The position numbers were made by a program, and so were the translations under genes. A DNA stretch of 64,000 nt, taken from IMG/VR virus record IMGVR_UViG_3300023179_000013, positions 1 through 64,000 of that record; one strand, 5' to 3'. The notes under the pieces are model-generated. The model made no database searches and was not told the origin of the DNA. It saw only the letters and a program-made list of their open reading frames with translations. This document shows, in pieces, positions 1 through 64,000 of this stretch (within the stretch, counting starts at the first letter, position 1; each line of letters opens with the position of its first letter). Source of the stretch: a virus.

Positions 1-22
1 GACGAACTATTAAGTTAAATTT

Positions 23-400
23 ATGGCATATAGCAGATGGAGTAACAGTTATTGGTATACATTTTGGAGTGGCAATTCAGCTAAAACCAAATTCAAATGG
101 CCAACTAAAAAACTTAAACGAAAACAGATATTTGAAATATGTGATATGAGACCATTTTTTATCTCATATGGTGATTTAGAAGATGAAGGAATGGGAAAAA
201 TAATCAATAAAGTAAAAAAGGTATTTAAAAAAACACATCCTAATAATCCACCAACAGAAGAACAGCTTCGTGAGTTAATGAGTTATATCAATGAATGGAG
301 AGAGGATGTGGATAGGCACTTTAAATTCAGTACATTTATGTTGTTCGAATGGTATTATCCAATTCGTAACAAAATAAAAAGGTTATGGAAAAAACATTAG
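23..400 (+). CDS. hypothetical phage protein
   Basis: 125-aa ORF overlapping the next start; no recognised family. Confidence 0.7.
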   Translation: MAYSRWSNSYWYTFWSGNSAKTKFKWPTKKLKRKQIFEICDMRPFFISYGDLEDEGMGKIINKVKKVFKKTHPNNPPTEEQLRELMSYINEWREDVDRHFKFSTFMLFEWYYPIRNKIKRLWKKH

Positions 401-927
401 TAATACACCCCTACGATCCGACAACAGAGTTCCTCAGGCCCATATATTCGGGCCTTGAGGGGGCTGTTGTTCTAAGAGGTAATCATACAAAGGACTATGT
501 TAGACAAATGATTGAGGAATCAGATCGTGTCATAATGTTAGGACATGGTTCACCAAGTGGTTTGTTTGGTATTGGTAAATTTCAGTACTGCGGTAATGGT
601 TTAATCATTGATGAATCAATGGTTGCAGCATTAGGTAGAAAGAAAAACAACATGTACATTTGGTGTAATGCAGATCAGTTTGTTAATCGCTACCACCTAA
701 ATGGTTTCTACTCAGGTATGTTTATTTCAGAATATAGTGAAGCGAGTTATTGTAGAGTACATGCTGAACGAGGTGAAGTTGAATACTCAAACGATTTATT
801 TGCTGAGGTAGTAGGTAAAAATGTTTTAAAGGAAGCTAAACAGCTTTGTTTTACTGCAAAGGCAGATTATTATATTCCTGATAGTGAAGTAAATTATTAC
901 AATAACGAAAGATTATATTGGAGATGA
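385..927 (+). CDS. hypothetical protein with possible caspase/gingipain-like (clan CD) His-Cys dyad
   Basis: VIMLGHGSP and MYIWCNA motifs, each after a hydrophobic strand. Confidence 0.55.
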   Translation: MEKTLVIHPYDPTTEFLRPIYSGLEGAVVLRGNHTKDYVRQMIEESDRVIMLGHGSPSGLFGIGKFQYCGNGLIIDESMVAALGRKKNNMYIWCNADQFVNRYHLNGFYSGMFISEYSEASYCRVHAERGEVEYSNDLFAEVVGKNVLKEAKQLCFTAKADYYIPDSEVNYYNNERLYWR

Positions 928-1217
928 TAAATAACATCAATATACAATCAGATTATATTAGTGTAAAAACTACTACATTAGTTGAAACTGAAGAGTATTT
1001 TCAGGTACTTACTTTAGAGGGACCAATTGATTTCAAAGTTAAGATAACAGCTGATTTTGCTGATATACCTGAGCAATATCATGAGGTGGCTCTAAATATA
1101 ATTACATCAAAATATAATAATAAAGTATCGTTCGGTCATAATCCGTTTTCACAATGTAATCCACCTGTGAAACGTAAGTGGTATCAGTTTTGGAAATCAA
1201 AATACTTTTTGAAATGA
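918..1217 (+). CDS. hypothetical protein
   Basis: ORF in a tightly packed operon, ends KRKWYQFWK. Confidence 0.65.
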   Translation: MEMINNINIQSDYISVKTTTLVETEEYFQVLTLEGPIDFKVKITADFADIPEQYHEVALNIITSKYNNKVSFGHNPFSQCNPPVKRKWYQFWKSKYFLK

Positions 1218-1423
1218 CACCTAAAGAAAAGGCAGAACAATTAGTTAGTAAGTATTATATATTCAATCATATAGGTAATGGTCATGCTAAGAAATGTGCA
1301 TTAATAGCAGTAGATGAAATACTACCAATAGTCCAAAGTTATGAGGAAGCACTAAGTCCATCTCAAACATCAGATGAATATGAATATTGGCAAGAAGTAA
1401 AACAAGAAATAGAAAAGCTATGA
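1214..1423 (+). CDS. small hypothetical phage protein (MTPKEKA...EYWQEVKQEIEKL)
   Basis: ATG at 1214 overlaps the upstream stop (ATGA), a more likely start than 1178. Confidence 0.7.
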   Translation: MTPKEKAEQLVSKYYIFNHIGNGHAKKCALIAVDEILPIVQSYEEALSPSQTSDEYEYWQEVKQEIEKL

Positions 1424-1689
1424 TAATTATTCTCTCTATATTATTGGGAATCACAATGTTGTTTTTAGCTTCTGCTATCATTCACATTAGAAAAATACAG
1501 CAGGAACTAATTGAATTAGATAAAGAACAACATAACCAAAACACAGACATTATTGAATTAATGAAATATAGAGGCGAATCATCAATTATGTTAATACAAC
1601 ATACTCAAGTATTAGAATATCTTGCTGAACAGGATGCTATAAAAAATAAAAATAAGTATCCAATCCCTAGCATTATTGGCGAAGCGTAA
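1420..1689 (+). CDS. membrane-anchored coiled-coil protein
   Basis: ATGA overlap at 1420; N-terminal hydrophobic helix followed by heptads. Confidence 0.6.
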   Translation: MIIILSILLGITMLFLASAIIHIRKIQQELIELDKEQHNQNTDIIELMKYRGESSIMLIQHTQVLEYLAEQDAIKNKNKYPIPSIIGEA

Positions 1690-1720
1690 TATATTTATCA
1701 ACAAAATAAACCCACACAAC

Positions 1721-1915
1721 ATGGCTATCCAAACAATGGATGATGCTCAATCAAAAGCAGACCGACGAGTAGACAGGTCATTTAAACAAAAAAATAAAAA
1801 ACGAATTCCATTAGGAGAAGAAAGTTGGGAAGATTTAGGTAGAAGAGGAGCGTCTTTGGCTGAGCAATTTGAGTGGATTAAATTACAAAAACAACGTAAA
1901 GACCGAATAAAATGA
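1721..1915 (+). CDS. small basic hypothetical protein
   Basis: ATG 1721 downstream of ATATTTAT at 1691. Confidence 0.55.
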   Translation: MAIQTMDDAQSKADRRVDRSFKQKNKKRIPLGEESWEDLGRRGASLAEQFEWIKLQKQRKDRIK

Positions 1916-2079
1916 GTGCACAAACCGAAATGAAAGTAATTGATGTATTGTTAAGTGAGGCAATGGATAATGGATTAGAATTAGAAGTAATCTACAGCGC
2001 CTTAAAAGCAATGCGTGAAGACGAAACATTAACACCAGCACAAGCATTTCAGGTGGCAATGGATGAATGGGTAAAGTAA
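1912..2079 (+). CDS. 55-aa hypothetical protein (not in ORF track)
   Basis: Read by hand: MSAQTEMKVIDVLLSEAMDNGLELEVIYSALKAMREDETLTPAQAFQVAMDEWVK; ATGA overlap. Confidence 0.65.
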   Translation: MSAQTEMKVIDVLLSEAMDNGLELEVIYSALKAMREDETLTPAQAFQVAMDEWVK

Positions 2080-2086
2080 GGGGGAA

Positions 2087-2110
2087 GGCAAAACCTTATT
2101 TGTATATTTA
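2087..2110 (+). promoter_or_regulatory. early promoter motif, representative of about 27 copies
   Basis: GGCAAAA-N9-TATATTTA. Copies or variants start at 2479, 3328, 4094, 4356, 4695, 4970, 5231, 5530, 6260, 7169, 7425, 7865, 8063, 8773, 9150, 9378, 9615, 10139, 10448, 10688, 11059, 11290, 11876, 31424, 44639 and 47724. The 3' box resembles the Bacteroidota -7 element TAnnTTTG. Confidence 0.75.
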
Positions 2111-2125
2111 TGCAAATTAAAGGTT

Positions 2126-2479
2126 ATGATTATAGTAGCAGATAACAAAGCAGTAGTCCATAGTTTAATCGCTCCAATTATATTCGAATCAATTCAGGAG
2201 CCAGGTAAACGTTATATCATTGCAGATGGAAAATGGACTGAAATACATGATGGAATTAATAAAGACAACATCATTTGGTTTAAAAGACCATACGAAGGAG
2301 GTAAACATCATGCCTTCAAAAATACAGCTGAGTGGGAAGTAGATGGTTCTAAAGGTAAAAAATACACTGTAAAAGCAACTGAAGATAATTGGTCATGTAG
2401 TTGTCCTGCCTATGGGTGGTCAGGAGCGAAGCGCAGTTGCAAACATATCGAACAAATCAAGAAGGAAAATAATTGGTAG
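2126..2479 (+). CDS. SWIM zinc-finger protein
   Basis: WSCSCPAYGWSGAKRSCKH fits CxC-xn-CxH. Confidence 0.8.
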   Translation: MIIVADNKAVVHSLIAPIIFESIQEPGKRYIIADGKWTEIHDGINKDNIIWFKRPYEGGKHHAFKNTAEWEVDGSKGKKYTVKATEDNWSCSCPAYGWSGAKRSCKHIEQIKKENNW

Positions 2480-2518
2480 GCAAAATTGCTTACCTATATT
2501 TAATTCAAATCAAAGGTT

Positions 2519-3328
2519 ATGAATACAAAACGTCGTGGTCGTCCTAAAAAAGAGCAACACGTTGCTCATGCTAAGCGTATTGACTTTTCTAAAGTTAAAA
2601 CGTTAAATCAACTTAACATCAACCCTAGAATGCTCGACACTATGGAGAGTGGATTGAGTATTGATGAGTTGTTTTCTGAAGAGGGAGGTATCCCTTGTGC
2701 TTCCAATTATATGATTATTGGTGATCCTGGAGTAGGTAAAACAACAATCCTACTTGATGTATTAGCATCAGTTCAACGTCGTGATAATACACTGAACTGT
2801 TTGTTTATCTCAGGTGAAATGGGGCGTAAACAGATGTTTAAATACACTGAACGTTTCCCTCAGTTCCGAAATGTCCAAACAATGTTTACAGCTGACTATA
2901 TGGAACACAATACTAAGGATGTAGTTGAGCAGTTGCTTGAAATTGGATGGGATTTAGTATTGATTGATAGCGCTGCTGAAATCATTGAAGGCGTTAGAGA
3001 TGATAATGGATGGGATAGAAAAACAGCTGAATCCTGGTTTGTTGATATGTGTATCAAGCATAACAAGGGTTCAAATGATAAAGACAAATATACTACGTTT
3101 CTTGCTATTCAACAAGTAACTAAACAGGGTGAGTTTGTAGGTTCAAACAAATTAAAACACCTGTTTGATGCAATGGGAGAGATGCGACGCAAGTCAAATC
3201 GTGAAGGTGGAGGTACCTATATGACATTCAGTAAGAATCGAAACGGGAATGTAGGTAAAGTATTCAACTACACACTATCAAATGATCAGATTGTATATGG
3301 AACTATTGAGGAAGAGGAAGTTGAATAG
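2519..3328 (+). CDS. RadA/Sms-like RecA-fold ATPase with N-terminal AT-hook
   Basis: Walker A GDPGVGKT, Walker B LVLIDS, GSNKLKHLFD, KNRNG (RadA KNRFG-like); RRGRPKK at the N-terminus. Confidence 0.8.
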   Translation: MNTKRRGRPKKEQHVAHAKRIDFSKVKTLNQLNINPRMLDTMESGLSIDELFSEEGGIPCASNYMIIGDPGVGKTTILLDVLASVQRRDNTLNCLFISGEMGRKQMFKYTERFPQFRNVQTMFTADYMEHNTKDVVEQLLEIGWDLVLIDSAAEIIEGVRDDNGWDRKTAESWFVDMCIKHNKGSNDKDKYTTFLAIQQVTKQGEFVGSNKLKHLFDAMGEMRRKSNREGGGTYMTFSKNRNGNVGKVFNYTLSNDQIVYGTIEEEEVE

Positions 3329-3370
3329 GCATTGTTTGGTTAGTATATTTAATCATTAAAATAATTAGTT

Positions 3371-3559
3371 ATGAAATTGAAATTAGAAAAAGAAGTATGT
3401 TGGGAAAATGGTAAATCAGTTACTAAGTATTGGATTTATGTTGATGAACGAGTTATTGATATTGCTTGGACTGAAGAAGAAGCAATGGAAAAATATGAAA
3501 ACGTCAAAGCAAATTACATAGCTTCATCCAAACAAGTAATCAAAGAAGAAACACTATGA
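3371..3559 (+). CDS. small hypothetical early protein
   Basis: ORF behind promoter variant at 3328. Confidence 0.65.
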   Translation: MKLKLEKEVCWENGKSVTKYWIYVDERVIDIAWTEEEAMEKYENVKANYIASSKQVIKEETL

Positions 3560-3711
3560 AACTAAAAACCTACACTGAATACAATAATTTCTACCCAATT
3601 CCAACAATACGAGTGTATTGGGATGAGTATTGGGAAGGTGGATTGTATAAGTTAAATATAGAATTTGTTTGGTTGAAATGGAATTTAGCATTAATATTAA
3701 TTGATAAATAA
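3556..3711 (+). CDS. 51-aa hypothetical protein (not in ORF track)
   Basis: MKLKTYTEYNNFYPIPTIRVYWDEYWEGG...LILIDK; ATGA overlap. Confidence 0.55.
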   Translation: MKLKTYTEYNNFYPIPTIRVYWDEYWEGGLYKLNIEFVWLKWNLALILIDK

Positions 3712-3721
3712 AATAAAGGTT

Positions 3722-3961
3722 ATGAGCAAGAAAAAAACAACAACACCGAAACCACTTCCAAAACAGTACATTGCTATTGATACAAATCAAGATTCCATCA
3801 TAACAATTGGTGACCTAAAATATGTTTCAGATGAAGTTAATGAATACATTGAGATGGAAGAGTATGATGCAGATGATATTGAAAACAACATCAGAGTGTT
3901 TGAATTAGGTAACATGGTAGAGATGTTTACCGAAACAAAAACACGAGTTCATTTTAATTAA
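3722..3961 (+). CDS. small acidic hypothetical protein
   Basis: AAAGGTTATG leader places the start at 3722. Confidence 0.7.
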   Translation: MSKKKTTTPKPLPKQYIAIDTNQDSIITIGDLKYVSDEVNEYIEMEEYDADDIENNIRVFELGNMVEMFTETKTRVHFN

Positions 3962-3966
3962 ATAAC

Positions 3967-4083
3967 TAATCCCCAACAACAGCCATCGCCTTCAAGCACA
4001 ATACTGCTGCGTGCTGAATACCTCCTACAAGGACGCTTAACTGTCCAGGACGAAAAGGTTATCCTAAGCAGGTGAGGGGATTA
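3967..4083 (+). ncRNA. candidate multi-branched structured RNA
   Basis: Outer stem TAATCCCC/GGGGATTA; inner stems TCGCCT/AGGTGA, AGCAC/GTGCT, GGAC/GTCC, AGGA/TCCT; GC-rich intergenic stretch. Confidence 0.45.
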
Positions 4084-4137
4084 TTTTTTAAAAGGCAAAA
4101 TTCAAGTCATAGATTCATCTAAACAAAATTAAAGGTT

Positions 4138-4380
4138 ATGATAACATTTGAACAACTACGCGAAGCGGTATTTAACTACGAAGCATCATACATCCATTCA
4201 ATGATGGAAGATGAAGGACAGGACTCAACTGAACAGATCAAGGAAATGGAAGAACAAATAATGAATGCTGAGCATGTAGAAGAAATAGTTAATTACTATA
4301 CAGACCATGGATATGAAGAGTATGAAGGTTATGAAAATATCCTTAAAGCGTTGATGGCAAAAACAACTATCGTACATTAA
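4138..4380 (+). CDS. small acidic early protein
   Basis: Own promoter (4094) and AAAGGTTATG leader. Confidence 0.7.
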   Translation: MITFEQLREAVFNYEASYIHSMMEDEGQDSTEQIKEMEEQIMNAEHVEEIVNYYTDHGYEEYEGYENILKALMAKTTIVH

Positions 4381-4397
4381 TAATATAATTAAAGGTT

Positions 4398-4613
4398 ATG
4401 AAAAACAAAACAAACAGACAAGTCCTAACTAAGGCAATTAAGGAATTAAGTGATATGGATTTAGTATTCCTACGTGAGCGCATTTTAGAGGCATGTGATG
4501 CCGTATTAGAAAACGAAGCATACATTCGCGAACAAATGCAGCATCACATTATTAGCCCCGATTTATATCTTGAATCGATGCGCAATATTAAATCCAAAAT
4601 AGATTTCGAATAA
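4398..4613 (+). CDS. small early protein
   Basis: Promoter 4356 and AAAGGTTATG leader. Confidence 0.7.
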   Translation: MKNKTNRQVLTKAIKELSDMDLVFLRERILEACDAVLENEAYIREQMQHHIISPDLYLESMRNIKSKIDFE

Positions 4614-4738
4614 TAAGTTGCTATGTAAAATTAGCAAAGCTTTGGCAGTATACTACACCACTACATCTATACGTATATACGATTAGATGTGGAGGGCAAA
4701 GTAGAGATCGTAGATTGAATGTAATAAATTAAAAGGTT

Positions 4739-4957
4739 ATGATAAAAAGTAAAAAAGAAAAATCAGGTCCAATTGAAATTGACTTAACAGGTCCGGACGG
4801 AAATGCGTTTGTATTGCTTGGTATAGCAGGTAGACTTGCAAAACAATTAGGAAAAGACAAATCCAAGATTCAAGCCGAAATGACAAGTGGTGATTATGAG
4901 AATCTATTGAGCGTAATGGAACGTGAATTTGGCGACTACATTGTTATGTATCGCTAA
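4739..4957 (+). CDS. conserved small phage protein (DLTGPDGNAF motif)
   Basis: GPDGNAF motif seen in many phage hypotheticals; promoter 4695. Confidence 0.75.
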   Translation: MIKSKKEKSGPIEIDLTGPDGNAFVLLGIAGRLAKQLGKDKSKIQAEMTSGDYENLLSVMEREFGDYIVMYR

Positions 4958-5015
4958 TTGCGTTTGGAGGGCAAAGCAGTAGTTGTATATTTAACGTAAT
5001 AAAAATTAATAAGTT

Positions 5016-5240
5016 ATGATAAAATCTCATTCAGTTATAGAGGGTAATTTAAGAGCAGATAAATGCTTAAGTGACTTTGGAGGTCCAAATCAATGGGATC
5101 TATATGTTAAAACAGTTGAGGGATATTGGGAAAACGTTCAATGGATGAACGTATATAGAATACAGGAACTCTTCAAAACGAAGTTACCAATATACAGAGA
5201 GGTAACAAAACAACAAGCCAAATACGAAGTGGTACAGTAA
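5016..5240 (+). CDS. small early protein
   Basis: Promoter with TTTG(4963)-N19-TATATTTA. Confidence 0.7.
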   Translation: MIKSHSVIEGNLRADKCLSDFGGPNQWDLYVKTVEGYWENVQWMNVYRIQELFKTKLPIYREVTKQQAKYEVVQ

Positions 5241-5275
5241 CTACATTATATTTACCATAATTAAAACGTAATAGT

Positions 5276-5539
5276 ATGACAAGACAGCAATTAGCACAGA
5301 TGGATCTAAACGATTTACGTTCACTACGCGATGCGGTTAAGAGTGAATTGGAAAGTCGAGCAGACAATATGCGATACACATTGAATCCAGGTGATCGAGT
5401 AAAAGTTAATCACAACAAAACAACAGGCAAAACGTTTGTAGTAGTTGAAATTAAACGTAAAAAGGCGTTGTTGGAAGATATTAATGATAGACGTACACGT
5501 TGGAACGTATCATTAGGTTTGATTGAGAAGGCAAAGTAA
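5276..5539 (+). CDS. small protein with helix plus SH3/KOW-like barrel
   Basis: LNPGDRVKV...VVEIKRKKALL...WNVSLGLIEK. Confidence 0.6.
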   Translation: MTRQQLAQMDLNDLRSLRDAVKSELESRADNMRYTLNPGDRVKVNHNKTTGKTFVVVEIKRKKALLEDINDRRTRWNVSLGLIEKAK

Positions 5540-5622
5540 TTGCGTTAGATTCACCATACACGATTGCATGATGCAATAGAGTGTAAAATAATTTAAATAA
5601 ACAAATAAATAAATCAAAGGTT

Positions 5623-6003
5623 ATGATTAAGTTTAATGCACCAAAAGACAGATATGATAAGTTTAGATTAAATAGCAAAAATCCAGCTATTCAGAAAATG
5701 GTCATTGATACGTTTAAAAGTAATGGTATTAATGTGTATAAAAATACAGTAGAATATGATCCGGAATTTCCATATTTGTATTGGGATGGAGATGAATTAA
5801 CACAAAGCCATGGTACGGAAAATCTATTGAGTTTGGAAAAATTCATGGCTAAATTTATTGCAAAGGAAAGTATTGAAGTGAAATTAAATGAATCATATAC
5901 CGCCATTGTTGATGAAGATGGTGTAAGAGTGGGATGTCAAAGTTTTCCACATAGCGTTATTGAGAAATTAGCAGAGGCAGTTAAAAAAATTAAAAATCAA
6001 TAG
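5623..6003 (+). CDS. hypothetical early protein
   Basis: AAAGGTTATG leader; hairpin in the 5' leader near 5556-5585. Confidence 0.7.
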   Translation: MIKFNAPKDRYDKFRLNSKNPAIQKMVIDTFKSNGINVYKNTVEYDPEFPYLYWDGDELTQSHGTENLLSLEKFMAKFIAKESIEVKLNESYTAIVDEDGVRVGCQSFPHSVIEKLAEAVKKIKNQ

Positions 6004-6004
6004 T

Positions 6005-6247
6005 ATGAGTAAGTTAAAAAACTGGGAAATAATAGACTGTGCCGTGTATAAAACAACACACTGGCAAATCGAAACGCATCCTGAAGAGGGTGAGGGAGAT
6101 ATATATTATGTAAGGTGTGAAGAGGATGATTTTAGTAATATATGGTACGTGAATAGTAGAAATGAAGGAACAATTGATGATGATACGGAACTGTTCAATG
6201 AATTGATTGAAATATGTGAGCGAGCGGGAGATGATATAGTGGGGTAA
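6005..6247 (+). CDS. small acidic protein
   Basis: Adjacent to the upstream stop codon. Confidence 0.65.
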   Translation: MSKLKNWEIIDCAVYKTTHWQIETHPEEGEGDIYYVRCEEDDFSNIWYVNSRNEGTIDDDTELFNELIEICERAGDDIVG

Positions 6248-6306
6248 GAGGAATAGGATGGCAAAATAGTAATCGTATATTTCCAGTAAATAAAAAATTA
6301 AATAGT

Positions 6307-6453
6307 ATGGAAACGAATCAAAAAACTAAATATACCGTATATTATCGAAAAGGTAAATGGGTAATTGTTAGTAATACAACAAATAAAGTAATTAAACGCT
6401 TTTCAACACATATCGATGCTGGTAAATGTGCTAGAAAATTAGAAAAATGTTAA
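6307..6453 (+). CDS. 48-aa hypothetical protein (not in ORF track)
   Basis: METNQKTKYTVYYRKGKWVIV...ARKLEKC behind promoter 6260. Confidence 0.6.
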   Translation: METNQKTKYTVYYRKGKWVIVSNTTNKVIKRFSTHIDAGKCARKLEKC

Positions 6454-6475
6454 TAAACATTAAATAACGTATCGT

Positions 6476-6715
6476 ATGGCTGAGTTTTCAAAACAATACT
6501 GTCAAACACACGACATGGGATTTGACGGTGATTTCGATATATTGGAGGAATGGAATAAATTGAAACCGGGCTATTGTGTAGCGTTGATATGTGAGGGTTA
6601 CGGATTTACTAATATATGTAAGAGCGAGGATGGCGAGGAATGTTTATTATATTTCCCTGATGGAGATGAATTCGGAACACATTGGGTTGATTATTTTAAG
6701 TTGGAGTTAATGTAA
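6476..6715 (+). CDS. small hypothetical protein (MAEFSKQYC...ICEG)
   Basis: ORF with A-rich leader. Confidence 0.7.
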   Translation: MAEFSKQYCQTHDMGFDGDFDILEEWNKLKPGYCVALICEGYGFTNICKSEDGEECLLYFPDGDEFGTHWVDYFKLELM

Positions 6716-6734
6716 ATAAATAAAACGTAATAGT

Positions 6735-6902
6735 ATGAAAATAGATTTTAAGGCGTTAGGTAAAGCAATTATGTGGACGGGTGGTGTAATGACGTTAGCA
6801 CTTGGTGTAGCGTTGTTGACGAAGTGGTTAGGTAGTGGTATTTTGTTGGTACTTAATGTGGTTTTTTTGACTGCGCTATTCTATTTTATATTGAAAGACT
6901 AG
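6735..6902 (+). CDS. 55-aa two-TM membrane protein (not in ORF track)
   Basis: MKIDFKALGKAIMWTGGVMTLALGVALLTKWLGSGILLVLNVVFLTALFYFILKD. Confidence 0.6.
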   Translation: MKIDFKALGKAIMWTGGVMTLALGVALLTKWLGSGILLVLNVVFLTALFYFILKD

Positions 6903-7142
6903 CGTTTTTTTGCGCGTTATATGCGCTAAAACGCAATTGTTTTTTGTTGCTGTGTAGTATAGTAAATGTGACAAACAAGAGTAATGTGTAAAAGCGATAT
7001 TTTTTGCTGCGCTTATTTTTTGTTGTGTCACTACATTTGTATGTGGAATAAATGATGAGTATGGGGTAGGTATAGTAGTGTTTAATCCACTTTTTTTCCT
7101 GCCCCTCCCCCTTCTTTTTTTAAATAAAAAATATATACGAAC

Positions 7143-7170
7143 ACCCCCGTCCCCCTTGGGGGTGGGGGGT
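7143..7170. repeat. C-run/G-run inverted repeat
   Basis: ACCCCCGTCCCCC-TT-GGGGGTGGGGGGT immediately before promoter 7169. Confidence 0.6.
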
Positions 7171-7206
7171 CAAAGTTTTTGTTGTAAATTTACATCAAAC
7201 ATTAAT

Positions 7207-7416
7207 ATGAAATACATTTTAAAAAATGAGTTTGTTGATAAGAAGGGTAATAAAAAAACCACATTTTTTGTTGATGCCTTTGACATACCTTTTTTTGGCC
7301 TTCAAGCGCAAATCACATCAAACCTTAACGAAGCTAAGCGATTCAAAACGATGAAAGATGCTGAGAAATGGCGTATGTTTTTTTCAAATGATGCAGTGAT
7401 AGATAAAGTTGATTAA
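7207..7416 (+). CDS. small early protein
   Basis: Start at ATG 7207 after promoter 7169; the 7078 extension is low-complexity DNA. Confidence 0.7.
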   Translation: MKYILKNEFVDKKGNKKTTFFVDAFDIPFFGLQAQITSNLNEAKRFKTMKDAEKWRMFFSNDAVIDKVD

Positions 7417-7463
7417 TTAGTTTTGGCAAAGTATTTGTTGTATATTTACTAAAACAATTGGTT

Positions 7464-7679
7464 ATGTATTTATTAATGTATGAACATACGCTAACGTCAG
7501 GACAAGTAGCAATGCTTTTTTTGGCTTTTATTATAACACTTTTGGCGTATTTGTTTAAAGATATTCCAGTACTTGGTAAAGCATGGTACGTTATTAAGAT
7601 ATTTTGGATTGTGGTTTTTGGAACACTTTTGTTTAATTTTGCTAAGAAGGAAATTAAAGAATGGTGGAGGAAGGATTAA
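7464..7679 (+). CDS. two-TM membrane protein
   Basis: Two hydrophobic segments; promoter 7425; GGTTATG leader. Confidence 0.7.
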   Translation: MYLLMYEHTLTSGQVAMLFLAFIITLLAYLFKDIPVLGKAWYVIKIFWIVVFGTLLFNFAKKEIKEWWRKD

Positions 7680-7707
7680 TCAGAATGGGGTGAAATGGGT
7701 TGATATA

Positions 7708-7733
7708 GGGGTGCTTTTGCGCCCCGTTTTGTT
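7708..7733 (+). terminator. intrinsic terminator
   Basis: GGGGTGC-TTTT-GCGCCCC followed by GTTTTGTT. Confidence 0.65.
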
Positions 7734-7813
7734 GCGTTAGATTTGTAAAATCTTAAGCAGCATACCTCTGATCTCTTCACCTATTTCATAAGGCGCCCGC
7801 ATCATTTGCACCG

Positions 7814-7837
7814 TAAATTTATGTTTTTTTCTTTGCC
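7814..7837 (-). promoter_or_regulatory. minus-strand copy of the early promoter
   Basis: Reverse complement reads GGCAAAG-AAAAAAACA-TAAATTTA, divergent from the + copy at 7865. Confidence 0.55.
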
Positions 7838-7908
7838 ATCCAACATCATTTTTTTGTTGGTGAGGGCAAAATACGGTCGTATATTTACGTTAATTAAAAA
7901 TTAAAACA

Positions 7909-8052
7909 ATGACACAACAACAAGTTAATTCAGCTGTTGCTGAAGTAAAAGGATTAGTAGAAAATAGTGAATGGACAATTGATGATGTGGATGTGATGGA
8001 TGGTTTTGTTTATATTACTATTTGCAGACCACAAACAGAAAATGAAAAATAA
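7909..8052 (+). CDS. 47-aa hypothetical protein (not in ORF track)
   Basis: MTQQQVNSAVAEVKGLVENSEWTIDDV... behind promoter 7865. Confidence 0.6.
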   Translation: MTQQQVNSAVAEVKGLVENSEWTIDDVDVMDGFVYITICRPQTENEK

Positions 8053-8105
8053 ATGTGATGGGGGCAAAACCCCATCATTATATTTACGTCAACAAAATTA
8101 TTAGT

Positions 8106-8762
8106 ATGAAAGTAATAGAAAAGCCGTTTATAATTCGTGATGAGCAAATAGGGACATTTTTGGCGTATGAGGAAATTGAGCCGGAACTGCTCGTCACTCC
8201 CCAAACAGAAAGATACTCGCGTGTGCTCCCAGCACCGTTTTTTTATGAAAAGCGTTTATATTTTGGTTTAATCAAGCGATATGAGCCAGGTGAAAAACCC
8301 TCTTTTCCTAACGGTGGATTTGAGGTACGAGATGAGAGTGGGGCTGTTCGCTCCTATGATCTGGATCAAGTTATTATCCATCCCCAGGTGATCAAGCACC
8401 GTAAAACATTAGATAAAATGGCTCGCCGCGCGGAGAAGGAAGCCAAGAAGCGCGAGCGTCAATGGAAAAAAGCAGCGCGCGAAGCCAAACCTAAAAACAA
8501 GACCGGTAAGCGTGGGCGTCCAGCTTTGGATCCGGCGGTTAAAGCCGCTCGAGAGACAGAGATGGCTGCTCGATCTTTGCGATCAGGTGGAAAGAGAGGA
8601 CGCCCTAAGAGTGGGGTGTCGACACCTAAGATCCCCAAGACCACTGGAGGAAAGCGGGGACGTCCCGCCCTCTCCCCTGAAGCGATAGCTGCGAAGGCGC
8701 AAGCGAAAGCGGTTATTCGCTCCAGATCAGGTGGGAAGAGAGGAAGACCTAAACGCAAATAA
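8106..8762 (+). CDS. multi-AT-hook DNA-binding protein
   Basis: Four GKRGRP motifs in a basic C-terminal half; start 8106 after promoter 8063. Confidence 0.75.
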   Translation: MKVIEKPFIIRDEQIGTFLAYEEIEPELLVTPQTERYSRVLPAPFFYEKRLYFGLIKRYEPGEKPSFPNGGFEVRDESGAVRSYDLDQVIIHPQVIKHRKTLDKMARRAEKEAKKRERQWKKAAREAKPKNKTGKRGRPALDPAVKAARETEMAARSLRSGGKRGRPKSGVSTPKIPKTTGGKRGRPALSPEAIAAKAQAKAVIRSRSGGKRGRPKRK

Positions 8763-8829
8763 ATTTGGTCCAGGCAAAATCAAGTCGTAGATTTAAGTAT
8801 TAATAATTAAAACAAATAAAAAACAGGTT

Positions 8830-9075
8830 ATGTCAAATTCAGAAAAAAGCGCAAAGCGCGGTCGTCCAACAATTGAAGGTTCTGCTCGCCAAGCAAAACT
8901 CGCTGCTAAAGCAGCCAAATTGGCTAATGGTGAAAGCATTTCCCGTGGTCGTCCTTCAAACCCTCAGAGCAAAAGGCAAGCACGTCTTGCGGCTCAGCAA
9001 GCCCGTGCGGCTGCTGGTTTGGAGATTAAAGTAGGTCGCCCTAAAAAAGTGGCTACTGAGGCTGTAAACGCCTAA
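8830..9075 (+). CDS. small AT-hook protein
   Basis: KRGRP, SRGRP and VGRP separated by Ala-rich helices. Confidence 0.75.
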   Translation: MSNSEKSAKRGRPTIEGSARQAKLAAKAAKLANGESISRGRPSNPQSKRQARLAAQQARAAAGLEIKVGRPKKVATEAVNA

Positions 9076-9094
9076 TTTTCGACCACACAACCCC

Positions 9095-9165
9095 AAGATC
9101 CTGCTTTCAGTTCTTCTATCGTTATGAAACACTAACGCTCTAGTTGGAAGGCAGGATCTTTTTCT
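9095..9165 (+). terminator. long-loop hairpin with T-tail overlapping the next promoter
   Basis: AAGATCCTGCTTTC (9095-9108) pairs with GAAGGCAGGATCTT (9147-9160), then TTTCTT. Confidence 0.5.
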
Positions 9166-9193
9166 TATCTTTATGGTAATTAAAAATTAAAAT

Positions 9194-9403
9194 ATGAAAT
9201 TAGTATCAAAATTAACTCAGACAATTAACGATTACCAGTTAGAAATTAACGGTAAAGAGTATTATTACAAAGAGTATTTGGATGATAGTGGGAAAGTGAT
9301 CGATGACGAATTGTCAGATGGAGACAGTTTAGTGATTGAGGATGAAAATCTTATCGAGCAAGTGAGAGAGTTTGTTGATCAAAATACTTCCTATTATCTT
9401 TAA
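9194..9403 (+). CDS. small acidic early protein
   Basis: Promoter 9150. Confidence 0.7.
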   Translation: MKLVSKLTQTINDYQLEINGKEYYYKEYLDDSGKVIDDELSDGDSLVIEDENLIEQVREFVDQNTSYYL

Positions 9404-9423
9404 TCAAATAAAATTAAAAGCAA

Positions 9424-9627
9424 ATGAAAAACTATTTAGAAGCAATTTTGGATTTAATTACACTTGTTTGGTTTGGTGAGCGTGTACCTGGAGAACCAGT
9501 TAAACCACCCACCTTCAAAACCACCGTCCCAGACGATCAGCCCAGCGAGTATGAGTGGAATCAGATGTTTCGAGTGAGTTCACTTCATGGAGTGAATCAA
9601 AGAGTGTTTTTTGAGTCAAGACGATAA
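9424..9627 (+). CDS. small early protein
   Basis: A-rich leader; promoter variant 9378. Confidence 0.65.
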   Translation: MKNYLEAILDLITLVWFGERVPGEPVKPPTFKTTVPDDQPSEYEWNQMFRVSSLHGVNQRVFFESRR

Positions 9628-9661
9628 TTGTATCTTCACTTAAACAAAAAATTAAAAAGTT

Positions 9662-10078
9662 ATGGCTACAAGATCTTACATCGGAGTTAGAAACACAGAC
9701 GGAACAGTTGATTATATCTATTGCCACTTTGATGGCTATCCAGAGCACAACGGTGAAATTCTCACTGAATATTATACTAATATGGATAAGGTCAAGAAGT
9801 TAATGGGATTGGGTGATTTGAGTATATTGGGAATTGAGATTGGTGAGAAGCAGGATTTTGAAGATTGGAATAATAGAAATAAGAATTGGTGTTTGGCTTA
9901 TGGGCGTGATAGAGGTGAAAGTGGAGTTGAGGTAAAGACAGTTGATTATAGTGAGTTGATTAAGAATCAGAGTGTTGATTATGTGTATGTGTTTGATGGT
10001 GATTATTGGGAGTGTTTTAATACTTATGATCCCAACAAACTTATTGATTTATATAATTCAGTATCTTCGGGTACGTAA
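9662..10078 (+). CDS. conserved phage hypothetical protein (MATRS...IYCHFDGYP family)
   Basis: YCHxDGYP motif common in phage early proteins. Confidence 0.75.
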   Translation: MATRSYIGVRNTDGTVDYIYCHFDGYPEHNGEILTEYYTNMDKVKKLMGLGDLSILGIEIGEKQDFEDWNNRNKNWCLAYGRDRGESGVEVKTVDYSELIKNQSVDYVYVFDGDYWECFNTYDPNKLIDLYNSVSSGT

Positions 10079-10138
10079 AGACGGTTCATACTTTTAATTT
10101 TTAATTTCGGCCTGGGGTTTCCACCCCGGGCCTTGTTT
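10076..10138 (+). ncRNA. candidate antisense small RNA with terminator
   Basis: TATCTTCG box at 10062, then ACGGTTCATACTTTTAATTTTTAATTTC (reverse complement of a leader plus ATG), then hairpin GGCCTGGGGT-TTCC-ACCCCGGGCC-TTGTTT. Confidence 0.45.
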
Positions 10139-10181
10139 GTCAAGACTAACAGCGTATATTCACGTTATAAAATTAATAAGT

Positions 10182-10457
10182 ATGAATAAGAAAGAAATTA
10201 GAAACGCAATTAACAAAGCAGCCTATCAGTTCGCTGAATCATTAGGCTATCAGATAGCAGACGATAATGATGGTTCCTCAGTTACGTTCTATAAAGATGG
10301 CTCCGGTGTAGACAATACAATTGAATGGGCTCGCTCGTATCATGAGACATGTGTCTTGAACTGGGCGGACGCTCAGACCAAAGCAGATGCTGATGCTATA
10401 GACGCCCATATGAAACCAATAATCGAACATTATAAGGGTCAGTACGTGGCAAGATAA
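10182..10457 (+). CDS. early hypothetical protein
   Basis: Start 10182 after promoter 10139. Confidence 0.7.
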   Translation: MNKKEIRNAINKAAYQFAESLGYQIADDNDGSSVTFYKDGSGVDNTIEWARSYHETCVLNWADAQTKADADAIDAHMKPIIEHYKGQYVAR

Positions 10458-10490
10458 GCCACTTACATTTACGGTATAAAATTAAAGCAT

Positions 10491-10682
10491 ATGAATATAA
10501 GACAGTACAGAGAAATGGAACGTCAAGCCGAAGTGGTGACACTGGTAGACGACAAGTTGAAGGAATTGAAGTGTGTGGATGGATTCTATTACATAGGGGA
10601 TCTGATAGATGTGGATGGAAACCCGTGGGTGGAGAGAGATCAAGCGATCCAGATTATCAGACAGGTAAATAAGAAATATTGA
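10491..10682 (+). CDS. early hypothetical protein
   Basis: Promoter 10448. Confidence 0.7.
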   Translation: MNIRQYREMERQAEVVTLVDDKLKELKCVDGFYYIGDLIDVDGNPWVERDQAIQIIRQVNKKY

Positions 10683-10699
10683 GGCGGGTCAAAACATGG

Positions 10700-10735
10700 C
10701 TCATATATTCACGTTATAAAATTAAAACGTATGAA
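10700..10735 (+). repeat. 36-nt exact direct repeat, copy 1 (promoter, leader and ATG)
   Basis: CTCATATATTCACGTTATAAAATTAAAACGTATGAA, identical at 11071-11106. Confidence 0.9.
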
Positions 10736-11048
10736 AAAGTATTTAACACCAGAATCCATTTACAAACAAGAACGTCAAATCAAAGACGCAGTATGGGTAA
10801 ACAAACAGTTTATCTTAACCCAACAAGAAGTATTAGATATACTTAATGCATCTAAATGTAGATATAGAAAACAAACATTAATGAGAACCAAAGCATTAGA
10901 ACTTATAGAGCAATTTAAAGTATTAGTTACTCCTAAGGTATGGAAAGATTGGGTTAACTGGAATGAGGGAGATGATAGAATATCTAACATAATAAACCTA
11001 TTCCATGAAATGTATAGTAATGGAAATTTATTAAAATTGAATAAATAA
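10731..11048 (+). CDS. early hypothetical protein
   Basis: Promoter 10688. Confidence 0.7.
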   Translation: MKKYLTPESIYKQERQIKDAVWVNKQFILTQQEVLDILNASKCRYRKQTLMRTKALELIEQFKVLVTPKVWKDWVNWNEGDDRISNIINLFHEMYSNGNLLKLNK

Positions 11049-11070
11049 AGCAAGGCGAGTCAAAACTCGC

Positions 11071-11106
11071 CTCATATATTCACGTTATAAAATTAAAACG
11101 TATGAA
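11071..11106 (+). repeat. 36-nt exact direct repeat, copy 2
   Basis: Identical to 10700-10735. Confidence 0.9.
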
Positions 11107-11275
11107 TACAGAAACAACCCCGTTATTTATTGCAATTAGTAATTTTAATATTAATAACCCACTGGCTGAGAAGCGAATCCCATTCACAGGTACGTGGAGT
11201 GAAGCACGGGAGGAGGTATTAAAGATCAGAGCTGAAAACCCAAAGTGGCATGTAGGAATAGTGATGCCATGTTAA
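11102..11275 (+). CDS. 57-aa hypothetical protein (not in ORF track)
   Basis: MNTETTPLFIAISNFNINNPLAEKRIPF...GIVMPC behind promoter 11059. Confidence 0.65.
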   Translation: MNTETTPLFIAISNFNINNPLAEKRIPFTGTWSEAREEVLKIRAENPKWHVGIVMPC

Positions 11276-11335
11276 AATAAATAGGGCGGGGCATAGCCCC
11301 GCTCGTATATTCACGTCATAATAAAATTAAAACGT

Positions 11336-11560
11336 ATGACAGTTAAAGCACAGCAGTTTATCGATTTGCAAACCCGAGTAAATAACCTGATCGAGTCCCT
11401 CGATGCACCGAATGATCAACTGGTACAGTTGACTGGTGAGCTCGAGTTATTGGGCGATAGCCTGAATGAAGACGAGATCCATGAGGTGTGTGAGTGGTAC
11501 AGCGCAAATAATAATGATAGCGAGATGTACTATGAAGATGTCGAGTGGATGGTCAATTGA
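11336..11560 (+). CDS. small acidic early protein
   Basis: Promoter 11290. Confidence 0.7.
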   Translation: MTVKAQQFIDLQTRVNNLIESLDAPNDQLVQLTGELELLGDSLNEDEIHEVCEWYSANNNDSEMYYEDVEWMVN

Positions 11561-11580
11561 TCCAGATCCCACGTATGTAC

Positions 11581-11618
11581 AAAAAAGGGCGCGCGGCACA
11601 AAAAGCCGCGCGTCTTTT
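11581..11618. terminator. GC-rich, probably bidirectional terminator
   Basis: AAAAAAGGGCGCGCGGC-ACAAAAA-GCCGCGCGTCTTTT. Confidence 0.7.
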
Positions 11619-11917
11619 AGTCGATGTCGGGCCGCGCGCGGACGATGGCGATATGATGGCGATCTGATCGCGGTCTGCTCCCACGCCAATTGCGGTCCAT
11701 CGACGGGGCGGCAAAAAAATTTTTGCACTATATGTATTCTCAACACGAACACGACCTTTACCCATCGACAGTATATACGCATATCCCCCACAACATAATC
11801 ACATTTTCGACTTAACCCTTTTGCGTATAAATTGTAAAGCTCCAACCCCTCCTCTTAACACATCTTTTTTGTATAGGCAAAGTATATACAATATCTTCGT
11901 GTTGAATATGTATTGAT

Positions 11918-12100
11918 ATGGAACAGAAAAAATATATACCAGACTCATTAATGTTAACCAAAGAGGCACTCGAACAATATGCGCGTGATTTACGTGAACA
12001 ACGTGCTAAAGAATATGGTATAACATTAGAACAATGGGAAGCCGCTATCGTTAGTGGTAGTATTGTACAAACCCCTAACCCTAATACACAACAACAATGA
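11918..12100 (+). CDS. small hypothetical protein
   Basis: Promoter 11876. Confidence 0.65.
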   Translation: MEQKKYIPDSLMLTKEALEQYARDLREQRAKEYGITLEQWEAAIVSGSIVQTPNPNTQQQ

Positions 12101-12600
12101 GTGTTCGCGAAATTATCCGCATTACTCAGGAACAAGCACATTATTATCAACCGCTAATTAGTAGTCGATATACCTCAGAACAACTATGTGAAAAAGCTAC
12201 TGCTTTTACACTTACATCGGACCCAGATGATCCTCGCTGGGATGTTGTTACTTATTATCAAGATTCTCCATTCTCCCAAGACGGTTCTCTTCTCCCCACC
12301 GAATTCGTCTATGTACTCGTTAATGCTTCTTGCCCCGGAATGGTAAAGATTGGTATGACAGTGCGAGATGTCGATACACGAGCAAAAGAAGTCTCAGGTG
12401 CTACGGGCGTTCCTACACCATGGGTTCCGATTTATTCATTTAAATGTTTTAATTCATATAAATTAGAGCAAGAATTACACGAATATCTTGATTCTGTACG
12501 TGTAAGTGGCAATCGTGAGATGTTTTATATGACATCAATTGATGCTGTTAAAATTGTTGAACAATTAGGCGCTAAATATACTATTCACTCAAACGATTAA
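12097..12600 (+). CDS. T5orf172/MUG113-type GIY-YIG domain protein
   Basis: FVYVLVN...MVKIGMT...R...TGVP...LEQELH...NREMF. Confidence 0.8.
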   Translation: MSVREIIRITQEQAHYYQPLISSRYTSEQLCEKATAFTLTSDPDDPRWDVVTYYQDSPFSQDGSLLPTEFVYVLVNASCPGMVKIGMTVRDVDTRAKEVSGATGVPTPWVPIYSFKCFNSYKLEQELHEYLDSVRVSGNREMFYMTSIDAVKIVEQLGAKYTIHSND

Positions 12601-12611
12601 AATTAAATAAA

Positions 12612-12848
12612 ATGAAAAGGTTTTCGATCAATCAACTTATCCACTTTATGTTTACAATCGCAATTTTTGTTCTTTTTTGCGTTTCTATCACTCGTTTTAC
12701 TAAGTACCTAACGTACGATCAAGATGCTTATAATGTTATTTCATTATGGGTATTGACTGCTGTGTCATATGTTGTTGCTTTTAAGTATTTTGTTCGCCAT
12801 ATGGTTGGTATATACGTAGGTATGGATGCTACGGAGGGTCACTCGTAA
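12612..12848 (+). CDS. two-TM membrane protein
   Basis: Two hydrophobic helices. Confidence 0.6.
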   Translation: MKRFSINQLIHFMFTIAIFVLFCVSITRFTKYLTYDQDAYNVISLWVLTAVSYVVAFKYFVRHMVGIYVGMDATEGHS

Positions 12849-12881
12849 TTTAAACGGGTTGTTTCTTTGTTATATTTATAC

Positions 12882-13124
12882 ATGATGAAAACCTACAAAA
12901 TTAAACTCGAAGATAAAGCTGCATTTCTTAACCGCCTCGATAAAGTAGGTGTTAAGGTTGACAGCTATGAAATTACTGATGATAAGTTAAAAGGTTATTT
13001 TGAATTTACTACTACTGATCCAGTTACGGATAATATTGTAAAAACTATTTTAAAGCAATCTCCTAAGATTAATCAGTTAAAAGAATTGTTACGTAAAATT
13101 GTTCGTGAAGAACTCTTAAAGTAA
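12882..13124 (+). CDS. small protein with C-terminal LRKIVREEL tag
   Basis: ATATTTAT at 12872; C-terminus QLKELLRKIVREELLK. Confidence 0.65.
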   Translation: MMKTYKIKLEDKAAFLNRLDKVGVKVDSYEITDDKLKGYFEFTTTDPVTDNIVKTILKQSPKINQLKELLRKIVREELLK

Positions 13125-13249
13125 ATTTGGAAGTATGAAATTTTTCCTGTAACTTCAACCTACGAGCGGTTTGAAAGGTTGAGGGGAAAAGAGAAATAAA
13201 ATAGGTGGGGGAACGGAAAGAATCATATATTTATATATAAACATATATT

Positions 13250-13450
13250 ATGCGTTATAAAAACAACGTTTTAGACAAGTTAAATCAAGCAGATGCTTTA
13301 ATTAATCGTTTGGCTGTTCAATTAAATAGAAATGTATCACGTGAAGAAGTTCTTGAAACTCTTACTTCATTAAAAGAGCAAATTGAAACTACTCGTGAAA
13401 TGGTTTCTATTGAATTTGATGATTTTGCACAACAATTTTCGGGACAATGA
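13250..13450 (+). CDS. small helical hypothetical protein
   Basis: ATATTTAT at 13227. Confidence 0.7.
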   Translation: MRYKNNVLDKLNQADALINRLAVQLNRNVSREEVLETLTSLKEQIETTREMVSIEFDDFAQQFSGQ

Positions 13451-13725
13451 GTATAGTAATTTGGGTTATAATAGTACATTTAATTGAACTTGCTTTAATA
13501 GGTGGTTATCTACTTATTAGAAAAAACAATGCACTTGAAAAAGTAGTAGCTAATCAACAACAATACATCAATGCTATTAGTATTGTAATTAATGACTCAA
13601 GTGAAACTATTAAACAACTAGATGCTCAAGGTGCATTTGAAGCTGATGATGAAGTAGGTACTTTCTTTAGAAATTTAAAAGAAATACAAACCATCTTAGA
13701 CCAATTTAATACTAACAAAAACTAG
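13447..13725 (+). CDS. membrane-anchored protein (FEADDEVGTFF motif)
   Basis: N-terminal TM helix followed by coiled coil. Confidence 0.7.
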   Translation: MSIVIWVIIVHLIELALIGGYLLIRKNNALEKVVANQQQYINAISIVINDSSETIKQLDAQGAFEADDEVGTFFRNLKEIQTILDQFNTNKN

Positions 13726-13776
13726 TTTGGTTACGATATTTTTTGTTTTTATATTGGATATTAAACATTAAATATC

Positions 13777-14559
13777 ATGTCACATCACTACGATACCGAT
13801 TTAGATACATACTTAGATAGTGAATTAGGTAAAGTTGCTTTAACTAAGCGTGGTCAACCACGTAAACGCAAACCTAAAGAACCCCGCATTTATTTTACTC
13901 AAGATACTGAGGATGCTATTATTGAATATTTAGCTTCTGAAGATCAAGACTTCCGTAATCGACTTTATAAGGACCGTGTTGAATATGCCTTTTATAAATT
14001 GGCTGAAAATATTATTCATACATTTAAGTTCTACTATACCGATTCAGATACGATTGAGGAGTTAAAACACGAAGTAGTTACCTTCTTACTTGAAAAGCTT
14101 CACCTTTATGATCAATCTAAGGGTAAAGCTTATTCTTATTTTGGCACTATTGCCAAACGCTATCTTATCATCTATAATAATAATAACTACAAGAAACTAC
14201 AAGAGCGTGCTGATGTAGAAGAAATAGATGAAGATAAAAACATATTATACGAAACCGTTCGTGAAGCTGAAGAACAAACAGACCCTAATACTTTTATTGA
14301 TCAGTATGTACGTTATGTAGATAAACACCTATATCATTTATTTCCTAAAACTCAGGATGCTAGAACGGCTGATGCTATTATGGAATTATTTCGCAAACGC
14401 GAAACATTAGAAATTTTTAATAAAAAAGCATTATATATCTATATTCGTGAAATTACTGATACTACCACCCCCCAGATTACTAAGGTAACTAAGAAGTTGG
14501 ATACATTGCGTACTAAATTATACAATGAATATTATCAGCACGGATATATAAGGATTTAG
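13777..14559 (+). CDS. phage-encoded sigma factor (T4 gp55-like, late transcription)
   Basis: Sigma region-2-like LHLYDQSKGKAYSYFGTIAKRYLI; IYF..EDAIIEY N-terminus; host-type promoter upstream. Confidence 0.7.
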   Translation: MSHHYDTDLDTYLDSELGKVALTKRGQPRKRKPKEPRIYFTQDTEDAIIEYLASEDQDFRNRLYKDRVEYAFYKLAENIIHTFKFYYTDSDTIEELKHEVVTFLLEKLHLYDQSKGKAYSYFGTIAKRYLIIYNNNNYKKLQERADVEEIDEDKNILYETVREAEEQTDPNTFIDQYVRYVDKHLYHLFPKTQDARTADAIMELFRKRETLEIFNKKALYIYIREITDTTTPQITKVTKKLDTLRTKLYNEYYQHGYIRI

Positions 14560-14565
14560 GGACAT

Positions 14566-14573
14566 ATATTTAT
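14566..14573 (+). promoter_or_regulatory. putative late promoter ATATTTAT (representative)
   Basis: Also just upstream of genes at 1691, 12872, 13227, 17473, 20715, 27524, 33178, 37118, 41596, 48527, 50482, 52102, 54025 and 59548. Confidence 0.6.
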
Positions 14574-14588
14574 TGGTAAACGCGATTT

Positions 14589-14984
14589 ATGGCTAATTTT
14601 GACGATATAAAACTATTCGGTGATACATCATTATCGGATATTTTTAAGCAAGCCCACAAACGTACTAAAGATACTGATAGGCAAATTAATGATCTTATTG
14701 AAACATTAAAACCTCTTGCATCATCTAACGCGGGTTCTGCTGTTATGCTTATGCCTACTGTTAAGGATTTAATTGATGTTAACGTAAAAAATAACGAGCA
14801 GTTAATTAAAATGGCAGGTATAGCACAACGTGCTGCTACTTCTAATGCTAGTAATAATCCTAGTGATTTCTTTGATCCATCTGAAATTCAACAATTAATT
14901 GAGGAGCAACGTATTATTCAAATAGACGGGCAAAAATTAATTGAACAAACTGAAACTATTCAACACCAAATTAAGAATAAATAA
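14589..14984 (+). CDS. conserved hypothetical helical protein
   Basis: First gene after a late motif; function not recognised. Confidence 0.7.
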   Translation: MANFDDIKLFGDTSLSDIFKQAHKRTKDTDRQINDLIETLKPLASSNAGSAVMLMPTVKDLIDVNVKNNEQLIKMAGIAQRAATSNASNNPSDFFDPSEIQQLIEEQRIIQIDGQKLIEQTETIQHQIKNK

Positions 14985-16150
14985 TGGCTAGGATCAGAGA
15001 AAATTTAGGTTTACTCACAGCTGCTTCTACTAAAACTGCTCCTGTTACTTCTCCTCGTCCCCAAATAGGAAAAGTATATGGTGTTGTATTAGATGAAAGT
15101 ACTCCTTCAAAAGAAGATTTTGATAGAGTAGGAGGATGGACAGGAATAGGTACAGTTTTTTATTTACCTTATGAACAATCAAAGAATATAGATAGTATTG
15201 ATTTAAAAAAATGTAAAATAGCTCGTCCTTTTTTCGCTAGTACACAAGATTATCCTCTAATAGGAGAATTAATATTATTAACAGAAGGTCCAACTGCTAT
15301 AAGTCAACTTGCTAGTAATTTATCACAGAAATATTATATAGGAGTAGTTAATATATGGAATAATAATCAACAAAATTCCCCCTCAACTTCTCTACTAGGA
15401 AAAACATTTTCTGAAAACTCAGATATAAGACCTTTACTTGCTTTTGAAGGAGACAGAATACATCAAGGTAGAAAAGGAAATGGTATTAGATTTGGAAGCA
15501 CAGTAAAACTTAAATCTAATATAAATGAGTGGAGTAGTATAGGCAATGATGGTGATCCTATTACTATTATGGTAAATGGATATGTTACTACAGATACGAA
15601 TTCTTTGGCTCCTAATATTGAAGAAATAAATAAAGAGATGTCTTCTATTTATATGACATCTACTCAAACTATCCCTTTAATTCCGGGAGCTAGTATAATT
15701 AATCCAATAAATCCTTCTTTAGCACCTAGTAAATATGTTGATTCTCAAGTAATATTAAATAGTGATAGAGTAACTATTAATTCTAAAAAGGATGAAGTAT
15801 TATTATTTGCTAAAACAAATTTAGAACTTAATACTGACAATATTATTAATTTAAATGCAGGTCAATATATTCATCTTAATACAGGAAAAATATTATTAGG
15901 TACAAAATCAGATAATACAGTACCCGATGAACCTGTGTTATTAGGTGGTCAAACACATGATTTATTACTAGAAGTGTGTAATACACTACAACGATTAGCA
16001 GGATATCTCGCCTCAGCTACTGCTGTGAGCTCAGATGGAGCACTACCTATACCAGCTGTTAATGATGGGGGAACTCAATTATTTAATGATGTAACTAATT
16101 TAATAGATAAATTAGGAACTATCCAATCAGATAAAGTATTTACAGTATAA
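14984..16150 (+). CDS. baseplate central spike/hub (gp5-like)
   Basis: OB-fold-like N-terminus (YPLIGELI), beta-repeat ILNSDRVTINSKKDEVLLFA, EPVLLG; position near gp25/gp6. Confidence 0.6.
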   Translation: MARIRENLGLLTAASTKTAPVTSPRPQIGKVYGVVLDESTPSKEDFDRVGGWTGIGTVFYLPYEQSKNIDSIDLKKCKIARPFFASTQDYPLIGELILLTEGPTAISQLASNLSQKYYIGVVNIWNNNQQNSPSTSLLGKTFSENSDIRPLLAFEGDRIHQGRKGNGIRFGSTVKLKSNINEWSSIGNDGDPITIMVNGYVTTDTNSLAPNIEEINKEMSSIYMTSTQTIPLIPGASIINPINPSLAPSKYVDSQVILNSDRVTINSKKDEVLLFAKTNLELNTDNIINLNAGQYIHLNTGKILLGTKSDNTVPDEPVLLGGQTHDLLLEVCNTLQRLAGYLASATAVSSDGALPIPAVNDGGTQLFNDVTNLIDKLGTIQSDKVFTV

Positions 16151-17472
16151 TGGCAGACACAATATCACCTATATCATCCCCTACTCCACCAGCAATACCA
16201 GGTAATGTATCTACTTTAGTATCACCTAGTATATTAGCTAATTTAAAAACCGCTAAACCACCACAAACGTTTGGAGATCAATTATTAGCAGCCGGTTTAG
16301 CTGCAGGAATAAATGCTACTTTAAATTCTACTATAGGAAAATTATATAAACAAAAAGCAGATTTAATTAAAGAAGGAATTCAATTAGATATTGATCATCA
16401 AAAGAAATTAAATCAATTAGAAAAACAACATACACCTGCTAAAAAAGTAGTTAATGGTCAAGTTCAAGATATTCCACCTCAATTAACGGATGAAGAATAT
16501 AATAGAGCGGTTGCTATTGAAGAAGCAAATTATAAAGCAGCTCAAGTAAACCTACAAGAAAGAAAGGATAAAAATAAAAAAGATATTGATGATTATTTAA
16601 AAGATCCTTTTGCAAAACAAAAAGAAAAAAGAAAAAAACGTAAAGAAGCTAGAGCAAAAGCAAAACAAAGAACTAAAAAAGAAAAACAAGCAGCTAGAAA
16701 ACAAAAAAGAAAAGCCGTTTTAAAAAATATTAAAAAAACAATAGTTCCAATTTTAACTTTATTATTAACAGATAAGATAGCTGAAGTTATTTCTCAAAAT
16801 GATGTAATAAAAGAATTAGTAGACAAAACCAATGCTATAATTGAAGATGCTAATATTTCAAATGACCCAACAAAATTAGAAAATGCTAAAGTAGTAAGAG
16901 ACAATGCTATACGAGTAATACAAAGTAATGAAGATAAAATAATTAAAATTAATGACCAAATAAAAAGAATAACAATTTACATTACTATATTCAGTACTAT
17001 AATCTCAATATTAACTGCTATTCCTATTCCTACTGCTGTTCCTCCTGGTATTGGTATACCCGTAAATGTTATTACAAAAATAGTAGTAATATTAGAAAAG
17101 GCAAATAAAATAGTACTTGCTTTAAGTGCATTATTACCAACAATAATTGTTAGTTTAGAAAAAGCAATACAAATATTGGAAGAATATAAAGCACAATTAT
17201 TACTAATAAATGGCGAATTAGAATCAAATTTACCACCAACATCAATTACTTTAGGCACAGCAGATTATGGAGAATATAAAGGATTTAAATTTGCTTTACG
17301 TGAAGAAAATAATCCTAAATTTGAAGTAAGAGGCAATAAACGCCACTATGCTGTAGCTATTAATAAACAAAATGTTGAACAATTAAAAAGTGATTCATCC
17401 TTTACATTAGATCCAAATAATTTAATAGAGCAATTAAAATTAATAATAGATCGACAAAATTTACAAGGTTAA
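16150..17472 (+). CDS. coiled-coil protein with hydrophobic hairpin, probable virion protein
   Basis: Basic coiled coil plus TM-like IPIPTAVPPGIGIP segment. Confidence 0.6.
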   Translation: MADTISPISSPTPPAIPGNVSTLVSPSILANLKTAKPPQTFGDQLLAAGLAAGINATLNSTIGKLYKQKADLIKEGIQLDIDHQKKLNQLEKQHTPAKKVVNGQVQDIPPQLTDEEYNRAVAIEEANYKAAQVNLQERKDKNKKDIDDYLKDPFAKQKEKRKKRKEARAKAKQRTKKEKQAARKQKRKAVLKNIKKTIVPILTLLLTDKIAEVISQNDVIKELVDKTNAIIEDANISNDPTKLENAKVVRDNAIRVIQSNEDKIIKINDQIKRITIYITIFSTIISILTAIPIPTAVPPGIGIPVNVITKIVVILEKANKIVLALSALLPTIIVSLEKAIQILEEYKAQLLLINGELESNLPPTSITLGTADYGEYKGFKFALREENNPKFEVRGNKRHYAVAINKQNVEQLKSDSSFTLDPNNLIEQLKLIIDRQNLQG

Positions 17473-17484
17473 ATATTTATTTAT

Positions 17485-17847
17485 ATGAACATTAAATTAT
17501 TTAAAAAATTAATTAAAGAAGCAGTAACTGAGGCTATTTATGAAGAATTGCCTGATTTAATTGAAGAAGCATTAGCTAAGCACAACAAACAACCATTGAA
17601 CGAAAACAGAACAATGAGTTTTACTAGTGCTGATGTAGCTCCGTTATCTAAAGATGTACGTAGCTCATTAATGGCTAAAATGGGTGCTGAATTTGGGTTT
17701 CAACAACCACAACGCAATGATTTAAAAGTAATCGATGCTGTTGATCCATCAACAGGAGATAAAGTAAATCCTTACTTAGCATTTATCAATGATGCTGCTA
17801 ATAATATGACTGCACATGATAGATCAGGATTAAGAAATTTAGATTAA
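17485..17847 (+). CDS. hypothetical protein with class-B head tag
   Basis: MNIKLFKKLIKEAVTEAIYE. Confidence 0.7.
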   Translation: MNIKLFKKLIKEAVTEAIYEELPDLIEEALAKHNKQPLNENRTMSFTSADVAPLSKDVRSSLMAKMGAEFGFQQPQRNDLKVIDAVDPSTGDKVNPYLAFINDAANNMTAHDRSGLRNLD

Positions 17848-17848
17848 T

Positions 17849-18262
17849 ATGCCAATACCTCAAACAGTACGTGTCAACCCGCTAGATTTGCAAGGAAACA
17901 TTGCTATTGGGGTATCTTTACCTTTTAATGGCCCTTCAGGCCCATTTAATAGTACATATAGTACTAAAGATCAGATTAAATCTAATTTAATTAATCTTTT
18001 ACTTACTAATAAAGGTGAAAGGGTAATGAATCCTGAATTTGGTGCTGATTTAGGTACAGTATTATTTGAGGGTATTACAGAAGATACTTCTTCTCTAATA
18101 AAAACTTTAATTAGAACTAATGTTAATTTGTTTGTTCCTGAAGTAATATTAACAGACATAATTATAGATTCATCTCCTGATACTTACAAAATTTCTATTA
18201 CTGTGAAGTATAGATTAAAAATATCACAAAATGCTGATCAAGTAACTGTACAATTTATATAA
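17849..18262 (+). CDS. gp25: baseplate wedge/sheath initiator (gp25/GPW family)
   Basis: IKSNLINLLLTNKGERVMNPEFG..L...LFE signature. Confidence 0.9.
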   Translation: MPIPQTVRVNPLDLQGNIAIGVSLPFNGPSGPFNSTYSTKDQIKSNLINLLLTNKGERVMNPEFGADLGTVLFEGITEDTSSLIKTLIRTNVNLFVPEVILTDIIIDSSPDTYKISITVKYRLKISQNADQVTVQFI

Positions 18263-18263
18263 A

Positions 18264-20084
18264 ATGGCTGATAATAACGTATCATATTTAAATAAAACTT
18301 TTAGTGATTTTAAGAGTAATCTTATAAATTATGCTAAAACCTATTTCCCAACATCATACAATGACTTCTCAGAATCAACTCCTGGAGGATTATTTATAGA
18401 AATGTCATCCTATGTGGGTGATGTAATGTCATTTTACTTGGATACTCAAACTCAAGAAAATTTCTTATTATACGCTAAAGAAAGAGAAAATTTATTTGCT
18501 TTATCTTATATGTTAGGATATCGCCCTAAAGTATCATACGCTTCTAATACAAATGTAGATATTTATCAATTAATACCTACATCAGGTTCTGGAGGTAATT
18601 TATCTCCTGATTATAGTTACGCCTTAATTATTCCTGAAAATACTTCTCTTACTTCTAATAGTAATAATACTAAATTTTTAACTACTGAAAAAATAGATTT
18701 TAGAGATACAGGAAGTATGGAAATTACTTTTGTAAATAATAATTATTTTTTACTTAAAAAAAGCAGCAAAGCAATTTCAGCCGAAATAAAATCTACTACT
18801 TTATCTTTTTCCACCCCTGAAAAGTTTAATATAGCTACTATATCAGATACAAATATTTTACAAATATTAGATGCTACTGATACTCAAGGTAATAAATGGT
18901 ATGAAGTACCTTATTTAGCCCAATCCACTATATTTGATAAAATTGAAAATCCAACTTCAGGTAGTGATGGTGTACCTTATTTAGTACAATTAAGAAGAGT
19001 ACCTCGTCGTTATGTGTCTCGTTTCTTATCAGACAATTCATTACAATTAGAATTTGGAGCAGGTGTTTCTAATAAATCTGATAATATTATTCTTCCTAAT
19101 CCTGATAATATTCAACTTGGATTAGTTCCTGGTATATCTAATTTATATAATAATTTTAATAAAGCTTCTGTATTTTATACACAAGAATATGGTTTAGCTC
19201 CAAGTAGTAATATTACTATTAGATATCTTGTTGGAGGTGGAATAACTTCTAATGTTGCTTCAAATACTATAACTACTATAGATAACTCATTAGCCTACTT
19301 TCCTAGTGGTGTTACTGGTCCTTTAGCTACTACTATTTTAAATAGCGTAGCCTCTAATAACCCCGGAGTAGCATCAGGAGGTAGAAATGGAGATCAAGTT
19401 GAAGAAATTCGTAATAATGCTTTATATGCTTATCAATCTCAATTACGTGCTGTGACTAGAGAAGATTATATGGTAAGAGCATTATCTTTACCTACAGATT
19501 ATGGTTCAATATCTAAAGTATATGTTACACAAGATGTAGCTCAAGAAATAATACCTACCTCTACAGTAGCAACTACTGAGGGTCGTAATCCATTATCATT
19601 AGATATGTACATATTAGGTTATGATATTAATAAAAATCTAATAACAGCTTCTACTACATTAAAATCTAACTTAGCAACTTATATTAACCAATTTAGAATG
19701 GTTACAGATGCTATTAATATTAAAGATGCTTTCTATATTAATATAGGTGTTAATTTTGATATTGTAGTAGCTAGTGGATATAGTAATAATGATGTTGTAA
19801 CTAATTGTATTTTAGCTTTACAAGACCATTTTAATATTGATAAATGGAATATTAATCAACCAATTGTATTGTCAGATATTACCTCTCGTTTATTGCAGGT
19901 TAAAGGTGTACAAAATGTAATTAAGGTTGAAATTGTAAATAAACAAGGAGGAAATTATTCTCAATATGCTTATGATATTCCTGGAGCTACAAGACAAGGT
20001 AATATTTATCCGTCATTAGATCCAAGTATATTTGAAGTTAGGTTCCCTAACACAGATATTCAAGGCCGAGTTGTACCATTTTAA
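18264..20084 (+). CDS. gp6: baseplate wedge protein (gp6/baseplate J-like)
   Basis: F..FKSNLINYA, DVMSFYLD, LGYRP, ASGG, RAVTREDY motifs. Confidence 0.85.
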   Translation: MADNNVSYLNKTFSDFKSNLINYAKTYFPTSYNDFSESTPGGLFIEMSSYVGDVMSFYLDTQTQENFLLYAKERENLFALSYMLGYRPKVSYASNTNVDIYQLIPTSGSGGNLSPDYSYALIIPENTSLTSNSNNTKFLTTEKIDFRDTGSMEITFVNNNYFLLKKSSKAISAEIKSTTLSFSTPEKFNIATISDTNILQILDATDTQGNKWYEVPYLAQSTIFDKIENPTSGSDGVPYLVQLRRVPRRYVSRFLSDNSLQLEFGAGVSNKSDNIILPNPDNIQLGLVPGISNLYNNFNKASVFYTQEYGLAPSSNITIRYLVGGGITSNVASNTITTIDNSLAYFPSGVTGPLATTILNSVASNNPGVASGGRNGDQVEEIRNNALYAYQSQLRAVTREDYMVRALSLPTDYGSISKVYVTQDVAQEIIPTSTVATTEGRNPLSLDMYILGYDINKNLITASTTLKSNLATYINQFRMVTDAINIKDAFYINIGVNFDIVVASGYSNNDVVTNCILALQDHFNIDKWNINQPIVLSDITSRLLQVKGVQNVIKVEIVNKQGGNYSQYAYDIPGATRQGNIYPSLDPSIFEVRFPNTDIQGRVVPF

Positions 20085-20097
20085 AATTTAAAAATAT

Positions 20098-20697
20098 ATG
20101 AATCTAGACAAATTAAAAGGACACGTACCTGATGCTGTTATAGCTCAGTTACCAGACACAATTGCAAAATTCGAACTAAATACTCCATTACGTTTAGCAC
20201 ATTTCTTAGCTCAAGCTGGACACGAAAGTGGTGGTTTTAAAGTATTAAATGAGAATTTAAATTATAGTGCTAAAGGTTTACTAGGAGTATTTAAAAAATA
20301 TTTCCCTGATGGAACTAAAGCCGCTTTATACGAGCGCAAACCAGAAAAAATTGCTAACCTAGTTTATGGTGGCCGTATGGGTAATGGTCCTGAAGCATCA
20401 GGAGATGGATATAAGTTCCGTGGTCGTGGTTACATTCAATTAACTGGAAAAGATAATTATAAAGCATTCGATGCTGTAGTCCCTGAAAATTTAATTGAAT
20501 CACCAGATTTAGTAGCTACTAAATATCCATTATTATCCGCTGCTTGGTTTTTTCATAAAAACGGATTACATAAAATTGCAGATCAAGGTGCTACTGATGC
20601 TGTTGTAACCTCTATTACTAAACGTGTCAATGGTGGTACAATTGGCCTACCAGATCGAATCAAACATTTCAAGGAATACTACGCCTGTTTGGCCTAA
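20098..20697 (+). CDS. GH19 chitinase-like endolysin
   Basis: AHFLAQAGHESGGF, ENLNYS, FRGRGYIQLTGKDNY, TKRVNGG. Confidence 0.92.
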   Translation: MNLDKLKGHVPDAVIAQLPDTIAKFELNTPLRLAHFLAQAGHESGGFKVLNENLNYSAKGLLGVFKKYFPDGTKAALYERKPEKIANLVYGGRMGNGPEASGDGYKFRGRGYIQLTGKDNYKAFDAVVPENLIESPDLVATKYPLLSAAWFFHKNGLHKIADQGATDAVVTSITKRVNGGTIGLPDRIKHFKEYYACLA

Positions 20698-20742
20698 AAA
20701 GACAATAGTTTGTCATATTTATATGTAGTAATCATGTAAATT

Positions 20743-21852
20743 ATGGCAATTTATAAAATATTTCCTGAAAAGAGTGCTACTCTCTATTCTTATTATCCTT
20801 CCCTTAACACAGGTTTGGATGAAATACTTGAACTTAGCACTTTTGAATCTACTGAAGGTACTAATGAGGTATCTCGCCCTATTATTAAATTCCCATCAAG
20901 TGAAATTAGTGATGTACTTACTAATAAAGTAGGTACAGCTAGTTTTGATTGCTATTTAAAATTATATTTAGCTAACGCTTCATCAATTCCATTAAGTTAT
21001 AATATATTTTGTCACCCATTATCATTAGATTGGAATATGGGTACAGGTAGAGCTGCTAATTTACCTATTACAACAGACGGTGCTAGTTGGGGATATACAC
21101 AAAAAAGTGGAAGTGGTGCATGGTTTAACCCATTAGCATTTCCTAGTGGACAAACAGGTTCATATAACTCTGGGTCAAACATTGGAGGTGGATTATGGTA
21201 TACTGCATCAGCATATGTTGCTACTCAATCGTTTACCTTCACATCAACAGGTGATATTGAATTAAAAGTAACCAACACGGTTAGCGCTAGTTATACTAAT
21301 ATAATACCAAACTATGGTTTCATTTTAAAACACAGTAGTTCAATAGAATTTACTACTGCTTCTAAATTTGAAACAAAATATTTTTCAGGAAATACTCATA
21401 CTATTTATCCCCCATGTTTAGAAATTAGATGGGATGATTTTACATATAATACTGGTTCTCAATCAGTAATGGATTCTGATTTATATTACGCTAGTTTAGG
21501 TAATAATAAAAATTATTATCAACAAGATTCAGTACAGCGTTTTAATGTTAAAGTTAGAGCAAAATATCCTCCTAGAACATTCCAAACATCTTCGTTTAAC
21601 TATGCTTTAGTAAATTATGCTTTACCTTCTTCTTCATATTGGTCAATAATAGATTTGGATAGTGAAGAAACTGTCGTAGATTACGATACAACATATACTA
21701 AAATTAGCTGTAGCCCAAGTGGTAGCTATTTTAATGTATATATGAATGGTTTAGAACCAGAACGTTATTATAAATTATTATTTAAATCTGTATTAAGTAA
21801 TGGTGAAATAATAGTGTTTGATGAAAATTATTATTTTAAAGTTGTTAGATAA
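20743..21852 (+). CDS. virion structural protein
   Basis: S/T/G-rich beta protein in the baseplate cluster. Confidence 0.6.
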   Translation: MAIYKIFPEKSATLYSYYPSLNTGLDEILELSTFESTEGTNEVSRPIIKFPSSEISDVLTNKVGTASFDCYLKLYLANASSIPLSYNIFCHPLSLDWNMGTGRAANLPITTDGASWGYTQKSGSGAWFNPLAFPSGQTGSYNSGSNIGGGLWYTASAYVATQSFTFTSTGDIELKVTNTVSASYTNIIPNYGFILKHSSSIEFTTASKFETKYFSGNTHTIYPPCLEIRWDDFTYNTGSQSVMDSDLYYASLGNNKNYYQQDSVQRFNVKVRAKYPPRTFQTSSFNYALVNYALPSSSYWSIIDLDSEETVVDYDTTYTKISCSPSGSYFNVYMNGLEPERYYKLLFKSVLSNGEIIVFDENYYFKVVR

Positions 21853-22193
21853 TGTCTCAAATTCCTATAGAGAAACAAGTATTTGATAAAAATCAATATG
21901 GAAAAGTAATTGATACCCAATTTCATCAATTATTAAACCAGCAACAAGAGGAACCTACTCCTACATTTACTCTTGAAGATTTTTTTGAATTATATGATCA
22001 ATTGTTTTATCAAATACCAAAAGAAGGAGATGTGGATTCACATAGATTTATTTTGCAAAGAGAAGCAGAATATTTAGGAGTAATTATAGATCAAGAAGAC
22101 ATTCAAGCTTTACTTGATGAAATTACTTCATTAAGACAACAAGTATTAGATACTCAGACATCTTTAAATGAAGTAAACCAAACTATTAAATAA
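21852..22193 (+). CDS. hypothetical protein in the tail cluster
   Basis: TAATG coupling; C-terminal coiled coil. Confidence 0.65.
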   Translation: MSQIPIEKQVFDKNQYGKVIDTQFHQLLNQQQEEPTPTFTLEDFFELYDQLFYQIPKEGDVDSHRFILQREAEYLGVIIDQEDIQALLDEITSLRQQVLDTQTSLNEVNQTIK

Positions 22194-22195
22194 CA

Positions 22196-25100
22196 ATGGC
22201 TGATAATATTAAAATAATAGGTAATATTGTTAATACAAGTATAACTTCTCGTTATTCTTTAAAGGACACTAATTTAATTGAATCTAAAAAGTTACAAGAA
22301 TTTTTTGGCGGAGATGGAGATTATATTGAATATTACTCATATGATATAGCAGGAAATATTTTAGGAATAGACTATGATTATATTAATTATAAACTTCCTC
22401 CCTCTAGTAATCTTAAACCAGGAGCTCAATCTCTTCCTAATACAAGAGGGCGTATTCAAACTAACAATGTAGGAATAGATGCTACTTTAGCTCCCCAAAC
22501 TAGTTCATTATATCCTATTATTGAAATAGATCCTGTTAATGATTTAAAAAATTCAGGGTATTCATCTGGGGAATTTCAAATAAAATATAATTTTTTTCAA
22601 AATAAAATATCTAATCCTTTTGAAAGAGGATTATTTGTTAAAGAAATATCTCAAGATAGAACTGAGATAAGATTAGCTTCTACTATATTAACAAATGAAC
22701 AAATCGAAAGTGGTTCATTAGCATTAATTGAAAAAATAAATACCTCTAACTATTATGTAGATTATTTATTAAATTTTGGTAATAATGAACAATATGTAGC
22801 TGTTAATGTTGCTTTAAATAAAGATCCTGGTGGATATGAAATTTTATTTAAATTATATCAACCTTTACCTTTAAATGTACAAGAAAAACAAACATTATGG
22901 GTTGTTGAGGAAAAAGTAAATCCATATGTGTTTGATGTAAATTTAGATAAATTAATTCTTCCTCCACCTGCCCCTACTTTAAGAGGACCTAATTTTAATA
23001 TTCCTATTGAAAATCAAGGTACTATATCTACTGCTTATGGTAATTATTCTGGTTTAATAACTAATCTTCAATCTTTACAAAGCTCATCATATAACCAGAT
23101 TCAAAGTTTACTTGCTACGCAAAGTATAGATATAAATGTAGATTATACTGATTTTAATAATTTTATATTTTTTGGTTCAGCTAAACAGCGTGTAGTTAAT
23201 TTCTATACTAAAGTTAAGGAAATAGAAGATTATAGAAATTTTATAAATCAATATACTCCATTTGTTGCTACAACAGCTAGTTTACAAACAACCATAAACC
23301 AATACTCAGCAAGCATTAATACTACCATATCTCAATTTGATGGATATGAATATTATTTATATTTTGAATCTAGTTCATATGCTTGGCCTAAATCAGGTTC
23401 ATTAAAACCATTTAGTTTACTTTCAACGGGGTCTGCTACTGTAGTTAGCTGGTATAATGCTCTAACTGGGTCTGCCGAAGACTATGATGAAACTAACTAT
23501 GATAATTTAGAATTTGCTGTTCCTACTTTTATTCGTGATGATGGAAATAATCAACCATTCTTGACATTCTTGAATATGGTTGGACATTATTTCGATAACA
23601 TTTGGGTTTATTTAAAAGCAGTTACTGATATTAATTTAGCAAACAATAATTTAGATTATGGTATATCTAGAGATTTAGTATACCAACAATTAAAATCTTT
23701 AGGTGTTAAGTTATATAATAGCCAAGCTGGTGATAGTGTAGATGGATATTTACTTGGTGCTAATACAGGTAGTAGCATATTTGATAATAATTTTACTATT
23801 ACTGGAAGTTATTTAAATAATATTCCTCGTGCTGACTTAGTAGCAGAATTATATAAACGTATTTATCATAACTTACCTTTATTATTAAAAACAAAAGGTA
23901 CTGTTGCTGGTTTAGATTACTTAATGACTACATTTGGTATTCCAAACCAAACATACTATATGATCACTAGTGGATCTATTAGTAGTTCATTTTATACCCC
24001 AACTGGTAGCAATTCCACCTCCAGTATATTAAATGTTAAAGAATTTGGAGGATCACTTAAAAAAGACTTAATTAAAGGATACAACAATGATAAAGTAAGA
24101 ATTGTATCTAATACCATAACAGGTAGTGTATTATCATCTGAATTAAGCCTTCAAACATTTCCTACAGCATCTTCCCAGTTTAGAGATGATGACTTGAATT
24201 ACATAGATATATCTTTTAGCCCACAAAACCAAATAGATACTTACATATCTAAGTCTATTTCCTCTAATAATCCTACTTGGAGTTTAGATGATTTTATTGG
24301 AGACCCAAGACAACAATACAGTGCATCTTATATTGATTTAGATACCCAACGCAAACTATATTTTCAAACAGGAGTACCAGGATATCCTGGTTTTACTGGT
24401 TCACTTTTAGATTATAATGGATTCATCAGATTAATTGAATATTTTGATAATTCATTATTTAAAATGTTAAATGATTTTGTTCCTGAAAGAACAAGTCTAT
24501 CTACAGGTGTTACTATTAATTCTCCTGTACTTGAAAGAAATAAAGCTGTTTATTCTGTACCTAGTGCTAATAATCAAACAGTATATGAGGCCGAATATCA
24601 AACATCTTCAATTGCTGGACAATATGGTCAACTTTATACTGCTTTACAAGGTGATAAAAAACCATTCTTTACTGGTGAATTAAGTGGAAGTGTAATTGAT
24701 GTTAATCAATATTTTGAAGATGATTTCAATCCATACGATGGAGATTGGAATGTATGGAACTTACAACATACTATTAGTGAAAGTATTAACCTAAATTCAT
24801 TCCTCCACTCAGATTGGAATGTATTATTAAATAATGTTTCTCAAAGTGTAACATCTAATATAAGAAAACGCATTGAATATATATATGGCACCACAGGTAG
24901 TATTACAAGTAGTGCTCAATTACAAGATTCATATTTAACTTTAAGATCATATAATACCTCTCGTTATGATGGTTCTAAAGTAACAAGTTTATTGTACAAT
25001 ACTTATACTAGTGGATCTTATACCGGTTCCGATGGTCGTACTATTGTAACAGGAGATAAATCATTTGGTAAAACAGCAGCTATTGATCGTAATTCTTACA

Positions 25101-26857
25101 AAGTAGCTTGGGTTAAAAACATTCCATCTCAAAGTTTAAATTTCTACGATAAAACATCTATTAATTTAAAATATTTAGTAGATGCTAATAACAATTTAAT
25201 TGAACTATCCAGAGGTAATTTAAACCTACCAGAAGTTCAAAGAACATTTCGATCTGGAGACCCAGTAATATTATCTATTTCTGATGTTAAAAACCCATCT
25301 AATCAAACAACTTTAGATGGTACTAAAAATATTTGGAAAGGTGGATATTCATTTGATCCTATATTATTTAGAGAAAACAATGAACCCTTATATTTTATAC
25401 ATGATAATTTTATAAGTTCATCCATTGCTCGTTTAGGTATAAAAGCTTTTAGTAGAGATGCTTTTAGATATTTTTCATTCCACCCTGCTGGTACTGGTAA
25501 TGACGGTATAAATGCCCCACCTACAGTTGTAGCTAATGGAAATGCTTCTACAGGAAATACTGGAGGATATGTTTTTACTATAAATAATGTATCTAATACT
25601 ACTGATCCTATGTCTTATAGATCTTTTACCTATAATGAATGGACACAGTTTTTTGTTAACCCTGCCCCAACTTCTATCCCACGCCCCCTAATTAATTTTA
25701 CCCTCCCACCAGGAGACTGGAATGCAAGAAATTATGATCGAAGTACCTTTCTTCCTAACAATTTAATAAATACTAATATTGCATTTGTGTATGCTTTTGA
25801 TTTATTAAATTTTAATGATTTTAATTTTGGAGGATACAACACAGAACCAGATAGATCAGTTTATTCCCCACTAGGTAATTCAACTTATAATTATTATAAA
25901 GTACCAAGAACAAGTACTTATAAAGTATCAGGATCAATTCCTATTGATCTTCGCATTGATGATTATCGTTTTCAAGGAGCCGCTATTAAATTAGTAGGAC
26001 TAGTAATGACTTCTACTAATCCTACTTCTCAAAACCCATCAGATTGGTCTATAAAAGCTGCTACTCAAATTTCTGTTGTTAATTTAAACAATGGAACACA
26101 GGTCCCTAATATTGGTTATAATTTTGTATTAAGTGATAACCCAGGACCTTTTGCTCCAAGTGCATTTTCTTCTTTTAATTTAAAATTAAACGATACATTA
26201 TCTTTAACTACTGGAGAATATGTAAGATTTCAACTTTATTTAATAGATGGAAGTAACATATTTGGAAACGGAGGAAGTGAAGGAACAACAGGAATTAACT
26301 TTTTAATAAATCCATCTAATCTTTCTAATAGAGCTTATTTTGAAATATTTGATACTTCTTTAAATACAATTCAATATCAATTTACTTCTTCGTATTCTCA
26401 ACCTGTTCCTTTCTTTACTGCTAGTTCATCAAATACTTTAGTATTTAATTCTTCGGCTTCTTATTTATTTACAACAGCTTCAACATTTATTCCTCAACCC
26501 CCAGCTGCTAATTATTATTCACCAGTAATAGATTACTTTAGAATACAGAAATATGATATATTAAGGATAGGAAGTTTTAATTCTCCTATATACTCTTATT
26601 ATGAAGTAACAAACGTAAGTGCTTCTTCTACCCAATATTACGTAACATTAGATAGAAATATAGAGTCTTCTTCATATAATAATGCTGTTGGATTTGCCTT
26701 TTTAAGACCAAAACCAGATGAAACCTCAGTAATAGTTAATTTTAAGAAATCTCCTGGAGAGGTTTCTCAAACTATCTTAGTACCATACGATGCTAATGGT
26801 GCTATTAAGGGTTCATTAGGTAATATATTCAAAACTCTTAATACTGATCTACAATAA
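22196..26857 (+). CDS. large baseplate wedge/tail protein (gp7-like module)
   Basis: 1553 aa; FLNMVGHYFD...LLLKTKGT...FG motif typical of wedge/tail-I proteins; beta-rich C-terminus. Confidence 0.65.
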   Translation: MADNIKIIGNIVNTSITSRYSLKDTNLIESKKLQEFFGGDGDYIEYYSYDIAGNILGIDYDYINYKLPPSSNLKPGAQSLPNTRGRIQTNNVGIDATLAPQTSSLYPIIEIDPVNDLKNSGYSSGEFQIKYNFFQNKISNPFERGLFVKEISQDRTEIRLASTILTNEQIESGSLALIEKINTSNYYVDYLLNFGNNEQYVAVNVALNKDPGGYEILFKLYQPLPLNVQEKQTLWVVEEKVNPYVFDVNLDKLILPPPAPTLRGPNFNIPIENQGTISTAYGNYSGLITNLQSLQSSSYNQIQSLLATQSIDINVDYTDFNNFIFFGSAKQRVVNFYTKVKEIEDYRNFINQYTPFVATTASLQTTINQYSASINTTISQFDGYEYYLYFESSSYAWPKSGSLKPFSLLSTGSATVVSWYNALTGSAEDYDETNYDNLEFAVPTFIRDDGNNQPFLTFLNMVGHYFDNIWVYLKAVTDINLANNNLDYGISRDLVYQQLKSLGVKLYNSQAGDSVDGYLLGANTGSSIFDNNFTITGSYLNNIPRADLVAELYKRIYHNLPLLLKTKGTVAGLDYLMTTFGIPNQTYYMITSGSISSSFYTPTGSNSTSSILNVKEFGGSLKKDLIKGYNNDKVRIVSNTITGSVLSSELSLQTFPTASSQFRDDDLNYIDISFSPQNQIDTYISKSISSNNPTWSLDDFIGDPRQQYSASYIDLDTQRKLYFQTGVPGYPGFTGSLLDYNGFIRLIEYFDNSLFKMLNDFVPERTSLSTGVTINSPVLERNKAVYSVPSANNQTVYEAEYQTSSIAGQYGQLYTALQGDKKPFFTGELSGSVIDVNQYFEDDFNPYDGDWNVWNLQHTISESINLNSFLHSDWNVLLNNVSQSVTSNIRKRIEYIYGTTGSITSSAQLQDSYLTLRSYNTSRYDGSKVTSLLYNTYTSGSYTGSDGRTIVTGDKSFGKTAAIDRNSYKVAWVKNIPSQSLNFYDKTSINLKYLVDANNNLIELSRGNLNLPEVQRTFRSGDPVILSISDVKNPSNQTTLDGTKNIWKGGYSFDPILFRENNEPLYFIHDNFISSSIARLGIKAFSRDAFRYFSFHPAGTGNDGINAPPTVVANGNASTGNTGGYVFTINNVSNTTDPMSYRSFTYNEWTQFFVNPAPTSIPRPLINFTLPPGDWNARNYDRSTFLPNNLINTNIAFVYAFDLLNFNDFNFGGYNTEPDRSVYSPLGNSTYNYYKVPRTSTYKVSGSIPIDLRIDDYRFQGAAIKLVGLVMTSTNPTSQNPSDWSIKAATQISVVNLNNGTQVPNIGYNFVLSDNPGPFAPSAFSSFNLKLNDTLSLTTGEYVRFQLYLIDGSNIFGNGGSEGTTGINFLINPSNLSNRAYFEIFDTSLNTIQYQFTSSYSQPVPFFTASSSNTLVFNSSASYLFTTASTFIPQPPAANYYSPVIDYFRIQKYDILRIGSFNSPIYSYYEVTNVSASSTQYYVTLDRNIESSSYNNAVGFAFLRPKPDETSVIVNFKKSPGEVSQTILVPYDANGAIKGSLGNIFKTLNTDLQ

Positions 26858-27504
26858 TGAGAACATTATATTATACGCCTGCCTCATCGTCTTTAGTTTC
26901 TATAGAAGAAAATGGTACTACTCTATATTGGTATAATGTAACAAATGTATTTATATCTGCTAGTTCATATAGTGTTCCAGATAGTGGATCTTCTGATTTT
27001 GGAGCTACTGTAGGAGATATTAGAATAACAGCATATAGCGGTAGCACATTACTTGCTACTTTTCCTGTATATGAAACTACTTTATATTATCCCCCATTTC
27101 CATTATCTTCAAACATAAGTAGTTCTTTTGTTTCTTCTTCTGCCCCTCCTATTACATATAATCAACTATCATGGTACTTTAACTTTGATTCATCTTCCTT
27201 TACACCAGGAGAAGCATTGGGGATTATAAGTACTATAAATAATACAACAACAACATCCTCTGTCTTATATGTAGCCGGGGAAACAGGGTCAGGAATAATT
27301 AGAATTTTAACAAATAATTCACATTCTTTATTTGTATCAGGAAGTGGAAGTTATGATGCTTATATATATGTTAATAATACAACATTAGGATCATCATCTG
27401 TTGCTGTATCTTCCTCAGCAAGCACACCATTATCAGCATCGTTTATTCCTTTATCTTATTATAATTATGAAGTAACATTTTCTGTTGCTTATACAGCTCC
27501 ATAA
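26857..27504 (+). CDS. Ser-rich putative tail accessory protein
   Basis: TAATG coupling; Ser/Tyr-rich beta composition. Confidence 0.55.
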   Translation: MRTLYYTPASSSLVSIEENGTTLYWYNVTNVFISASSYSVPDSGSSDFGATVGDIRITAYSGSTLLATFPVYETTLYYPPFPLSSNISSSFVSSSAPPITYNQLSWYFNFDSSSFTPGEALGIISTINNTTTTSSVLYVAGETGSGIIRILTNNSHSLFVSGSGSYDAYIYVNNTTLGSSSVAVSSSASTPLSASFIPLSYYNYEVTFSVAYTAP

Positions 27505-27555
27505 TTAAAAACAAATTTTTAATATATTTATAGTATATACAACAAATAGTAAACA

Positions 27556-28221
27556 ATGGCAATATTAAACCCTACAGTAGTAACAGTAGATGCAGTTTTA
27601 ACCACGAAGGGCCGCGAATTATTGGCTCGTAACGATGGTTCTTTTCAAATTACACAATTCTCACTTGCAGATGATGAAATTGATTATACTTTGTATAATC
27701 CAAATCACCCATCAGGATCTGCATTTTATGGTGAAGCAATTGAAGCAATGCCTATTATTCAGGCATTTCCTAATGATACGCAAATTATGCGTTATAAATT
27801 AGTAACACTTCCTCGTGGTACTTCACGTTTACCTGTTGTTAGCTTAGGTTACAACACAATCACATTGAAACAAGGTGCTTCATTAACAATTACACCTCAA
27901 ACATTGAACTACTTAGGTGCTACTTCAACATTTGAAGCAAACGGATACGTTGCTACTATTTCTGATATAAGATTATTATCTGCTTTCCAGGGTACAGGTA
28001 TTACTGTAACTACAGTAGGCACCCCAGGATTAAATACAACTACAGGTACTGTGTTGTCTAAATCTGAAATTGGTACATCATTCACTTTAACCGGTACTAC
28101 TGTTAATACATTGTTTGGTTCTTCATTAACAACATTAGCTACTACAATTACTGTAATTGGTAGAGATAGTGGTGCTAGAATTACAATTCCTGTTAATATT
28201 CAAAAGGTATCAACCATCTAA
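27556..28221 (+). CDS. virion structural protein (tail collar/baseplate-like)
   Basis: DAVLTTKGRELLA...ITQFSLADDEIDY. Confidence 0.6.
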   Translation: MAILNPTVVTVDAVLTTKGRELLARNDGSFQITQFSLADDEIDYTLYNPNHPSGSAFYGEAIEAMPIIQAFPNDTQIMRYKLVTLPRGTSRLPVVSLGYNTITLKQGASLTITPQTLNYLGATSTFEANGYVATISDIRLLSAFQGTGITVTTVGTPGLNTTTGTVLSKSEIGTSFTLTGTTVNTLFGSSLTTLATTITVIGRDSGARITIPVNIQKVSTI

Positions 28222-28240
28222 AATTTAAAATAAACTAAAA

Positions 28241-29212
28241 ATGTCATTTGTAAGATATAATCCCGAAGATTCAGTAATAAGTGCCGAAAGCATAATTAGA
28301 CCTATGTGGACTAACGATGCTTATACTTTAGCTACTTTCTTCACAGCTAGCGGATACACAGAATATTATTTAGATGTGTATAACCTAAACCCTTCAGCCA
28401 CAGGTTCAGAAGTACAATTTGATATCCAATATGGTCACATTTATGGATCTGGATCTGCACCTATTAATACATCTGTACAAGGATATTCTCCATCACGTAT
28501 TGTATATGGTCAATATAGAAATTTAGTTTATGGTACTGAAACTGATAATTTTAGCTTTGATAATGGTGTTTCAACAGCAGAACAAATTTATGTAATCAAT
28601 ATTGCTAGAAACCGTTATAAAGAATCATTACAACCTGGTTCTTTAAATTTATCTTTAAAAAGCGGAAGTGCTACTATTCAATTAACAGATGATAGTAATA
28701 CTACTTCATTAACTCGTTTCATTGGAGAAAATAGAATATATTATATAATCAGTGGAAGTAATGGTACACCATATACATCAGCTGCTTCAGCTTCTTACTA
28801 TGGTATAATGTTACCAGATTTAGGATTTATTGTCTTAAATGCTTCTGGATCATTAACCCCATATATTCAAGTAGCTAGTTTAACTACTTCTTCAGTAAAT
28901 AACCATTTAAAACTATTTAATGCTATTTCAGCAAGTGGTAACTTCCAATTACGTTCACAAGAAACAGTATCATCTCGTTTCTTCTTCACACGTGTTAAAA
29001 ATAGTGAATTTAACTATACAACCAACCCATCTATTATAGATGCAAATGGTAACTTATTATATACTACATTAATTAACAACCCACAAACATACGTTACCAC
29101 AGTTGGTATGTATAATGATAATAATGAGTTGTTAGCTGTAGCTAAATTGAGTAAACCATTAGTTAAAGATTTTACTAAAGAAGCTCTAATTAGAATCAAA
29201 TTAGATTATTAA
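28241..29212 (+). CDS. virion structural protein
   Basis: C-terminal YVTTVGMYNDNNELLAVAKLSKP, tail-collar-like. Confidence 0.6.
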   Translation: MSFVRYNPEDSVISAESIIRPMWTNDAYTLATFFTASGYTEYYLDVYNLNPSATGSEVQFDIQYGHIYGSGSAPINTSVQGYSPSRIVYGQYRNLVYGTETDNFSFDNGVSTAEQIYVINIARNRYKESLQPGSLNLSLKSGSATIQLTDDSNTTSLTRFIGENRIYYIISGSNGTPYTSAASASYYGIMLPDLGFIVLNASGSLTPYIQVASLTTSSVNNHLKLFNAISASGNFQLRSQETVSSRFFFTRVKNSEFNYTTNPSIIDANGNLLYTTLINNPQTYVTTVGMYNDNNELLAVAKLSKPLVKDFTKEALIRIKLDY

Positions 29213-29215
29213 TGC

Positions 29216-30679
29216 ATGTCGTCATTCAAAAAATTAAGCAAAGCTGATGTAACTACGGTTCCGTATGCTGCTAATAAGCAGTGGGTTTTGCCATATAGTT
29301 GTCCTTCAATTAGTAATAATTATTTTAATATATATAAAGGTACTTATATAACAGGTACCTTTTCACCTAATAATTTTATTACTGATCCTATTACTAATGG
29401 TCAATATGAACGATTAATATATGATTCTATAAACCACTTGTTTTATCAAAAATACAGTGGAAGTCTAGATACAGGATCATTAATGTTTGATATTAATACT
29501 TATCAATCTGCTTCTCAGCAACGCCCAACAAGCTCTTATTTTGATTATAATATTAATCCTAATCTAGTAAAAAATTTCCCTACAGGAGTAGGTGATGGAA
29601 TAAGAGTATTAGCTATTAATCAAGATATTTACGGTTCTAAAATATTACCTTATAGCTTTAATCTATCATCATCCGCTTACTATATAACAGATGATGGTAA
29701 TGGTAACATATATAGTGGAAGCACCCACATAGGAAATGTATTTTATGCCCATGGATTAGCAGTAATTACTAATCCTGATTATCAAAACATGTTTCCTCTT
29801 CCTCCAATAGCTGTAAACGATGTAGCTACTTTCCTTACATCAAATACTGGTTCTAATATAATTAGAGTATTAGATAATGACATTTCTAGGTCATGTGCTT
29901 TAGATACAGGTTCTATTGTTTTATCAGGTAGTAATTCTGTTTATTATACTGTATTAGGAAATGGTACTATAAGATTAAATGCTTCTGCCTCTGGTAATTA
30001 TGATGTTTATTATACTGTAAATAGTATTTGTAATAATGGATGTGGATTAACAAGTAACAAAGCTAAAGTTACAACAAATGTAATACAAGTAAATCCTCCT
30101 CCATGTATATCAGTTGAATTTTATGGTAGTAAAGGTGATACTAATACTTTCTGGTATAAACTTTGTGGTTCTACTAATATTGATAGCGTAACATTAAGTG
30201 ATTATGACCCACCAGTTCAAAGATGTATTGATGGTACCTTTGGTGTGTCTGGTAGCTCACAATATTCTTATATAGGAGCTTGTACTTCGGGTTCTGTAAT
30301 AACAGGCTCTTCTTATAGTGTTAATATATATGGAAAAGTAGGGGGTAGTTTAAATGCAGACTATAGTACTGAAATATATTATGCTATAGGAACAGGCTCA
30401 TCTACATATCTTAATTATTTAGATTCAACAGATGAAGCAGCATGTAATTATAAAGGTTCAGTAAGTGTACCTTCTGGTTCTACTTTAAGTGTATGGTTAG
30501 CAAAAACATATCCTGTTGCTTACTACAACTCATATAATGCAGTATCATCATCAACTTGCCCTACAAACCTAGCGGCATATTGTGGTAATAGTCCATTCAC
30601 AGTAACAGTAGGATCTAGTATGAATATATCATTAACAGCGTATGTATCATCATCAGGTACATTTAAAATTTGCCCATAA
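29216..30679 (+). CDS. virion protein with Ig/cadherin-like (Big_9-type) domain and Cys-rich C-terminus
   Basis: PPIAVNDVA...VLDND...YTV motif; many Cys in the distal half. Confidence 0.6.
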   Translation: MSSFKKLSKADVTTVPYAANKQWVLPYSCPSISNNYFNIYKGTYITGTFSPNNFITDPITNGQYERLIYDSINHLFYQKYSGSLDTGSLMFDINTYQSASQQRPTSSYFDYNINPNLVKNFPTGVGDGIRVLAINQDIYGSKILPYSFNLSSSAYYITDDGNGNIYSGSTHIGNVFYAHGLAVITNPDYQNMFPLPPIAVNDVATFLTSNTGSNIIRVLDNDISRSCALDTGSIVLSGSNSVYYTVLGNGTIRLNASASGNYDVYYTVNSICNNGCGLTSNKAKVTTNVIQVNPPPCISVEFYGSKGDTNTFWYKLCGSTNIDSVTLSDYDPPVQRCIDGTFGVSGSSQYSYIGACTSGSVITGSSYSVNIYGKVGGSLNADYSTEIYYAIGTGSSTYLNYLDSTDEAACNYKGSVSVPSGSTLSVWLAKTYPVAYYNSYNAVSSSTCPTNLAAYCGNSPFTVTVGSSMNISLTAYVSSSGTFKICP

Positions 30680-30691
30680 TAAATTAAAATA

Positions 30692-31003
30692 ATGCCCACA
30701 ATAACACATACAGGATCTTTTACATTATCATTTCAGAATGAACATATCATTCATGAAAATGAAGTACGCTGTATTGTTAAGGAAAGCGAATTTAATTTAT
30801 CATACAACCCAACCTTAGTAACAGGTAGCTATGCTAGTGGATCATTAAGAGGATTTGCTACATCAGCTTCATTTGAACCTTATGTTACTACAGTTGGGTT
30901 ATATAATGATGAAAATCAACTTTTAATGGTTGCAAAACTAGGAAAACCAATAGTCATATCTCAAGATACAGATATGACTTTTATAGTACGTTATGACACA
31001 TAA
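30692..31003 (+). CDS. stand-alone paralog of the 28241 C-terminal domain
   Basis: EFNLSYNP...YVTTVGLYNDENQLLMVAKLGKP. Confidence 0.7.
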   Translation: MPTITHTGSFTLSFQNEHIIHENEVRCIVKESEFNLSYNPTLVTGSYASGSLRGFATSASFEPYVTTVGLYNDENQLLMVAKLGKPIVISQDTDMTFIVRYDT

Positions 31004-31424
31004 ATGGAAGTATTGGGATACTATAAATCCCGAAGACAATTTAGGTTTTGTTTATAAAATTACAAACCTAACAAACGGCAGATATTACGTTGGTAAAAAA
31101 GTGTTTTGGAATAATAAGAAACACAAATTAACCAAAAAACAATTAGCCGAACAATCTGGCCCTGGCCGTAAACCAACCCATGAAGTTATCCGCACTGAAA
31201 GCGATTGGAAAACATATTGGGGCTCAAACAAACAACTTCTCACTGATGTTAAGGAATTAGGCGAAGATCATTTTGAATGTTTAATTTTAAAAGTTTGTAA
31301 AACTAAAAAACAACTCACATACTGGGAAATGCACTACCAGTGTAAATTTGAATGTTTAACTTCACCTACAATATCTTACAACGATAATATATTAGGTAAG
31401 TTCTTTACTAAAGATTTGTTTTAG
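30993..31424 (+). CDS. GIY-YIG endonuclease (T4 endonuclease II-like)
   Basis: GFVYKITN...YYVGKK, SDWKTYWGS, YNDNI. Confidence 0.8.
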   Translation: MTHKWKYWDTINPEDNLGFVYKITNLTNGRYYVGKKVFWNNKKHKLTKKQLAEQSGPGRKPTHEVIRTESDWKTYWGSNKQLLTDVKELGEDHFECLILKVCKTKKQLTYWEMHYQCKFECLTSPTISYNDNILGKFFTKDLF

Positions 31425-31451
31425 TCAAAACATCTTTGTACATTCGAGGTT

Positions 31452-32393
31452 ATGGAAAATGCTGCTCTACTAGTTTTATTGGAATCTGTACTGGGTGCTG
31501 GTCACAAGACTAGCCGCGGCAACCATGCTTTTAAATGTCCTTTTTGTCAACACCATAAAAATAAACTCGAAATCAACGTCGTAACAAACGAAAAAAGCGA
31601 GAATCCTTGGCATTGTTGGGTATGTGAGGCAAAAGGAAAAACCATTAGATCTCTTTTTAAAAGCATTAAAGTTCCCGCTAATAAAGTAGCGGAACTAAAC
31701 ATGATCGTTGTTCCTGGTAAAAAGGAATTCAAACAACATCTCGATGTAATATCATTACCTAAAGAATTTATTTCATTAATTAATATTGATAAATTAGATA
31801 AAGTAACATCACTTGAGGCACGTCGTGCTCTTCGTTTTCTTAAAAAACGAGGTATAACACAAGAAGATATTGTCAAATATAATATTGGATTTTGTTATGA
31901 TGGGCCTTACAAAAATCGAGTTATAATTCCATCATACGATGAAACTGGTTCTATAAATTATTTTATAGCTAGAGCATTTATTGATGAAATGACAAAATAT
32001 AAAAACCCTCCGACTGATGCTAAATCAGCTATTGGTTTGGAGTTATTTATAAATTGGAATGCACCAATCATCCTTATTGAAGGAATGTTTGATGCATTGA
32101 CCGTTAAACGAAACGTAATTCCCCTGTTTGGGAAAATTATTCACGAGAAGTTACTAGCAAAACTAGTACGCTCAACAGTTAATAGGATTTACATTGCACT
32201 TGATCCTGATGCTATTAAAAATGCTTTAAAACATGCTGAGATGTTAATGTCGTATGGTAAAGAAGTATATTTAGTAGAATTAGATGGTAAAGACGCTAAT
32301 GAAATAGGGTTTGAGAGGTTTTTAAACACGATTGAACAATCGCAACCTCTTACATTCCAATCCCTATTGACTAAAAAACTACAATTAATATGA
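31452..32393 (+). CDS. DNA primase (zinc finger plus TOPRIM)
   Basis: CPFC...HCWVC, NRVIIP, KYKNP, IEGMFDA, LDPDA, KDANE. Confidence 0.9.
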   Translation: MENAALLVLLESVLGAGHKTSRGNHAFKCPFCQHHKNKLEINVVTNEKSENPWHCWVCEAKGKTIRSLFKSIKVPANKVAELNMIVVPGKKEFKQHLDVISLPKEFISLINIDKLDKVTSLEARRALRFLKKRGITQEDIVKYNIGFCYDGPYKNRVIIPSYDETGSINYFIARAFIDEMTKYKNPPTDAKSAIGLELFINWNAPIILIEGMFDALTVKRNVIPLFGKIIHEKLLAKLVRSTVNRIYIALDPDAIKNALKHAEMLMSYGKEVYLVELDGKDANEIGFERFLNTIEQSQPLTFQSLLTKKLQLI

Positions 32394-33178
32394 TTGACAA
32401 AAATGCAAACGTAATCAAAGATCCAAAAATTAAAAGGATTGTTGAATACACAGAAGACAATAAACAAATCAATGTATTAGACTCTCGTTTTTATAGGAGA
32501 AATGGCAAATACTACCCCTCAGTAACTTCTATCTTAAATTATTTCCCTAAAAATCAATTCTTCCATTCCTGGCTTAAAGATGTAGGACACAACAGCGATA
32601 TCATTGCTCAAAAAGCAGCTGGTGAAGGTACTCAAGTACACAATGCTGTAGAAGCATTTTTAAATGGAGAAGAAATTACATGGATTGATGAATACGGAAA
32701 TGCCAAATATAATTTAGATGTTTGGAGAATGATTTTACGCTTTGCTGAATTTTGGAACACTCATAAACCAGAATTAATAGCAACCGAATATCATTTATTT
32801 TCAGATGAACATGAATTTGCAGGTACTGCAGACTTTATTGTTCGATTTCAAGGCAGTTTGTGGTTAATGGATCTTAAAACATCCAACTCATTACACACCA
32901 GTTATGATTTGCAATTAGCAGCCTATGCGACGGCATGGAACGAAACGCATAACGAAAAAATTACACACACTGGTATATTGTGGGTTAAAGCAAATACCCG
33001 CGGTGAAGGTAAAAAGGATAAAATCCAAGGTAAAGGTTGGGAATTAAGAACAATTAGCGATATTGAAACCAACTTTAAGATGTTTAAAAATATCCAAGAA
33101 ATTTATAAATTAGAAAATCCTGACCATAAACCATTTACCGAGCTATTACCAACATCGATTAAGATAGAAAAAGAGTAA
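32390..33178 (+). CDS. PD-(D/E)XK exonuclease (Cas4/RecB-like)
   Basis: YPSVTSIL, GTQVH, AGTAD, DLKTS, QLAAYA. Confidence 0.85.
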   Translation: MIDKNANVIKDPKIKRIVEYTEDNKQINVLDSRFYRRNGKYYPSVTSILNYFPKNQFFHSWLKDVGHNSDIIAQKAAGEGTQVHNAVEAFLNGEEITWIDEYGNAKYNLDVWRMILRFAEFWNTHKPELIATEYHLFSDEHEFAGTADFIVRFQGSLWLMDLKTSNSLHTSYDLQLAAYATAWNETHNEKITHTGILWVKANTRGEGKKDKIQGKGWELRTISDIETNFKMFKNIQEIYKLENPDHKPFTELLPTSIKIEKE

Positions 33179-33204
33179 TATTTATAGGTAGTCATTTTCT
33201 ACTT

Positions 33205-33960
33205 ATGATAAAATTAATTGATTTACTGCTCGAAGCAGCAACCCAACCCAAAGCCATATTTTTAGCTGGTCCTGCTGGGTCTGGTAAATCTTATATATCT
33301 AAGCAATTAATCCCATCAGGATTAACTGTAATTAATGTAGACGATACTTACGAAGAATTATTAAAAGCAGCTGGTTTAGGTACAAAAATTGCTGACTTTA
33401 GTCAAGACCAATTATCGCAAGCAGCTAAATTAATGGGTCAAGCTCAAAAAGCTACTAAAGAAAAATATGCACAATTATCTGCTGCTAAAAATAATATTGT
33501 AATAGATGGTACTGGTGCTGCTCCTAAGCCACTATTAAAGAAAAAAGCAGAATTAGAAGCATTGGGATATGACACAATGATGATTATGATTTGGGTTTCG
33601 CCTTATACATCATTAGAGCGCAATGCACAACGTGATCGTGCTTTACCTCCTGCTATTGTACTTCGTACGTGGCGTGATGTAAATAAAAATATTGAAACAT
33701 ATAGATCAGCTTTTGATAAAGATTTTATATTAGTCGATAATGATCCTGAAGCTAGATTTGAATATAACCCTGAATATGTTAAACAACAATTTTTCAAAAC
33801 AGTAAAGGGTAGTGGTAAGAAATACTCACCAGAGGAATTAGTTAAAAAGAAAGAAGAAATAGATGCTATGAATCAAGAAATAGCTAGTTTACTTACTAAT
33901 GTTCCTGACTTTATGACTATTGAAGATGCAAAATCTAAAATAAATAATTTTTTAAAATGA
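33205..33960 (+). CDS. zeta-toxin/AAA_33-like P-loop kinase with class-A head tag
   Basis: MIKLIDLLLE leader; AGPAGSGKS, INVD, IVIDGTG, SLERNAQRDR. Confidence 0.75.
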   Translation: MIKLIDLLLEAATQPKAIFLAGPAGSGKSYISKQLIPSGLTVINVDDTYEELLKAAGLGTKIADFSQDQLSQAAKLMGQAQKATKEKYAQLSAAKNNIVIDGTGAAPKPLLKKKAELEALGYDTMMIMIWVSPYTSLERNAQRDRALPPAIVLRTWRDVNKNIETYRSAFDKDFILVDNDPEARFEYNPEYVKQQFFKTVKGSGKKYSPEELVKKKEEIDAMNQEIASLLTNVPDFMTIEDAKSKINNFLK

Positions 33961-34649
33961 TTAGGTTAGTAGACATATTGAAAGAAGCTTATGTTGATAA
34001 ACAAGGAAATCTTATAAGTAATGCTGAATTTGTGGTTAAACAAAATGGATATTTTGATTTAATATTGGTAGATAAAGAAAAAATAAATATTAATAATTAT
34101 ATTAATTTTCAATCAAACCAAAGTGAATGGAATAATCAAAAAGTTGCAAATAGTATTTTTAATCAAATAATAGAATTATATAAAGGAACAGCACTTGAAA
34201 AATATAATAATATAGTTGGATTCACTCCCACAAAGAAAATAAATAGAGACAGTAATGTGTTTGATACTCCTTCATTAAGTTTATACTTTATGGAAGGTAT
34301 TGATAAAGTTGAAAATGGTGAATGGAAAGGATGGTTATTATCTCCACTATATATTGAAACTCCTATTGATAAAGAAGAATATTCTTTAAAAGGTAGAACA
34401 TTTCCTAGTATTCCTGGTTTTACTAATGAACCTGTTACTATAGGTTCTGGTGAAAAAGCAAAAACCACTACTAATCAAGAAGACATTAAAAATAAATTAA
34501 TGTATCTGAATATAATATATATACCTTTTATTCACATACCAAAATACAAAAAATCTTCCCCTAATATTGAAATTGAAACAAAATCAGATATTATTGATAT
34601 GTTTAATGAAGTAGGATTAGAGGCTCTTTCTTATAATAAATCAAAATAA
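33957..34649 (+). CDS. hypothetical protein with class-A head tag
   Basis: MIRLVDILKE leader. Confidence 0.65.
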   Translation: MIRLVDILKEAYVDKQGNLISNAEFVVKQNGYFDLILVDKEKININNYINFQSNQSEWNNQKVANSIFNQIIELYKGTALEKYNNIVGFTPTKKINRDSNVFDTPSLSLYFMEGIDKVENGEWKGWLLSPLYIETPIDKEEYSLKGRTFPSIPGFTNEPVTIGSGEKAKTTTNQEDIKNKLMYLNIIYIPFIHIPKYKKSSPNIEIETKSDIIDMFNEVGLEALSYNKSK

Positions 34650-34662
34650 ATAACTTTTTACA

Positions 34663-36066
34663 ATGAACTTAGGAGAATATTTAGCACAACAATTACTTGA
34701 AGCAGGAGAAGATAAACAAACTATTGCTTTATTCCCAGGCGCTTTCAAACCACCTCATAAAGGTCACTTTGATGTAGTTGAAAAATTATTAAAAGCAGCT
34801 GATCAAGTAGTAGTACTTGTATCACCTAAAATACGTGATGGAGTTTCTGCTGATGAATCTGTTGCTGTATGGAATTTATATAAGACCAAATTTAATGGTC
34901 CTGTCGAAATTAGAGTTGCTGCTGAATCTCCTGTTGGTGAAACATATGATGTTGTTAAAAACAACCCCGATACTGACTTTATTGTAGCGTTTGGAAAAGG
35001 TGAAATGGATCGTTATAAAAGCATGGAAAAACATCCTAATGCTAAAGTATTTGATGCTGGTGCTGTTGAAGGTGCTAATGCTACTAATTTAAGAATGGCT
35101 TTAGTTTCTAAAAATGAAGAAGAAATAGCAAAATATCTTCCTGATGGTATTAGTGTAACTGAATTTTTAACTGCAATTCAACAACCAATAGAATCAGAAC
35201 CAGAACCTGTTGCTGAGCCGGCTCCTACTACTCCTGAACAACCAGTACAAGAATCATCTCCTAATCAAGACGAAAATGATGATTACTACGATTATGTTCA
35301 AGCAAATCGTGATAAAGTAGAAAGAGTAGCTCAAGTATTTAATTATCCTATTGAGGATATGATACTTGCTTTCAACGGAGGTACACCAATGATAATGTCT
35401 GATGATATGTGGAGTGCTTTGGAAAATAGTGAATCACATAAAATTAAAGATTTAGAAAGTGCTATTTCGCATGCTTTAAAATTAGGTATCAATCCTAGAC
35501 CATATATTGATCAAATCAAGAAGAAAAAAGAAATGCCTTTACCTCTCGTACTACAATATGGTCCTAACCAATATTATTTAGTAGGAGGTGAAGTAGTATT
35601 ATCTATACTCAAAGCACTGGGTGCTATTCCTAATGTATTAGTAGGTAATATTACACCTAAAAGAGCAACATTATCCGAACCAATATTTGAAGTTTTAGAT
35701 ACTAAAAACGACAAACATAAACAAATATTAAAAAAGTTTATAGCATTTGCTATTAAAGAATTAGATATTCAAAAACCACCAAGTGGTCTTACATTATCTA
35801 AAGACAATACTAAAGCTAGATCTCGTCATACATTTGGTACTTTTAGTCCTGATAATGATAAAATTTGGCTCTATGTTAGTAATAGAAATATAGCTGATTC
35901 TTTACGTACATTAGCTCATGAGTTAGTACATCGTAAACAAGCTGAAGATAATAGATTAGATCTTACTAGCGGAGAAACAGGAAGTGAAATTGAAAATGAA
36001 GCAAATGCTCAAGCAGGAATATTATTAAGAAAATTCGGCAAACAAAACGAAGAAATATATCAATAA
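34663..36066 (+). CDS. multidomain protein: HxGH nucleotidyltransferase, ParB-like domain and HEXXH metallopeptidase
   Basis: FPGAFKPPHKGH and NATNLR; PLVL..YLVGG; RTLAHELVH...ENEANA. Confidence 0.7.
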   Translation: MNLGEYLAQQLLEAGEDKQTIALFPGAFKPPHKGHFDVVEKLLKAADQVVVLVSPKIRDGVSADESVAVWNLYKTKFNGPVEIRVAAESPVGETYDVVKNNPDTDFIVAFGKGEMDRYKSMEKHPNAKVFDAGAVEGANATNLRMALVSKNEEEIAKYLPDGISVTEFLTAIQQPIESEPEPVAEPAPTTPEQPVQESSPNQDENDDYYDYVQANRDKVERVAQVFNYPIEDMILAFNGGTPMIMSDDMWSALENSESHKIKDLESAISHALKLGINPRPYIDQIKKKKEMPLPLVLQYGPNQYYLVGGEVVLSILKALGAIPNVLVGNITPKRATLSEPIFEVLDTKNDKHKQILKKFIAFAIKELDIQKPPSGLTLSKDNTKARSRHTFGTFSPDNDKIWLYVSNRNIADSLRTLAHELVHRKQAEDNRLDLTSGETGSEIENEANAQAGILLRKFGKQNEEIYQ

Positions 36067-36069
36067 GTT

Positions 36070-36537
36070 ATGTATACTATTTTTTGTGACATGGACGGTG
36101 TCCTTGTTGACTTTGACAAAGGTTATTATGATTTAACAGGTAATCATACATCTCAATTTCCTCATGGAGATAGTGATTTTTGGAAACCACTTGAAGAAGA
36201 AGGAGCACTTTTTTGGGCTACTTTACCCTGGATGCCTGATGGACAAGATTTATGGCGTTTTATTAAACGTTATAAACCTTATATTTTATCTGCCCCATCT
36301 CAAGACCCTGCCTCTAGAATAGGAAAAGAAGCATGGTGTAAAATGCATATCAATAATCAATATAGAAAGCTATATTTTAAACCAGCTAAATTTAAATCAG
36401 ATTTTGCTGGTCAAAATAAAATTCTTATTGATGATAGGGAAGATACAATTGCGAGCTGGAACGCTAAAGGTGGAATAGGAATCCACCATACATCAGCTGC
36501 TAATACAATTAAAGAATTGAAAAAACTAGGTTTATGA
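36070..36537 (+). CDS. HAD-family 5'(3')-deoxyribonucleotidase-like phosphatase
   Basis: DMDGVLVDF, ILSAP, K, ILIDDR. Confidence 0.85.
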   Translation: MYTIFCDMDGVLVDFDKGYYDLTGNHTSQFPHGDSDFWKPLEEEGALFWATLPWMPDGQDLWRFIKRYKPYILSAPSQDPASRIGKEAWCKMHINNQYRKLYFKPAKFKSDFAGQNKILIDDREDTIASWNAKGGIGIHHTSAANTIKELKKLGL

Positions 36538-37118
36538 GTGATAACATGCTAAAAAAAGAATTTAATACGCGTGATGTACAACGCATGCGTAATATTATTA
36601 CTAAAGATTATAGTGCAAAAACAGGTGTACAAGTAGGATATTCTAAAGGATACGTTGAACGTAAAGAGGGAGACGTGTGGGAGGAAAATAAAAAAACTTG
36701 GACTATTAAGAATGGTATCAAAATGACTATTACTAAACTTGATAAAGTAAAACAAGCCTTACAGATGCCTTTAATATGCCCTATCTGCCATCAACCAATG
36801 AATAAAGGTAGATTAGATAAAATAATGTATTCTATCCATAAACAATGTTCTGATTGTGTAATTAAACATGAAACTGAATTAAAACGTTTAGGTAAATTTG
36901 AAGAATACCAACAAAACATCAACAAACAAAGTATAGTTTATCATATCAAGGAGATGGAAAATGTATTACTTGAATTAGTTATGGAACAATCCGATGAATC
37001 ATTTGTAACTGAAGCAGGAGATATTGAAACTTGGAAAGGAAAAGGTTTTGATAAACAAAAAGTGGTCGAGGATATACAAGAATACATCAAAAAGCTTAAA
37101 GATGTGGTGAATTCCTAA
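36534..37118 (+). CDS. hypothetical protein with CxxC...CxxC zinc site
   Basis: EGDVWEE..KTW; CPIC...CSDC. Confidence 0.7.
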   Translation: MSDNMLKKEFNTRDVQRMRNIITKDYSAKTGVQVGYSKGYVERKEGDVWEENKKTWTIKNGIKMTITKLDKVKQALQMPLICPICHQPMNKGRLDKIMYSIHKQCSDCVIKHETELKRLGKFEEYQQNINKQSIVYHIKEMENVLLELVMEQSDESFVTEAGDIETWKGKGFDKQKVVEDIQEYIKKLKDVVNS

Positions 37119-37157
37119 TATTTATTGGTAATGAACATTTTAATCTTTTAACTAATA

Positions 37158-37439
37158 ATGGATAGCATTTACACAGTACTAATCACAGCAATTACAGTTT
37201 TAGGAGGTTCTACAGCTTTTAGATTTTACGAAAAACGTGCATTGCATAGAGAACGCGATGAAGATTTTATCCGTCACGATTGTAAAGATCGTATTTCTAA
37301 ATTAGAAGCATTATTAGAAGAATCAGCCAAAGAAAAAGACGAAATGCGTAGTTTAATTTTAAAGCTTACATCAGAAGTAGCTGAATTACGTGTTAAAGTT
37401 GAGTATTTAACTACTGAAAATAAAAAATTATCTAAGTGA
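37158..37439 (+). CDS. TM plus coiled-coil protein, possible holin-like
   Basis: ITAITVLGGS TM segment, then heptads; late motif upstream. Confidence 0.5.
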   Translation: MDSIYTVLITAITVLGGSTAFRFYEKRALHRERDEDFIRHDCKDRISKLEALLEESAKEKDEMRSLILKLTSEVAELRVKVEYLTTENKKLSK

Positions 37440-37666
37440 TAAAGCTCACCGAACTACTTATAAACGAAGGACCAGCAGAATACCCAGCTAACCACCAACC
37501 AGGAATGCGCGTAACTAAAGGTGGTTCAATGTGTGCTAATTGTGAATATTGGATTGCTGAAGGTAACAAATGTAATAATGAATATTGGTTAACTTGGCAT
37601 GATGGGAATGAAAATATTCCTTATCCTGCTGATGAATATTGTTGTAATTGGTGGCATAAAAAATAA
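37436..37666 (+). CDS. small Cys-rich (HiPIP-like spacing) protein with class-A tag
   Basis: MIKLTELLINE; CANC-x9-C...YCCNWW. Confidence 0.6.
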   Translation: MIKLTELLINEGPAEYPANHQPGMRVTKGGSMCANCEYWIAEGNKCNNEYWLTWHDGNENIPYPADEYCCNWWHKK

Positions 37667-37672
37667 ATAACT

Positions 37673-38092
37673 ATGAAATTATCAGAATTAAGACATTTAG
37701 TTAAAGAAACCCTTAAAGAGGCATTCTTTATTGGTGAAGATGATATTGAGGAATATGATGTAAAAAATGCACAAGATATAAAAGAATTTGTTGAATTCAT
37801 GCGTGAATATCAACAACAGTTAAATGAAGCTGATTGTGATTGTTTACTTGAAGCTAAATATCAAGGTCGCACTGTACCTTTAGGTAAACCAATGCGCGGT
37901 GATAGTAAGAAATTCAAGGTGTATGTTAAAAACCCTAAAACAGGTAAAGTTGTAAAAGTTAACTTTGGTGCTAAGGGAATGAATATAAAGAAAAACAATC
38001 CTATTAGACGCCGAGCCTTTAGAGCAAGACACAATTGCGCAAACCCAGGACCCCGTACTAAAGCTAGATACTGGTCTTGTAGAAAATGGTAA
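37673..38092 (+). CDS. tagged basic protein (KFKVYVK...VNFG...FRARHNC...YWSC family)
   Basis: MKLSELRHLVKETLKE leader; conserved phage/virus motif. Confidence 0.7.
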   Translation: MKLSELRHLVKETLKEAFFIGEDDIEEYDVKNAQDIKEFVEFMREYQQQLNEADCDCLLEAKYQGRTVPLGKPMRGDSKKFKVYVKNPKTGKVVKVNFGAKGMNIKKNNPIRRRAFRARHNCANPGPRTKARYWSCRKW

Positions 38093-38093
38093 T

Positions 38094-38888
38094 ATGATTA
38101 AATTAACTGACTTATTAATTGAGATGCTGTTAGAAGATCGCTGCAAGCGCATCGCTGACCGCCGTTACTCAAAACCATCTGCCTATAAATCAGGTGCTAT
38201 TGTTCGTTGCCGTAAAGGTAATATTTGGAAAGGTATTAAATCTGAAGCATTTTTCATTGGTGAAGATGATCCTGAAACCCCACAACCAGGAGAATCTAGT
38301 GGAGCAGCAGCCAAATTTAAACCAGGAACAGAACCAAAAAAAATAGAATTTTTAACACTATCTGAAATAATTCAAAAAATACCTAGTATTCCTTATTACA
38401 AGGAAGTATTAGATGACATAAAGAAGGGAGATGAAAGTTGGGGAGTAACTAAAAAAGTTAAAGAATATGCGGAATATATGATGAAAAATCCTTCATCATT
38501 AAAAAATTTACCTCCAATTATAGTAATTGATGGAAAAATACAAGATGGAGCCCATAGAATTTCAGCTATATATTTATTACAAAATTTATTAGATCCAGAA
38601 AACAATTTTTGGAAGACTTTAAAACTTAAAGTTGAATTTTGGAATAAAGAAAATTTAAACGAAAAACAAAAAGAAACCCTTCGCACTTGGTTTAAACGCA
38701 AAGGTGCTCCTGGTAAAACAGGTGGATGGGTTGATTGTAATACATGCCGCGAAGTAGATGGTAAAACCAAATGCAAACCTTGCGGCAGACAAAAAGGTGA
38801 AAAGCGAGCAAAATATCCATCTTGTCGTCCAACACCATCACAATGTAAACAACCAGGTAAAGGTACTAAATGGGGTAAAACAAAATGA
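38094..38888 (+). CDS. tagged modular protein: SAYKSG module, ParB/Srx-like domain, Cys-rich WVDC/KPCG module
   Basis: MIKLTDLLIEMLLE; LPPIIVIDGKIQDGAHRISA. Confidence 0.7.
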   Translation: MIKLTDLLIEMLLEDRCKRIADRRYSKPSAYKSGAIVRCRKGNIWKGIKSEAFFIGEDDPETPQPGESSGAAAKFKPGTEPKKIEFLTLSEIIQKIPSIPYYKEVLDDIKKGDESWGVTKKVKEYAEYMMKNPSSLKNLPPIIVIDGKIQDGAHRISAIYLLQNLLDPENNFWKTLKLKVEFWNKENLNEKQKETLRTWFKRKGAPGKTGGWVDCNTCREVDGKTKCKPCGRQKGEKRAKYPSCRPTPSQCKQPGKGTKWGKTK

Positions 38889-41596
38889 GACCAATATACA
38901 AATTCATATTACACGTAGTACACAATTTAAGTCCTTTGTTTGAATATGACCAAAAACAAATGGATGCTATTATAAATCATTATAAAGAAGAAGCAGATGA
39001 TCTAAATATTCAAATTACAGATCAACAACTTAAAAAATATATTGAACGTTTTGATCAATTAAAATCAAAGCTTATTTCTAGCGGTGGGACTGATTTAATT
39101 AAACAGATAAAAAAACCAGTTCAAATAACAACACCCTCAGGAGAGATTGTTACTAAAACAAAAAATGAATATGAAATTATAGTTCCTTTATCTAAACTAA
39201 TAAAACTTGTTACTGCATCTAAAGGTGCTGAAACAGCAGAGGATGAAGAAGATAAAACACCGGATGTAGTATACCAAAATAATGGTATTACTATATGGAA
39301 TGGTTCTAAAGAAGGTAATTGCATTACATATGGTCAAGGTGAAAGATGGTGCATTACTAGAGGATCATATGGTAATTATCGTTATTCCTCAGGTAGAGGT
39401 TATCCTACATTTTATTTAGCTAAAAACTCTAATTTATCTGATAGCGACAAATTAAGTTTTGTTGCTATACAAGTTAGAGATGCAGATGAGGATGAAAAAT
39501 ATGTTTATACTAACAGACAAAATTCACCTCATGAATCTAATTCAATGTCTTTTAGTGAATTAACATCTGAAGTTCCTTGGTTAAACGATGTTCCTAACAT
39601 TAAAAACATTTTAAAATACATTCCTTTATCTAACACAGAAAAAGTAACTCAACTTTACAAAAATAAAAGTATTAGTATTAGAGAATGGATGAAACTTCCA
39701 TTCGAAACTAAAAAACAGTATTTAGTTGTTAGAAAAGATAAAGATGAATTATTTGACGACATTGATAATAGTGTCTTTATATCTAAATACCTTCCACAAT
39801 ATCCTCAAATAGCTAATTTTATTGCTATTACTCCTGATATTATTAATTCCGAAATATTATTAGCAAACTTAGATAAATTTGATAACCAAGATAGGAAATC
39901 AATTACTGCTAATTTAAGAAAAAAAATAAGTACTAATTATCTAGATAGGGATACATTTTCATTTGATGCTAAAAAATTATTAACCTATTTGAATAAGTGG
40001 GATCTTAACTCTAACGAACGTTTATATGTTACTAAAGATGGTTCTACTATCGTTAGATTAAAACTAGGAGATACTATATCTGTTGGTTTATACCAAGCAG
40101 AAGATGATTATCCTAATATCAAATTAAATCAACGCACATCAAAATATCTATTAGACTATCCAGAATTAGATAAAATTCCTTTAAGGAATATCATTAAATT
40201 ATCTGATGATGGTGTTATTGATAAACAAGTAATTAAAAAAGTATTAGATGGTGCTAAAAAAGATCCTAATTCTGCTATTGCTGTTAAAGATGTAGATGGT
40301 AAAGAAATTGTTCTAGATTCAAACTCATTTGCTTCTTATCAAATAGATGAAGAAGGTAATTTAGTAATTGTTCCTTTTGATGATGAAAATGTGCAAAAAG
40401 CTTTTGCTGAGGAAAAAGATAATGAATCATTCCAACAAAATGCTATTAATCTTGTTAAAACATCAGTAGATGAACGCGAAAATCTTCCTTCTACAATAGA
40501 TAAAAATGCTTTTATATCTATACTTAAAGCATCTCCTTACGATAAGAGAAAAATTGAAGCACAGGGTGAAGAACATATTATATTACCATTAATATCTTCT
40601 GATGGTAATGATGTACGTATAGTAATAAAAAGCACAAATAAAAATAGCCCAACAGCTGTTACTATAGGTGGAACAGGTAATACTTGGAGAAGATATAATG
40701 TTTATTACTCATTAGGAGAAAAAGCTTGGAAAGAGTATTTTGCTTATATGAGAAATGAAAACCAAATTTATAGTGATGAAGAATTAATATCTCTTCTTAA
40801 AAGAACATACGGTTTTTCTAGTGAGTCTAAAATAGACTTTATTAAAGCAATACCACCCTTAAACCCAACAGGTCGTTATGCTGTTGCTTTTTATAATCCT
40901 AGCAATACTGCTTATATAGTTAATAAACAAAACCCAAGAGAAAGTTTTAAAGTATCTGACAGAACAGGTAAATTAGTAAAAGCAAATATATCTCCAGTAC
41001 TAGCTCGTCAATTAACCGGTGCTACACCAGACGAAGCTACACCTGTAGTTACTCCTAGAAGAGGTAGACCAGGTGGAGGAAGACGTGATGTTACTGCTCC
41101 ACGAGTTACTCCAGTTGCTAATGGTGATGTAAACGTATCTGCAAGAATGAGAGAGGCTGGATTAGAAACAGCATTTTTACGTTTACCAAGACCAGATTTT
41201 AGAAGAATAAATGTAACTAATGCTACGGGTGTTCTCCCAATTAATGATAGAGGTGCTACTCGCCGTAACAATACATTAAATGGAAGAGGCCGTGTTACCT
41301 CAGTATTATCTATAGGTGCAAGTAAAATTTATTTTATTAGATTAAATAACGGCCAAACAGTTGCTTCTATTAACATCCAACCAGGTAACAGAAACTATTT
41401 GTTAACTGGAAACGAAAACGGTAATGTAGCAGTACCAATGAATTCACCAAGTGAATTATTACAGGTATTACAAAATCGTAACTTAGCAGAAATGCGCCGT
41501 TACTTAACACAAGAATACTTAGCTAATAATCCTGAACATTTAGAAGAAGTGCGTGGATTGTTGCAACAACACATAGCTGAAACCAGAAACCAATAA
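38885..41596 (+). CDS. large hypothetical protein (YG..RWCIT domain, AT-hook-like RRGRP)
   Basis: 903-aa ORF coupled to the upstream gene. Confidence 0.7.
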   Translation: MRPIYKFILHVVHNLSPLFEYDQKQMDAIINHYKEEADDLNIQITDQQLKKYIERFDQLKSKLISSGGTDLIKQIKKPVQITTPSGEIVTKTKNEYEIIVPLSKLIKLVTASKGAETAEDEEDKTPDVVYQNNGITIWNGSKEGNCITYGQGERWCITRGSYGNYRYSSGRGYPTFYLAKNSNLSDSDKLSFVAIQVRDADEDEKYVYTNRQNSPHESNSMSFSELTSEVPWLNDVPNIKNILKYIPLSNTEKVTQLYKNKSISIREWMKLPFETKKQYLVVRKDKDELFDDIDNSVFISKYLPQYPQIANFIAITPDIINSEILLANLDKFDNQDRKSITANLRKKISTNYLDRDTFSFDAKKLLTYLNKWDLNSNERLYVTKDGSTIVRLKLGDTISVGLYQAEDDYPNIKLNQRTSKYLLDYPELDKIPLRNIIKLSDDGVIDKQVIKKVLDGAKKDPNSAIAVKDVDGKEIVLDSNSFASYQIDEEGNLVIVPFDDENVQKAFAEEKDNESFQQNAINLVKTSVDERENLPSTIDKNAFISILKASPYDKRKIEAQGEEHIILPLISSDGNDVRIVIKSTNKNSPTAVTIGGTGNTWRRYNVYYSLGEKAWKEYFAYMRNENQIYSDEELISLLKRTYGFSSESKIDFIKAIPPLNPTGRYAVAFYNPSNTAYIVNKQNPRESFKVSDRTGKLVKANISPVLARQLTGATPDEATPVVTPRRGRPGGGRRDVTAPRVTPVANGDVNVSARMREAGLETAFLRLPRPDFRRINVTNATGVLPINDRGATRRNNTLNGRGRVTSVLSIGASKIYFIRLNNGQTVASINIQPGNRNYLLTGNENGNVAVPMNSPSELLQVLQNRNLAEMRRYLTQEYLANNPEHLEEVRGLLQQHIAETRNQ

Positions 41597-41622
41597 TATT
41601 TATACATATAAATTAACCAATC

Positions 41623-42180
41623 ATGAATGATTTTCAAATTCGCGCCTTTGTTCGTCAATTAATTTCTGAAGCTAAGGCTAAAAAAACTGACAAAAAAGAC
41701 GATAAAAAAGCTGAAAAGAAAGCTGACAAAAAAGAACCAAAAACCGTGAAAAGTTCCGGTAAATTGATGGATCTTAAAAAAGAAGTAGCCTATTTAAAAG
41801 AAATGGCATCACAACTCCATGCAACTGGTCTTACTGAGGCTGAAGAAGTTACTGAAGTTGAATTTGCTAACTTACAGAAATTCGTTAACGAATTATCTAA
41901 AGTTAAAGCCGCTAGTGCTGATTTGAAAAAGAAACTTGACGAAGAAATCACAGCTACTGAAGCTAAAATTAAAGATGAAAAAGCCAAGATTAAAGAAATG
42001 ATTGGTTTAGTTTCTGAAACTGAAGAATTAGACGAAGCACGCTTTAAAAAAGGTACCGATATTGGTAAGCCAGGTAAAGGATTTGAAAAAATCGCTAAAT
42101 CTGCTGCTAAAAAATACGGCTCAGAAGAAGCTGGTAAAAAAGTTGCCGGCGCTATATTAAAAAAAGTAGTTAAAAAATAA
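41623..42180 (+). CDS. charged coiled-coil protein with class-B tag, probable core/internal protein
   Basis: IRAFVRQLISE; multiple LxE sites. Confidence 0.65.
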   Translation: MNDFQIRAFVRQLISEAKAKKTDKKDDKKAEKKADKKEPKTVKSSGKLMDLKKEVAYLKEMASQLHATGLTEAEEVTEVEFANLQKFVNELSKVKAASADLKKKLDEEITATEAKIKDEKAKIKEMIGLVSETEELDEARFKKGTDIGKPGKGFEKIAKSAAKKYGSEEAGKKVAGAILKKVVKK

Positions 42181-42184
42181 AATA

Positions 42185-42571
42185 ATGATAGTAGTAGAAA
42201 GCAATCCCTTAATAGGCCAATTTGTATCTACCTTGTTTGCGTCTCGCACACAAGCCCATGTATTTCATCTTCAAACCCCTTCATTTGCTGCTCACAAAGC
42301 ATTAAATGATTATTATGATGAAATCGTAGGTTTAACTGATGGATTAGTAGAATCTTATCAAGGTAAATATGGTATTATTACTGGATACAGTAATGTTGCT
42401 TTACAAGAATACCAAAGCTGCGAAGCTATAATTGTATATTTTGAAACACTTTTGATGTATGTTGAAAAAAGCAGACAATTAATTTGTCAAGATTCATACA
42501 TTCAGAATCAAATTGACGAAGTTGTTGCTTTAATTAATTCTACTATCTATAAACTACGCTTTTTAAAATGA
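42185..42571 (+). CDS. ferritin/Dps-like four-helix protein (DUF5856-like)
   Basis: [18 protein letters not shown]...[10 protein letters not shown]...YKL. Confidence 0.75.
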
Positions 42572-43011
42572 TAAAGTTACTTGATTTATTAGAAAAAAAG
42601 ATGACACCTGCTCAAAAGAAAAAGCGTGGTGAAATATTTGATAAATTAGTAGCAGGTGGAATGGCTAAAGATAAAGCTGGAGCTATTGCAACCTCAAAAG
42701 CTATGGCTGAAAAATTAGATCCTGTAGGAAAAGAAGATGACGATATTAATAACGATGGTAAAGTAGATAAGACAGATAAGTATTTAGCTACCCGTCGCAA
42801 AGCAATAGCTGCTAATCTTAAAGAAGATCATGAAGTATCCATGGCTCAAGCTAGTTTAAAATCTATTATTAAATCTTCAATTACTTTATTAAACAAATTA
42901 GGTAATGAGGAGCGTGATATTCCAGGATGGATTCAAGACCATATCACAAACGCTGAAAACTATATTGACCAAGCGGCTCAAGGTTTTCATGAATTAAAAA
43001 ATGATGAATAA
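42568..43011 (+). CDS. tagged protein with EF-hand-like loop
   Basis: MIKLLDLLE; [12 protein letters not shown]. Confidence 0.65.
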
Positions 43012-43552
43012 AGAATTATTATTAGAAAAATATATTAAGGTAGCTGTTAAAAAGGCACTTAAAGAAGCCGAAGAACAACAGCGAAAAGCGGAAAAAGCGA
43101 TGTACCTAGTATATCGCTTTCCTGGGTTAAAAAAAGTAATGGAAGAAGTTATGTCTCCTGCTTTTGGTCGTTACATTAGTGGTATTAATATTGTTGCCCC
43201 TAAACCAACTACATTTAATGTAAGTTTAGTTAATGGTCAAGAATTTAGTGTTAAATATCTTGGCAATAAAAATTTTAGTGTTAAAGTAGCAGGTAAAAAA
43301 TATAATCCAATTAATTTAGGAGAAGCAGAACGTTGTTCACAAGCAATAGCAGATTTATTAGAATTAAATTATGCCCCTGCTGAAGGTAAAGAACAACCAG
43401 GTGCTGCTCCTGAAACAGGAGGAGCTGAAACACCACCTGCTGAACCAACAGGACCAGGAGCCTCTGAATTAGGACCTGAATTAGCTGCTGCTGAAACACC
43501 ACCAGCTGAAACACCTGCTCCTGAAGAAGAAACACCACCAGCTGAAGCTTAA
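43001..43552 (+). CDS. tagged protein with P/E/T-rich tail
   Basis: [12 protein letters not shown]; ETPPAE repeats. Confidence 0.65.
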
Positions 43553-43555
43553 AAT

Positions 43556-44542
43556 ATGAAAGTTATAGATCAAATATTACTTGAGTGGGCTTATCGCTGC
43601 CCAGATGGAATTGTTGATATAAACAATCCTAAAAAGAAAGCTATATTAGACGAAATATTAAAAGAATATAATATAGACGAAATAAATCTTAATGAAGGAA
43701 GTGATAAATATGACGAAACTATTTCTTTAAAGTTAGGAGGAAATATTCCTAAAGTTAAAGGTAGATATAACTTAGAAAAAAAGAACGGAACTATAAAAAT
43801 AACAGATCCTGATGATTTAGAAATATTTAAAAAATTATTTTCTGTTGTTCCTTCTAAAGCAGGAAGAGGAGTTGAAGAAGAAGGTACCAAGGGATCAGGA
43901 AATGGAGAAATATCAATATATTGGTTGTTTGCCCATCAATCTGGCCACACTGCAGAAGATACTAGGGGAGGAGGAAATCCAGACTTACTTATTGATGGAG
44001 TAGGAGTTGAAATTAAATCTTTAGAAAGTAAAAAAATAGCAATAGGTAGAATAGGAAGTTATACAACTAGTTTAAATGATTTAAATGTAGTATTAGGAAT
44101 AGATGCCTTAATAACAGAATTTCAACCAAAAGGAAAAAAACAAACTCCTCCAAATGCTTTTAATGCTACTGTAGAAGATTTAAATCAGGCTTGTACAAAT
44201 GCTTTAACAGTATATGAAAATGATGAATTAAGAGAAATTGGAAGTGTATTTAATATTGATTTCATATCTTCTTTATATACCAAACTAGACAAATTAATAG
44301 AAAAATACTCACCAAAATCTGCACAACATTTTACATCAGATTTACTTAAAGGATTTATATTACAAAAATTCAAACAAAAACCAGGAATACCAGGATATAT
44401 TATAAATGTTTCTAGAGAGGGAATATTGGATTATACTTATATTAATCAAAGTAAAATAGATGAATTAAGCAGAGAGAATATATTGAAAAATGCTGAATTA
44501 AAACAAGGAACATTAGTGTTTAAATCTGATTTGTTTGGATAA
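43556..44542 (+). CDS. tagged protein with putative PD-(D/E)XK nuclease fold
   Basis: MKVIDQILLEW leader; GNGE...PDLLIDGVGVEIK. Confidence 0.55.
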   Translation: MKVIDQILLEWAYRCPDGIVDINNPKKKAILDEILKEYNIDEINLNEGSDKYDETISLKLGGNIPKVKGRYNLEKKNGTIKITDPDDLEIFKKLFSVVPSKAGRGVEEEGTKGSGNGEISIYWLFAHQSGHTAEDTRGGGNPDLLIDGVGVEIKSLESKKIAIGRIGSYTTSLNDLNVVLGIDALITEFQPKGKKQTPPNAFNATVEDLNQACTNALTVYENDELREIGSVFNIDFISSLYTKLDKLIEKYSPKSAQHFTSDLLKGFILQKFKQKPGIPGYIINVSREGILDYTYINQSKIDELSRENILKNAELKQGTLVFKSDLFG

Positions 44543-44599
44543 ACATATAGAACAGATTCATTGCCTGTTCGCCCCATAGAGGTATAAATAATTGGAGTA

Positions 44600-44628
44600 G
44601 TGGCCCACCCAAAAAGGTGGGCCACCTT
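44600..44628 (+). terminator. hairpin, probable terminator
   Basis: GTGGCCCACC-CAAAAA-GGTGGGCCAC with a weak T tail. Confidence 0.55.
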
Positions 44629-44666
44629 AATTTGAAATGTCAAAGTAAAATCGTACATTTAATCAT

Positions 44667-45995
44667 ATGCAAAAGAAAATTGTAATTGTAGGAGCAGGCG
44701 TTGCTGGAATTAACGCTGCAACAAAATTAGTAGATAACGGCTATCCTGGTGAACTGATCACTATCATAGACAAAGGAAATGATCCACATAACCGCTTACC
44801 TGAAGAAGTAATGACAGGCATGCTTGGTGCTGGTGGTTGGAGTGATGGTAAATTAACTTATCACACATCAATTGGTGGTCAACTATCAAAATACTGTGGT
44901 GAAGAAAAAGCAATGGAATTGATGAAACAAGTAGTAGATAATTTTACTCGTTTCCATCCTAAACCAGATGAAATCTTTATGTCTGATCCACAAGAAGAAC
45001 CTGAATTTATTAAACCATACTTTGGTTTAAGAATGTTTCCTGTATGGCATATTGGTTCTAATTTCTTACATGAAATTGCTAAAACATGGTATCAATATTT
45101 GTTAGATAAAGGTATTAATTTTTGGTGGAATACAGAAGTATCAAGTATTGATTTTACAAACAATACAATATTATTTAATCCACTTAGTATAGCAGGTCCT
45201 ACTGATACTAAACATACTCTATATGATGAACTAATATTTGCAGTAGGTAAATCCGGTATTGATTTTGCTCAACAATTATCAGACGAATATGAATTCCCTA
45301 CTGAACCTAAATCAGTACAAATTGGCGTTCGATTTGAAGCACCACAAAAATACTTCCAAAAACTAATTGATGTATCCTATGACTTTAAATTATATCAAAA
45401 ATTCGATAATGTTAGTTTACGTTCATTTTGTACTAACAATAACGCTGCATATGTGGCTGTTGAAGAAACTTATGGTGACATCAGTTACAATGGTCACGCC
45501 AAAAAAGGTAAGGAATTTGAAAACCAAATGACTAACTTTGGTATCTTAATGGAAATCAAAGGTATTGAGGATCCATTTAAGTGGTCACGTGATGTAGTTT
45601 CTAAACTACAAATTAATGGTAAAGGATTATATTACTCACCAAACATGACTCGCCAACCAGGATTAACATCTGAAGGTACAACAGTAACTGCTCACCAAAT
45701 CAGTATGGATACACTGGCTCATGTTGTTGAACCAACAATGGATGGATACATGAAATATGTTATGAATTTCATCAGTGATATGAATAAAGTGTTTGAGTTT
45801 GGTGATGATTGGGGTATGTATATTCCTGAGGTAAAATATCTTAGCCCTGAACCACTGGTAAACTATGATAGTTTAGCATTAGCTCCTTTTCCTAATGTGC
45901 ATTTTGTAGGTGATGCCTTAAGTGCACGTGGTATTACAGTTAGTGGTGCTCATGGAATTTATGTTTCTGAATATTTATTGTCAAATGGACAATAA
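44667..45995 (+). CDS. FAD/NAD(P)-dependent oxidoreductase
   Basis: IVIVGAGVAG, GGWSDGKL, GVRFE, RSFCTN, HFVGD; early-type promoter at 44639. Confidence 0.85.
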   Translation: MQKKIVIVGAGVAGINAATKLVDNGYPGELITIIDKGNDPHNRLPEEVMTGMLGAGGWSDGKLTYHTSIGGQLSKYCGEEKAMELMKQVVDNFTRFHPKPDEIFMSDPQEEPEFIKPYFGLRMFPVWHIGSNFLHEIAKTWYQYLLDKGINFWWNTEVSSIDFTNNTILFNPLSIAGPTDTKHTLYDELIFAVGKSGIDFAQQLSDEYEFPTEPKSVQIGVRFEAPQKYFQKLIDVSYDFKLYQKFDNVSLRSFCTNNNAAYVAVEETYGDISYNGHAKKGKEFENQMTNFGILMEIKGIEDPFKWSRDVVSKLQINGKGLYYSPNMTRQPGLTSEGTTVTAHQISMDTLAHVVEPTMDGYMKYVMNFISDMNKVFEFGDDWGMYIPEVKYLSPEPLVNYDSLALAPFPNVHFVGDALSARGITVSGAHGIYVSEYLLSNGQ

Positions 45996-46423
45996 TGACT
46001 AAACAACAATTAATCGAAACAATTCGCCGTGTTATAAAGCAGGAGTTAAATGAAGCTACTAATGAGCCGAAGGATGATTTTGAAATAAAATACAGAATAG
46101 TAAGTATTGATAATAGAGGTCGTATATTGGATTATAATTATTATAATACAATGGATGATGCAAGAGAAGCAGCACGTAAAATTCGTCAAGATGCTAAAAT
46201 TGTAAAAATAAAAAAACCAAAAAAGATATCAGAAAATGCGCCATCAAAACCACAAGAAAAACCAGATGTAGCTGAACCACCAGTAAAATCTCCTGGTAAA
46301 CCAAAACCACGTCGTCCATTAGGTAACCCTGATGTAAAGCCTAAACCAAAGGCTACTATGACTGAAGCTGAAATGTTAGCGAAAATTGTTAAACGTTTTA
46401 AAGCCGCAAAGAAAAATGGCTAA
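45995..46423 (+). CDS. hypothetical protein with class-B tag
   Basis: LIETIRRVIKQELNE; Pro/Lys-rich linker. Confidence 0.65.
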   Translation: MTKQQLIETIRRVIKQELNEATNEPKDDFEIKYRIVSIDNRGRILDYNYYNTMDDAREAARKIRQDAKIVKIKKPKKISENAPSKPQEKPDVAEPPVKSPGKPKPRRPLGNPDVKPKPKATMTEAEMLAKIVKRFKAAKKNG

Positions 46424-47438
46424 GCTTTTAGAAGTAGAATACGAAAAAATATTTTCACCTAAAACAATGACTGCCTTAAAAGGCAAATCTGGTGAATCAT
46501 TACGCCAGATGCTTGGTGACAAAAATTTGATGCAAACTTTAATGAAATCCAAAACAATATTGGATGAAATTATAGATGCTGAGGAAGGATACCGTGATGA
46601 ACTTGAAATGGTAGCTGCTCAAATGGTGACTGATGCTTATCCAATTATTGATTATGCAAATATTAAGATTGATGCTAAAATAGTAGGAACGGATGATTTA
46701 GATATTCCTAATCCTCCACCAAATGAGGATCCAACTTTACCTAATTTTGGTGAAGGTGATCCTGAAAAATTGAAAGCCAAACGCCGCATCATAAATGGCA
46801 TTACACAAGGTGCCTCAATTAGAGGCGCCTTTGGCTTTATGCTCTTCAAAGAATATTTAGACGCTATCAATCCAGCATTAGTAGACAAATACAACGAAAT
46901 TTTAAAATTAGCATTTGGGATTTATGATGATGAAAATGCTATTGCTATGATGTTAGCTGCCTTAGCTCAAGGACAAAAAATGCAAGGTGGTGAAAGTGAA
47001 ATGGAATATGATGAGGAAAACGAGCAATTCGTTATTAAAGCTAAAGCAATTTGTTTTCCAATGCTCGTACACGAAATCGTAAAAGGACTTTACGAAATCG
47101 TTGGTACAGAAGGATTTGGTGCTGATAAAGAAAAAAACCAAGCTATTGTTGGTGCTGTAGATAAATTATCAAACGAACCAAACGATTTACGTTTTGGTAA
47201 GTTTTTATATGATGCTATCAATAAATTATATGCTGAAAGCAATGTAGAAGATGCTCGCGTTCGCGAATTATTTTTTGCTGAATTATACAAATTAGAAGAA
47301 GATGAGTTTTTGTCGTTTGTAGAAAACGCTGTTAATGATGAATTAACAAACGATGAAAAACAATGGGCTGTTAATACAATGAAGGATATAGAAAAAGATC
47401 TTCGCAAAGACGATACCGGATTAGAGGATTTGGATTGA
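46416..47438 (+). CDS. conserved acidic hypothetical protein (KRRIINGITQG, HEIVKG)
   Basis: Start MAKLLE at 46416. Confidence 0.7.
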   Translation: MAKLLEVEYEKIFSPKTMTALKGKSGESLRQMLGDKNLMQTLMKSKTILDEIIDAEEGYRDELEMVAAQMVTDAYPIIDYANIKIDAKIVGTDDLDIPNPPPNEDPTLPNFGEGDPEKLKAKRRIINGITQGASIRGAFGFMLFKEYLDAINPALVDKYNEILKLAFGIYDDENAIAMMLAALAQGQKMQGGESEMEYDEENEQFVIKAKAICFPMLVHEIVKGLYEIVGTEGFGADKEKNQAIVGAVDKLSNEPNDLRFGKFLYDAINKLYAESNVEDARVRELFFAELYKLEEDEFLSFVENAVNDELTNDEKQWAVNTMKDIEKDLRKDDTGLEDLD

Positions 47439-47472
47439 TAAAGATTCTTTCGTATCTTTACAACCAAAAACG

Positions 47473-47718
47473 ATGGAAACTAGAAAAATAGTTACAGGTG
47501 ATGGTACTATTGCTTATTATTTGAATGTAGATGGTACTAATAAACTTCACAACATTGATGGCCCAGCATTAATTCCTCAAGGCAATAAGCGCCAATCCGA
47601 ATATTGGTTATTTGGTTTTAAATATTCTAAAACAGATTGGGAAGATAGAAAAAAAGATACTAACGGAGTGCCTTGGTATAAAACAGCAGCTGGTAAAGCA
47701 GCAGGCGCAAGAGTATAA
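47473..47718 (+). CDS. small protein with LHN.DGPA repeat unit
   Basis: KLHNIDGPALIP...EYWLFG. Confidence 0.7.
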   Translation: METRKIVTGDGTIAYYLNVDGTNKLHNIDGPALIPQGNKRQSEYWLFGFKYSKTDWEDRKKDTNGVPWYKTAAGKAAGARV

Positions 47719-47751
47719 GGATCGTCAAGATCCTTTTCTTAATTTCATGTT

Positions 47752-48009
47752 ATGATAGAAAGAAGAGGAAGAATAAAAGAACAAACAGCAGAAGATAAAC
47801 CACGTAAATTTACTCGTGTTTATGAGGATGAAGACACAATTGAAACATGGACATTTAATTTAGATAAATTTGCTCGTGGTCCAATTGATGTTGATATCAA
47901 ATATAAAGCTGGTGCTGAAAAACGTATTAAAGAACGTGTTAAAGAGGCTAAGCAAATTAAGAAGAATGAACGCCAAATGAACAAAATTAATAAACGTAAT
48001 AAAAAATGA
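47752..48009 (+). CDS. small basic protein
   Basis: Early-type promoter in a hairpin at 47717-47747. Confidence 0.65.
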   Translation: MIERRGRIKEQTAEDKPRKFTRVYEDEDTIETWTFNLDKFARGPIDVDIKYKAGAEKRIKERVKEAKQIKKNERQMNKINKRNKK

Positions 48010-48527
48010 GAATAGGATTAGTTGGTACAATGTCTGTAGGTAAAACTACATTAGCTAAGGCGCTAGGCGAGACAGAACAATTTAAAGATTATCCTGTACA
48101 AACAGAGCGTAGTAAATATTTGCGTGATTTAGGTATTCCATTGAATACTGATTCTACACTGCGTGGTCAATTTGTATTTTTAGCTGAACGTGCTACTGAA
48201 TTGTTAGTAGATAATATCATTACAGATCGTACAATTTGGGATGTGTGTGCTTTTACATTATCAGCGAAATCAATTGCTGATTGGGAAAAACGTGACTTTG
48301 TAACAGCAGCGATGCATTTGAAAGATTATTATGATTTAGTAATTTATGTTTCACCAGAAGGTGTTAATATAGAAGATAATGGTGTTCGTGAAACTGATGA
48401 AGTATATCGCAAAAAGATTGATCTAGTTATTCAAATGTCATTAATTGAATATAAACCTAAAAAATTAATAACTGTTAAGGGTAGTACGGAGGAACGTATT
48501 GCTACTATTATTTCCAATCTAAACTAA
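48006..48527 (+). CDS. NadR/Ttd14-like (AAA_28) nucleotide kinase
   Basis: GTMSVGKTT, ITDRT..D, YDLVIY, IEDNGVR. Confidence 0.8.
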   Translation: MRIGLVGTMSVGKTTLAKALGETEQFKDYPVQTERSKYLRDLGIPLNTDSTLRGQFVFLAERATELLVDNIITDRTIWDVCAFTLSAKSIADWEKRDFVTAAMHLKDYYDLVIYVSPEGVNIEDNGVRETDEVYRKKIDLVIQMSLIEYKPKKLITVKGSTEERIATIISNLN

Positions 48528-48562
48528 TATTTATGGACATCACACTAAACGAATTGAAAGTA

Positions 48563-49633
48563 ATGAAAGCTAAACAACTCCGCAGAATTATTCGCGAAGC
48601 AATACAAGAAATATTAACTGAAGGCCCGGCAGAAGATAAAAAAGCACAAGATACTGAAAAACAGGCAACTCAAGCTCAAATAGCTGCTTTGCAGAAGAAA
48701 AAATCAGAATTAAATACTGCTACTCCATCAGCTGCTGACAAACCAGCTCACGATGCTGAAAAAGTAGCTGTTGACAAAAAAATAGCATCTCTAGGTAAAA
48801 AAATGCAAAAATTAAATAAACCTGGTATTTCTGCTCTCGAATTGGATGAAATGGCTCGTACCCCTAAAGGATTCCGTTTAGCTGATGAAAATATAGATAC
48901 TGCTCAATATGCTAACAAACGCGTTAGTGGAACTTCATTACAAGACATTATCAACTACTTCCGCGAAAACCCAGGTGCTGATAAAAAATCATTACAATCA
49001 CAATTTAATTTTGCTCGCCCACAAATCGCCAATGCTGTAGTAAACGCATTGCTTGATGCTGGTGTGTTAGTTAAATTAGGTGCTGGAGGTGAAGTTGAAG
49101 CTACACCTGAACCAGGTGAAGAAGTAGCACCACAAGCTACTGAACCAGAAGATTTGTTTATGGGTGGTGCTGATAATCCTCTCGCAATGTATTTTGATGA
49201 TAAACCAAATGATGATGGTTCTGAAGACTTTACTGATAGTACTGAACCAGAAGCTGGTGAACTTGAAAAAGCAGAACCTGCTGCCGGCTCAATGTCAGAT
49301 GAAGATTATAATACCTGGATGAAATATGATGATTTATCTCAACGCTTAGCTGCTACTAAATCTAATATCTTAAAATTAAGAAAATCTAGAACAACAGCTG
49401 GTGATATCTCAGATAAACCATCAACTGAATTACAACGTTTACGTGATTTAAAAAAATCACTTGAAGATAGAATTAATGATTTAGTTGCAGGTTCAGATTA
49501 TTTAAAAAATAAAATTGCAAAACAAACTGGCAAACCAGTTGAACCAATTGAAACACCTGAAGAAGAAACAGAAGAACCATTAGATGAATGGACAATTGGA
49601 AAAATGCAATATTACGCTGGTATTAAAAAATAA
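48563..49633 (+). CDS. acidic protein with class-B N-tag and class-C C-tag, probable core protein
   Basis: LRRIIREAIQEILTE at the N-terminus; KMQYYAGIKK at the C-terminus. Confidence 0.7.
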   Translation: MKAKQLRRIIREAIQEILTEGPAEDKKAQDTEKQATQAQIAALQKKKSELNTATPSAADKPAHDAEKVAVDKKIASLGKKMQKLNKPGISALELDEMARTPKGFRLADENIDTAQYANKRVSGTSLQDIINYFRENPGADKKSLQSQFNFARPQIANAVVNALLDAGVLVKLGAGGEVEATPEPGEEVAPQATEPEDLFMGGADNPLAMYFDDKPNDDGSEDFTDSTEPEAGELEKAEPAAGSMSDEDYNTWMKYDDLSQRLAATKSNILKLRKSRTTAGDISDKPSTELQRLRDLKKSLEDRINDLVAGSDYLKNKIAKQTGKPVEPIETPEEETEEPLDEWTIGKMQYYAGIKK

Positions 49634-49636
49634 TTT

Positions 49637-50032
49637 ATGGTAAAGAAAAAAACAGTTACAAAGGCTGAACTTATCGATTTTATTAATAAAAATAAAAGTA
49701 AAGGTAAAATTGGTCTTTATATTATTGGTGGAATATTAGTATTATTAGGATTATTGTGGGTTACCACTCGTCAACCACAAATGCCTGCTGATATTAAAGC
49801 AACAATCGATTCATTAACTAATGTTAATAAACAATTAATTGAACATCAAAAACAAATTGATAGTACAATTAATGCTTATGAAACAGAAGTTAAGCAAATT
49901 GATTTTCAAGTAGATCACATTAAGGAAAAAACTACTATTGTTCGTGAATATTATCATGAAGCAAGTCAACAAGCAGAACAATATACTCCAACTCAAGTTG
50001 ATTCATTCTTTAAAGCAAGATACAATTACTAA
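49637..50032 (+). CDS. TM plus coiled-coil protein, i-spanin-like
   Basis: N-terminal TM, then a long coiled coil. Confidence 0.5.
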   Translation: MVKKKTVTKAELIDFINKNKSKGKIGLYIIGGILVLLGLLWVTTRQPQMPADIKATIDSLTNVNKQLIEHQKQIDSTINAYETEVKQIDFQVDHIKEKTTIVREYYHEASQQAEQYTPTQVDSFFKARYNY

Positions 50033-50427
50033 TGAAATACCTTTTAATTATATTAGCGTTTTTACCTTTATTTGGTAACGCTCAAACACAAGATACAGTT
50101 CATATTCCTGCACCTGTTGCTAAACTAATTGTTAAAGATTTAGTTAGTGGTGATAGTGCTAAAGCTGAATTAAAATTAGCAAATGAGCATGTTACACTTT
50201 TAGAATCAAAAATAACACTAAAAGACAGTATCATTTCAGGACACGTTCAAAAAGGCATTATATACGAAGAGCGTATCAAAAATGAACAAGCTAAATTTGA
50301 TGCTCAAGGATTATGGGTTAAAGACTTACAAAAACAAAACAAGAAACTTAAAGTTAAACTTGCTTTCCTTAAAATAACTGGAACCGCTATTGTTGGTGGT
50401 TTAACATATTTATATTTTACAAAATAA
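50032..50427 (+). CDS. signal peptide, coiled coil and C-terminal TM, spanin-like
   Basis: MKYLLIILAFLPLFGNA|Q; C-terminal hydrophobic anchor. Confidence 0.5.
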   Translation: MKYLLIILAFLPLFGNAQTQDTVHIPAPVAKLIVKDLVSGDSAKAELKLANEHVTLLESKITLKDSIISGHVQKGIIYEERIKNEQAKFDAQGLWVKDLQKQNKKLKVKLAFLKITGTAIVGGLTYLYFTK

Positions 50428-50450
50428 CCCCTTGCAATCCCATGCACTGA

Positions 50451-50479
50451 GGCCTAACCACAACGGTTGGGCTTCTTTT
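50451..50479 (+). terminator. intrinsic terminator
   Basis: GGCCTAACC-ACAAC-GGTTGGGCT followed by TCTTTT. Confidence 0.65.
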
Positions 50480-50510
50480 ATATATTTATATATAACCAAT
50501 AGTGTTATAT

Positions 50511-52094
50511 ATGGCTAATCAAGCAGACATTAAAGAAATAATTAAGCAGGAGTACATCAAATGTGCTATGGATCCTGTGCATTTCTTTAGAAAATATTGT
50601 TACATTACACACCCAGTAAAAGGTAGAGTATTATTTCATCTATACCCATTTCAGGAAACAACATTAGGTGATTTTAGACAGCATCGTTTCTCCATAGTAA
50701 ATAAATCTCGTCAGTTAGGTATCTCTACTCTTGTAGCAGGATATGCTTTGTGGACAATGTTGTTTCAAAAAGATAAAACAGTATTGTGTATAGCTACTAA
50801 ACAAGAAACAGCTAAAGGAATGGTTGAAAAGGTACAATTTATGTATAATAACTTACCTTCCTGGTTACGTGGTAACCAAAAACCAATTTCAGATAATAAA
50901 TTATCACTAAAATTAGCTAATAACTCTCAAATTGTAGCTACATCCGCTGCCTCAGATGCTGGTCGATCCTACGCCGTATCCTTATTATTAATAGATGAGG
51001 CCGCGTTTATTGAAGGTATTGATCGCATTTACACCAGTATTAAACCTACCATTGCTACGGGTGGAGGAATCATAGCATTATCCTCTCCAAATGGTATTGG
51101 TAACTGGTTTCACAAAATGTATACTGAAGCTCAAATTGGCAAGAATGACTTCTGGCCAATAGAGCTAAAATGGAATTTACATCCTGATAGAGATGAGGCT
51201 TGGGAAGAACGTGAACGTGCAAACATGTCACCACGTGAATTTGCCCAAGAATATGACTGTGACTTCCTTGGTTCTGGAAACTCAGTAATTGAACCTGACA
51301 ATCTATCCTTTTATGAACAAACATTTATCCAAGATCCTGTGGAACGCCGCTTTATGGGTGGTGATTTTTGGATTTGGCAGTATCCTGATTATAGTAAGTC
51401 TTATATTTTATGTGCTGACGTTGCTCGCGGAGATGGCTCGGACTACTCAGCGTTTCATGTTATCGATGTGGAAACATGTGAACAAGTAGCTGAATATAAG
51501 TCGCAAATAGATACTAGAACATATGGTAATATGCTTGTTTCTGTTGCTTCTGAATATAATAATGCTTTACTTGTAGTTGAAAATGCAAACGTAGGATGGG
51601 ATGTAGTAAACACAATTATAGAAAAAGGTTATAGAAACTTATATTATTCACCTCGTGCTTATGGTGAAATGCATGTAGATAAATGGATGGCTAAAATGGA
51701 TAGTGAACAAACAGTTCCTGGATTCACTACATCAGTCAAAACAAGACCACTTGTTATCTCCAAAATGGAGGCGTATATTCGAGATAGAGTATTTACTTTT
51801 AGGTCTAAACGCTTACTTGAAGAATTACGTGTATTCGTTTGGCAAAATGGTAAAGCTCAAGCCCAAAATGGATATAATGACGACTTAGTTATGGCCTTAG
51901 GAATTGGATTATTTACTAGAGACACTGGTGTTAAATTCCATCAACAAGGGTTAGACATGACTAGGATGGCTTTGGGTGGTATATCTAGAACTGGTGGTGG
52001 ACCAGGTGACATGCCTATGTTACCAAGCGGAACACCAAATCCATATATAATGGATACACCCCACGGCCCTGAAGATTTTACATGGATACTATAA
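50511..52094 (+). CDS. terL: terminase large subunit (T4 gp17-like)
   Basis: LYPFQ, KSRQLGIST, LLLIDEAAF, SSPNG, QEYDC, ADVARGDGSDYS, NDDLVMA. Confidence 0.95.
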   Translation: MANQADIKEIIKQEYIKCAMDPVHFFRKYCYITHPVKGRVLFHLYPFQETTLGDFRQHRFSIVNKSRQLGISTLVAGYALWTMLFQKDKTVLCIATKQETAKGMVEKVQFMYNNLPSWLRGNQKPISDNKLSLKLANNSQIVATSAASDAGRSYAVSLLLIDEAAFIEGIDRIYTSIKPTIATGGGIIALSSPNGIGNWFHKMYTEAQIGKNDFWPIELKWNLHPDRDEAWEERERANMSPREFAQEYDCDFLGSGNSVIEPDNLSFYEQTFIQDPVERRFMGGDFWIWQYPDYSKSYILCADVARGDGSDYSAFHVIDVETCEQVAEYKSQIDTRTYGNMLVSVASEYNNALLVVENANVGWDVVNTIIEKGYRNLYYSPRAYGEMHVDKWMAKMDSEQTVPGFTTSVKTRPLVISKMEAYIRDRVFTFRSKRLLEELRVFVWQNGKAQAQNGYNDDLVMALGIGLFTRDTGVKFHQQGLDMTRMALGGISRTGGGPGDMPMLPSGTPNPYIMDTPHGPEDFTWIL

Positions 52095-52127
52095 TTGATA
52101 AATATTTATTGACATAATAAAACACAA

Positions 52128-54017
52128 ATGGCTGAACAAAATACAGGCTTATTTAGTAGATTAAGACGCCTATTCTCCACAGATGTTATCATCAGAAATG
52201 TAGGAGGCAATCAGTTAAAAACGGTAGACGTTGACAGAATTCAAGCTTACGGAAACGTAAAAACAAATGCTTTAATTGATAGATTCACCAAGTTGCACCG
52301 CTATGGCGCTAATATGCCATACAACCCAACAATGAACTACCAAACACTTCGTATTCAGTTATATACTGACTATGAAGCAATGGATACAGAATCAATTGTT
52401 GCCTCTGCTCTTGATATTGTTGCTGATGAATCAACATTAAAGAATGAAGCTCAAGAAGTAGTACAAATCAGAAGTGCTGACGAAAATGTTCAACGCATTT
52501 TATATAATTTATTCTATGATGTTTTAAACATAGAATTTAACTTATGGTTATGGATTCGCAATATGTGTAAATATGGCGACTTTTATTTACACCTTGAAAT
52601 TGCAGAAAAATTTGGTATTTACAGCGTAACACCATTATCAGTTTATGATATGGTTCGTGAAGAAGGTACAGATCCTACTAATCCATCTTATGTGTGTTTT
52701 AAGATTGATCCAATGGTAATTGCCGCTGGTGGTATCAACTCACGTGTTAAAGATAGAGATGGTAAGATTAAATTTGAAAATTATGAAATAGCGCATTTTA
52801 GACTATTAACTGACGCTAACTACTTGCCTTACGGACGTTCTTATATTGAGCCTGCTCGTAAGTCTTATAAGCAATATGTGTTGATGAAAGATGCTATGTT
52901 GTTACATCGCATCACCCGTGCCCCAGAAAAACGTATCTTCTACGTTGATATTGGAAACTTACCTCCGAATGAAGTTGATGGATACATGGAGCGTTTAAAG
53001 CAAAAAATGCAAAAAACTCCATTCATCGACAAAAATACTGGCGAATATAACTTACGTTATAACATGATGAACGTAATGGAGGACTTCTATATTCCACAAC
53101 GTGGCGCTAATAGCAATACTAAAATCGATACCTTAAAAGGTTTAGAGTATAATGCTATTGATGACGTAAACTTCCTCCGCGATGAAATGTTAGCAGCACT
53201 TAAAGTACCTAAAGCTTTCTTCGGATTTGAAAAAGACTTAACAGGTAAGGCTACATTAGCTGCTGAAGATATTCGTTTTGCTCGCACCGTTGAACGCATT
53301 CAACGTATTGTTGTTAGTGAATTGTATAAAATAGCCTTAGTACACTTATACGTTCAAGGATATGATGGTGAATCATTGACTAATTTCGAATTATCATTGA
53401 CTACTCCATCAATCATCTATGAACAGGAAAAAGTAGCATTATGGAAAGAAAAAATAGCATTAGCTAAAGATATCCAAGATACCAAATTATTACCTTCAGA
53501 TTGGATTTATGATAATGTATTCCAATTCAGCGAAGATCAATATGATGAATATCGTGATTTAGTACTTGAAGATATGAAACGTACCTTCCGCTTATCCCAG
53601 CTTGAAAACGAAGGTAACGACCCAGCTAAATCTGGTAAATCTTATGGTACACCACACGATCTTGCTTCATTGTATGGTAAAGGAAGAAATGGTGTTGGTG
53701 ATACAGGTGCTATCCCTCCTGGATATGACGAAAAACGTCCTGTTGGTCGTCCTGAAGAGAAATCTTCTATTGTAGGTACACAAAAAGACCCATTAGGTAA
53801 AGATAGATTAGGTAGTATTGAAAATGGTACATTATATACTGCTAATATTCCTGATGAAGGAAGCAGTACACCAAAAGGTGGTTCACCATTAGCATTAGCT
53901 GAATCTAAAAAGCATAAAGGCTTACTTGAAGGAATGAGTGCCTTCCGTAAAGAATTAGCTATTAAACCTGAACAGGAATCTACACTATTGGACGAAAAAA
54001 ATATCAAGGACGTATAA
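52128..54017 (+). CDS. gp20: portal protein (T4 gp20-like)
   Basis: RITRAPEKRIFYVDIGNLP, EDFYIP, TKIDTL, ALKVP, EDIRF. Confidence 0.95.
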   Translation: MAEQNTGLFSRLRRLFSTDVIIRNVGGNQLKTVDVDRIQAYGNVKTNALIDRFTKLHRYGANMPYNPTMNYQTLRIQLYTDYEAMDTESIVASALDIVADESTLKNEAQEVVQIRSADENVQRILYNLFYDVLNIEFNLWLWIRNMCKYGDFYLHLEIAEKFGIYSVTPLSVYDMVREEGTDPTNPSYVCFKIDPMVIAAGGINSRVKDRDGKIKFENYEIAHFRLLTDANYLPYGRSYIEPARKSYKQYVLMKDAMLLHRITRAPEKRIFYVDIGNLPPNEVDGYMERLKQKMQKTPFIDKNTGEYNLRYNMMNVMEDFYIPQRGANSNTKIDTLKGLEYNAIDDVNFLRDEMLAALKVPKAFFGFEKDLTGKATLAAEDIRFARTVERIQRIVVSELYKIALVHLYVQGYDGESLTNFELSLTTPSIIYEQEKVALWKEKIALAKDIQDTKLLPSDWIYDNVFQFSEDQYDEYRDLVLEDMKRTFRLSQLENEGNDPAKSGKSYGTPHDLASLYGKGRNGVGDTGAIPPGYDEKRPVGRPEEKSSIVGTQKDPLGKDRLGSIENGTLYTANIPDEGSSTPKGGSPLALAESKKHKGLLEGMSAFRKELAIKPEQESTLLDEKNIKDV

Positions 54018-54053
54018 CAACTACATATTTATAGGTAGTGCATACTATTTTAT

Positions 54054-54908
54054 ATGAAAATTAAACATAGCAAATTCAAAAATACTGGTATATTATTTGA
54101 ACTATTGGTTCGCCAAATCGCGTCAGATACAGTATCCGGTAAGGATTCAGCTGCTATTAATTTAGTAAAGAAATATTTTTCTAAATCTGAATTAACTAAA
54201 GAACATAAGTTATATCAGGCTTTAACTAATACTAAAGCATTAACTGAAAGTAAAGCCGAATCATTAATCACAGCAACACTTGAAATATCTTCACGTTTAA
54301 ATCGTTCTGCGTTACGTAAAGAAAAATATAATTTAATCAAAGATATTCGTGAAGCTTATGATATTGAAGAGTTCTTCAAATCAAAAATCAATAACTATTC
54401 ACAATACGCTGCTGCGTATAATTTAATTGAGGCTCATAACTCACTAGAGTTTGTTGAACCTGCTCAAGTTATTGAAAATAAAGTAACATTATTAGAGCAT
54501 ATTACTCGTAAAGAGGTAAATAAAGCTAATGTTACAGATCGCGTGTTAGAAGAGTATGCTAAAATGGACAAAGGTACTCGTATCTTAGCCTACAAAATGT
54601 TGCTTGAAAAATTCAACGAAAAATATGGTGATATGTCCCCAGCACAAAAATCTGTGTTGAAAGAATATATTAATAATATTTCTAATACTGTTAAATTACG
54701 TGAATTTGTAAATGAAAGCACTACCGCTATTAAAGCACAAATTGCACAATTAAGTAAAACAGTAGTTGATAAAACAACTCAAATTAAATTGACTGAAATA
54801 GTTAATTTATTAAAACCACTTGATAAAAATCAAAGCGTAAAGGATGATAACATCATTGCTTTACTGCAGTTTCACCAATTAATTGACGAATTAAAATCTG
54901 TAAAATAA
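54054..54908 (+). CDS. conserved hypothetical protein of the head module
   Basis: IKHSKFKNTGILFELL start; sits between portal and protease. Confidence 0.75.
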   Translation: MKIKHSKFKNTGILFELLVRQIASDTVSGKDSAAINLVKKYFSKSELTKEHKLYQALTNTKALTESKAESLITATLEISSRLNRSALRKEKYNLIKDIREAYDIEEFFKSKINNYSQYAAAYNLIEAHNSLEFVEPAQVIENKVTLLEHITRKEVNKANVTDRVLEEYAKMDKGTRILAYKMLLEKFNEKYGDMSPAQKSVLKEYINNISNTVKLREFVNESTTAIKAQIAQLSKTVVDKTTQIKLTEIVNLLKPLDKNQSVKDDNIIALLQFHQLIDELKSVK

Positions 54909-54915
54909 AAATAAA

Positions 54916-55476
54916 ATGGCACAATTAATCAACGAAGCAAAAAGAATGCAATTTTTAGCAGGTCTTATTACTGAATCACAATTAAATGAAGAAAGTATTA
55001 AGTCTTTATTAAAACAAAAAGAAGATGTAGTTAAAATATTATCACCTTTAAAAGGAACTACATTAAACTTAGTAGGGTTAAGTGAAGATAACAAACCAAA
55101 CGGATGCACAGCTACAGCTACTGTATCTAATATAAATAATGAATATTATCCACAAGGGTCTAATAGTGATCCAGATTATTTTCAAATAAGCCCAGAACTT
55201 ACTTTTACTATTTCTAATGAAAAATTAGGTAGTGATCAAGAAGAAAATAATAAATTTAAAAAAACTTTAGAAGATATCAAATCAACACCATGTACTATTT
55301 CTGGTGGTGGAAGTAATAAATTAAAAGTTATTATGGATGCTAATAGTGGTTTTTTAAGTGGCTATGAAATAGGAGCTACTAAAGAAAGTACATTCTTTAA
55401 AAAACTTGAAGAAATACTTAAAGCAGATATACAGTGGCAAAGTAAAGGTGGCGATTTATTAGCACTTGGAGCATAA
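54916..55476 (+). CDS. hypothetical protein with class-C tag
   Basis: LINEAKRMQFLAGLITE. Confidence 0.7.
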   Translation: MAQLINEAKRMQFLAGLITESQLNEESIKSLLKQKEDVVKILSPLKGTTLNLVGLSEDNKPNGCTATATVSNINNEYYPQGSNSDPDYFQISPELTFTISNEKLGSDQEENNKFKKTLEDIKSTPCTISGGGSNKLKVIMDANSGFLSGYEIGATKESTFFKKLEEILKADIQWQSKGGDLLALGA

Positions 55477-55486
55477 TATAAAAATA

Positions 55487-56278
55487 ATGAATTTAAAAGA
55501 ATACATAAAATCATTAGTACGTAAACAATTAGAAGAAGAATCTGCATCTGGAGATGCTGGTGGGTATTTAACACCACGTGCTTTTTCTTCTAAAGGACAA
55601 AAGAAAAATACTGCAACTAAATATGCTGAAAAAGAAGGATGGAAAGTAACCAAAGGAATGCCTAAGCATTCTAAAATGCTTGACTATAAAGAACTATGGA
55701 AAGGTAAAAAATCAGCAATGAACGAACTTTTAAACGAATTAGCTGAAGCTTCGATTCCTGTATCTGAAATAAAAAAAATTATCAAGTTATACGCTGAAAC
55801 TGATGGTATGACGGGGGCACAACTTTTTAATGCTTTAAAAGATTTATTAAGTAAATATAAATCTATAAGCGAGCGTAGTAATTATGATGCCCCTAGTGGT
55901 TATACTGCAGCTAGTGGATATACTGGTCCTAGTTTAGCTACTAAAGGAGGTGGATATTATGCATCTACAAAAGAAAATCAAATGAAAGAATCATTAAACA
56001 ACATTATTGAAAAAGAATTAATTAACGAAGTAACCTATAATAAGTTTAAAACTGAAGTTAAATTCAGAACTAAATCTGAACAACTTCATAAAGCAATTCG
56101 TGAGGTAAAACGTAAATTACAAGAAATTGATCGTATTGTTGAGTATACTTCTCGCATGAAACAAGAATTAAGTGAAGATGGAGGTATTAATTATTGGAAA
56201 GCTACCCAAAAGAATGTAGGTCAAATTTCTGAAATGATCAACCAATTAAATAATAAGATTAAAAACTTAAATCAATAA
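55487..56278 (+). CDS. modular protein with class-B tags, probable core protein
   Basis: LKEYIKSLVRKQLEE; YLTPRAF; IIEKELINE. Confidence 0.7.
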   Translation: MNLKEYIKSLVRKQLEEESASGDAGGYLTPRAFSSKGQKKNTATKYAEKEGWKVTKGMPKHSKMLDYKELWKGKKSAMNELLNELAEASIPVSEIKKIIKLYAETDGMTGAQLFNALKDLLSKYKSISERSNYDAPSGYTAASGYTGPSLATKGGGYYASTKENQMKESLNNIIEKELINEVTYNKFKTEVKFRTKSEQLHKAIREVKRKLQEIDRIVEYTSRMKQELSEDGGINYWKATQKNVGQISEMINQLNNKIKNLNQ

Positions 56279-56406
56279 TGGCAAAAGCAACTGGTAGAGG
56301 TGAGTCACGTAAAGTAACATTCGGTACACGCAAAGGTGGTAAAGCTGCTAAATCACGTGGACCTAAAGATAAAAAAGTATCAAAATATAAAGGCCAAGGC
56401 CGCTAA
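56278..56406 (+). CDS. 42-aa highly basic peptide ending YKGQGR (not in ORF track)
   Basis: TAATG coupling; MAKATGRGESRKVTFGTRKGGKAAKSRGPKDKKVSKYKGQGR. Confidence 0.7.
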   Translation: MAKATGRGESRKVTFGTRKGGKAAKSRGPKDKKVSKYKGQGR

Positions 56407-56418
56407 ATTACAATACAA

Positions 56419-58299
56419 ATGAAAAGTATAAAGCAACAATTCATTGATTTGAAAGAAGGTAGAATGTCACAACAAAATTTCATGAGAAATTTACGTATGG
56501 CTATGCCTCATTATGTAACTAATGTAACATCATTTGGCGATGCTGTTAAAATTCTTCGCAATAAGGGTATTTTAAATGAAGCTTTAATTGAAGGAAATCT
56601 TGACGTTGATCAAGAAGAATTAAAAAAAGGCATCAAAGTTGAAATGGAACATACTAAAGATCGTATTAAAGCTGAAGAAATTGCTTTAGATCATTTACAA
56701 GAAGATCCTAAATATTATACTAAATTAGATAAAGCTGGTTTAGAAGAGAATGATGGTGATGATGATGAAATCCAAGCTATGATTGATAAATACGAAAAAG
56801 AAAAAAAAGGTGAAGAAGCTGTAATGAGCCAATATGATGAAAATCTAAATGAGGCTAAAGCTAAATGGGAAAATGCTAATGGAAAATCAATGTATGCTCA
56901 ATTTAAAGAAATTGACAATTTAAATGGTCAAGAAGTATTGATTGGTATTGATTTGGAAATGGAAAAAGACGAAGATTTATCTAAAATTGAAGCTGCCAAG
57001 ATTGTCCTTAAAAACCTAAAGAAAAACCCAATCTACTATACAGCTATGTTATTAGCTGGTGGTAAAGAAATGACTGAAATTCCAACTATTGGTAAATTAA
57101 AGCCTGGCTCTGACAAAATGAAAGAAGTCAAAGGTGAAGATAGCTTGGTTGATAAAGATAATGGAATGAAGCCGGTTAAAGATATTGAAAAAGTAAAAGC
57201 ATCATCTAATAAAGCTTCTAAAGAAACTAACAAACCAGAAAAAGGCATTTCATTGATGTCATTAGTTGCTAAAGCATCTCGTGGTGTTCAAAAAATGAAT
57301 GCTACTGGTGAAAAAATGAAAGTAGTAAAAGAAGATTTAGAGCGTGATTTTGATCCTGAAATTGAAGGCAAACCATCATCAGCATATATGCAGTTTTTAG
57401 CACAAAAGAAAGGTGAAGAAGCAGCTGCTGAAATACATAATGGCCTTAAAAGAGGAGATAAAGTAAAAGTTAATTCTGAAGCTGCAAAAGCATTAAAAAT
57501 TAATCCTAACGAAACCTTTACTATCACTTCATTTAAAACAAACCGTCCAGGTTCTTTATTACAAAGTATTGATGTAGAATTAGCAAATAAAGTTGGTCAA
57601 AGTGTTGGATATGTTAATGTAGAATATGTGTATGAAGCTGGTAGTGAAACACCAAAAGTTGATAATGGTAGTGTTCCATCAACTATATTTAGCAGAAACG
57701 CTGGTATTTCTCAAAAATTAAAATCATTGTCTAAAGACGATTTAATGGAAATAATTCGTGAAGAATTATCTGAATATTTTGATGGTCGTGATAATTTAAC
57801 TGACACTGCTGGTCATCAAAATGAAGGAATAGTATCTGGAGCTTTAGCTAAAGTTAAAGATAAAATTGTTAATTCTTCTTTATTTAAAAAACTTATAGAT
57901 ACAATTGTATCTAAAATGTCTGACAAAGATATAGCTGCTTTTAAAGCTAAATTTAATATTTCTGAAGCAGAAGGTGGTCCGTCTTTAGAAGATATTATGT
58001 CTAAAGTAGATGCTATTAATCCTGATAAAACTGCTAAAACTCCTGAAGATTTAAAAGAAGCACTTGATGAAGATACACTTGAGGGAAAAATAGCTGGTTT
58101 GGTTAGAAGCATAGCTGGGATTAATTTATTAGCTTTAGGTGGTGCTCCATTAGGTATTTTTATTAATTCTTTATTAGGAATTGCTACGTGGGGATTTGGA
58201 GCTTTTATAGGTCCCGTGATTAGTTTAGTAGCTTCTCTTATTATTCATGGAATATCTAGTAGACTTTTAGGAAAAACAGGTGATGACGAGTTAGTTTAA
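56419..58299 (+). CDS. modular head protein with two DUF5661-like repeats and a C-terminal hydrophobic hairpin
   Basis: GIKVEMEH...IALDHLQEDPKYYT and GIDLEME...IVLKNLKKNPIYYT; many LxE sites. Confidence 0.7.
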   Translation: MKSIKQQFIDLKEGRMSQQNFMRNLRMAMPHYVTNVTSFGDAVKILRNKGILNEALIEGNLDVDQEELKKGIKVEMEHTKDRIKAEEIALDHLQEDPKYYTKLDKAGLEENDGDDDEIQAMIDKYEKEKKGEEAVMSQYDENLNEAKAKWENANGKSMYAQFKEIDNLNGQEVLIGIDLEMEKDEDLSKIEAAKIVLKNLKKNPIYYTAMLLAGGKEMTEIPTIGKLKPGSDKMKEVKGEDSLVDKDNGMKPVKDIEKVKASSNKASKETNKPEKGISLMSLVAKASRGVQKMNATGEKMKVVKEDLERDFDPEIEGKPSSAYMQFLAQKKGEEAAAEIHNGLKRGDKVKVNSEAAKALKINPNETFTITSFKTNRPGSLLQSIDVELANKVGQSVGYVNVEYVYEAGSETPKVDNGSVPSTIFSRNAGISQKLKSLSKDDLMEIIREELSEYFDGRDNLTDTAGHQNEGIVSGALAKVKDKIVNSSLFKKLIDTIVSKMSDKDIAAFKAKFNISEAEGGPSLEDIMSKVDAINPDKTAKTPEDLKEALDEDTLEGKIAGLVRSIAGINLLALGGAPLGIFINSLLGIATWGFGAFIGPVISLVASLIIHGISSRLLGKTGDDELV

Positions 58300-58322
58300 G
58301 AATTAATTTATAAATAACAAAA

Positions 58323-58934
58323 ATGAGTAAATCATTATTAATAGATCACACCCCCTTTCAATCAGCTAAGCTTACTTTAGTTGAAGGTAAAGATACTAAA
58401 GCTGGTTTAGTTGAATTAGTAGGTAAACTACAAGCCGCTGACCAAGAAAATGGTAACAATCGTAAATATCCTTTTAAAGTTCTTAAACGTGAAGTAGACA
58501 AATATTTAGAAGGTCCTGTTAAAACACGTACTGCTTTAGGCGAATTAGATCATCCTGAAGCATCTGTTGTAAATTTAGCAAATACTTCACATGTTGTCAC
58601 TGATGTTTGGTGGGATGGAAATAACGTTATGGGTAAAATCCAATTATTACCTACACCATCAGGCAATATTGCTAAAGCATTAATTTTATCAGGTATTCCA
58701 CTTGGTATTTCATCTCGTGGTATGGGTTCAGTTAAACAGTTAGGTGAAACTGTAGAGGTACAAGACGATTTCGAATTATTATGTTGGGATTTAGTATCAG
58801 TACCATCAACCCCACAAGCATATATGCAATTAGCTGAATCTAAGAAATTTGCTTCAGTTAAAGATTATAGTAAAGTAAATGAATTAATTACCGAAATTAT
58901 TTGCGCACAAACAGGAGTATGTCCACTATGTTAA
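58323..58934 (+). CDS. gp21: prohead maturation protease (T4 gp21-like)
   Basis: NGNNRKYP, ALGELDHP, SH, GISSRGMGS, WDLVSVPS. Confidence 0.93.
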   Translation: MSKSLLIDHTPFQSAKLTLVEGKDTKAGLVELVGKLQAADQENGNNRKYPFKVLKREVDKYLEGPVKTRTALGELDHPEASVVNLANTSHVVTDVWWDGNNVMGKIQLLPTPSGNIAKALILSGIPLGISSRGMGSVKQLGETVEVQDDFELLCWDLVSVPSTPQAYMQLAESKKFASVKDYSKVNELITEIICAQTGVCPLC

Positions 58935-59518
58935 TACAAGAAGCAAAAAGACTACAGCAATTAGCTGGTATTATAACTGAAGCTGAAGATGCTAAAGCTG
59001 AACAAGCTGTTGAAAAAGGATTAAAATCTTTTTTAAATATTTTACAATCAGCGGAACAACAGGTTAAAGTATCTCCTAATGATGGAAAACAAAATGAAAT
59101 TTTTGTAACTCTAGCATCTATTATAATAGGAGCACCAGGATTATTAAATTTACTTGGGAAAGGAGCAGATCTTATAGGACAATATTTTTCACAAGGTGCT
59201 GTTAATAAAACAAAAATAGGTGATTTGTTAAAAACTGCAGGTCATAATTTAGAAAACCAATATATAGGTTCTTTAGCAGGATGGATTAAAGCAGCTTATC
59301 CTAAAAGTTATGGAGATCAAGATCCTTTTGACAAAACATCAGAATTACATGATTTAGCTCATGGAGCTTACGCTTCTTTATTAGTTGGAGCTGCTATTGG
59401 ATCTGGACTTGAAGCAGGCCATGCTATAAATGCTGTTGTTAAAGGGCTCGAAGGGGGTGCTGCTGCTTTTAAAACATCTGAAGTAGCAGATTTAGCTAAA
59501 AAAATAGTAGCTGCTTAA
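58928..59518 (+). CDS. class-C tagged protein with hydrophobic helices
   Basis: MLIQEAKRLQQLAGIITE; IFVTLASIIIGAPGLL; LLVGAAIGSG. Confidence 0.7.
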   Translation: MLIQEAKRLQQLAGIITEAEDAKAEQAVEKGLKSFLNILQSAEQQVKVSPNDGKQNEIFVTLASIIIGAPGLLNLLGKGADLIGQYFSQGAVNKTKIGDLLKTAGHNLENQYIGSLAGWIKAAYPKSYGDQDPFDKTSELHDLAHGAYASLLVGAAIGSGLEAGHAINAVVKGLEGGAAAFKTSEVADLAKKIVAA

Positions 59519-59547
59519 AAATAATTCGCGGTTTTTAATATCTACAT

Positions 59548-59671
59548 ATATTTATGGGTAGCCTACAATAGCTACCCACTTCTATTTATGGTAGCTTGGT
59601 TAATCAATTAACCCCCATTAAGCTTCTCTAATAAGCTTATTTCCGAAAACAAATTTAAGGAGAAAAACAAA
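59548..59671 (+). promoter_or_regulatory. structured 5' leader of the scaffold/capsid operon
   Basis: ATATTTAT, three hairpins, then TAAGGAG 9 nt before the ATG. Confidence 0.55.
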
Positions 59672-60952
59672 ATGAGTAACAAAAACTTATTCAAAGAGGC
59701 TATCGCCGACGCCAAAGCCGTTCGCGAAGCTGCGTTAGCAAACGCAAAAGCCGCTCTTGAAGAAGCTTTAACTCCAAAACTTCAATCCATGTTAGCTGCA
59801 AAGTTACAAGAAATGGATGGTGAAGAAGAAGTTGAAGAAGCTAAAAAGAGCGAAAAAGAAATGGAAGAAGGATTCGACACTGAAACTTTTGGTTGGGACA
59901 AAGAAGACACTACTTCCCTCAACGAAGAAGATTTAGAAGAAGACTTCGATTTATCTGAAATTTTAGCTGAGTTAAACGAAGCTGAAAAAGAAGAAGCTGG
60001 TGAAGAAGCAGAAGGCGAATCTGAAGAAGAAGAAGCCACTGAAAAAGAACCAACTGGAGAAGAAGGTGAAGAAGAAGTAGAGGTAAAAGATATGACTATC
60101 GAAGACCTCAAAGATCTTATCAAAGACATCGTATCTCAAGAAATGGGTGGTGAAGCTCCTGAAATGGGTGCTGAAGAACCTACAGACATGGGTGGTGAAG
60201 AAACCGGCGGTGCTGAAGATGAGATTGATTTAGAAGAATTGTTAGCTGAATTGGATTCTTTAGATGAATCAGAAGAGCTTGAAGAAGCTAAAAAGAAAAA
60301 AGATAAAGAAAACAAAAAAGAAGACAAAAAAGACAAGAAAATGGTAAAAGAAAATTACGAAGAAGAAGAACTTGAAGAAGGTATCTTTGGTGACTTAGGT
60401 AACAAACTTTCCGCTTGGGCTTATGACACAGATCTTGATACTATCAAATCTTGTAAAGACCAAACTAAAGGAAAAGGAATTGCTGCCTTCCAAGATTGCT
60501 TGAAAAGCAAAGGTGTTAAAATGTCTACTATTGGTACTGAACCAGGCGCTAGCGCTATGGGCGGTAACTGGAAGCAATTCGGTAAAACTACAGGTGAATT
60601 CAAAGAAGAACTTGAAGAAGCTATCGAAACTATCAACACTCTTCGTAATGAGTTAAACGAAGTTAATTTGTTAAACGCTAAGTTACTTTATGTTAATAAA
60701 ATCTTCAAAGCTAAGAATTTGACTGAATCACAAAAAGTAAAAGTAATTGCTTCATTCGATAAAGCAACTAATGTTAAAGAAGCTAAAGTAGTATTTGAAT
60801 CTCTTCAAACTGCTTTAACTGCTGCCCCTAAAAATCAAATCAAAGAAAGTCTTGGATTTGCTTCTAAAGCAGCTGGTATAGCTCCTAACAAAACTATTGT
60901 TGAGTCTAATGATGTGATTGCACGTATGCAAAAACTTGCAAACATCAAATAA
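59672..60952 (+). CDS. gp22: prohead core scaffold (T4 gp22-like)
   Basis: Very acidic coiled coil between protease and capsid genes; LNEVNLLNAKLLY; C-terminal RMQKLANIK. Confidence 0.85.
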   Translation: MSNKNLFKEAIADAKAVREAALANAKAALEEALTPKLQSMLAAKLQEMDGEEEVEEAKKSEKEMEEGFDTETFGWDKEDTTSLNEEDLEEDFDLSEILAELNEAEKEEAGEEAEGESEEEEATEKEPTGEEGEEEVEVKDMTIEDLKDLIKDIVSQEMGGEAPEMGAEEPTDMGGEETGGAEDEIDLEELLAELDSLDESEELEEAKKKKDKENKKEDKKDKKMVKENYEEEELEEGIFGDLGNKLSAWAYDTDLDTIKSCKDQTKGKGIAAFQDCLKSKGVKMSTIGTEPGASAMGGNWKQFGKTTGEFKEELEEAIETINTLRNELNEVNLLNAKLLYVNKIFKAKNLTESQKVKVIASFDKATNVKEAKVVFESLQTALTAAPKNQIKESLGFASKAAGIAPNKTIVESNDVIARMQKLANIK

Positions 60953-60984
60953 TTAAAAAAAAACAAAACAAAATTTTAAACAAA

Positions 60985-62652
60985 ATGAACATTCAATCAT
61001 TATTAGAGTCATCAAACCAATACAAGGTTATTGCTGATGACGCCAAAAAACTCTCCGCTAAGTGGACCAAATCTGGTCTCTTAGAAGGATTAAAAAGCGA
61101 GAACGATCGCAATACAATGGCGATGTTACTCGAAAACCAAGCTAAGCAGTTAGTAACTGAAGCTTCATCTACTGGTAACCAATCTGGTGGTGCTGGTGCT
61201 TACAACGGTGAAAGCTGGAACGGTGTTGCCCTTCCATTAGTACGCCGTGTATTCGGTGAAATCGCTGCTAAAGAATTCGTTTCTGTACAGCCGATGAACT
61301 TACCTTCTGGTCTCGTATTCTACTTGGACTTCAAGTATGGTACTGGTGTTAAACCATTTGCCTCTGGTGGTTCTTTATATGGAGCTAATGCTTCTACAAA
61401 CGTAACTGATATTGCTTCAGCTTCATTATATGGTGCTGGTAAATTCGGTTATTCTATCAACCAATTCTCATCTTCTATTGCTGCTATCACATCATCTGCT
61501 GGTGGTGCAACTGGTGCTGCTACTTGGTTAGATTTTAACTTAGACGCTGCTTACTCTTCTTCTTTTACTAGCTTTAAAAAGATCCTTGTTCCATTACCTG
61601 CTAACTTCGATGTTAACGGTGTTCGTGCTTTCCAAGTTCTTTCAGGTTCTACTAACATTGACTTACAAGTATTGTCTGCGTTTACAACTGTATCTAACAA
61701 TACTGGTTCCTTTATCGTTACTGGTTCCTTAATTCCAGTTGCTGCTATTGGTGCTGGTGGTACTTTAGGTAATGTAACTTTATTGTATAACGTAGCTCCT
61801 TTAGCAACATCTCGTGGTGACTTTGAAGATGCTAATAACCTTAACTCTCCAGGTACTAACCCAGGTGGTTATCCAAATAACCAATCACAAACTGCAATTG
61901 CTATTCCAGAAGTTAACGTTCAGTTAAAATCTGAAGCAATCGTTGCTAAAACTCGTAAGTTGAAAGCTCAGTGGACTCCAGAATTCGCTCAAGACTTAAA
62001 CGCTTACCATAGCGTAGATGCTGAAGCTGAATTAACTGGTATCTTATCTCAGTACATCTCTATGGAGATTGACCTCGAGTTGTTAGATATGTTAATCCAG
62101 AACGCTTTCACAGTTGATTACTGGTCTGCTACTAACAACACTGCTTACAGTGTTTCTGGTACTACTGTTACTACTTCTGCATTAGCTTTCTATAACACCC
62201 AAGGTGGTTGGTTCCAAACTTTAGGAACTAAACTCCAGAAAGTTTCTAACAAAATTCACCAGTTAACTTTACGTGGTGGTGCTAACTTCTTAGTTTGCTC
62301 TCCAACTGTAGCTACTATCATCGAATCAATCCCAGGATTTGCTTCTGATGGTGATGGTGATAAAATGGAATTCAACTTCGGTATCCAAAAGGTTGGTTCT
62401 CTTAACAGTCGTTACAAGGTTTACAAGAACCCATATATGACTGAGAACGTAATCTTAATGGGTTACAAAGGTGCTCAATTCCTTGAGTGTGGTGCTGTAT
62501 TTGCTCCATACGTTCCGTTAATCATGACTCCACTTCTTTACGATCCAACAACCTTCACTCCACGTAAAGGTTTGATGACTCGTTACGCTAAGAAGATGAT
62601 CCGTCCTGACTACTACGGTAAGATCTATGTTGCTGGTTTAGATACTATCTAA
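60985..62652 (+). CDS. gp23: major capsid protein, copy 1 (T4 gp23-like)
   Basis: LLENQ, PLVRR, VQPMNLPSGLVF, AKTRKLKAQWTPEFAQDLNAYH, APYVPL, TRYA. Confidence 0.97.
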   Translation: MNIQSLLESSNQYKVIADDAKKLSAKWTKSGLLEGLKSENDRNTMAMLLENQAKQLVTEASSTGNQSGGAGAYNGESWNGVALPLVRRVFGEIAAKEFVSVQPMNLPSGLVFYLDFKYGTGVKPFASGGSLYGANASTNVTDIASASLYGAGKFGYSINQFSSSIAAITSSAGGATGAATWLDFNLDAAYSSSFTSFKKILVPLPANFDVNGVRAFQVLSGSTNIDLQVLSAFTTVSNNTGSFIVTGSLIPVAAIGAGGTLGNVTLLYNVAPLATSRGDFEDANNLNSPGTNPGGYPNNQSQTAIAIPEVNVQLKSEAIVAKTRKLKAQWTPEFAQDLNAYHSVDAEAELTGILSQYISMEIDLELLDMLIQNAFTVDYWSATNNTAYSVSGTTVTTSALAFYNTQGGWFQTLGTKLQKVSNKIHQLTLRGGANFLVCSPTVATIIESIPGFASDGDGDKMEFNFGIQKVGSLNSRYKVYKNPYMTENVILMGYKGAQFLECGAVFAPYVPLIMTPLLYDPTTFTPRKGLMTRYAKKMIRPDYYGKIYVAGLDTI

Positions 62653-62668
62653 TCTGGCTTCTAAATAA

Positions 62669-62702
62669 AAACGACCAGGTGTAAAAGCCTGGTCGTTTAT
62701 TA
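62669..62702 (+). terminator. hairpin between the two capsid genes, probably a leaky terminator
   Basis: AAACGACCAGG-TGTAAAAG-CCTGGTCGTTT-ATT. Confidence 0.65.
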
Positions 62703-62726
62703 AAAAACAATTTAAAACATTCTTAA

Positions 62727-64000
62727 ATGAATATTCAATCTCTGTTAGAGTCATCTAATCAATACAAAGTTATTGCTGATGACGCAAAAAAGCTTACCCA
62801 AAAGTGGGTTAAGTCTGGCCTTTTAGAAGGCATTAAGAGTGAGAATGAGCGTAATACGTTATCCATATTATTGGAAAACCAAGCTAAACAATTAGTAACC
62901 GAAGCATCTTCCACAGGTAACCAAGCTGGTGGTGCAGGTGCTTACAATGGTGAAAGCTGGAACGGTGTAGCTTTACCATTAGTACGTAGAGTATTTGGTG
63001 AGATTGCTGCTAAAGAATTCGTTAGTGTTCAACCAATGAATTTACCTTCTGGTCTTGTGTTTTATTTGGATTTTAAGTACGGTACTAATGATGTGCATTT
63101 TACCCAAAATGCTTCATTATATGGTGCTAACGCTACCACAAACGTAACTGACATTACATCTGAATCTCTTTATGGTCCTGGACAATTTGGTTATTCTATC
63201 AATAACTTCTCAGCTTCTGTTTCAAATGCACTTACAGGTGCTCTTGCCACATGGGCTGACTTTAACTTAAATGCAGATTATTCTGCTTCTGCAGCAGCTA
63301 ATTTGTATAGAAAGTTATTAGTTCCATTACCAGCAAACTCTGACGTAAATGCAGTTCGTTCATTTTTTATTAGTGGTAGTACAATATCTGGTTCAGGAGC
63401 TAATGCTTGGGAAGCTATTGGAAGTTATACTATATCTAATATCTTACAAGAATTTACTACTGTAGCAAATAATACTGCTTCATTCTTATTACCTTCATCT
63501 TCATTTGTTAAGATTGTAGGAACAGCTCCAACCAGTTCTAATGGTGTTCAAACAGCAGTATTGTACTACACAGTACAACCTTTAGCAACATCACGTGGTG
63601 ATTTTGAAGACGCTAGCAACTCTAACTCCCCAGGTACTAATCCTGGTGGTTATCCTAGTAATTTAAGTCAAACCACAATTTCAATTCCTGAAGTTAATGT
63701 TCAGTTAAAATCTGAAGCTATTGTAGCTAAAACTCGTAAGTTGAAAGCACAATGGACACCTGAATTTGCCCAGGATTTGAATGCTTATCATTCAGTAGAC
63801 GCTGAATCTGAATTAACAGGAATTTTATCTCAATACATTTCTATGGAAATTGATCTTGAGTTATTAGACATGTTAATCCAAAACGCCTTTACTGTTGATT
63901 ATTGGTCTGCTACTAACAACACTGCTTATGGTGTTTCTGGTACTACTGTTACTACTACTAACTTAGCCTTTTACAATACTCAAGGTGGTTGGTTCCAAAC
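62727..64000 (+). CDS. gp23: major capsid protein paralog, copy 2 (truncated by window end; not in ORF track)
   Basis: Open from ATG 62727: MNIQSLLESSNQYKVIADDAKKLTQKWVKSGLLEG...TRKLKAQWTPEFAQDLNAYHSVDAE...QGGWFQ. Confidence 0.93.
   Translation, partial: MNIQSLLESSNQYKVIADDAKKLTQKWVKSGLLEGIKSENERNTLSILLENQAKQLVTEASSTGNQAGGAGAYNGESWNGVALPLVRRVFGEIAAKEFVSVQPMNLPSGLVFYLDFKYGTNDVHFTQNASLYGANATTNVTDITSESLYGPGQFGYSINNFSASVSNALTGALATWADFNLNADYSASAAANLYRKLLVPLPANSDVNAVRSFFISGSTISGSGANAWEAIGSYTISNILQEFTTVANNTASFLLPSSSFVKIVGTAPTSSNGVQTAVLYYTVQPLATSRGDFEDASNSNSPGTNPGGYPSNLSQTTISIPEVNVQLKSEAIVAKTRKLKAQWTPEFAQDLNAYHSVDAESELTGILSQYISMEIDLELLDMLIQNAFTVDYWSATNNTAYGVSGTTVTTTNLAFYNTQGGWFQ

Follow-up and report, generated by a model that had tools for sequence, protein, structure and literature searches.

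Why should a series of proteins of one phage, with bodies unrelated to each other, share a few short peptides that end in a putative prohead-protease site? The question is raised by a stretch of 64,000 nt (the window; positions 1 to 64,000 of IMG/VR record IMGVR_UViG_3300023179_000013) from a complete 168,946-bp genome of a T4-like phage of Flavobacterium-type bacteria. The sequence-only reading of this DNA had proposed about 20 tagged proteins and an enzyme payload for the phage head. The peptides it named are present at all coordinates and the observation is real, with a corrected count of about 17 proteins. Most likely the tags are address labels that load proteins into the head, an enlarged version of the trick used by T4, and the three types of peptide probably represent tags for docking to the prohead that are later cleaved off, extending the principle of the capsid targeting sequence (CTS) of T4.

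Class A was defined by a genome-wide regular expression, M-I-[KR]-L-x-[DE]-[LI]-L at the protein start. It matched six times, always at residue 1 (33205, 33957, 37436 with a GTG start, 38094, 42568, and 68189 outside the window), and the matches in the window reached 10.9-16.4 bits with a class A profile. Class B is an amphipathic helix, L-[KR]-x-[IL]-[IV]-[KR]-E-x-[IL]-x-E, found at seven sites of the genome, six of them within the first 16 residues (17485, 37673, 41623, 45995, 48533/48563, 55487) and one internal (149584). An iterated profile also detected class B in 43001 (12.6 bits) and at the C-terminal end of the 12867 product (12.7 bits); seven proteins carry class B within their first 30 residues. 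Class C, (E/Q)AKR(M/L)Q.LAG(I/L), stands at the head of three proteins (54916, 58928, 152021). With a variant at 34663 the whole genome has about 17 solid N-terminal tags (A, 6; B, 7; C, 3), and 14 of the 17 tagged genes lie in a block of 26.6 kb with 33 genes (33-59.6 kb; binomial P 2e-9). This block is located between the tail and head modules, and three tagged genes are within the head operon.

The class A and class B proteins listed by the sequence-only reading were recovered, including the helix at the C-terminus of its 12882 gene (12867 here). The count falls from 20 to about 17, and four suggestions found no support: 43556 and 46416, regarded as related to class A, and the capsid N-terminus MNIQSLLE, said to resemble it, have no class A profile score, and a supposed internal class B site in 56419 reached only 4.3 bits. 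No BLAST matches were detected among the tagged bodies at E<1e-8, in line with the claim that they are unrelated. The primase, exonuclease, HAD phosphatase and oxidoreductase are indeed untagged and served as controls together with a P-loop protein at 48006. One untagged protein of the genome, at 132437, starts with MIKL. The tripeptide [LIV]xE is common (1.6 per 100 residues), a point that speaks against docking tags.

Table 1. Tagged genes and head genes in the window. A stroke marks the putative cleavage position; bit scores refer to the profile of the respective class.
Position	Strand	Product	Tag, motif or family match
12867..13124	+	85-aa protein, class B-like C-terminal helix	LKELLRKIVREELLK followed by stop; 12.7 bits, residues 70-83
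17485..17847	+	120-aa protein among baseplate genes, class B	MNIKLFKKLIKEAVTE; 14.5 bits
33205..33960	+	P-loop kinase, class A	MIKLIDLLLE, residues 1-10; regular expression and profile, 14.2 bits at residue 1
33957..34649	+	class A protein, no assigned function	MIRLVDILKE; 16.4 bits, residue 1
34663..36066	+	nucleotidyltransferase (NMNAT/cytidylyltransferase-like)	own 13-residue extension MNLGEYLAQQLLE/A
37436..37666	+	76-aa Cys-rich protein, class A	GTG start, IKLTELLINE; 12.9 bits
37673..38092	+	139-aa protein, class B	MKLSELRHLVKETLKE; 23.3 bits
38094..38888	+	DUF5872 protein, class A	MIKLTDLLIE; 13.2 bits
41623..42180	+	185-aa Lys-rich protein, class B	MNDFQIRAFVRQLISE; 15.9 bits
42568..43011	+	147-aa protein, class A	MIKLLDLLE; 10.9 bits
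43001..43552	+	183-aa protein, class B-like	22-residue leader; 12.6 bits
45995..46423	+	142-aa basic protein, class B	MTKQQLIETIRRVIKQELNE; 24.9 bits
48533..49633	+	elongated helical protein, class B	likely start 48563, MKAKQLRRIIREAIQEILTE; 28.5 bits
52128..54017	+	portal, T4 gp20 type	Pfam Portal_T4, E 1.6e-69
54916..55476	+	class C protein within head operon, between portal and protease genes	MAQLINEAKRMQFLAGLITE/S; 39.4 bits
55487..56278	+	head-operon protein, class B	MNLKEYIKSLVRKQLEEE/S; 14.8 bits
58323..58934	+	prohead protease, T4 gp21 family	Pfam Peptidase_S77, E 8.2e-35, profile positions 19-190 of 198
58928..59518	+	class C protein, encoded between the protease and scaffold genes	MLIQEAKRLQQLAGIITE/A; 34.9 bits
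59672..60952	+	scaffold (gp22-position)	ends IVE/SNDVIARMQKLANIK, source motif of class C
60985..62652	+	major capsid protein	tblastn to gp23-type capsid proteins; predicted gp21-type cut after LVTE59/A

The class A set holds true enzymes, a zeta/PNK-type kinase here and a HAD phosphatase in relatives. In the kinase (33205) the Pfam domain Zeta_toxin/AAA_33 starts at residue 13-18, the closest folds are zeta/PezT, PNK and AvrRxo1, and the confidently predicted fold (AF2, mean pLDDT 88) contains few internal [LIV]xE sites. M1, I2 and E10 are invariant across 22 orthologues with identity down to 30%. The DUF5872 domain of 38094 begins at residue 13 (Pfam), and the nucleotidyltransferase domain of 34663 at residue 21-23 (Pfam/NCBIfam), leaving the extension, which ends in LLE/A, outside the enzyme domain. 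From these domain starts and from a pLDDT of 48 for residues 1-10 of the kinase against 88 overall, the tags are predicted to lie outside folded domains. The assignment of 34663 to a class A relationship failed in that a search with the class A profile gave no match; what stands is an extension of its own, kept in orthologues as MNLGQY[IL]A..[IL]LE. The tag is present in 19 of 25 members of the 37436 family and in 13 of 15 members of the 42568 family. For the body of 33957 no family was found in Pfam, PHROGs and NCBIfam, and family searches gave no support for the bodies described as 'ParB-like' and 'nuclease-like'. The proposed enzyme payload is borne out only in part, with two recognisable enzymes, the kinase and the nucleotidyltransferase. 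Several proteins of classes B and C resemble core or scaffold-type proteins that can be cleaved, and not effectors. For HAD and nucleotidyltransferase, which are of nucleotide-metabolism type, one would expect a cytoplasmic site of action, which speaks against docking tags.

In about 160 related metagenomic loci, matches to the class A profile (threshold at least 8 bits) were N-terminal in 221 of 222 cases. For class B, 139 of 157 hits were N-terminal. A logo built from 160 unique class A tags on 63 body clusters reads M1 I2 K3 L4 x [DEN]6 [IL]7 L8 x E10, with positions 6, 7, 8 and 10 conserved to 81-98% and conservation stopping at Glu10; [LIVMF]xE occupies positions 8-10 in 129 of the 160 tags. 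Across the clade at least 63 body clusters carry class A and at least 49 carry class B. No conservation is seen in the DNA upstream of the class A coding sequence, constraint is relaxed at third codon positions, and both TTA and CTA serve as Leu codons; judging from this pattern, selection acts on the peptide and not on the DNA.

The tags are also portable. Most HAD orthologues begin at the catalytic DMDG, and some bear MIKLIDLLNE plus a linker. The body of 37673 (EYDVEN...) bears class A in some relatives, class B in others and is untagged in yet others; another body family has class B or class C, and the orthologue of 38094 in Flavobacterium phage immuto has a class-B-like leader in place of class A. 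When orthologues gain or lose a tag, the linkers stay intact. The sequence-only reading had suggested looking for cargo swapping with tag profiles; across relatives, homologous bodies bear A, B, C or none. Together with the protease family, the T4-like key positions of class A, the origin of class C and the gene order described below, these comparisons are strong evidence that the tags are portable, fixed in position and linked to the head machinery.

Within class B, 37673 has the highest [LIV]xE density of the whole proteome. The leader of 43001 is kept in 27 orthologues, some of which bear MKLQDLRHIIEE instead. The protein at 48533 ends in the scaffold-like KMQYYAGIKK, and its relatives in (R/K)xQ(F/Y)YAGI(I/K)K; its tag is present in 16 of 20 orthologues, and the AF2 model consists of long helices (pTM 0.28). 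Orthologues of 55487 are tagged in 23 loci, among them immuto (MKKSQIVKAVQEVLEE), and in some relatives its gene forms an in-frame fusion with the one upstream, with IxE directly preceding the tag. The immuto orthologue of 17485 begins with MKLDLLKKLIKEAVKE; a head role is less certain for 17485 because it is located among baseplate genes. The membership of 12867 in the tag set is uncertain, and no obvious cleavage site was found upstream of its C-terminal helix. The location of 17485 and the C-terminal helix of 12867 without an upstream site both speak against docking tags. The word ATATTTAT is found 27 nt upstream of 41623 and 24 nt upstream of 45995. It is common to operon heads, is also found ahead of the genes for terminase, portal, scaffold, sheath and tube, and is a candidate late promoter. 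The same word also occurs upstream of non-structural genes.

Class C links the tags to the head itself: it equals the C-terminal end of the scaffold protein (ARMQKLANIK at the end of 59672-60952). In an unbiased pattern scan of IMG/VR for MQKLAGI(I/M), [LIVM]xE is found 5-14 residues ahead of the motif in 80 of the 81 unique cases located at a C-terminus, and in 24 of 24 non-C-terminal cases I-x-E immediately follows the motif. As read from these proteins, an [ILV]-x-E always lies between motif and body. The scaffold contains 13 [LIV]xE[ASG] sites versus 3.0 expected. Three tagged genes (54916, 55487, and 58928, with its true start at the ATG at 58928) lie between portal and scaffold, in the place of T4 core genes 67 and 68, and a protease of the gp21 family is encoded among them. 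Some of the proteins of classes B and C encoded in the head operon or close to it probably act as accessory parts of the core or scaffold and are degraded as well. In the capsid alignment T4 gp23 FLTE/AEIGG falls on QLVTE/ASSTG. In P22 gp8 and similar scaffolds of other tailed phages, the C-terminal part docks on the coat protein, and by analogy the scaffold C-terminus would contact the shell here.

From T4 biology we infer binding, cleavage, packaging and injection of the tagged proteins as follows. The proteins would be made late in infection, alongside the head proteins. The tag helix would then bind the scaffold core while it assembles, or the shell on its inner side, in class C by copying the scaffold's C-terminal peptide. 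After closure of the shell the gp21-family protease would, following the sequence rule, cut at [ILV]-x-E between tag and body, which would free the body within the head and let the small peptide escape. Bodies that survive proteolysis may exit with the DNA at the next infection.

Docking to the prohead could also serve another end: the carriers may mostly be accessory core or scaffold parts that are degraded in maturation, with no injected enzyme payload. T4 gp67, gp68 and gp22 are core or scaffold components degraded during head maturation. The operon position of 54916, 55487 and 58928 fits such a role, as do the ranking of 37673, 17485, 41623 and 55487 with the scaffold in the top ten for [LIV]xE richness, the elongated, helical 48533 family with docking motifs on both ends, and the many bodies (most of them) without an enzyme signature. 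We nevertheless consider it unlikely for the set as a whole, since one of the class A bodies is a kinase with a confidently predicted fold that has few internal sites, the nucleotidyltransferase bears a variant leader, HAD phosphatase orthologues bear the same class A tag, and 63 class A body clusters go far beyond the variety that a structural role requires. Still less probable is docking to a partner other than the capsid (a hub protein, chaperone, membrane site or enzyme complex) with [ILV]xE being incidental. Amphipathic helices are generic interaction modules, the HAD and nucleotidyltransferase cargo looks metabolic, 17485 is surrounded by baseplate genes, and with the class A profile no homology to the T4 CTS is detectable; against this, class C matches the terminal peptide of the scaffold itself, the site rule is true in 80/81 C-terminal and 24/24 non-C-terminal cases, B and C as well as A and B interchange on homologous bodies, the head operon contains tagged genes, and a candidate hub was not found.

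A conserved N-terminal leader common to many unrelated proteins would also be expected of leader peptides for a modifying enzyme (RiPP-like). This is very improbable: a SPASM domain was not found in the complete genome, the sole radical-SAM gene (135.7-137.2 kb) lies in a sugar island distant from the tagged block, three leader types would require three recognition modes, and this reading does not explain why class C is identical with the scaffold end. The similarity might finally be a by-product of the AT-rich start contexts that Bacteroidota phages favour for initiating translation, combined with chance amphipathic helices. MIKL starts are found on three unrelated T4 proteins and on the untagged 132437, MKK starts are common, and in a crude pairwise comparison N-terminal windows were no richer in high scores than internal windows. 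We give this by-product hardly any credence; it is largely refuted by the conserved positions 6, 7, 8 and 10, the N-terminal restriction of class A (221/222) and the synonymous codon variation next to unconserved upstream DNA, and orthologues that gain or lose tags with intact linkers count against it too.

A literature search found no publication on these tags. In T4 the CTS is carried by IPI, IPII, IPIII and Alt and removed by the prohead protease gp21 (Mullaney and Black 1996, reviewed in PMC9026906, PMC5694885, PMC3012670); according to mutagenesis, targeting depends on residues 4 and 7, and processing on 8 and 10 (PMC9026906). The prohead-docking tags proposed here share with it the protease family (Peptidase_S77), the short N-terminal format (10-20 residues) on unrelated bodies that differ among related phages, and the [IL]-x-E end. 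Class A has a length of 10, hydrophobic residues at 4/7/8, an acidic residue at 6 and Glu at 10, corresponding to the T4 functional positions. IPII and IPIII start with MKTYQEFIAE/A and gp24 with MAKINELLRE/S, and the 10-residue gp24 propeptide agrees at each position with the pattern of class A (M-x-K-[IL]-x-[DE]-L-L-x-E). A relaxed Met1-anchored pattern, devised after both protein sets had been seen, selected only gp24, IPII and IPIII from the 137 ORFs of T4, and from the 232 ORFs here only four, all of class A. The class A profile did not retrieve gp24 and the internal proteins, and the likeness to the T4 CTS is therefore one of pattern, with no homology detectable by profile. T4 gp22 (MLKEQLIAE/A) and gp21 (MNEPQLLIE/T) also start with hydrophobic-hydrophobic-x-E, and the predicted capsid cut after a 59-residue propeptide is gp23-like; unlike gp24, the capsid proteins here have no class A tag. 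T4 has four tagged proteins, whereas about 17 are found per genome here, with three tag classes (and a fourth in a sister clade) that swap on one body, and at least 63 (A) and 49 (B) body clusters that include recognisable enzymes.

In the giant phages SPN3US, phiKZ and 201phi2-1, a gp21-like protease cleaves long propeptides from ejection proteins (PMC5694885, PMC7411985). The homologous prohead protease, the many head-internal proteins that are processed and later ejected, and the paralogues gp53 and gp54 with identical N-termini resemble the situation proposed here. Their propeptides, in contrast, comprise 79-127 residues, are cut at (A/S/G)-x-E and are not a short tag common to unrelated bodies. 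Class C, for its part, resembles the coat-binding peptides of scaffolds such as P22 gp8 in being the extreme C-terminal scaffold helix in every relative; it differs from them in that other proteins here carry the same peptide at their N-terminus, next to a protease site.

The phage genome, of which the window forms the first 64 kb, is complete and terminally redundant (168,946 bp), and almost all of its genes lie on the + strand. Its gp23-like capsid protein has its closest cultured relative in Flavobacterium phage vB_FspM_immuto (immuto; 58.5% identity), with Microcystis phage Mel-JY01 and Rhodothermus phage RM378 as remoter relatives. The T4-like head module comprises a T4-type terminase, Portal_T4 (E 1.6e-69), a Peptidase_S77 prohead protease (E 8.2e-35), a scaffold at the position of gp22 and two capsid paralogues, and thus the gp21-family protease and the T4-type portal, scaffold and capsid that a T4-type capsid targeting sequence (CTS) presupposes. 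The block of tagged genes at 33-59.5 kb is located between tail/baseplate genes and this module. By alignment, LVTE59↓A of the capsid protein (the arrow marks the predicted cut position) corresponds to FLTE↓A, the maturation site of T4 gp23. The scaffold carries 13 [LIV]xE[ASG] sites where 3.0 are expected, and four proteins with a class B tag are in the top ten of proteins by [LIV]xE richness.

The tags, short shared peptides bordered by a head-protease-type site, fall into classes A, B and C. Each peptide listed in the sequence-only reading was found in its place, the tagged bodies (the rest of the proteins), which had been described as unrelated, had no BLAST similarity among themselves, and the genes named as untagged lacked tags on inspection. 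In the whole genome the class A expression M-I-[KR]-L-x-[DE]-[LI]-L matched six proteins, at residue 1 every time, and the class B expression matched seven sites, six of them within residues 1-16. An iterated class B profile added the protein at 43001 (such numbers are gene starts) and the C-terminus of that at 12867. An internal class B site, which had been proposed for 56419, reached only 4.3 bits with this profile and was rejected as a tag member. Kinship to class A had also been suggested for 43556, 46416 and the N-terminus of the capsid protein; none of the three had a profile score, and all were dropped. The protein at 34663 does not belong to class A either, and what stands of that claim is a conserved 13-residue extension of its own, ending LLE↓A. 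For the class C gene 58928 the true start is the ATG at this position. Tagged genes are clustered, with 14 of the 17 among the 33 genes of a 26.6-kb block versus 3 among 199 elsewhere (P ~2e-9). Beyond the window, at 67849-68521, the sixth class A protein (MIKLSDLLKE) and a neighbour starting MKLSNLILE↓G follow the second capsid gene, in a stretch of neck and tail genes. In an all-versus-all ungapped comparison, the scores of N-terminal 25-mers showed no clear excess over those of internal and C-terminal windows; this approach was too noisy (paralogues, low complexity) and was therefore replaced by profiles.

The relatives analysed came from IMG/VR, as 80 loci surrounding the portal gene and a further 80 surrounding that of the exonuclease, and from 50 kb of immuto; a search via the 903-aa protein at 38885 yielded one locus only. 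Single-linkage clustering of bodies at 50% coverage joined unrelated families by way of ORFs that are fused in relatives, and was redone at 70% mutual coverage. Class A profile matches of at least 8 bits in these relatives were N-terminal in 221 of 222 cases. The class A logo (160 unique tags, 63 body clusters) reads M1 I2 K3 L4 x [DEN]6 [IL]7 L8 x E10, with frequencies of 98% for L4, 98% for [IL]7, 91% for L8 and 81% for E10, and conservation ends sharply past residue 10. A gp21-type (I/L)-x-E is present at positions 8-10 in 129 of the 160 tags, and within positions 6-14 in 155. The class B logo (114 unique tags, 49 body clusters) is M-K-K-S-E-L-[KR]-x-[IL]-[IV]-[KR]-E-x-[IL]-x-E, and a stretch rich in Gly, Pro and Ala comes next; E occupies profile position 17 in 78 of the 114 tags, and 139 of 157 profile matches were N-terminal. 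As in a CTS, a short (10-19 residue) N-terminal peptide is common to unrelated proteins and ends in the gp21 motif (I/L)-x-E. Class A tags are preceded by unconserved DNA, whereas the tags themselves are conserved with codon periodicity and use both TTA and CTA as Leu codons, so that selection acts on the peptide. A fourth tag, M(A/E)(D/N)NF(D/N)L(K/R)KFL(V/T)ENKL...(L/K)E, is confined to an immuto-like subclade and absent from this genome. Immuto itself has class B and C tags along with the fourth one, and a class-A-like leader on its HAD protein. Internal copies of this tag also occur in two of the related loci (L071 and L078).

In relatives, which the sequence-only reading had proposed to scan for cargo swapping, orthologous bodies gain, lose and exchange tags. 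HAD phosphatase orthologues mostly start at the catalytic motif (MYTIYCDMDGV), while in a few this motif is preceded by MIKLIDLLNE or NLADLLLEE and a linker. The body of 37673 has a class B tag here, class A in 37 relatives and none in others; the DUF5872 body is class A here and has a class-B-like leader in immuto, and one Pro/Glu-rich family has either class B or class C. Recognisable domains exclude the tags, which lie outside them. AlphaFold models the kinase with a mean pLDDT of 88 and its residues 1-10, as a detached helix, with one of 48. Orthologues of this kinase retain M1, I2 and E10 without exception, even where they are only 30% identical. Gain, loss and exchange of these predicted tags on orthologues shows evolutionary portability, short of functional sufficiency.

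Class C is the very peptide with which the scaffold itself ends, ...IVE↓SNDVIARMQKLANIK in this phage and RMQKLAGIIK in most relatives; by profile, the motif was at the extreme C-terminus in 19 of 30 scaffolds. An unbiased scan of IMG/VR for DNA encoding MQKLAGI(I/M) returned 122 sites, 94 of which were at most 4 residues from the C-terminus of proteins of 300-500 aa, and the other 28 were N-terminal for the most part. [LIVM]-x-E was found 5-14 residues upstream of the motif in 80 of 81 unique C-terminal contexts, and I-x-E directly after it in all 24 unique non-C-terminal contexts, so that a protease-type site stands between motif and body at either end. The 48533 family combines class B at the N end with a scaffold-like KMQYYAGIKK, after LDE, at the C end. 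Its member here (48533-49633, 366 aa, upstream of the terminase) is predicted to be elongated, with long helices and disordered acidic linkers (pTM 0.28), and could be another scaffold or core protein. Genes like 54916 (class C) and 55487 (class B) form a single open frame in some relatives, where the class B tag is then internal, after G-[IV]-x-E-N-K-(E/N)-M; such a frame resembles a natural polyprotein of two modules joined by a cut site. A 189-aa protein of another relative (L006:13948-14517) has class C and then class B in tandem (NETKRMQQLAGLITE↓SQSNEVDQLTEIRQLVKEVIQE↓S). Between 55487 and the protease, 56419-58299 encodes 626 aa with DUF5661 (E 3e-14); the immuto orthologue has 360 aa and an internal MKKAELKEGFKKLIKKVLSEE, which looks like the start of a once-separate tagged gene.

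The T4-type late promoter TATAAATA was not enriched before genes in this genome. A different word, ATATTTAT, was enriched there, and 25 of its 42 forward-strand copies lie in intergenic upstream sequence, which makes up 2.9% of the genome. It is located 20-33 nt ahead of the start codons of the terminase, portal, 54054, scaffold, neck, sheath and tube genes, and also ahead of the first genes of tagged operons (33205, 37158, 41623, 45995 and 48533) and of 17485 and 152021; some non-structural genes are likewise preceded by it. Because ATATTTAT overlaps the first ATG of 48533, a start at 48563 is favoured. This placement fits a putative co-expression of the tagged operons with the head genes.

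Positions of tagged genes, fused frames and promoter-like words in this genome and, where indicated, in related loci
Feature	Positions	Remarks
Class A members	33205, 33957, 37436, 38094, 42568, 68189	matched by regular expression; 68189 outside the window
Class C members	54916, 58928, 152021	tag N-terminal
Fourth-tag sites	23806-24354, 37631-38632, 38632-38931, 45241-45468	immuto (L001); also in related loci L040-L078
Fused 54916/55487-like frames	L016:11752-12687, L017:12999-13916, L022:4143-4820, L031:13461-14411	related loci
ATATTTAT copies	14565, 20715, 27523, 33178, 41596, 45971, 48527, 50481, 52102, 54025, 59547	
Second promoter-like word, TTGTATATTTA[AC]	2103, 2495, 3344, 4986, 5247, 7441, 7880	before small early-looking ORFs at 2-8 kb

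Searches of Pfam, PHROGs, NCBIfam and ESM Atlas left most bodies without an assigned function, and bodies that had been called ParB-like and nuclease-like found no confirmation in them. The protein at 33205 is a P-loop kinase with zeta/PezT toxins, Clostridium polynucleotide kinase and AvrRxo1 as nearest folds, 34663 contains an NMNAT/cytidylyltransferase-like nucleotidyltransferase domain with (H/T)xGH, 38094 is DUF5872, and the sole match of 43556 is CdiA_C (17.9 bits, sub-threshold). Within 33205-36066 the zeta-toxin/AvrRxo1/PNK-type kinase is encoded near an NMNAT-like nucleotidyltransferase, both with N-terminal leaders and with the tagged gene 33957 between them; at this place immuto has an annotated 907-aa NadR-type enzyme. 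A role of the pair in NAD or nucleotide-sugar chemistry as infection starts is conceivable.

The interpretation of the peptides as putative prohead-docking tags is well supported by the comparative evidence, and we consider it rather probable that they are cleavable tags of this kind, after the T4 CTS. The weightiest caveat concerns a portion of the tagged proteins, chiefly those of classes B and C coded close to the head genes, which may be core proteins subject to degradation and not injected effectors: 54916, 55487 and the class C gene 58928 are coded between portal, protease and scaffold, and at this place T4 encodes its core proteins gp67 and gp68. A docking partner other than the capsid is unlikely, since it leaves both class C and the site rule unexplained. 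A translational or compositional artefact is excluded by the N-terminal location of the class A profile matches, the class A logo and the conservation at codon level. We also rejected a leader for a radical-SAM/SPASM maturase; the complete genome has no SPASM domain, and its single radical-SAM gene is ~76 kb from the tagged block.

Starting from cleavable docking tags, we tentatively propose a wider scheme for this aquatic T4-like clade. It could possess a modular capsid-address code with at least four interchangeable dialects, one of them mimicking the scaffold docking peptide, by which almost any protein (zeta-type kinases, nucleotidyltransferases, phosphatases) might be recruited through a 10-20-residue leader plus protease site and delivered ready-made into the next host; gain, loss and swap of tags would then be a main route for evolving the injected arsenal. 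If the tags work like the T4 CTS, protein delivery by T4-like phages is much larger and more modular than thought: each type of virion would have twelve or more cargo proteins, natural cargo families would number in the hundreds, and the code could be read from sequence to predict which genes of no assigned role are packaged and are the first to act in an infected cell. The tie between class C and the scaffold end also hints at the origin and binding partners of such signals. In practice, the tags would allow foreign proteins to be loaded into phages of Bacteroidota and would assist annotation for a large part of the "hypothetical" genes that environmental phages carry. In the library searched, we found nothing on capsid targeting sequences in phages beyond the T-even and giant-phage groups, and no virion proteomics of immuto or Mel-JY01.

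The T4 CTS is the textbook case, yet a narrow one, with four proteins in one coliphage group. In the T4 record IPII and IPIII start MKTYQEFIAE↓A and IPI starts MKTFKEFTSTTTPVSTITE↓A, while gp24 starts MAKINELLRE↓S, gp22 MLKEQLIAE↓A, gp21 MNEPQLLIE↓T and Alt MELITE↓L. For packaging, the N-terminal 10 residues of IPIII are enough, and in the T4 CTS the hydrophobic positions 4 and 7 serve targeting and positions 8 and 10 processing (PMC9026906). Class A equals the T4 CTS in length and is conserved (81-98%) at the mapped positions 4, 7, 8 and 10, whereas classes B and C are outside this register. A relaxed Met1-anchored pattern, x-x-hydrophobic-x-[DE]-hydrophobic-hydrophobic-x-E, which was written after seeing both sets, matched only gp24, IPII and IPIII among 137 T4 ORFs (~0.05 expected) and, in this phage with its 232 ORFs, no more than four proteins, all of class A (~0.13 expected). 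The class A, B and C profiles gave no match to gp24, IPI, IPII, IPIII or Alt among the 137 T4 ORFs (about half of the proteome), and as these propeptides were missed, homology to the T4 CTS cannot be claimed. The apparent relation to the T4 CTS is one of common logic and pattern, without demonstrable homology. On the evidence of these comparisons, the arrangement in this phage is the CTS principle enlarged, with ~17 putatively addressed proteins per genome, several tag dialects and mimicry of the scaffold.

Follow-up and report, generated by a model that had tools for sequence, protein, structure and literature searches.

Short terminal peptides load cargo into encapsulins, non-viral HK97-fold shells that have no scaffold, portal, terminase or maturation protease, whereas the phage considered here has a full head module. 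In T4, internal proteins of the head carry a capsid-targeting sequence (CTS) that is removed by gp21 (PMC9958956), the protease that also removes the 65-residue propeptide of gp23 (PMC9958956). In SPN3US and phiKZ, propeptides of head proteins are removed by a Glu-specific prohead protease (PMC10052503). Scaffolds offer a second set of precedents. Their C-terminal helices bind the coat protein in P22 and the herpesviruses (PMC11565965), while the tail of the 80α scaffold and the SaPI protein CpmB have a homologous C-terminal motif that binds a common site on the N-arm of the coat protein (PMC5644958). Cargo fused to a truncated P22 scaffold is loaded as well (PMC9962691).

Here we examine a window of 64,000 bases, meaning the whole stretch of DNA analysed (bases 1–64,000 of a complete, 168,946-bp Immutovirus-like genome with terminal repeats), in which the C-terminus of the putative head scaffold recurs at the ends of other proteins. 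As with the T4 CTS, a short N-terminal peptide is common to unrelated small proteins of a phage with a T4-like head module, ends by sequence match at a Glu site of the prohead-protease type, and has a proposed role in prohead loading. The T4 CTS, however, is about 10 aa long, exclusively N-terminal, and not common to other core proteins (PMC9958956), whereas the tag here is 18–25 aa, has a different core, may lie at either end or internally, copies the C-terminus of the scaffold, and is found on at least hundreds of unrelated families; some copies have no upstream CTS-like part at all. The tag most likely works like the T4 CTS, yet it falls outside that class on length, sequence and sharing with the scaffold.

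The likeness to CpmB and 80α is that a non-scaffold protein carries the C-terminal motif of a scaffold (there the RIIK helix-and-hook; PMC5644958). CpmB and the 80α scaffold bind a common coat site, which for the tag is a proposal. CpmB, encoded by a satellite, acts as a rival scaffold and alters the size of the capsid, whereas the copies here are the phage's own, in a complete genome, with two of the tagged genes inside the head operon; they are also mostly N-terminal, flanked by cut sites and placed on unrelated cargo, and the sequences are unrelated. The engineered P22 fusions resemble the tag in that a C-terminal scaffold fragment suffices to load a foreign protein (PMC9962691), but they are artificial and use 65–160 residues, against about 12–20 residues in a natural and apparently self-removing tag. 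Unlike the tag, the SPN3US propeptides have no common scaffold-like motif reported in the available part of PMC10052503. Our searches of an open-access library turned up no paper describing a scaffold-tail tag, which does not prove that none exists.

The scaffold tail and its copies in the genome

The window holds a T4-type head module comprising terminase, portal, gp21-like protease, scaffold and two tandem gp23 genes (Table 1). Matches to the Portal_T4, Peptidase_S77 and Gp23 profiles place a T4-type portal, gp21 protease and gp23 in the same genome as the tagged genes, and both capsid paralogs are present (60985–62652 and 62727–64433, the second extending beyond the window). By capsid, the nearest isolate is Flavobacterium phage immuto (58.5% identical), followed by Mel-JY01, a 484-kb uncultured phage and RM378. 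The gene at 59672 has no HMM match; its position between protease and capsid, its content of Asp and Glu (26%) and its 22 [LIV]xE sites mark it as the probable gp22-like head scaffold. GroEL/GroES-like and ClpP-like proteins are also encoded in the genome.

Table 1. Head-module features and tagged genes, in window coordinates.
Feature	Position	Strand	Basis or detail
Tagged protein, 356 aa (366 aa from ATG 48533)	48563..49633	+	Clade-conserved family; leader and tail
C-terminal tag peptide, 14 aa	49589..49633	+	Motif 49601-49624, 2 aa ahead of the stop of the 48533/48563 gene; predicted cut at L-D-E (E342 of 356)
Putative cargo gene, 186 aa, near-ORFan body, accessory slot of head operon	54916..55476	+	Locus comparison
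54916 N-terminal leader, 25 aa	54916..54990	+	Motif 54943-54966, from residue 10; predicted cuts after E7, E20, E25
gp21-like prohead protease (Peptidase_S77), presumed processing enzyme	58323..58934	+	HMM match
Putative cargo gene, 196 aa, between protease and scaffold	58928..59518	+	Homolog comparison
58928 N-terminal leader, 18 aa	58928..58981	+	Motif 58949-58972, from residue 8; predicted cuts after E5, E18
Probable gp22-like head scaffold, 426 aa	59672..60952	+	Position and composition
Scaffold C-terminal peptide, 15 aa	60905..60952	+	Motif 60923-60946, 1 aa ahead of the stop; predicted cut at E411 of 426
Major capsid protein copy 1 (gp23), presumed tag partner	60985..62652	+	Gp23 match
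Major capsid protein copy 2, runs on to 64433	62727..64000	+	N-terminal region nearly identical to that of copy 1

A preliminary description, made from the sequence, had placed the consensus [RK][ML]Qx[LY]A[GN][IL] at the end of the scaffold, the end of the 48563 protein and the starts of the 54916 and 58928 proteins, and all four copies are where it put them. The 8-residue motif occurs five times genome-wide, four times in the window and once at 152 kb, and every copy is at a protein end; a six-frame scan of the window with the strict consensus gave no further match. Thus the three tagged non-scaffold proteins of that description were all recovered, and a fourth, with the motif near its N-terminus, had escaped it (152021-152419 of the genome, outside the window). 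Apart from the tag, the four host proteins in the window show no relationship (best BLASTP E 2.4), and the tag itself has no match among Pfam families or PDB sequences. Shuffling the proteome (53,259 aa) 2,000 times gave 0.005 matches on average and never more than 1, compared with five observed, a figure that is flattered because the consensus was derived from the copies themselves. The chance of all five being terminal is about 6e-5.

An out-of-sample check on the consensus comes from loci chosen through the capsid protein only, to prevent circular sampling. In all 75 of these, the gene upstream of the capsid, which is the scaffold, ends with the motif, even as scaffold length ranges widely (about 310–490 aa). 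The same scaffold end is found in immuto, Mel-JY01, RM378, LR756508, Atu_ph07 and PA5oct, with variant tails in CBB and RsoM2USA; it is absent from T4 gp22, whose C-terminus is a different helix. Across a wide T4-like lineage, then, the scaffold ends in this conserved motif. The tail helix shows only weak amphipathicity, which does not reach the proteome's 90th percentile.

Tagged proteins and their presence in virions

Across the fetched loci the motif occurs in 271 distinct proteins, at the C-terminus in 174, at the N-terminus in 88 and internally in nine. With added loci, the N-tagged proteins number 93 (median 139 aa) and represent 77 unrelated families. A profile of the leader matches 1,760 clusters at 50% identity; among the best 150 of these, the tag is N-terminal in 146, and the 122 longer bodies amount to 86 families. 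Few N-tagged bodies can be named, and those that can are exonuclease, peptidoglycan-binding, Imm5-like and WYL-like proteins. C-terminal copies belong to scaffolds, the 48563 family and four other singletons. The number of copies in related genomes ranges from zero to seven, and the head operon has fixed slots in which tagged genes are gained and lost, both window slots included. In Flavobacterium phage immuto_2-6A, gp083 is tagged, as is a second gene close to 25.1 kb. In short, the motif serves unrelated proteins as a portable tag, and this scaffold-tail tag is real and widespread. That cargo proteins copy the scaffold helix, as first proposed, therefore stands as regards the reuse of a conserved scaffold tail on unrelated proteins; what had been overlooked is that the genome has at least three classes of leader, the scaffold-type leader among them.

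Two observations concern the setting of the tags. A portable promoter–tag cassette is not supported as a rule: TATTTAT lies upstream of 26 of the 93 tagged genes versus 39 of 227 genome genes in a similar window. Trp-type tags occur solely alongside Trp-type scaffolds (4/10 vs 0/28, in related genomes that are not independent); this covariation is confounded by kinship and is not counted as support.

The window's tagged genes differ in how far they can be traced. The 48563 gene, which starts at either 48533 or 48563, encodes a second-class N-terminal leader (48563–48622) as well as the scaffold-type C-terminal tail, and the tail is kept in 118 of 120 homologs. In its predicted model the tail is helical at residues 352–361 (pLDDT 81–86) and preceded by a disordered acidic linker; fold searches with the model returned nothing at E<=0.001, and the helix-turn-helix-like middle has no Pfam match. 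For the 54916 body a single relative was found, and the ESM Atlas gave no match. The 58928 protein, with Gly-rich hydrophobic helices starting at residue 58, matched only unnamed viral clusters in the ESM Atlas, and a contig scan with its body gave no match. Its body has 53 database matches including itself: the scaffold-type leader is on 49 of them, a third leader type on two and a short CTS-like leader on one, and the remaining match is a fragment. Such exchange of leaders on one body suggests that the leaders do the same job.

The preliminary description also had tagged proteins docking in the procapsid, with which the virion data of cultured relatives agree. We checked published virion mass spectrometry for Atu_ph07, PA5oct and CBB, in which detection does not give location inside the virion. 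In Atu_ph07 (480 kb scanned) the motif occurs in exactly three ORFs, in the tail of the scaffold and, N-terminally, in gp111 and gp257; both of the latter are listed in the virion table, from which the scaffold is absent (P=0.033 for detection of both, with 131/714 genes detected). CBB_213, with two motif copies, was detected by MS, and PA5oct EST35_0203, with the motif at its start plus a second copy, is marked ESI-MS/MS. No relationship links these two proteins; CBB and PA5oct were scanned with looser patterns, which are noisy and give chance matches too. Non-scaffold proteins with an N-terminal copy are thus found in virion MS in 4/4 cases across three distant cultured phages, a count of four proteins only. 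XacN1 showed no clear tag copy, the RsoM2USA proteome is too shallow, and our literature search found no virion proteome for immuto and no papers on Mel-JY01.

Docking, cleavage and alternative explanations

The best explanation, to which we give a probability of about 0.6, is a scaffold-derived head-loading tag that docks on the coat protein and is then clipped. A short helix formed by the scaffold's last ~12 residues would bind the shell of the assembling prohead from within, with the capsid precursor's N-terminal arm as its likeliest site. Copies of this helix, usually as an N-terminal leader of 18–25 residues and sometimes as a C-terminal tail, would serve as an address label with which tagged proteins fill spare scaffold-binding sites and co-assemble into the prohead. 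Cuts by the gp21-like protease after [LIV]xE, at one or both ends of the tag, would then free a peptide of 13–15 residues, and the cargo would stay inside the head until ejected along with the DNA, or else act there as an accessory core. We infer the partner, the cleavage and the ejection of tagged cargo; head loading by the tag, whichever the partner, is highly probable, and the coat protein is the partner we favour, with rather less assurance.

Proteases of the gp21 type cut after [LI]xE, and the 58323..58934 protease presumably has a specificity of this type. That cut sites flank the tag had been part of the first reading of this locus, and as a sequence match it holds, [LIV]xE flanking every copy in the window (Table 1); predicted cuts at these sites would release 13–15-residue peptides from all five tagged proteins. 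More widely, [LIV]xE lies downstream of the N-terminal motif in 83/87 proteins and upstream in 71/87, compared with 10.7% of control windows, the upstream count being partly built into the DNA patterns that fetched some of the loci. In Atu_ph07, no [LIV]xE follows the tag of gp111 or gp257, so release by cutting may not be general. An invariant V-T-E59 marks the end of the capsid propeptide, which matches the 65-residue propeptide of T4 gp23.

On the capsid side, the N-terminal propeptide is helical, has many invariant residues and is nearly identical in both paralogs, and these invariant helices fit a candidate docking site for the tag. A complex prediction of the capsid with the 54916 leader scored 0.01 against a mark of 0.32 and is evidence neither way; the AF2 model of the capsid monomer is poor (pLDDT 58), and we found no structure of the gp22–gp23 contact. 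A head-loading tag might instead bind another component of the prohead, such as the scaffold, the conserved 54054/55484/56419 core proteins, the portal or the protease. All of the loading evidence fits this equally, and leader exchange on the 58928 body points to several routes into the head. T4 internal proteins, moreover, join the core by a localization mechanism described as unknown (PMC9958956), and the P22 scaffold also directs the incorporation of portal and ejection proteins (PMC11565965). We nevertheless consider another partner unlikely, if a serious contender, because the motif sits at the extreme C-terminus of the scaffold, which is the coat-binding position in P22, 80α and the herpesviruses, and is retained although most of the scaffold varies widely in length.

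It is quite improbable that the motif signals to a phage chaperone or protease rather than serving packaging. The fifth tagged gene does adjoin a ClpP-like gene (at 151464 of the genome, read from the sequence without HMM confirmation), and the N-terminus of T4 gp23 recruits GroEL (cited in PMC10052503). Yet the mature virions of three relatives contain tagged proteins, sites of the prohead-protease type bracket the tag, and none of the genome's core replication enzymes carries it.

More doubtful still is a role as accessory scaffolds, in which the tagged proteins would adjust head size or assembly as CpmB-like competitors and be wholly degraded instead of staying as cargo. This may apply to 48563 alone, which is acidic, coiled-coil and tagged at both ends, with a weak head-scaffolding match (E 0.004); several other C-tailed proteins additionally bear an N-terminal leader. 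Most N-tagged bodies, however, are small and unrelated with few internal cut sites, some have exonuclease, peptidoglycan-binding or Imm5 domains, and tagged proteins persist in virions. Finally, remnants of the scaffold gene or a DNA-level recombination cassette without protein function, to which the gain and loss of tagged genes in slots beside the scaffold gene and the Trp-type pairing might point, are a very improbable and largely refuted source of the copies: the tail persists next to a variable linker in 118/120 homologs of 48563, the motif is retained across very distant phages, and its residues are fixed while synonymous positions vary, so that selection acts on the peptide and a DNA element is rejected as the explanation of the tag.

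Significance for head cargo

Protein localization in T4-type prohead cores has been described as unresolved (PMC9958956), and the tag, identical as it is to the scaffold tail, puts forward a specific candidate docking site in such proheads. We give an even chance to the wider proposition that, across T4-related large phages, the coat-binding helix of the scaffold became a portable, self-removing loading tag for hypervariable injected proteins. If the scaffold-derived loading tag is as we propose, the motif would indicate where gp23-type capsids bind their scaffold, and the head cargo of uncultured phages would be readable from sequence, with over a thousand uncharacterized protein clusters flagged as likely head cargo. 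Anti-defence and host-takeover proteins would be expected in this pool, and the peptide itself may provide a minimal loading tag for protein packaging.

Additional leader classes

In addition to the tag copied from the scaffold C-terminal helix, the window and the rest of the complete 168,946-bp genome contain a second class of leader (M-I-K-L-x-D-L-L-x-E), about 10 aa long and similar in character to the T4 capsid-targeting sequence (CTS). Its carriers include a zeta-toxin-like kinase (33205), and the N-termini of the Atu_ph07 virion proteins gp43, gp561 and gp672 are near-identical to it. A third class in the window, L-R-x-x-I-R-E-x-I followed by an E site, predominates in LR756508, where about 10 genes close to the head module bear it. 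The fourth type, M-x-N-F-D-L-K-K-F-L-x-E, is frequent in the Flavobacterium phage immuto and is carried by a homologue of the body of the tagged cargo protein 58928. Some proteins contain two copies of the tag, some being polyproteins in which a leader lies internally and others having one copy at each end.

Genes and proteins bearing the additional leaders or two tag copies (L062, a locus; P numbers, protein sequences)
Class	Setting	Members
Second	window	33205, 33957, 38094, 42568, 43556
Second	complete genome	67849, 68189
Third	window	17485, 37673, 41623, 43001, 45995, 48563, 55487
Third	window, internal copy	57742
Third	window, C-terminal copy	13089
Fourth	other sequences	P0173, P0174; L062:27632, 28633, 35242
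Two tag copies	other sequences	P0178-P0187, P0202

T4 and related head modules

The N-terminus of the T4 scaffold gp22 (L327:4118-4927) is similar to the leader's initial portion and closes with an I-A-E site, as the T4 CTS does; on this resemblance, the CTS might be an echo of the scaffold N-terminus. The capsid paralogues lie in tandem (60985-62652 and 62727-64433), and a second capsid-like ORF is also present at several related loci (L263-L265, L278). Mel-JY01 (L063, PP395634), deposited with Microcystis as host, has the head module of the immuto-like clade; this host assignment may be open to doubt.

Gene starts and candidate functional modules

Genome-wide, ATATTTAT, probably the late promoter, lies upstream of 39 of the 227 genes, including those for portal, terminase, sheath-like and tube-like proteins. 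Its overlap with the first ATG of 48533 and with that of 152021 favours translation from the start codons further downstream, at 48563 and 152042. After an invariant E106, the 48533-49633 protein has a conserved alpha/beta domain (residues about 107-190) that looks like a winged helix by sequence and secondary structure, and had no database matches.

In both 58928-59518 and 56419-58299, Gly-rich hydrophobic helices (from residue 58 in the former, residues 564-618 in the latter) begin directly past a further Glu site, with a comparable arrangement in tagged proteins of another locus (L002). This placement suggests that the helices of 58928 and 56419 could be membrane-inserting modules, exposed by head maturation.

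What the first reader, a model, noticed from the sequence alone, without database searches (positions are those of the whole stretch)
60985..64000. Tandem major capsid paralogs with conserved shell core but diverged insertion domain
Seen: copy 2 is nearly identical in protein to copy 1 over residues 1-120 and from PLATSRGDFED onward. The intervening region (61345-61797 versus 63087-63578, 13 aa longer in copy 2) is strongly diverged. Many synonymous differences rule out an assembly duplicate. Copy 1 favours C-ending codons (TTC, AAC, ATC) where copy 2 often has T-ending ones, and a terminator-like hairpin separates them. Established: T4 gp24 is an ancient gp23 paralog forming vertices, and the insertion domain is surface-exposed. 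Inference: a young minor capsid or vertex protein made by read-through, or mosaic capsids with two surface variants, with possible domain exchange by recombination.
Basis: partly seen in the sequence, partly recalled or inferred. Interest (0 to 1): 0.78.

Follow-up and report, generated by a model that had tools for sequence, protein, structure and literature searches.

The report
Conserved second capsid gene beside first
A T4-like phage, probably of Flavobacterium-type hosts, carries two intact shell-protein genes in a row; the second is an old, conserved, more weakly expressed copy that differs only in the surface domain locking neighbouring subunits together, and it may be an independently evolved corner (vertex) protein like T4 gp24.

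Summary
The window is the first 64 kb of a complete 168,946-bp phage genome. Copy 2 is intact beyond the window (62727-64433, 568 aa).

- **Same family, one divergent domain.** Both copies are T4 gp23-family capsid proteins. Identity is about 93-95% in the shell core and about 52% in the insertion (I) domain.
- **Not young.** Silent sites are saturated (dS 1.0-1.9).
- **Copy 2 belongs to a distinct "b-type" lineage.** Its I-domain forms one clade (support 100/99). It was found only as the downstream gene of tandem pairs, in 13 of 13 loci. About 75 protein clusters in public data carry it.
- **One relative (L034) made a tandem pair independently.**
- **The downstream copy looks less expressed.** It has weaker codon bias in 14 of 14 pairs. 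In this genome copy 1 ranks 1st of 184 genes and copy 2 ranks 24th. It also sits behind a hairpin conserved through compensatory changes, with no promoter motif of its own.
- **The b-type I-domain is more constrained than the a-type** (dN 0.20 against 0.34, 36 of 36 comparisons).

Best reading: a specialised minor capsid subunit, most likely vertex pentamers, evolved independently of T4 gp24. Location in the virion is untested. The scan holds notes on other capsid paralogs in other genomes, but none on this family.

The parts
59547..59556 (+). Promoter-like motif TATATTTATG, one mismatch from the genome's recurrent TATATTTATA motif. It is the last such motif before the scaffold gene and both capsid genes.
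   Evidence: The exact motif occurs 11 times on the + strand of the genome, mostly 15-35 nt before a start codon. None, with up to 1 mismatch, lies between 59547 and 64506. Its function as a promoter is inferred.
59672..60952 (+). Acidic scaffold-like gene (gp22 position), directly upstream of and probably co-transcribed with the capsid genes.
   Evidence: ORF. No Pfam or PHROG hit. It lies after the prohead protease gene, PF03420, at 58323-58934. It has the second-highest codon bias in the genome.
60985..62652 (+). Copy 1, the a-type major capsid protein, 555 aa.
   Evidence: Pfam Gp23, E 6e-77. Strongest C-ending codon bias of 184 genes. Its I-domain clusters with a-type I-domains of relatives.
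61345..61797 (+). Diverged insertion-domain block of copy 1 (residues 121-271).
   Evidence: About 52% identity to copy 2 here, against 93-95% in the flanks. NG86 omega is 0.40 here, against 0.03-0.06 in the core.
62669..62698 (+). Conserved intergenic hairpin (11-bp stem, 8-nt loop) with a T-rich tail. Candidate leaky terminator or transcript-end stabiliser between the two genes.
   Evidence: The homologous hairpin is present in 9 related pairs. All 12 pairs are kept, 5 of them through changes on both sides. Non-homologous hairpins occupy the same place in the L018/L020 and L034 pairs.
62727..64000 (+). Copy 2, the b-type capsid paralog. The part in the window is 424 codons; the gene continues to genome position 64433 (568 aa). 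A strong terminator follows at 64473-64500, beyond the window.
   Evidence: Pfam Gp23. AF2 model with pLDDT 85 and pTM 0.84; best PDB matches are T4 gp23.
63087..63578 (+). Diverged insertion-domain block of copy 2 (residues 121-284), carrying the b-type signature (YGTNDVHF, GQFGYSIN, RSFFISGS and a 13-20 aa insert).
   Evidence: b-specific columns are confined to residues 122-305. b-type I-domains form one clade, support 100/99, and are 77% column-identical across 6 lineages.

Best explanation
**Shown.**
- The phage encodes two intact T4 gp23-family capsid proteins in one head-gene unit: scaffold, copy 1, hairpin, copy 2, strong terminator.
- Copy 1 is the bulk shell protein.
- Copy 2 belongs to an old, conserved b-type paralog lineage that exists only as the second gene of such pairs.
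- Copy 2 keeps the same shell core as its partner. It differs only in the insertion domain and its linkers.
- The b-type domain is under stronger purifying selection than the partner's hypervariable one.
- All sequence proxies point to lower expression of copy 2.

**Inferred.**
- Copy 2 is made in smaller amounts, by read-through of the conserved hairpin and with less optimal codons.
- It co-assembles with copy 1 on the same scaffold into the same prohead.
- In T4 the insertion domain lies on top of the neighbouring subunit of the same capsomer and locks the capsomer together. A paralog changed only there is what a capsomer-type-specific subunit would look like.
- I therefore think copy 2 most likely forms the pentameric vertices, a gp24-like job evolved independently of T4 gp24.
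- Such a subunit would be an optional stabiliser, because close relatives with one gene must build vertices from the major protein.
For: - **Intact and family.** Copy 2 is intact beyond the window. Both copies are Gp23 family and are the only two Gp23 matches in the genome, so there is no separate gp24.
- **Selection.** Core omega is 0.03-0.06 with dS above 1, so both genes have long been under purifying selection.
- **Lineage.** The b-type I-domains form one clade, support 100/99. A b-type domain is the downstream copy in 13 of 13 loci and never appears in a single-copy locus. About 75 90%-identity clusters of b-type proteins, 562-590 aa, are separated by a score gap from a-type proteins.
- **Where the copies differ.** b-specific residues lie only in residues 122-305.
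- **Constraint.** I-domain dN is 0.199 for b-b comparisons and 0.341 for a-a, lower in 36 of 36 genome pairs at similar dS.
- **Codon bias.** a exceeds b in 14 of 14 pairs. In this genome copy 1 ranks 1st and copy 2 ranks 24th of 184 genes.
- **Hairpin.** Five of its 12 pairs are kept through compensatory changes. No promoter motif lies before copy 2.
- **Matched cores.** The core of b is closer in protein to its co-resident a (pN 0.082) than to other a copies (0.117; permutation p 5e-5).
- **Repeatability.** An independent tandem pair in L034 shows the same layout.
- **Literature.** The T4 I-domain sits on the neighbouring subunit of the same capsomer (PMC9546572). gp24 raises capsid stability and can be bypassed (PMC10580926; PMC9958956). 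Adjacent hexon and penton capsid genes occur in phage Jabs.
Against: - There is no direct evidence of virion location or stoichiometry.
- No b-specific change lies in the A domain, where some of the T4 gp24-bypass mutations map. Nothing in the sequence marks copy 2 as a pentamer former.
- Both copies keep the same long N-terminal propeptide, unlike T4 gp24.
- A codon-bias rank of 24 of 184 is still fairly high for about 55 copies per virion.
- The hairpin's T-tail is interrupted, so termination efficiency is unknown. It could equally act as an mRNA stabiliser.
- Many close relatives lack the gene, so it is dispensable in the family.
Confidence: 0.5

Rival explanations
1. Copy 2 is a minor subunit that mixes into hexamers, or builds a subset of hexamers such as those next to the vertices or the portal. 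This would give a mosaic shell with a second surface or docking domain, perhaps for a decoration or fibre protein.
For: - The shell core, including the A domain, is the same in both copies, so mixing is sterically plausible.
- In Flavobacterium phage immuto the same genomic slot holds an unrelated Ig-like, possibly decoration, gene.
- The moderately high codon-bias rank of copy 2 would suit more than 55 copies per virion.
Against: - The b-type I-domain is more conserved than the a-type. That argues against a role as a variable surface.
- No partner gene co-occurring with copy b was identified.
- In T4 the I-domain acts within the capsomer. That favours homogeneous capsomers over mixed ones.
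Confidence: 0.27
2. Copy 2 is an alternative or back-up shell protein used under particular conditions. For example, it might take over when a host defence senses or blocks the hypervariable copy 1, or in another host. Its expression would be switched by antitermination at the hairpin.
For: - Copy a shows rapid turnover and recombinational replacement of its I-domain among near-identical phages. This is compatible with an arms race on the major protein.
- The hairpin could be a regulated attenuator.
Against: - Cores of co-resident copies are kept matched in protein. This fits co-assembly better than alternation.
- Copy 2 has no promoter of its own.
- Its consistently weaker codon bias does not suit a protein that must at times build the whole shell.
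- No antiterminator or sensor was identified.
Confidence: 0.1
3. Copy 2 is a neutral or decaying duplicate, a gene recently captured from another phage with no distinct role, or an assembly artefact.
For: The gene is patchily distributed among close relatives. Several contigs break inside copy b.
Against: - The gene is intact in every locus that covers it.
- Core omega is 0.03-0.06 at dS above 1.
- The b lineage is conserved across at least 11 phage lineages, with its own constrained I-domain.
- The longest shared exact match is 26 nt.
- The arrangement appears in 13 other contigs from separate samples.
Confidence: 0.03

Closest known systems
Phage T4 gp23 (major capsid protein) and gp24 (vertex protein), adjacent paralogous genes 23 and 24
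   Same: - Same protein family (PF07068).
- Same fold, with an insertion domain in the E-loop position.
- Same gene order: protease, scaffold, major gene, then a paralog immediately downstream.
- The paralog is expected at lower abundance.
- The extra protein is dispensable in principle: T4 has bypass mutants, and here there are single-gene relatives.
   Different: - The pair here is about 74% identical overall, with a 93-95% identical core.
- Both copies resemble gp23 far more than gp24: profile E 1e-35 against 6e-4, and fold E 2e-20 against 3e-11.
- Both keep the same long N-terminal region, whereas by my own recollection (not checked here) gp24 has only a short propeptide.
- Divergence is confined to the I-domain.
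- The duplication is therefore separate from the gp23/gp24 split, and the vertex role is not shown.
Mycobacterium abscessus phage Jabs, MCPh (ORF72, hexons) and MCPp (ORF73, pentons) (bioRxiv 10.64898/2026.07.24.740622)
   Same: Two adjacent capsid genes, with the downstream one forming the 11 pentons, shown by cryo-EM. This is a precedent for hexon and penton specialisation by neighbouring paralogs outside T4.
   Different: Jabs is a siphovirus with a T=9 capsid. Its two proteins differ greatly in size (594 and 257 aa). It is not of the T4 I-domain type, and no sequence relationship was tested here.
T4-superfamily phages without gp24, for example Sinorhizobium phage PhiM9 (PMC4621102) and Flavobacterium phage immuto
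   Same: Like the single-gene relatives of this phage, they have one gp23-type gene. In PhiM9 the penton subunit is taken to be gp23 itself, since no gp24-like gene is encoded. Immuto is the closest cultured relative, at 58.5% capsid-protein identity.
   Different: They have no second capsid gene. In immuto the slot after the capsid gene holds a small ORF and an unrelated 546-aa Ig-like protein.
Tandem gp24a/gp24b vertex-gene pairs of JS98-like coliphages (scan notes e1-183624 and e1-2014270; not checked here)
   Same: A conserved tandem pair of capsid-family paralogs in T4-like phages, where the role of the second copy is untested.
   Different: Those are duplicates of the already diverged gp24, present in addition to gp23. 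Here the major protein itself is duplicated and no gp24 exists.

Membership tests
T4-type major capsid protein family (Pfam Gp23, PF07068) | Profile match above the curated cut-off | tested here: met
   Copy 1 scores 260 bits and the window part of copy 2 scores 133 bits, against a cut-off of 24.4. The genome search gives 215 bits for each.
T4-type major capsid protein family (Pfam Gp23, PF07068) | HK97-like fold with a large insertion domain carried on the E-loop-equivalent linkers | tested here: met
   AF2 model of copy 2 has pLDDT 85.3 and pTM 0.84. Long paired strands at 108-118 and 323-342 flank a folded domain at about 160-281. The best PDB matches are T4 gp23 chains, E 2e-20. The domain scheme is from PMC9546572.
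T4-type major capsid protein family (Pfam Gp23, PF07068) | Position in the head module after the prohead protease and scaffold genes | tested here: met
   Protease PF03420 is at 58323-58934 and the scaffold-like ORF at 59672-60952, followed by the two capsid genes.
T4 gp24 head vertex protein (as an ortholog) | Closer in sequence and structure to gp24 than to gp23 | tested here: not met
   The family profile scores E 1e-35 against gp23 and 6e-4 against gp24. Foldseek gives 2e-20 for gp23 and 2.8e-11 for 1yue. Copy 2 is most similar to copy 1.
T4 gp24 head vertex protein (as an ortholog) | Gene immediately downstream of the major capsid gene | tested here: met
   Copy 2 starts 74 nt after the stop codon of copy 1.
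T4 gp24 head vertex protein (as an ortholog) | Forms the pentamers of the 11 non-portal vertices | not testable with these tools
   This needs virion proteomics, cryo-EM or multimer modelling. Only indirect expression proxies are available.
T4 gp24 head vertex protein (as an ortholog) | Much shorter N-terminal propeptide than the major protein. This feature of T4 is from my own knowledge and was not checked in a paper here. | tested here: not met
   The first 120 residues are collinear and 92.5% identical in the two copies.
b-type capsid paralog lineage (defined in this report) | I-domain falls in the b clade and carries its signature residues (for example YGTNDVHF and RSFFISGS) | tested here: met
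   The clade of 7 b copies has support 100/99. The signature columns are listed and the alignment is.
b-type capsid paralog lineage (defined in this report) | Downstream member of a tandem pair behind an a-type gene and a hairpin | tested here: met
   13 of 13 loci with a b-type domain. Hairpins are shown.

The most novel reading that the evidence does not exclude
This lineage shows a vertex-specialised capsid protein at an early stage. The paralog still shares its partner's shell core and differs only in the capsomer-interlocking insertion domain. It is expressed at a lower level from the same transcript. Comparable pairs arose at least twice (the b-type lineage and the L034 pair). The two cores are kept matched at the protein level while silent sites have diverged to saturation, which leaves no long identical DNA to drive recombinational loss of the repeat.
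Probability: 0.35. Interest if true: 0.8.

Novelty: new variant of a known kind. Interest (0 to 1): 0.62.

Why it matters
How icosahedral viruses came to use a separate protein for their corners is known mainly from the endpoint, T4 gp23 and gp24, which are only distantly alike.

Here the two proteins are still about 95% identical in the shell. They differ only in the domain that, in T4, locks neighbouring subunits of one capsomer together. Close relatives with and without the second gene exist, and one lineage has made a pair independently. That makes specific questions testable:
- Does an I-domain change alone steer a subunit into pentamers?
- What does the second protein add to capsid stability?
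- How do two co-assembling paralogs stay compatible?

The data also show that the major protein's surface domain turns over quickly by recombination among phages, while the paralog's does not. This bears on what selects capsid surfaces in nature. If the vertex reading is wrong, the pair is still an unreported case of a tailed phage shell apparently built from two near-identical major-type proteins.

Tried and rejected
- **Assembly duplicate or strain chimera: rejected.** The longest shared exact match is 26 nt, and the arrangement recurs in 13 other contigs.
- **Young duplicate: rejected.** dS is 1.0-1.9 throughout.
- **Recent gene conversion as the cause of the matched cores: no clear support.**
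  - A permutation test on the longest identical run gives p 0.62.
  - Co-resident and non-co-resident pairs have the same pS, 0.60.
  - Local dips in pS at the variable loops remain.
  - The two copies share a linker variant unique to this genome.
  - Together these allow old, patchy exchange.
- **Independent duplication in every lineage: left unresolved.** The first core tree suggested it. The I-domain clade does not support it. An AU test on the core does not reject a single b clade (p 0.20).
- **Hidden gp24 elsewhere in the genome: none found** with PF07068 at E up to 10.
- **The immuto 546-aa gene in the same slot as a diverged capsid paralog: rejected** (hhalign probability 1%).
- **First structure prediction: unusable.** With a shallow alignment it reached only pLDDT 50. 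It was replaced by the model from a deeper alignment.
- **A G-rich linker first looked b-specific.** It also occurs in some single-copy a-type genes.
- **The look-up of encoding contigs was closed.** The genomic context of most of the roughly 75 b-type protein clusters could not be checked.
- **Literature searches found no description of tandem gp23 paralogs in this phage group**.
Full report
**1. What is there**

The window is the first 64 kb of a single-contig virus genome of 168,946 bp. The record has direct terminal repeats and is rated complete.

The head module reads as follows:
- prohead protease, PF03420, at 58323-58934;
- an acidic scaffold-like gene at 59672-60952;
- capsid copy 1 at 60985-62652 (555 aa);
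- a 74-nt spacer;
- capsid copy 2 from 62727.

Copy 2 runs off the window. In the genome it is intact to 64433 (568 aa). Both copies match Pfam Gp23, and they are the only Gp23 matches in the genome at E up to 10. The phage therefore has no separate gp24-like gene.

The closest cultured relative is Flavobacterium phage vB_FspM_immuto, at 58.5% capsid-protein identity, and it has one capsid gene.

**2. Check of the observation**

- **Identity by region.** The global alignment gives 92.5% identity over residues 1-120, about 52% in the middle block, and 95.4% from PLATSRGD to the end.
- **Synonymous divergence.** It is high and even: pS 0.54-0.69 and dS 1.0-1.9. Omega is 0.03-0.06 in the core and 0.40 in the middle block.
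- **No assembly artefact.** The longest identical nucleotide run is 26 nt.
- **Codon bias.** The C-ending fraction of two-fold NNY codons is 0.647 for copy 1, the highest of 184 genes. It is 0.348 for copy 2, rank 24, against a genome median of 0.22. At conserved NNY sites copy 1 has C where copy 2 has T 50 times, and the reverse 13 times.
- **Hairpin and terminator.** A hairpin lies at 62669-62698. A much stronger terminator follows copy 2 at 64473-64500.

**3. Structure**

A first model from a shallow alignment was poor, with pLDDT 50. An alignment of 95 diverse homologues gave a model of copy 2 with pLDDT 85.3 and pTM 0.84.

In that model two long strands (108-118 and 323-342) flank a folded domain at about 160-281. 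The b-specific insert (about 221-240) and the linker at about 296-320 are of low confidence.

The best PDB matches are T4 gp23 chains (E 2e-20); gp24 (1yue) scores 2.8e-11. A family profile scores E 1e-35 against gp23 and 6e-4 against gp24. The diverged block is therefore the insertion (I) domain with its linkers.

In T4 the I-domain forms the surface protrusions, lies on top of the neighbouring subunit of the same capsomer, and interlocks the capsomer. Its linkers stand in for the HK97 E-loop (PMC9546572).

**4. Relatives**

Most of about 150 related IMG/VR and metagenome loci have one capsid gene.

- **Tandem pairs** occur in L018, L019 (the same contig as L085), L020 (the same contig as L107 and L168), L034, L086, L087 (a 159.6-kb contig), L088, L164-L167, L169 and L170.
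- **I-domain tree.** The downstream copies of the window, L087, L086, L088, L020, L018 and L019 form one clade with support 100/99. L034's two copies are each other's sisters, so L034 is an independent duplication.
- **Later pairs.** The pairs found afterwards (L164-L170) also have their nearest I-domains among b copies.
- **Position rule.** Every locus with a b-type I-domain, 13 of 13, has it in the second gene of a pair. No single-copy locus has one.
- **Wider database.** A search of the large protein collection with the copy 2 I-domain gave about 75 90%-identity clusters at 176-235 bits, mostly 562-590 aa. After a gap come a-type proteins at 165 bits or less, 530-555 aa.
- **Where the copies differ.** b-specific residues are confined to residues 122-305. 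None lies in the N-terminal arm or in the P and A domains. The b-type I-domain is well conserved, with 77% mean column identity over six lineages.

**5. Evolutionary pattern**

Across nine genomes that have both genes:
- I-domain dN is lower between b copies than between a copies in 36 of 36 comparisons (mean 0.199 against 0.341) at similar dS (0.82 against 0.78).
- Core dN is equal (0.101 against 0.104).
- Core dS is higher for b in 33 of 36 comparisons, as expected for weaker codon selection.

The comparisons share branches and are not independent, but the direction is uniform. The major protein thus has the fast-changing surface domain and the paralog the constrained one.

L165 and L166 carry an identical b gene and an identical C-terminal core of a. 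They differ by about 19% in the upstream region, a's N-terminal core and a's I-domain. The breakpoint lies just after the I-domain. This shows recombinational replacement at the major gene among phages.

The core of each b copy is closer in protein to its co-resident a (mean pN 0.082) than to other a copies (0.117; permutation p 5e-5; nearest a copy in 6 of 8). Silent divergence is the same in both cases, pS 0.60.

In this genome the two copies also share a linker variant after RGDFED that no other sequence has. pS dips locally at the variable loops. I read this as co-adaptation, old patchy exchange between the copies, or both. The data do not separate the two.

Core-nucleotide trees place b copies near their own partners' clades. 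An AU test does not reject one b clade (p 0.20). A single old origin with later losses, and spread of the b gene between lineages, both remain possible.

**6. Expression signals**

- **Codon bias.** The downstream copy has the weaker C-ending bias in all 14 pairs, including the independent L034 pair.
- **Hairpin.** Nine pairs share a homologous hairpin. All 12 of its pairs are maintained, 5 of them through changes on both sides, and a T-rich tail follows. The L018/L020 and L034 pairs have different hairpins at the same place.
- **Promoter motif.** TATATTTATA occurs 11 times on the + strand of the genome, mostly just upstream of start codons. With one mismatch allowed, it occurs at 59547 (before the scaffold gene) and at 64506 (after the copy 2 terminator), with none in between.

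I infer one transcription unit with partial termination or transcript-end formation after copy 1. This is an inference from sequence only.

**7. Interpretation**

*Shown:*
- Both genes are intact and under long-term purifying selection.
- Copy 2 is a member of a conserved paralog lineage tied to the second position.
- Differentiation is confined to the I-domain.
- All expression proxies point to lower output.

*Inferred:*
- The two proteins co-assemble.
- Because the T4 I-domain works inside the capsomer, a paralog altered only there is a good candidate for a capsomer-type-specific subunit, which would be the pentons.
- T4 (genes 23 and 24) and phage Jabs (ORF72 hexons, ORF73 pentons) are precedents for a downstream penton paralog.
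- T4 work shows that a dedicated vertex protein is bypassable yet raises capsid stability. This would fit the patchy presence of copy b among close relatives.
- PhiM9 illustrates the one-gene state, in which gp23 is taken to fill the pentons.

*Against the vertex reading:*
- There is no b-specific change in the A domain, where some T4 bypass mutations map.
- The two copies have identical propeptides.
- The codon-bias rank of copy 2 is still fairly high.
- No direct data on virion location exist.

I put the vertex reading at about 0.5, a minor hexamer or mosaic subunit at about 0.27, a conditional alternative shell protein at about 0.1, and a functionless copy or artefact at about 0.03.

**8. 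Comparison and novelty**

Both genes are members of the gp23 family. Copy 2 is not an ortholog of gp24. It is nearer to gp23 and to its own partner, and single-gene relatives surround it, so any gp24-like role would be convergent.

I found no paper describing tandem gp23 paralogs in this phage group in the library searched.

The scan's own notes list other capsid paralogs in other genomes, including tandem gp24 pairs in coliphages. None concerns this family apart from an overlapping read of the same stretch.

I rate it a new variant of a known kind, with moderate to high interest.

Noticed in passing
L034:4255-7614: A more distant relative carries its own tandem capsid pair. The I-domains are each other's closest relatives (68% identical), the core is 97.7% identical, dS is 1.2, a different hairpin lies between the genes, and the downstream copy has weaker codon bias. 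This is an independent repeat of the same arrangement.
   Followed up: partly
L165:1-3817 and L166:839-4668: Two metagenome contigs share an identical copy b and C-terminal half of copy a, but are only about 81% identical upstream of a point just after copy a's I-domain. This looks like a clean recombination breakpoint inside the major capsid gene.
   Followed up: partly
genome-wide; in the window at 12871, 13226, 27523, 50481 (exact) and 59547 (one mismatch): The motif TATATTTATA occurs 11 times on the + strand of the 169-kb genome, usually 15-35 nt before a start codon and often right after a terminator. It is also conserved after the capsid terminator in relatives. It is a likely phage promoter element.
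   Followed up: partly
L244:7696-9616 (Flavobacterium phage immuto, MW353175.1 128591-130514): In the closest cultured relative the slot between the capsid gene and phoH holds a 90-aa ORF and a 546-aa protein. The larger protein has faint Ig-domain hits and no relation to the capsid protein. It may be a decoration protein occupying the place that copy b has here.
   Followed up: partly
window 61798-61905 and 63579-63686: The linker after RGDFED exists in several allelic forms among relatives: short GQTK-type, ASGAGYP-type, and long G-rich GGNGGYP-type. The two copies of this genome share a variant of their own (NSPGTNPGGYP) seen nowhere else, a sign of past exchange between them.
   Followed up: partly
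L018, L019, L086, L088, L170 (contig ends): Several short contigs end inside copy b. Two-gene phages may therefore be under-represented among assembled viral contigs.
   Followed up: no
L015 and L090 (single-copy loci): Their I-domain is the weakly supported sister (82/64) of the b clade. They might be a/b hybrids left by recombinational loss of one copy.
   Followed up: no
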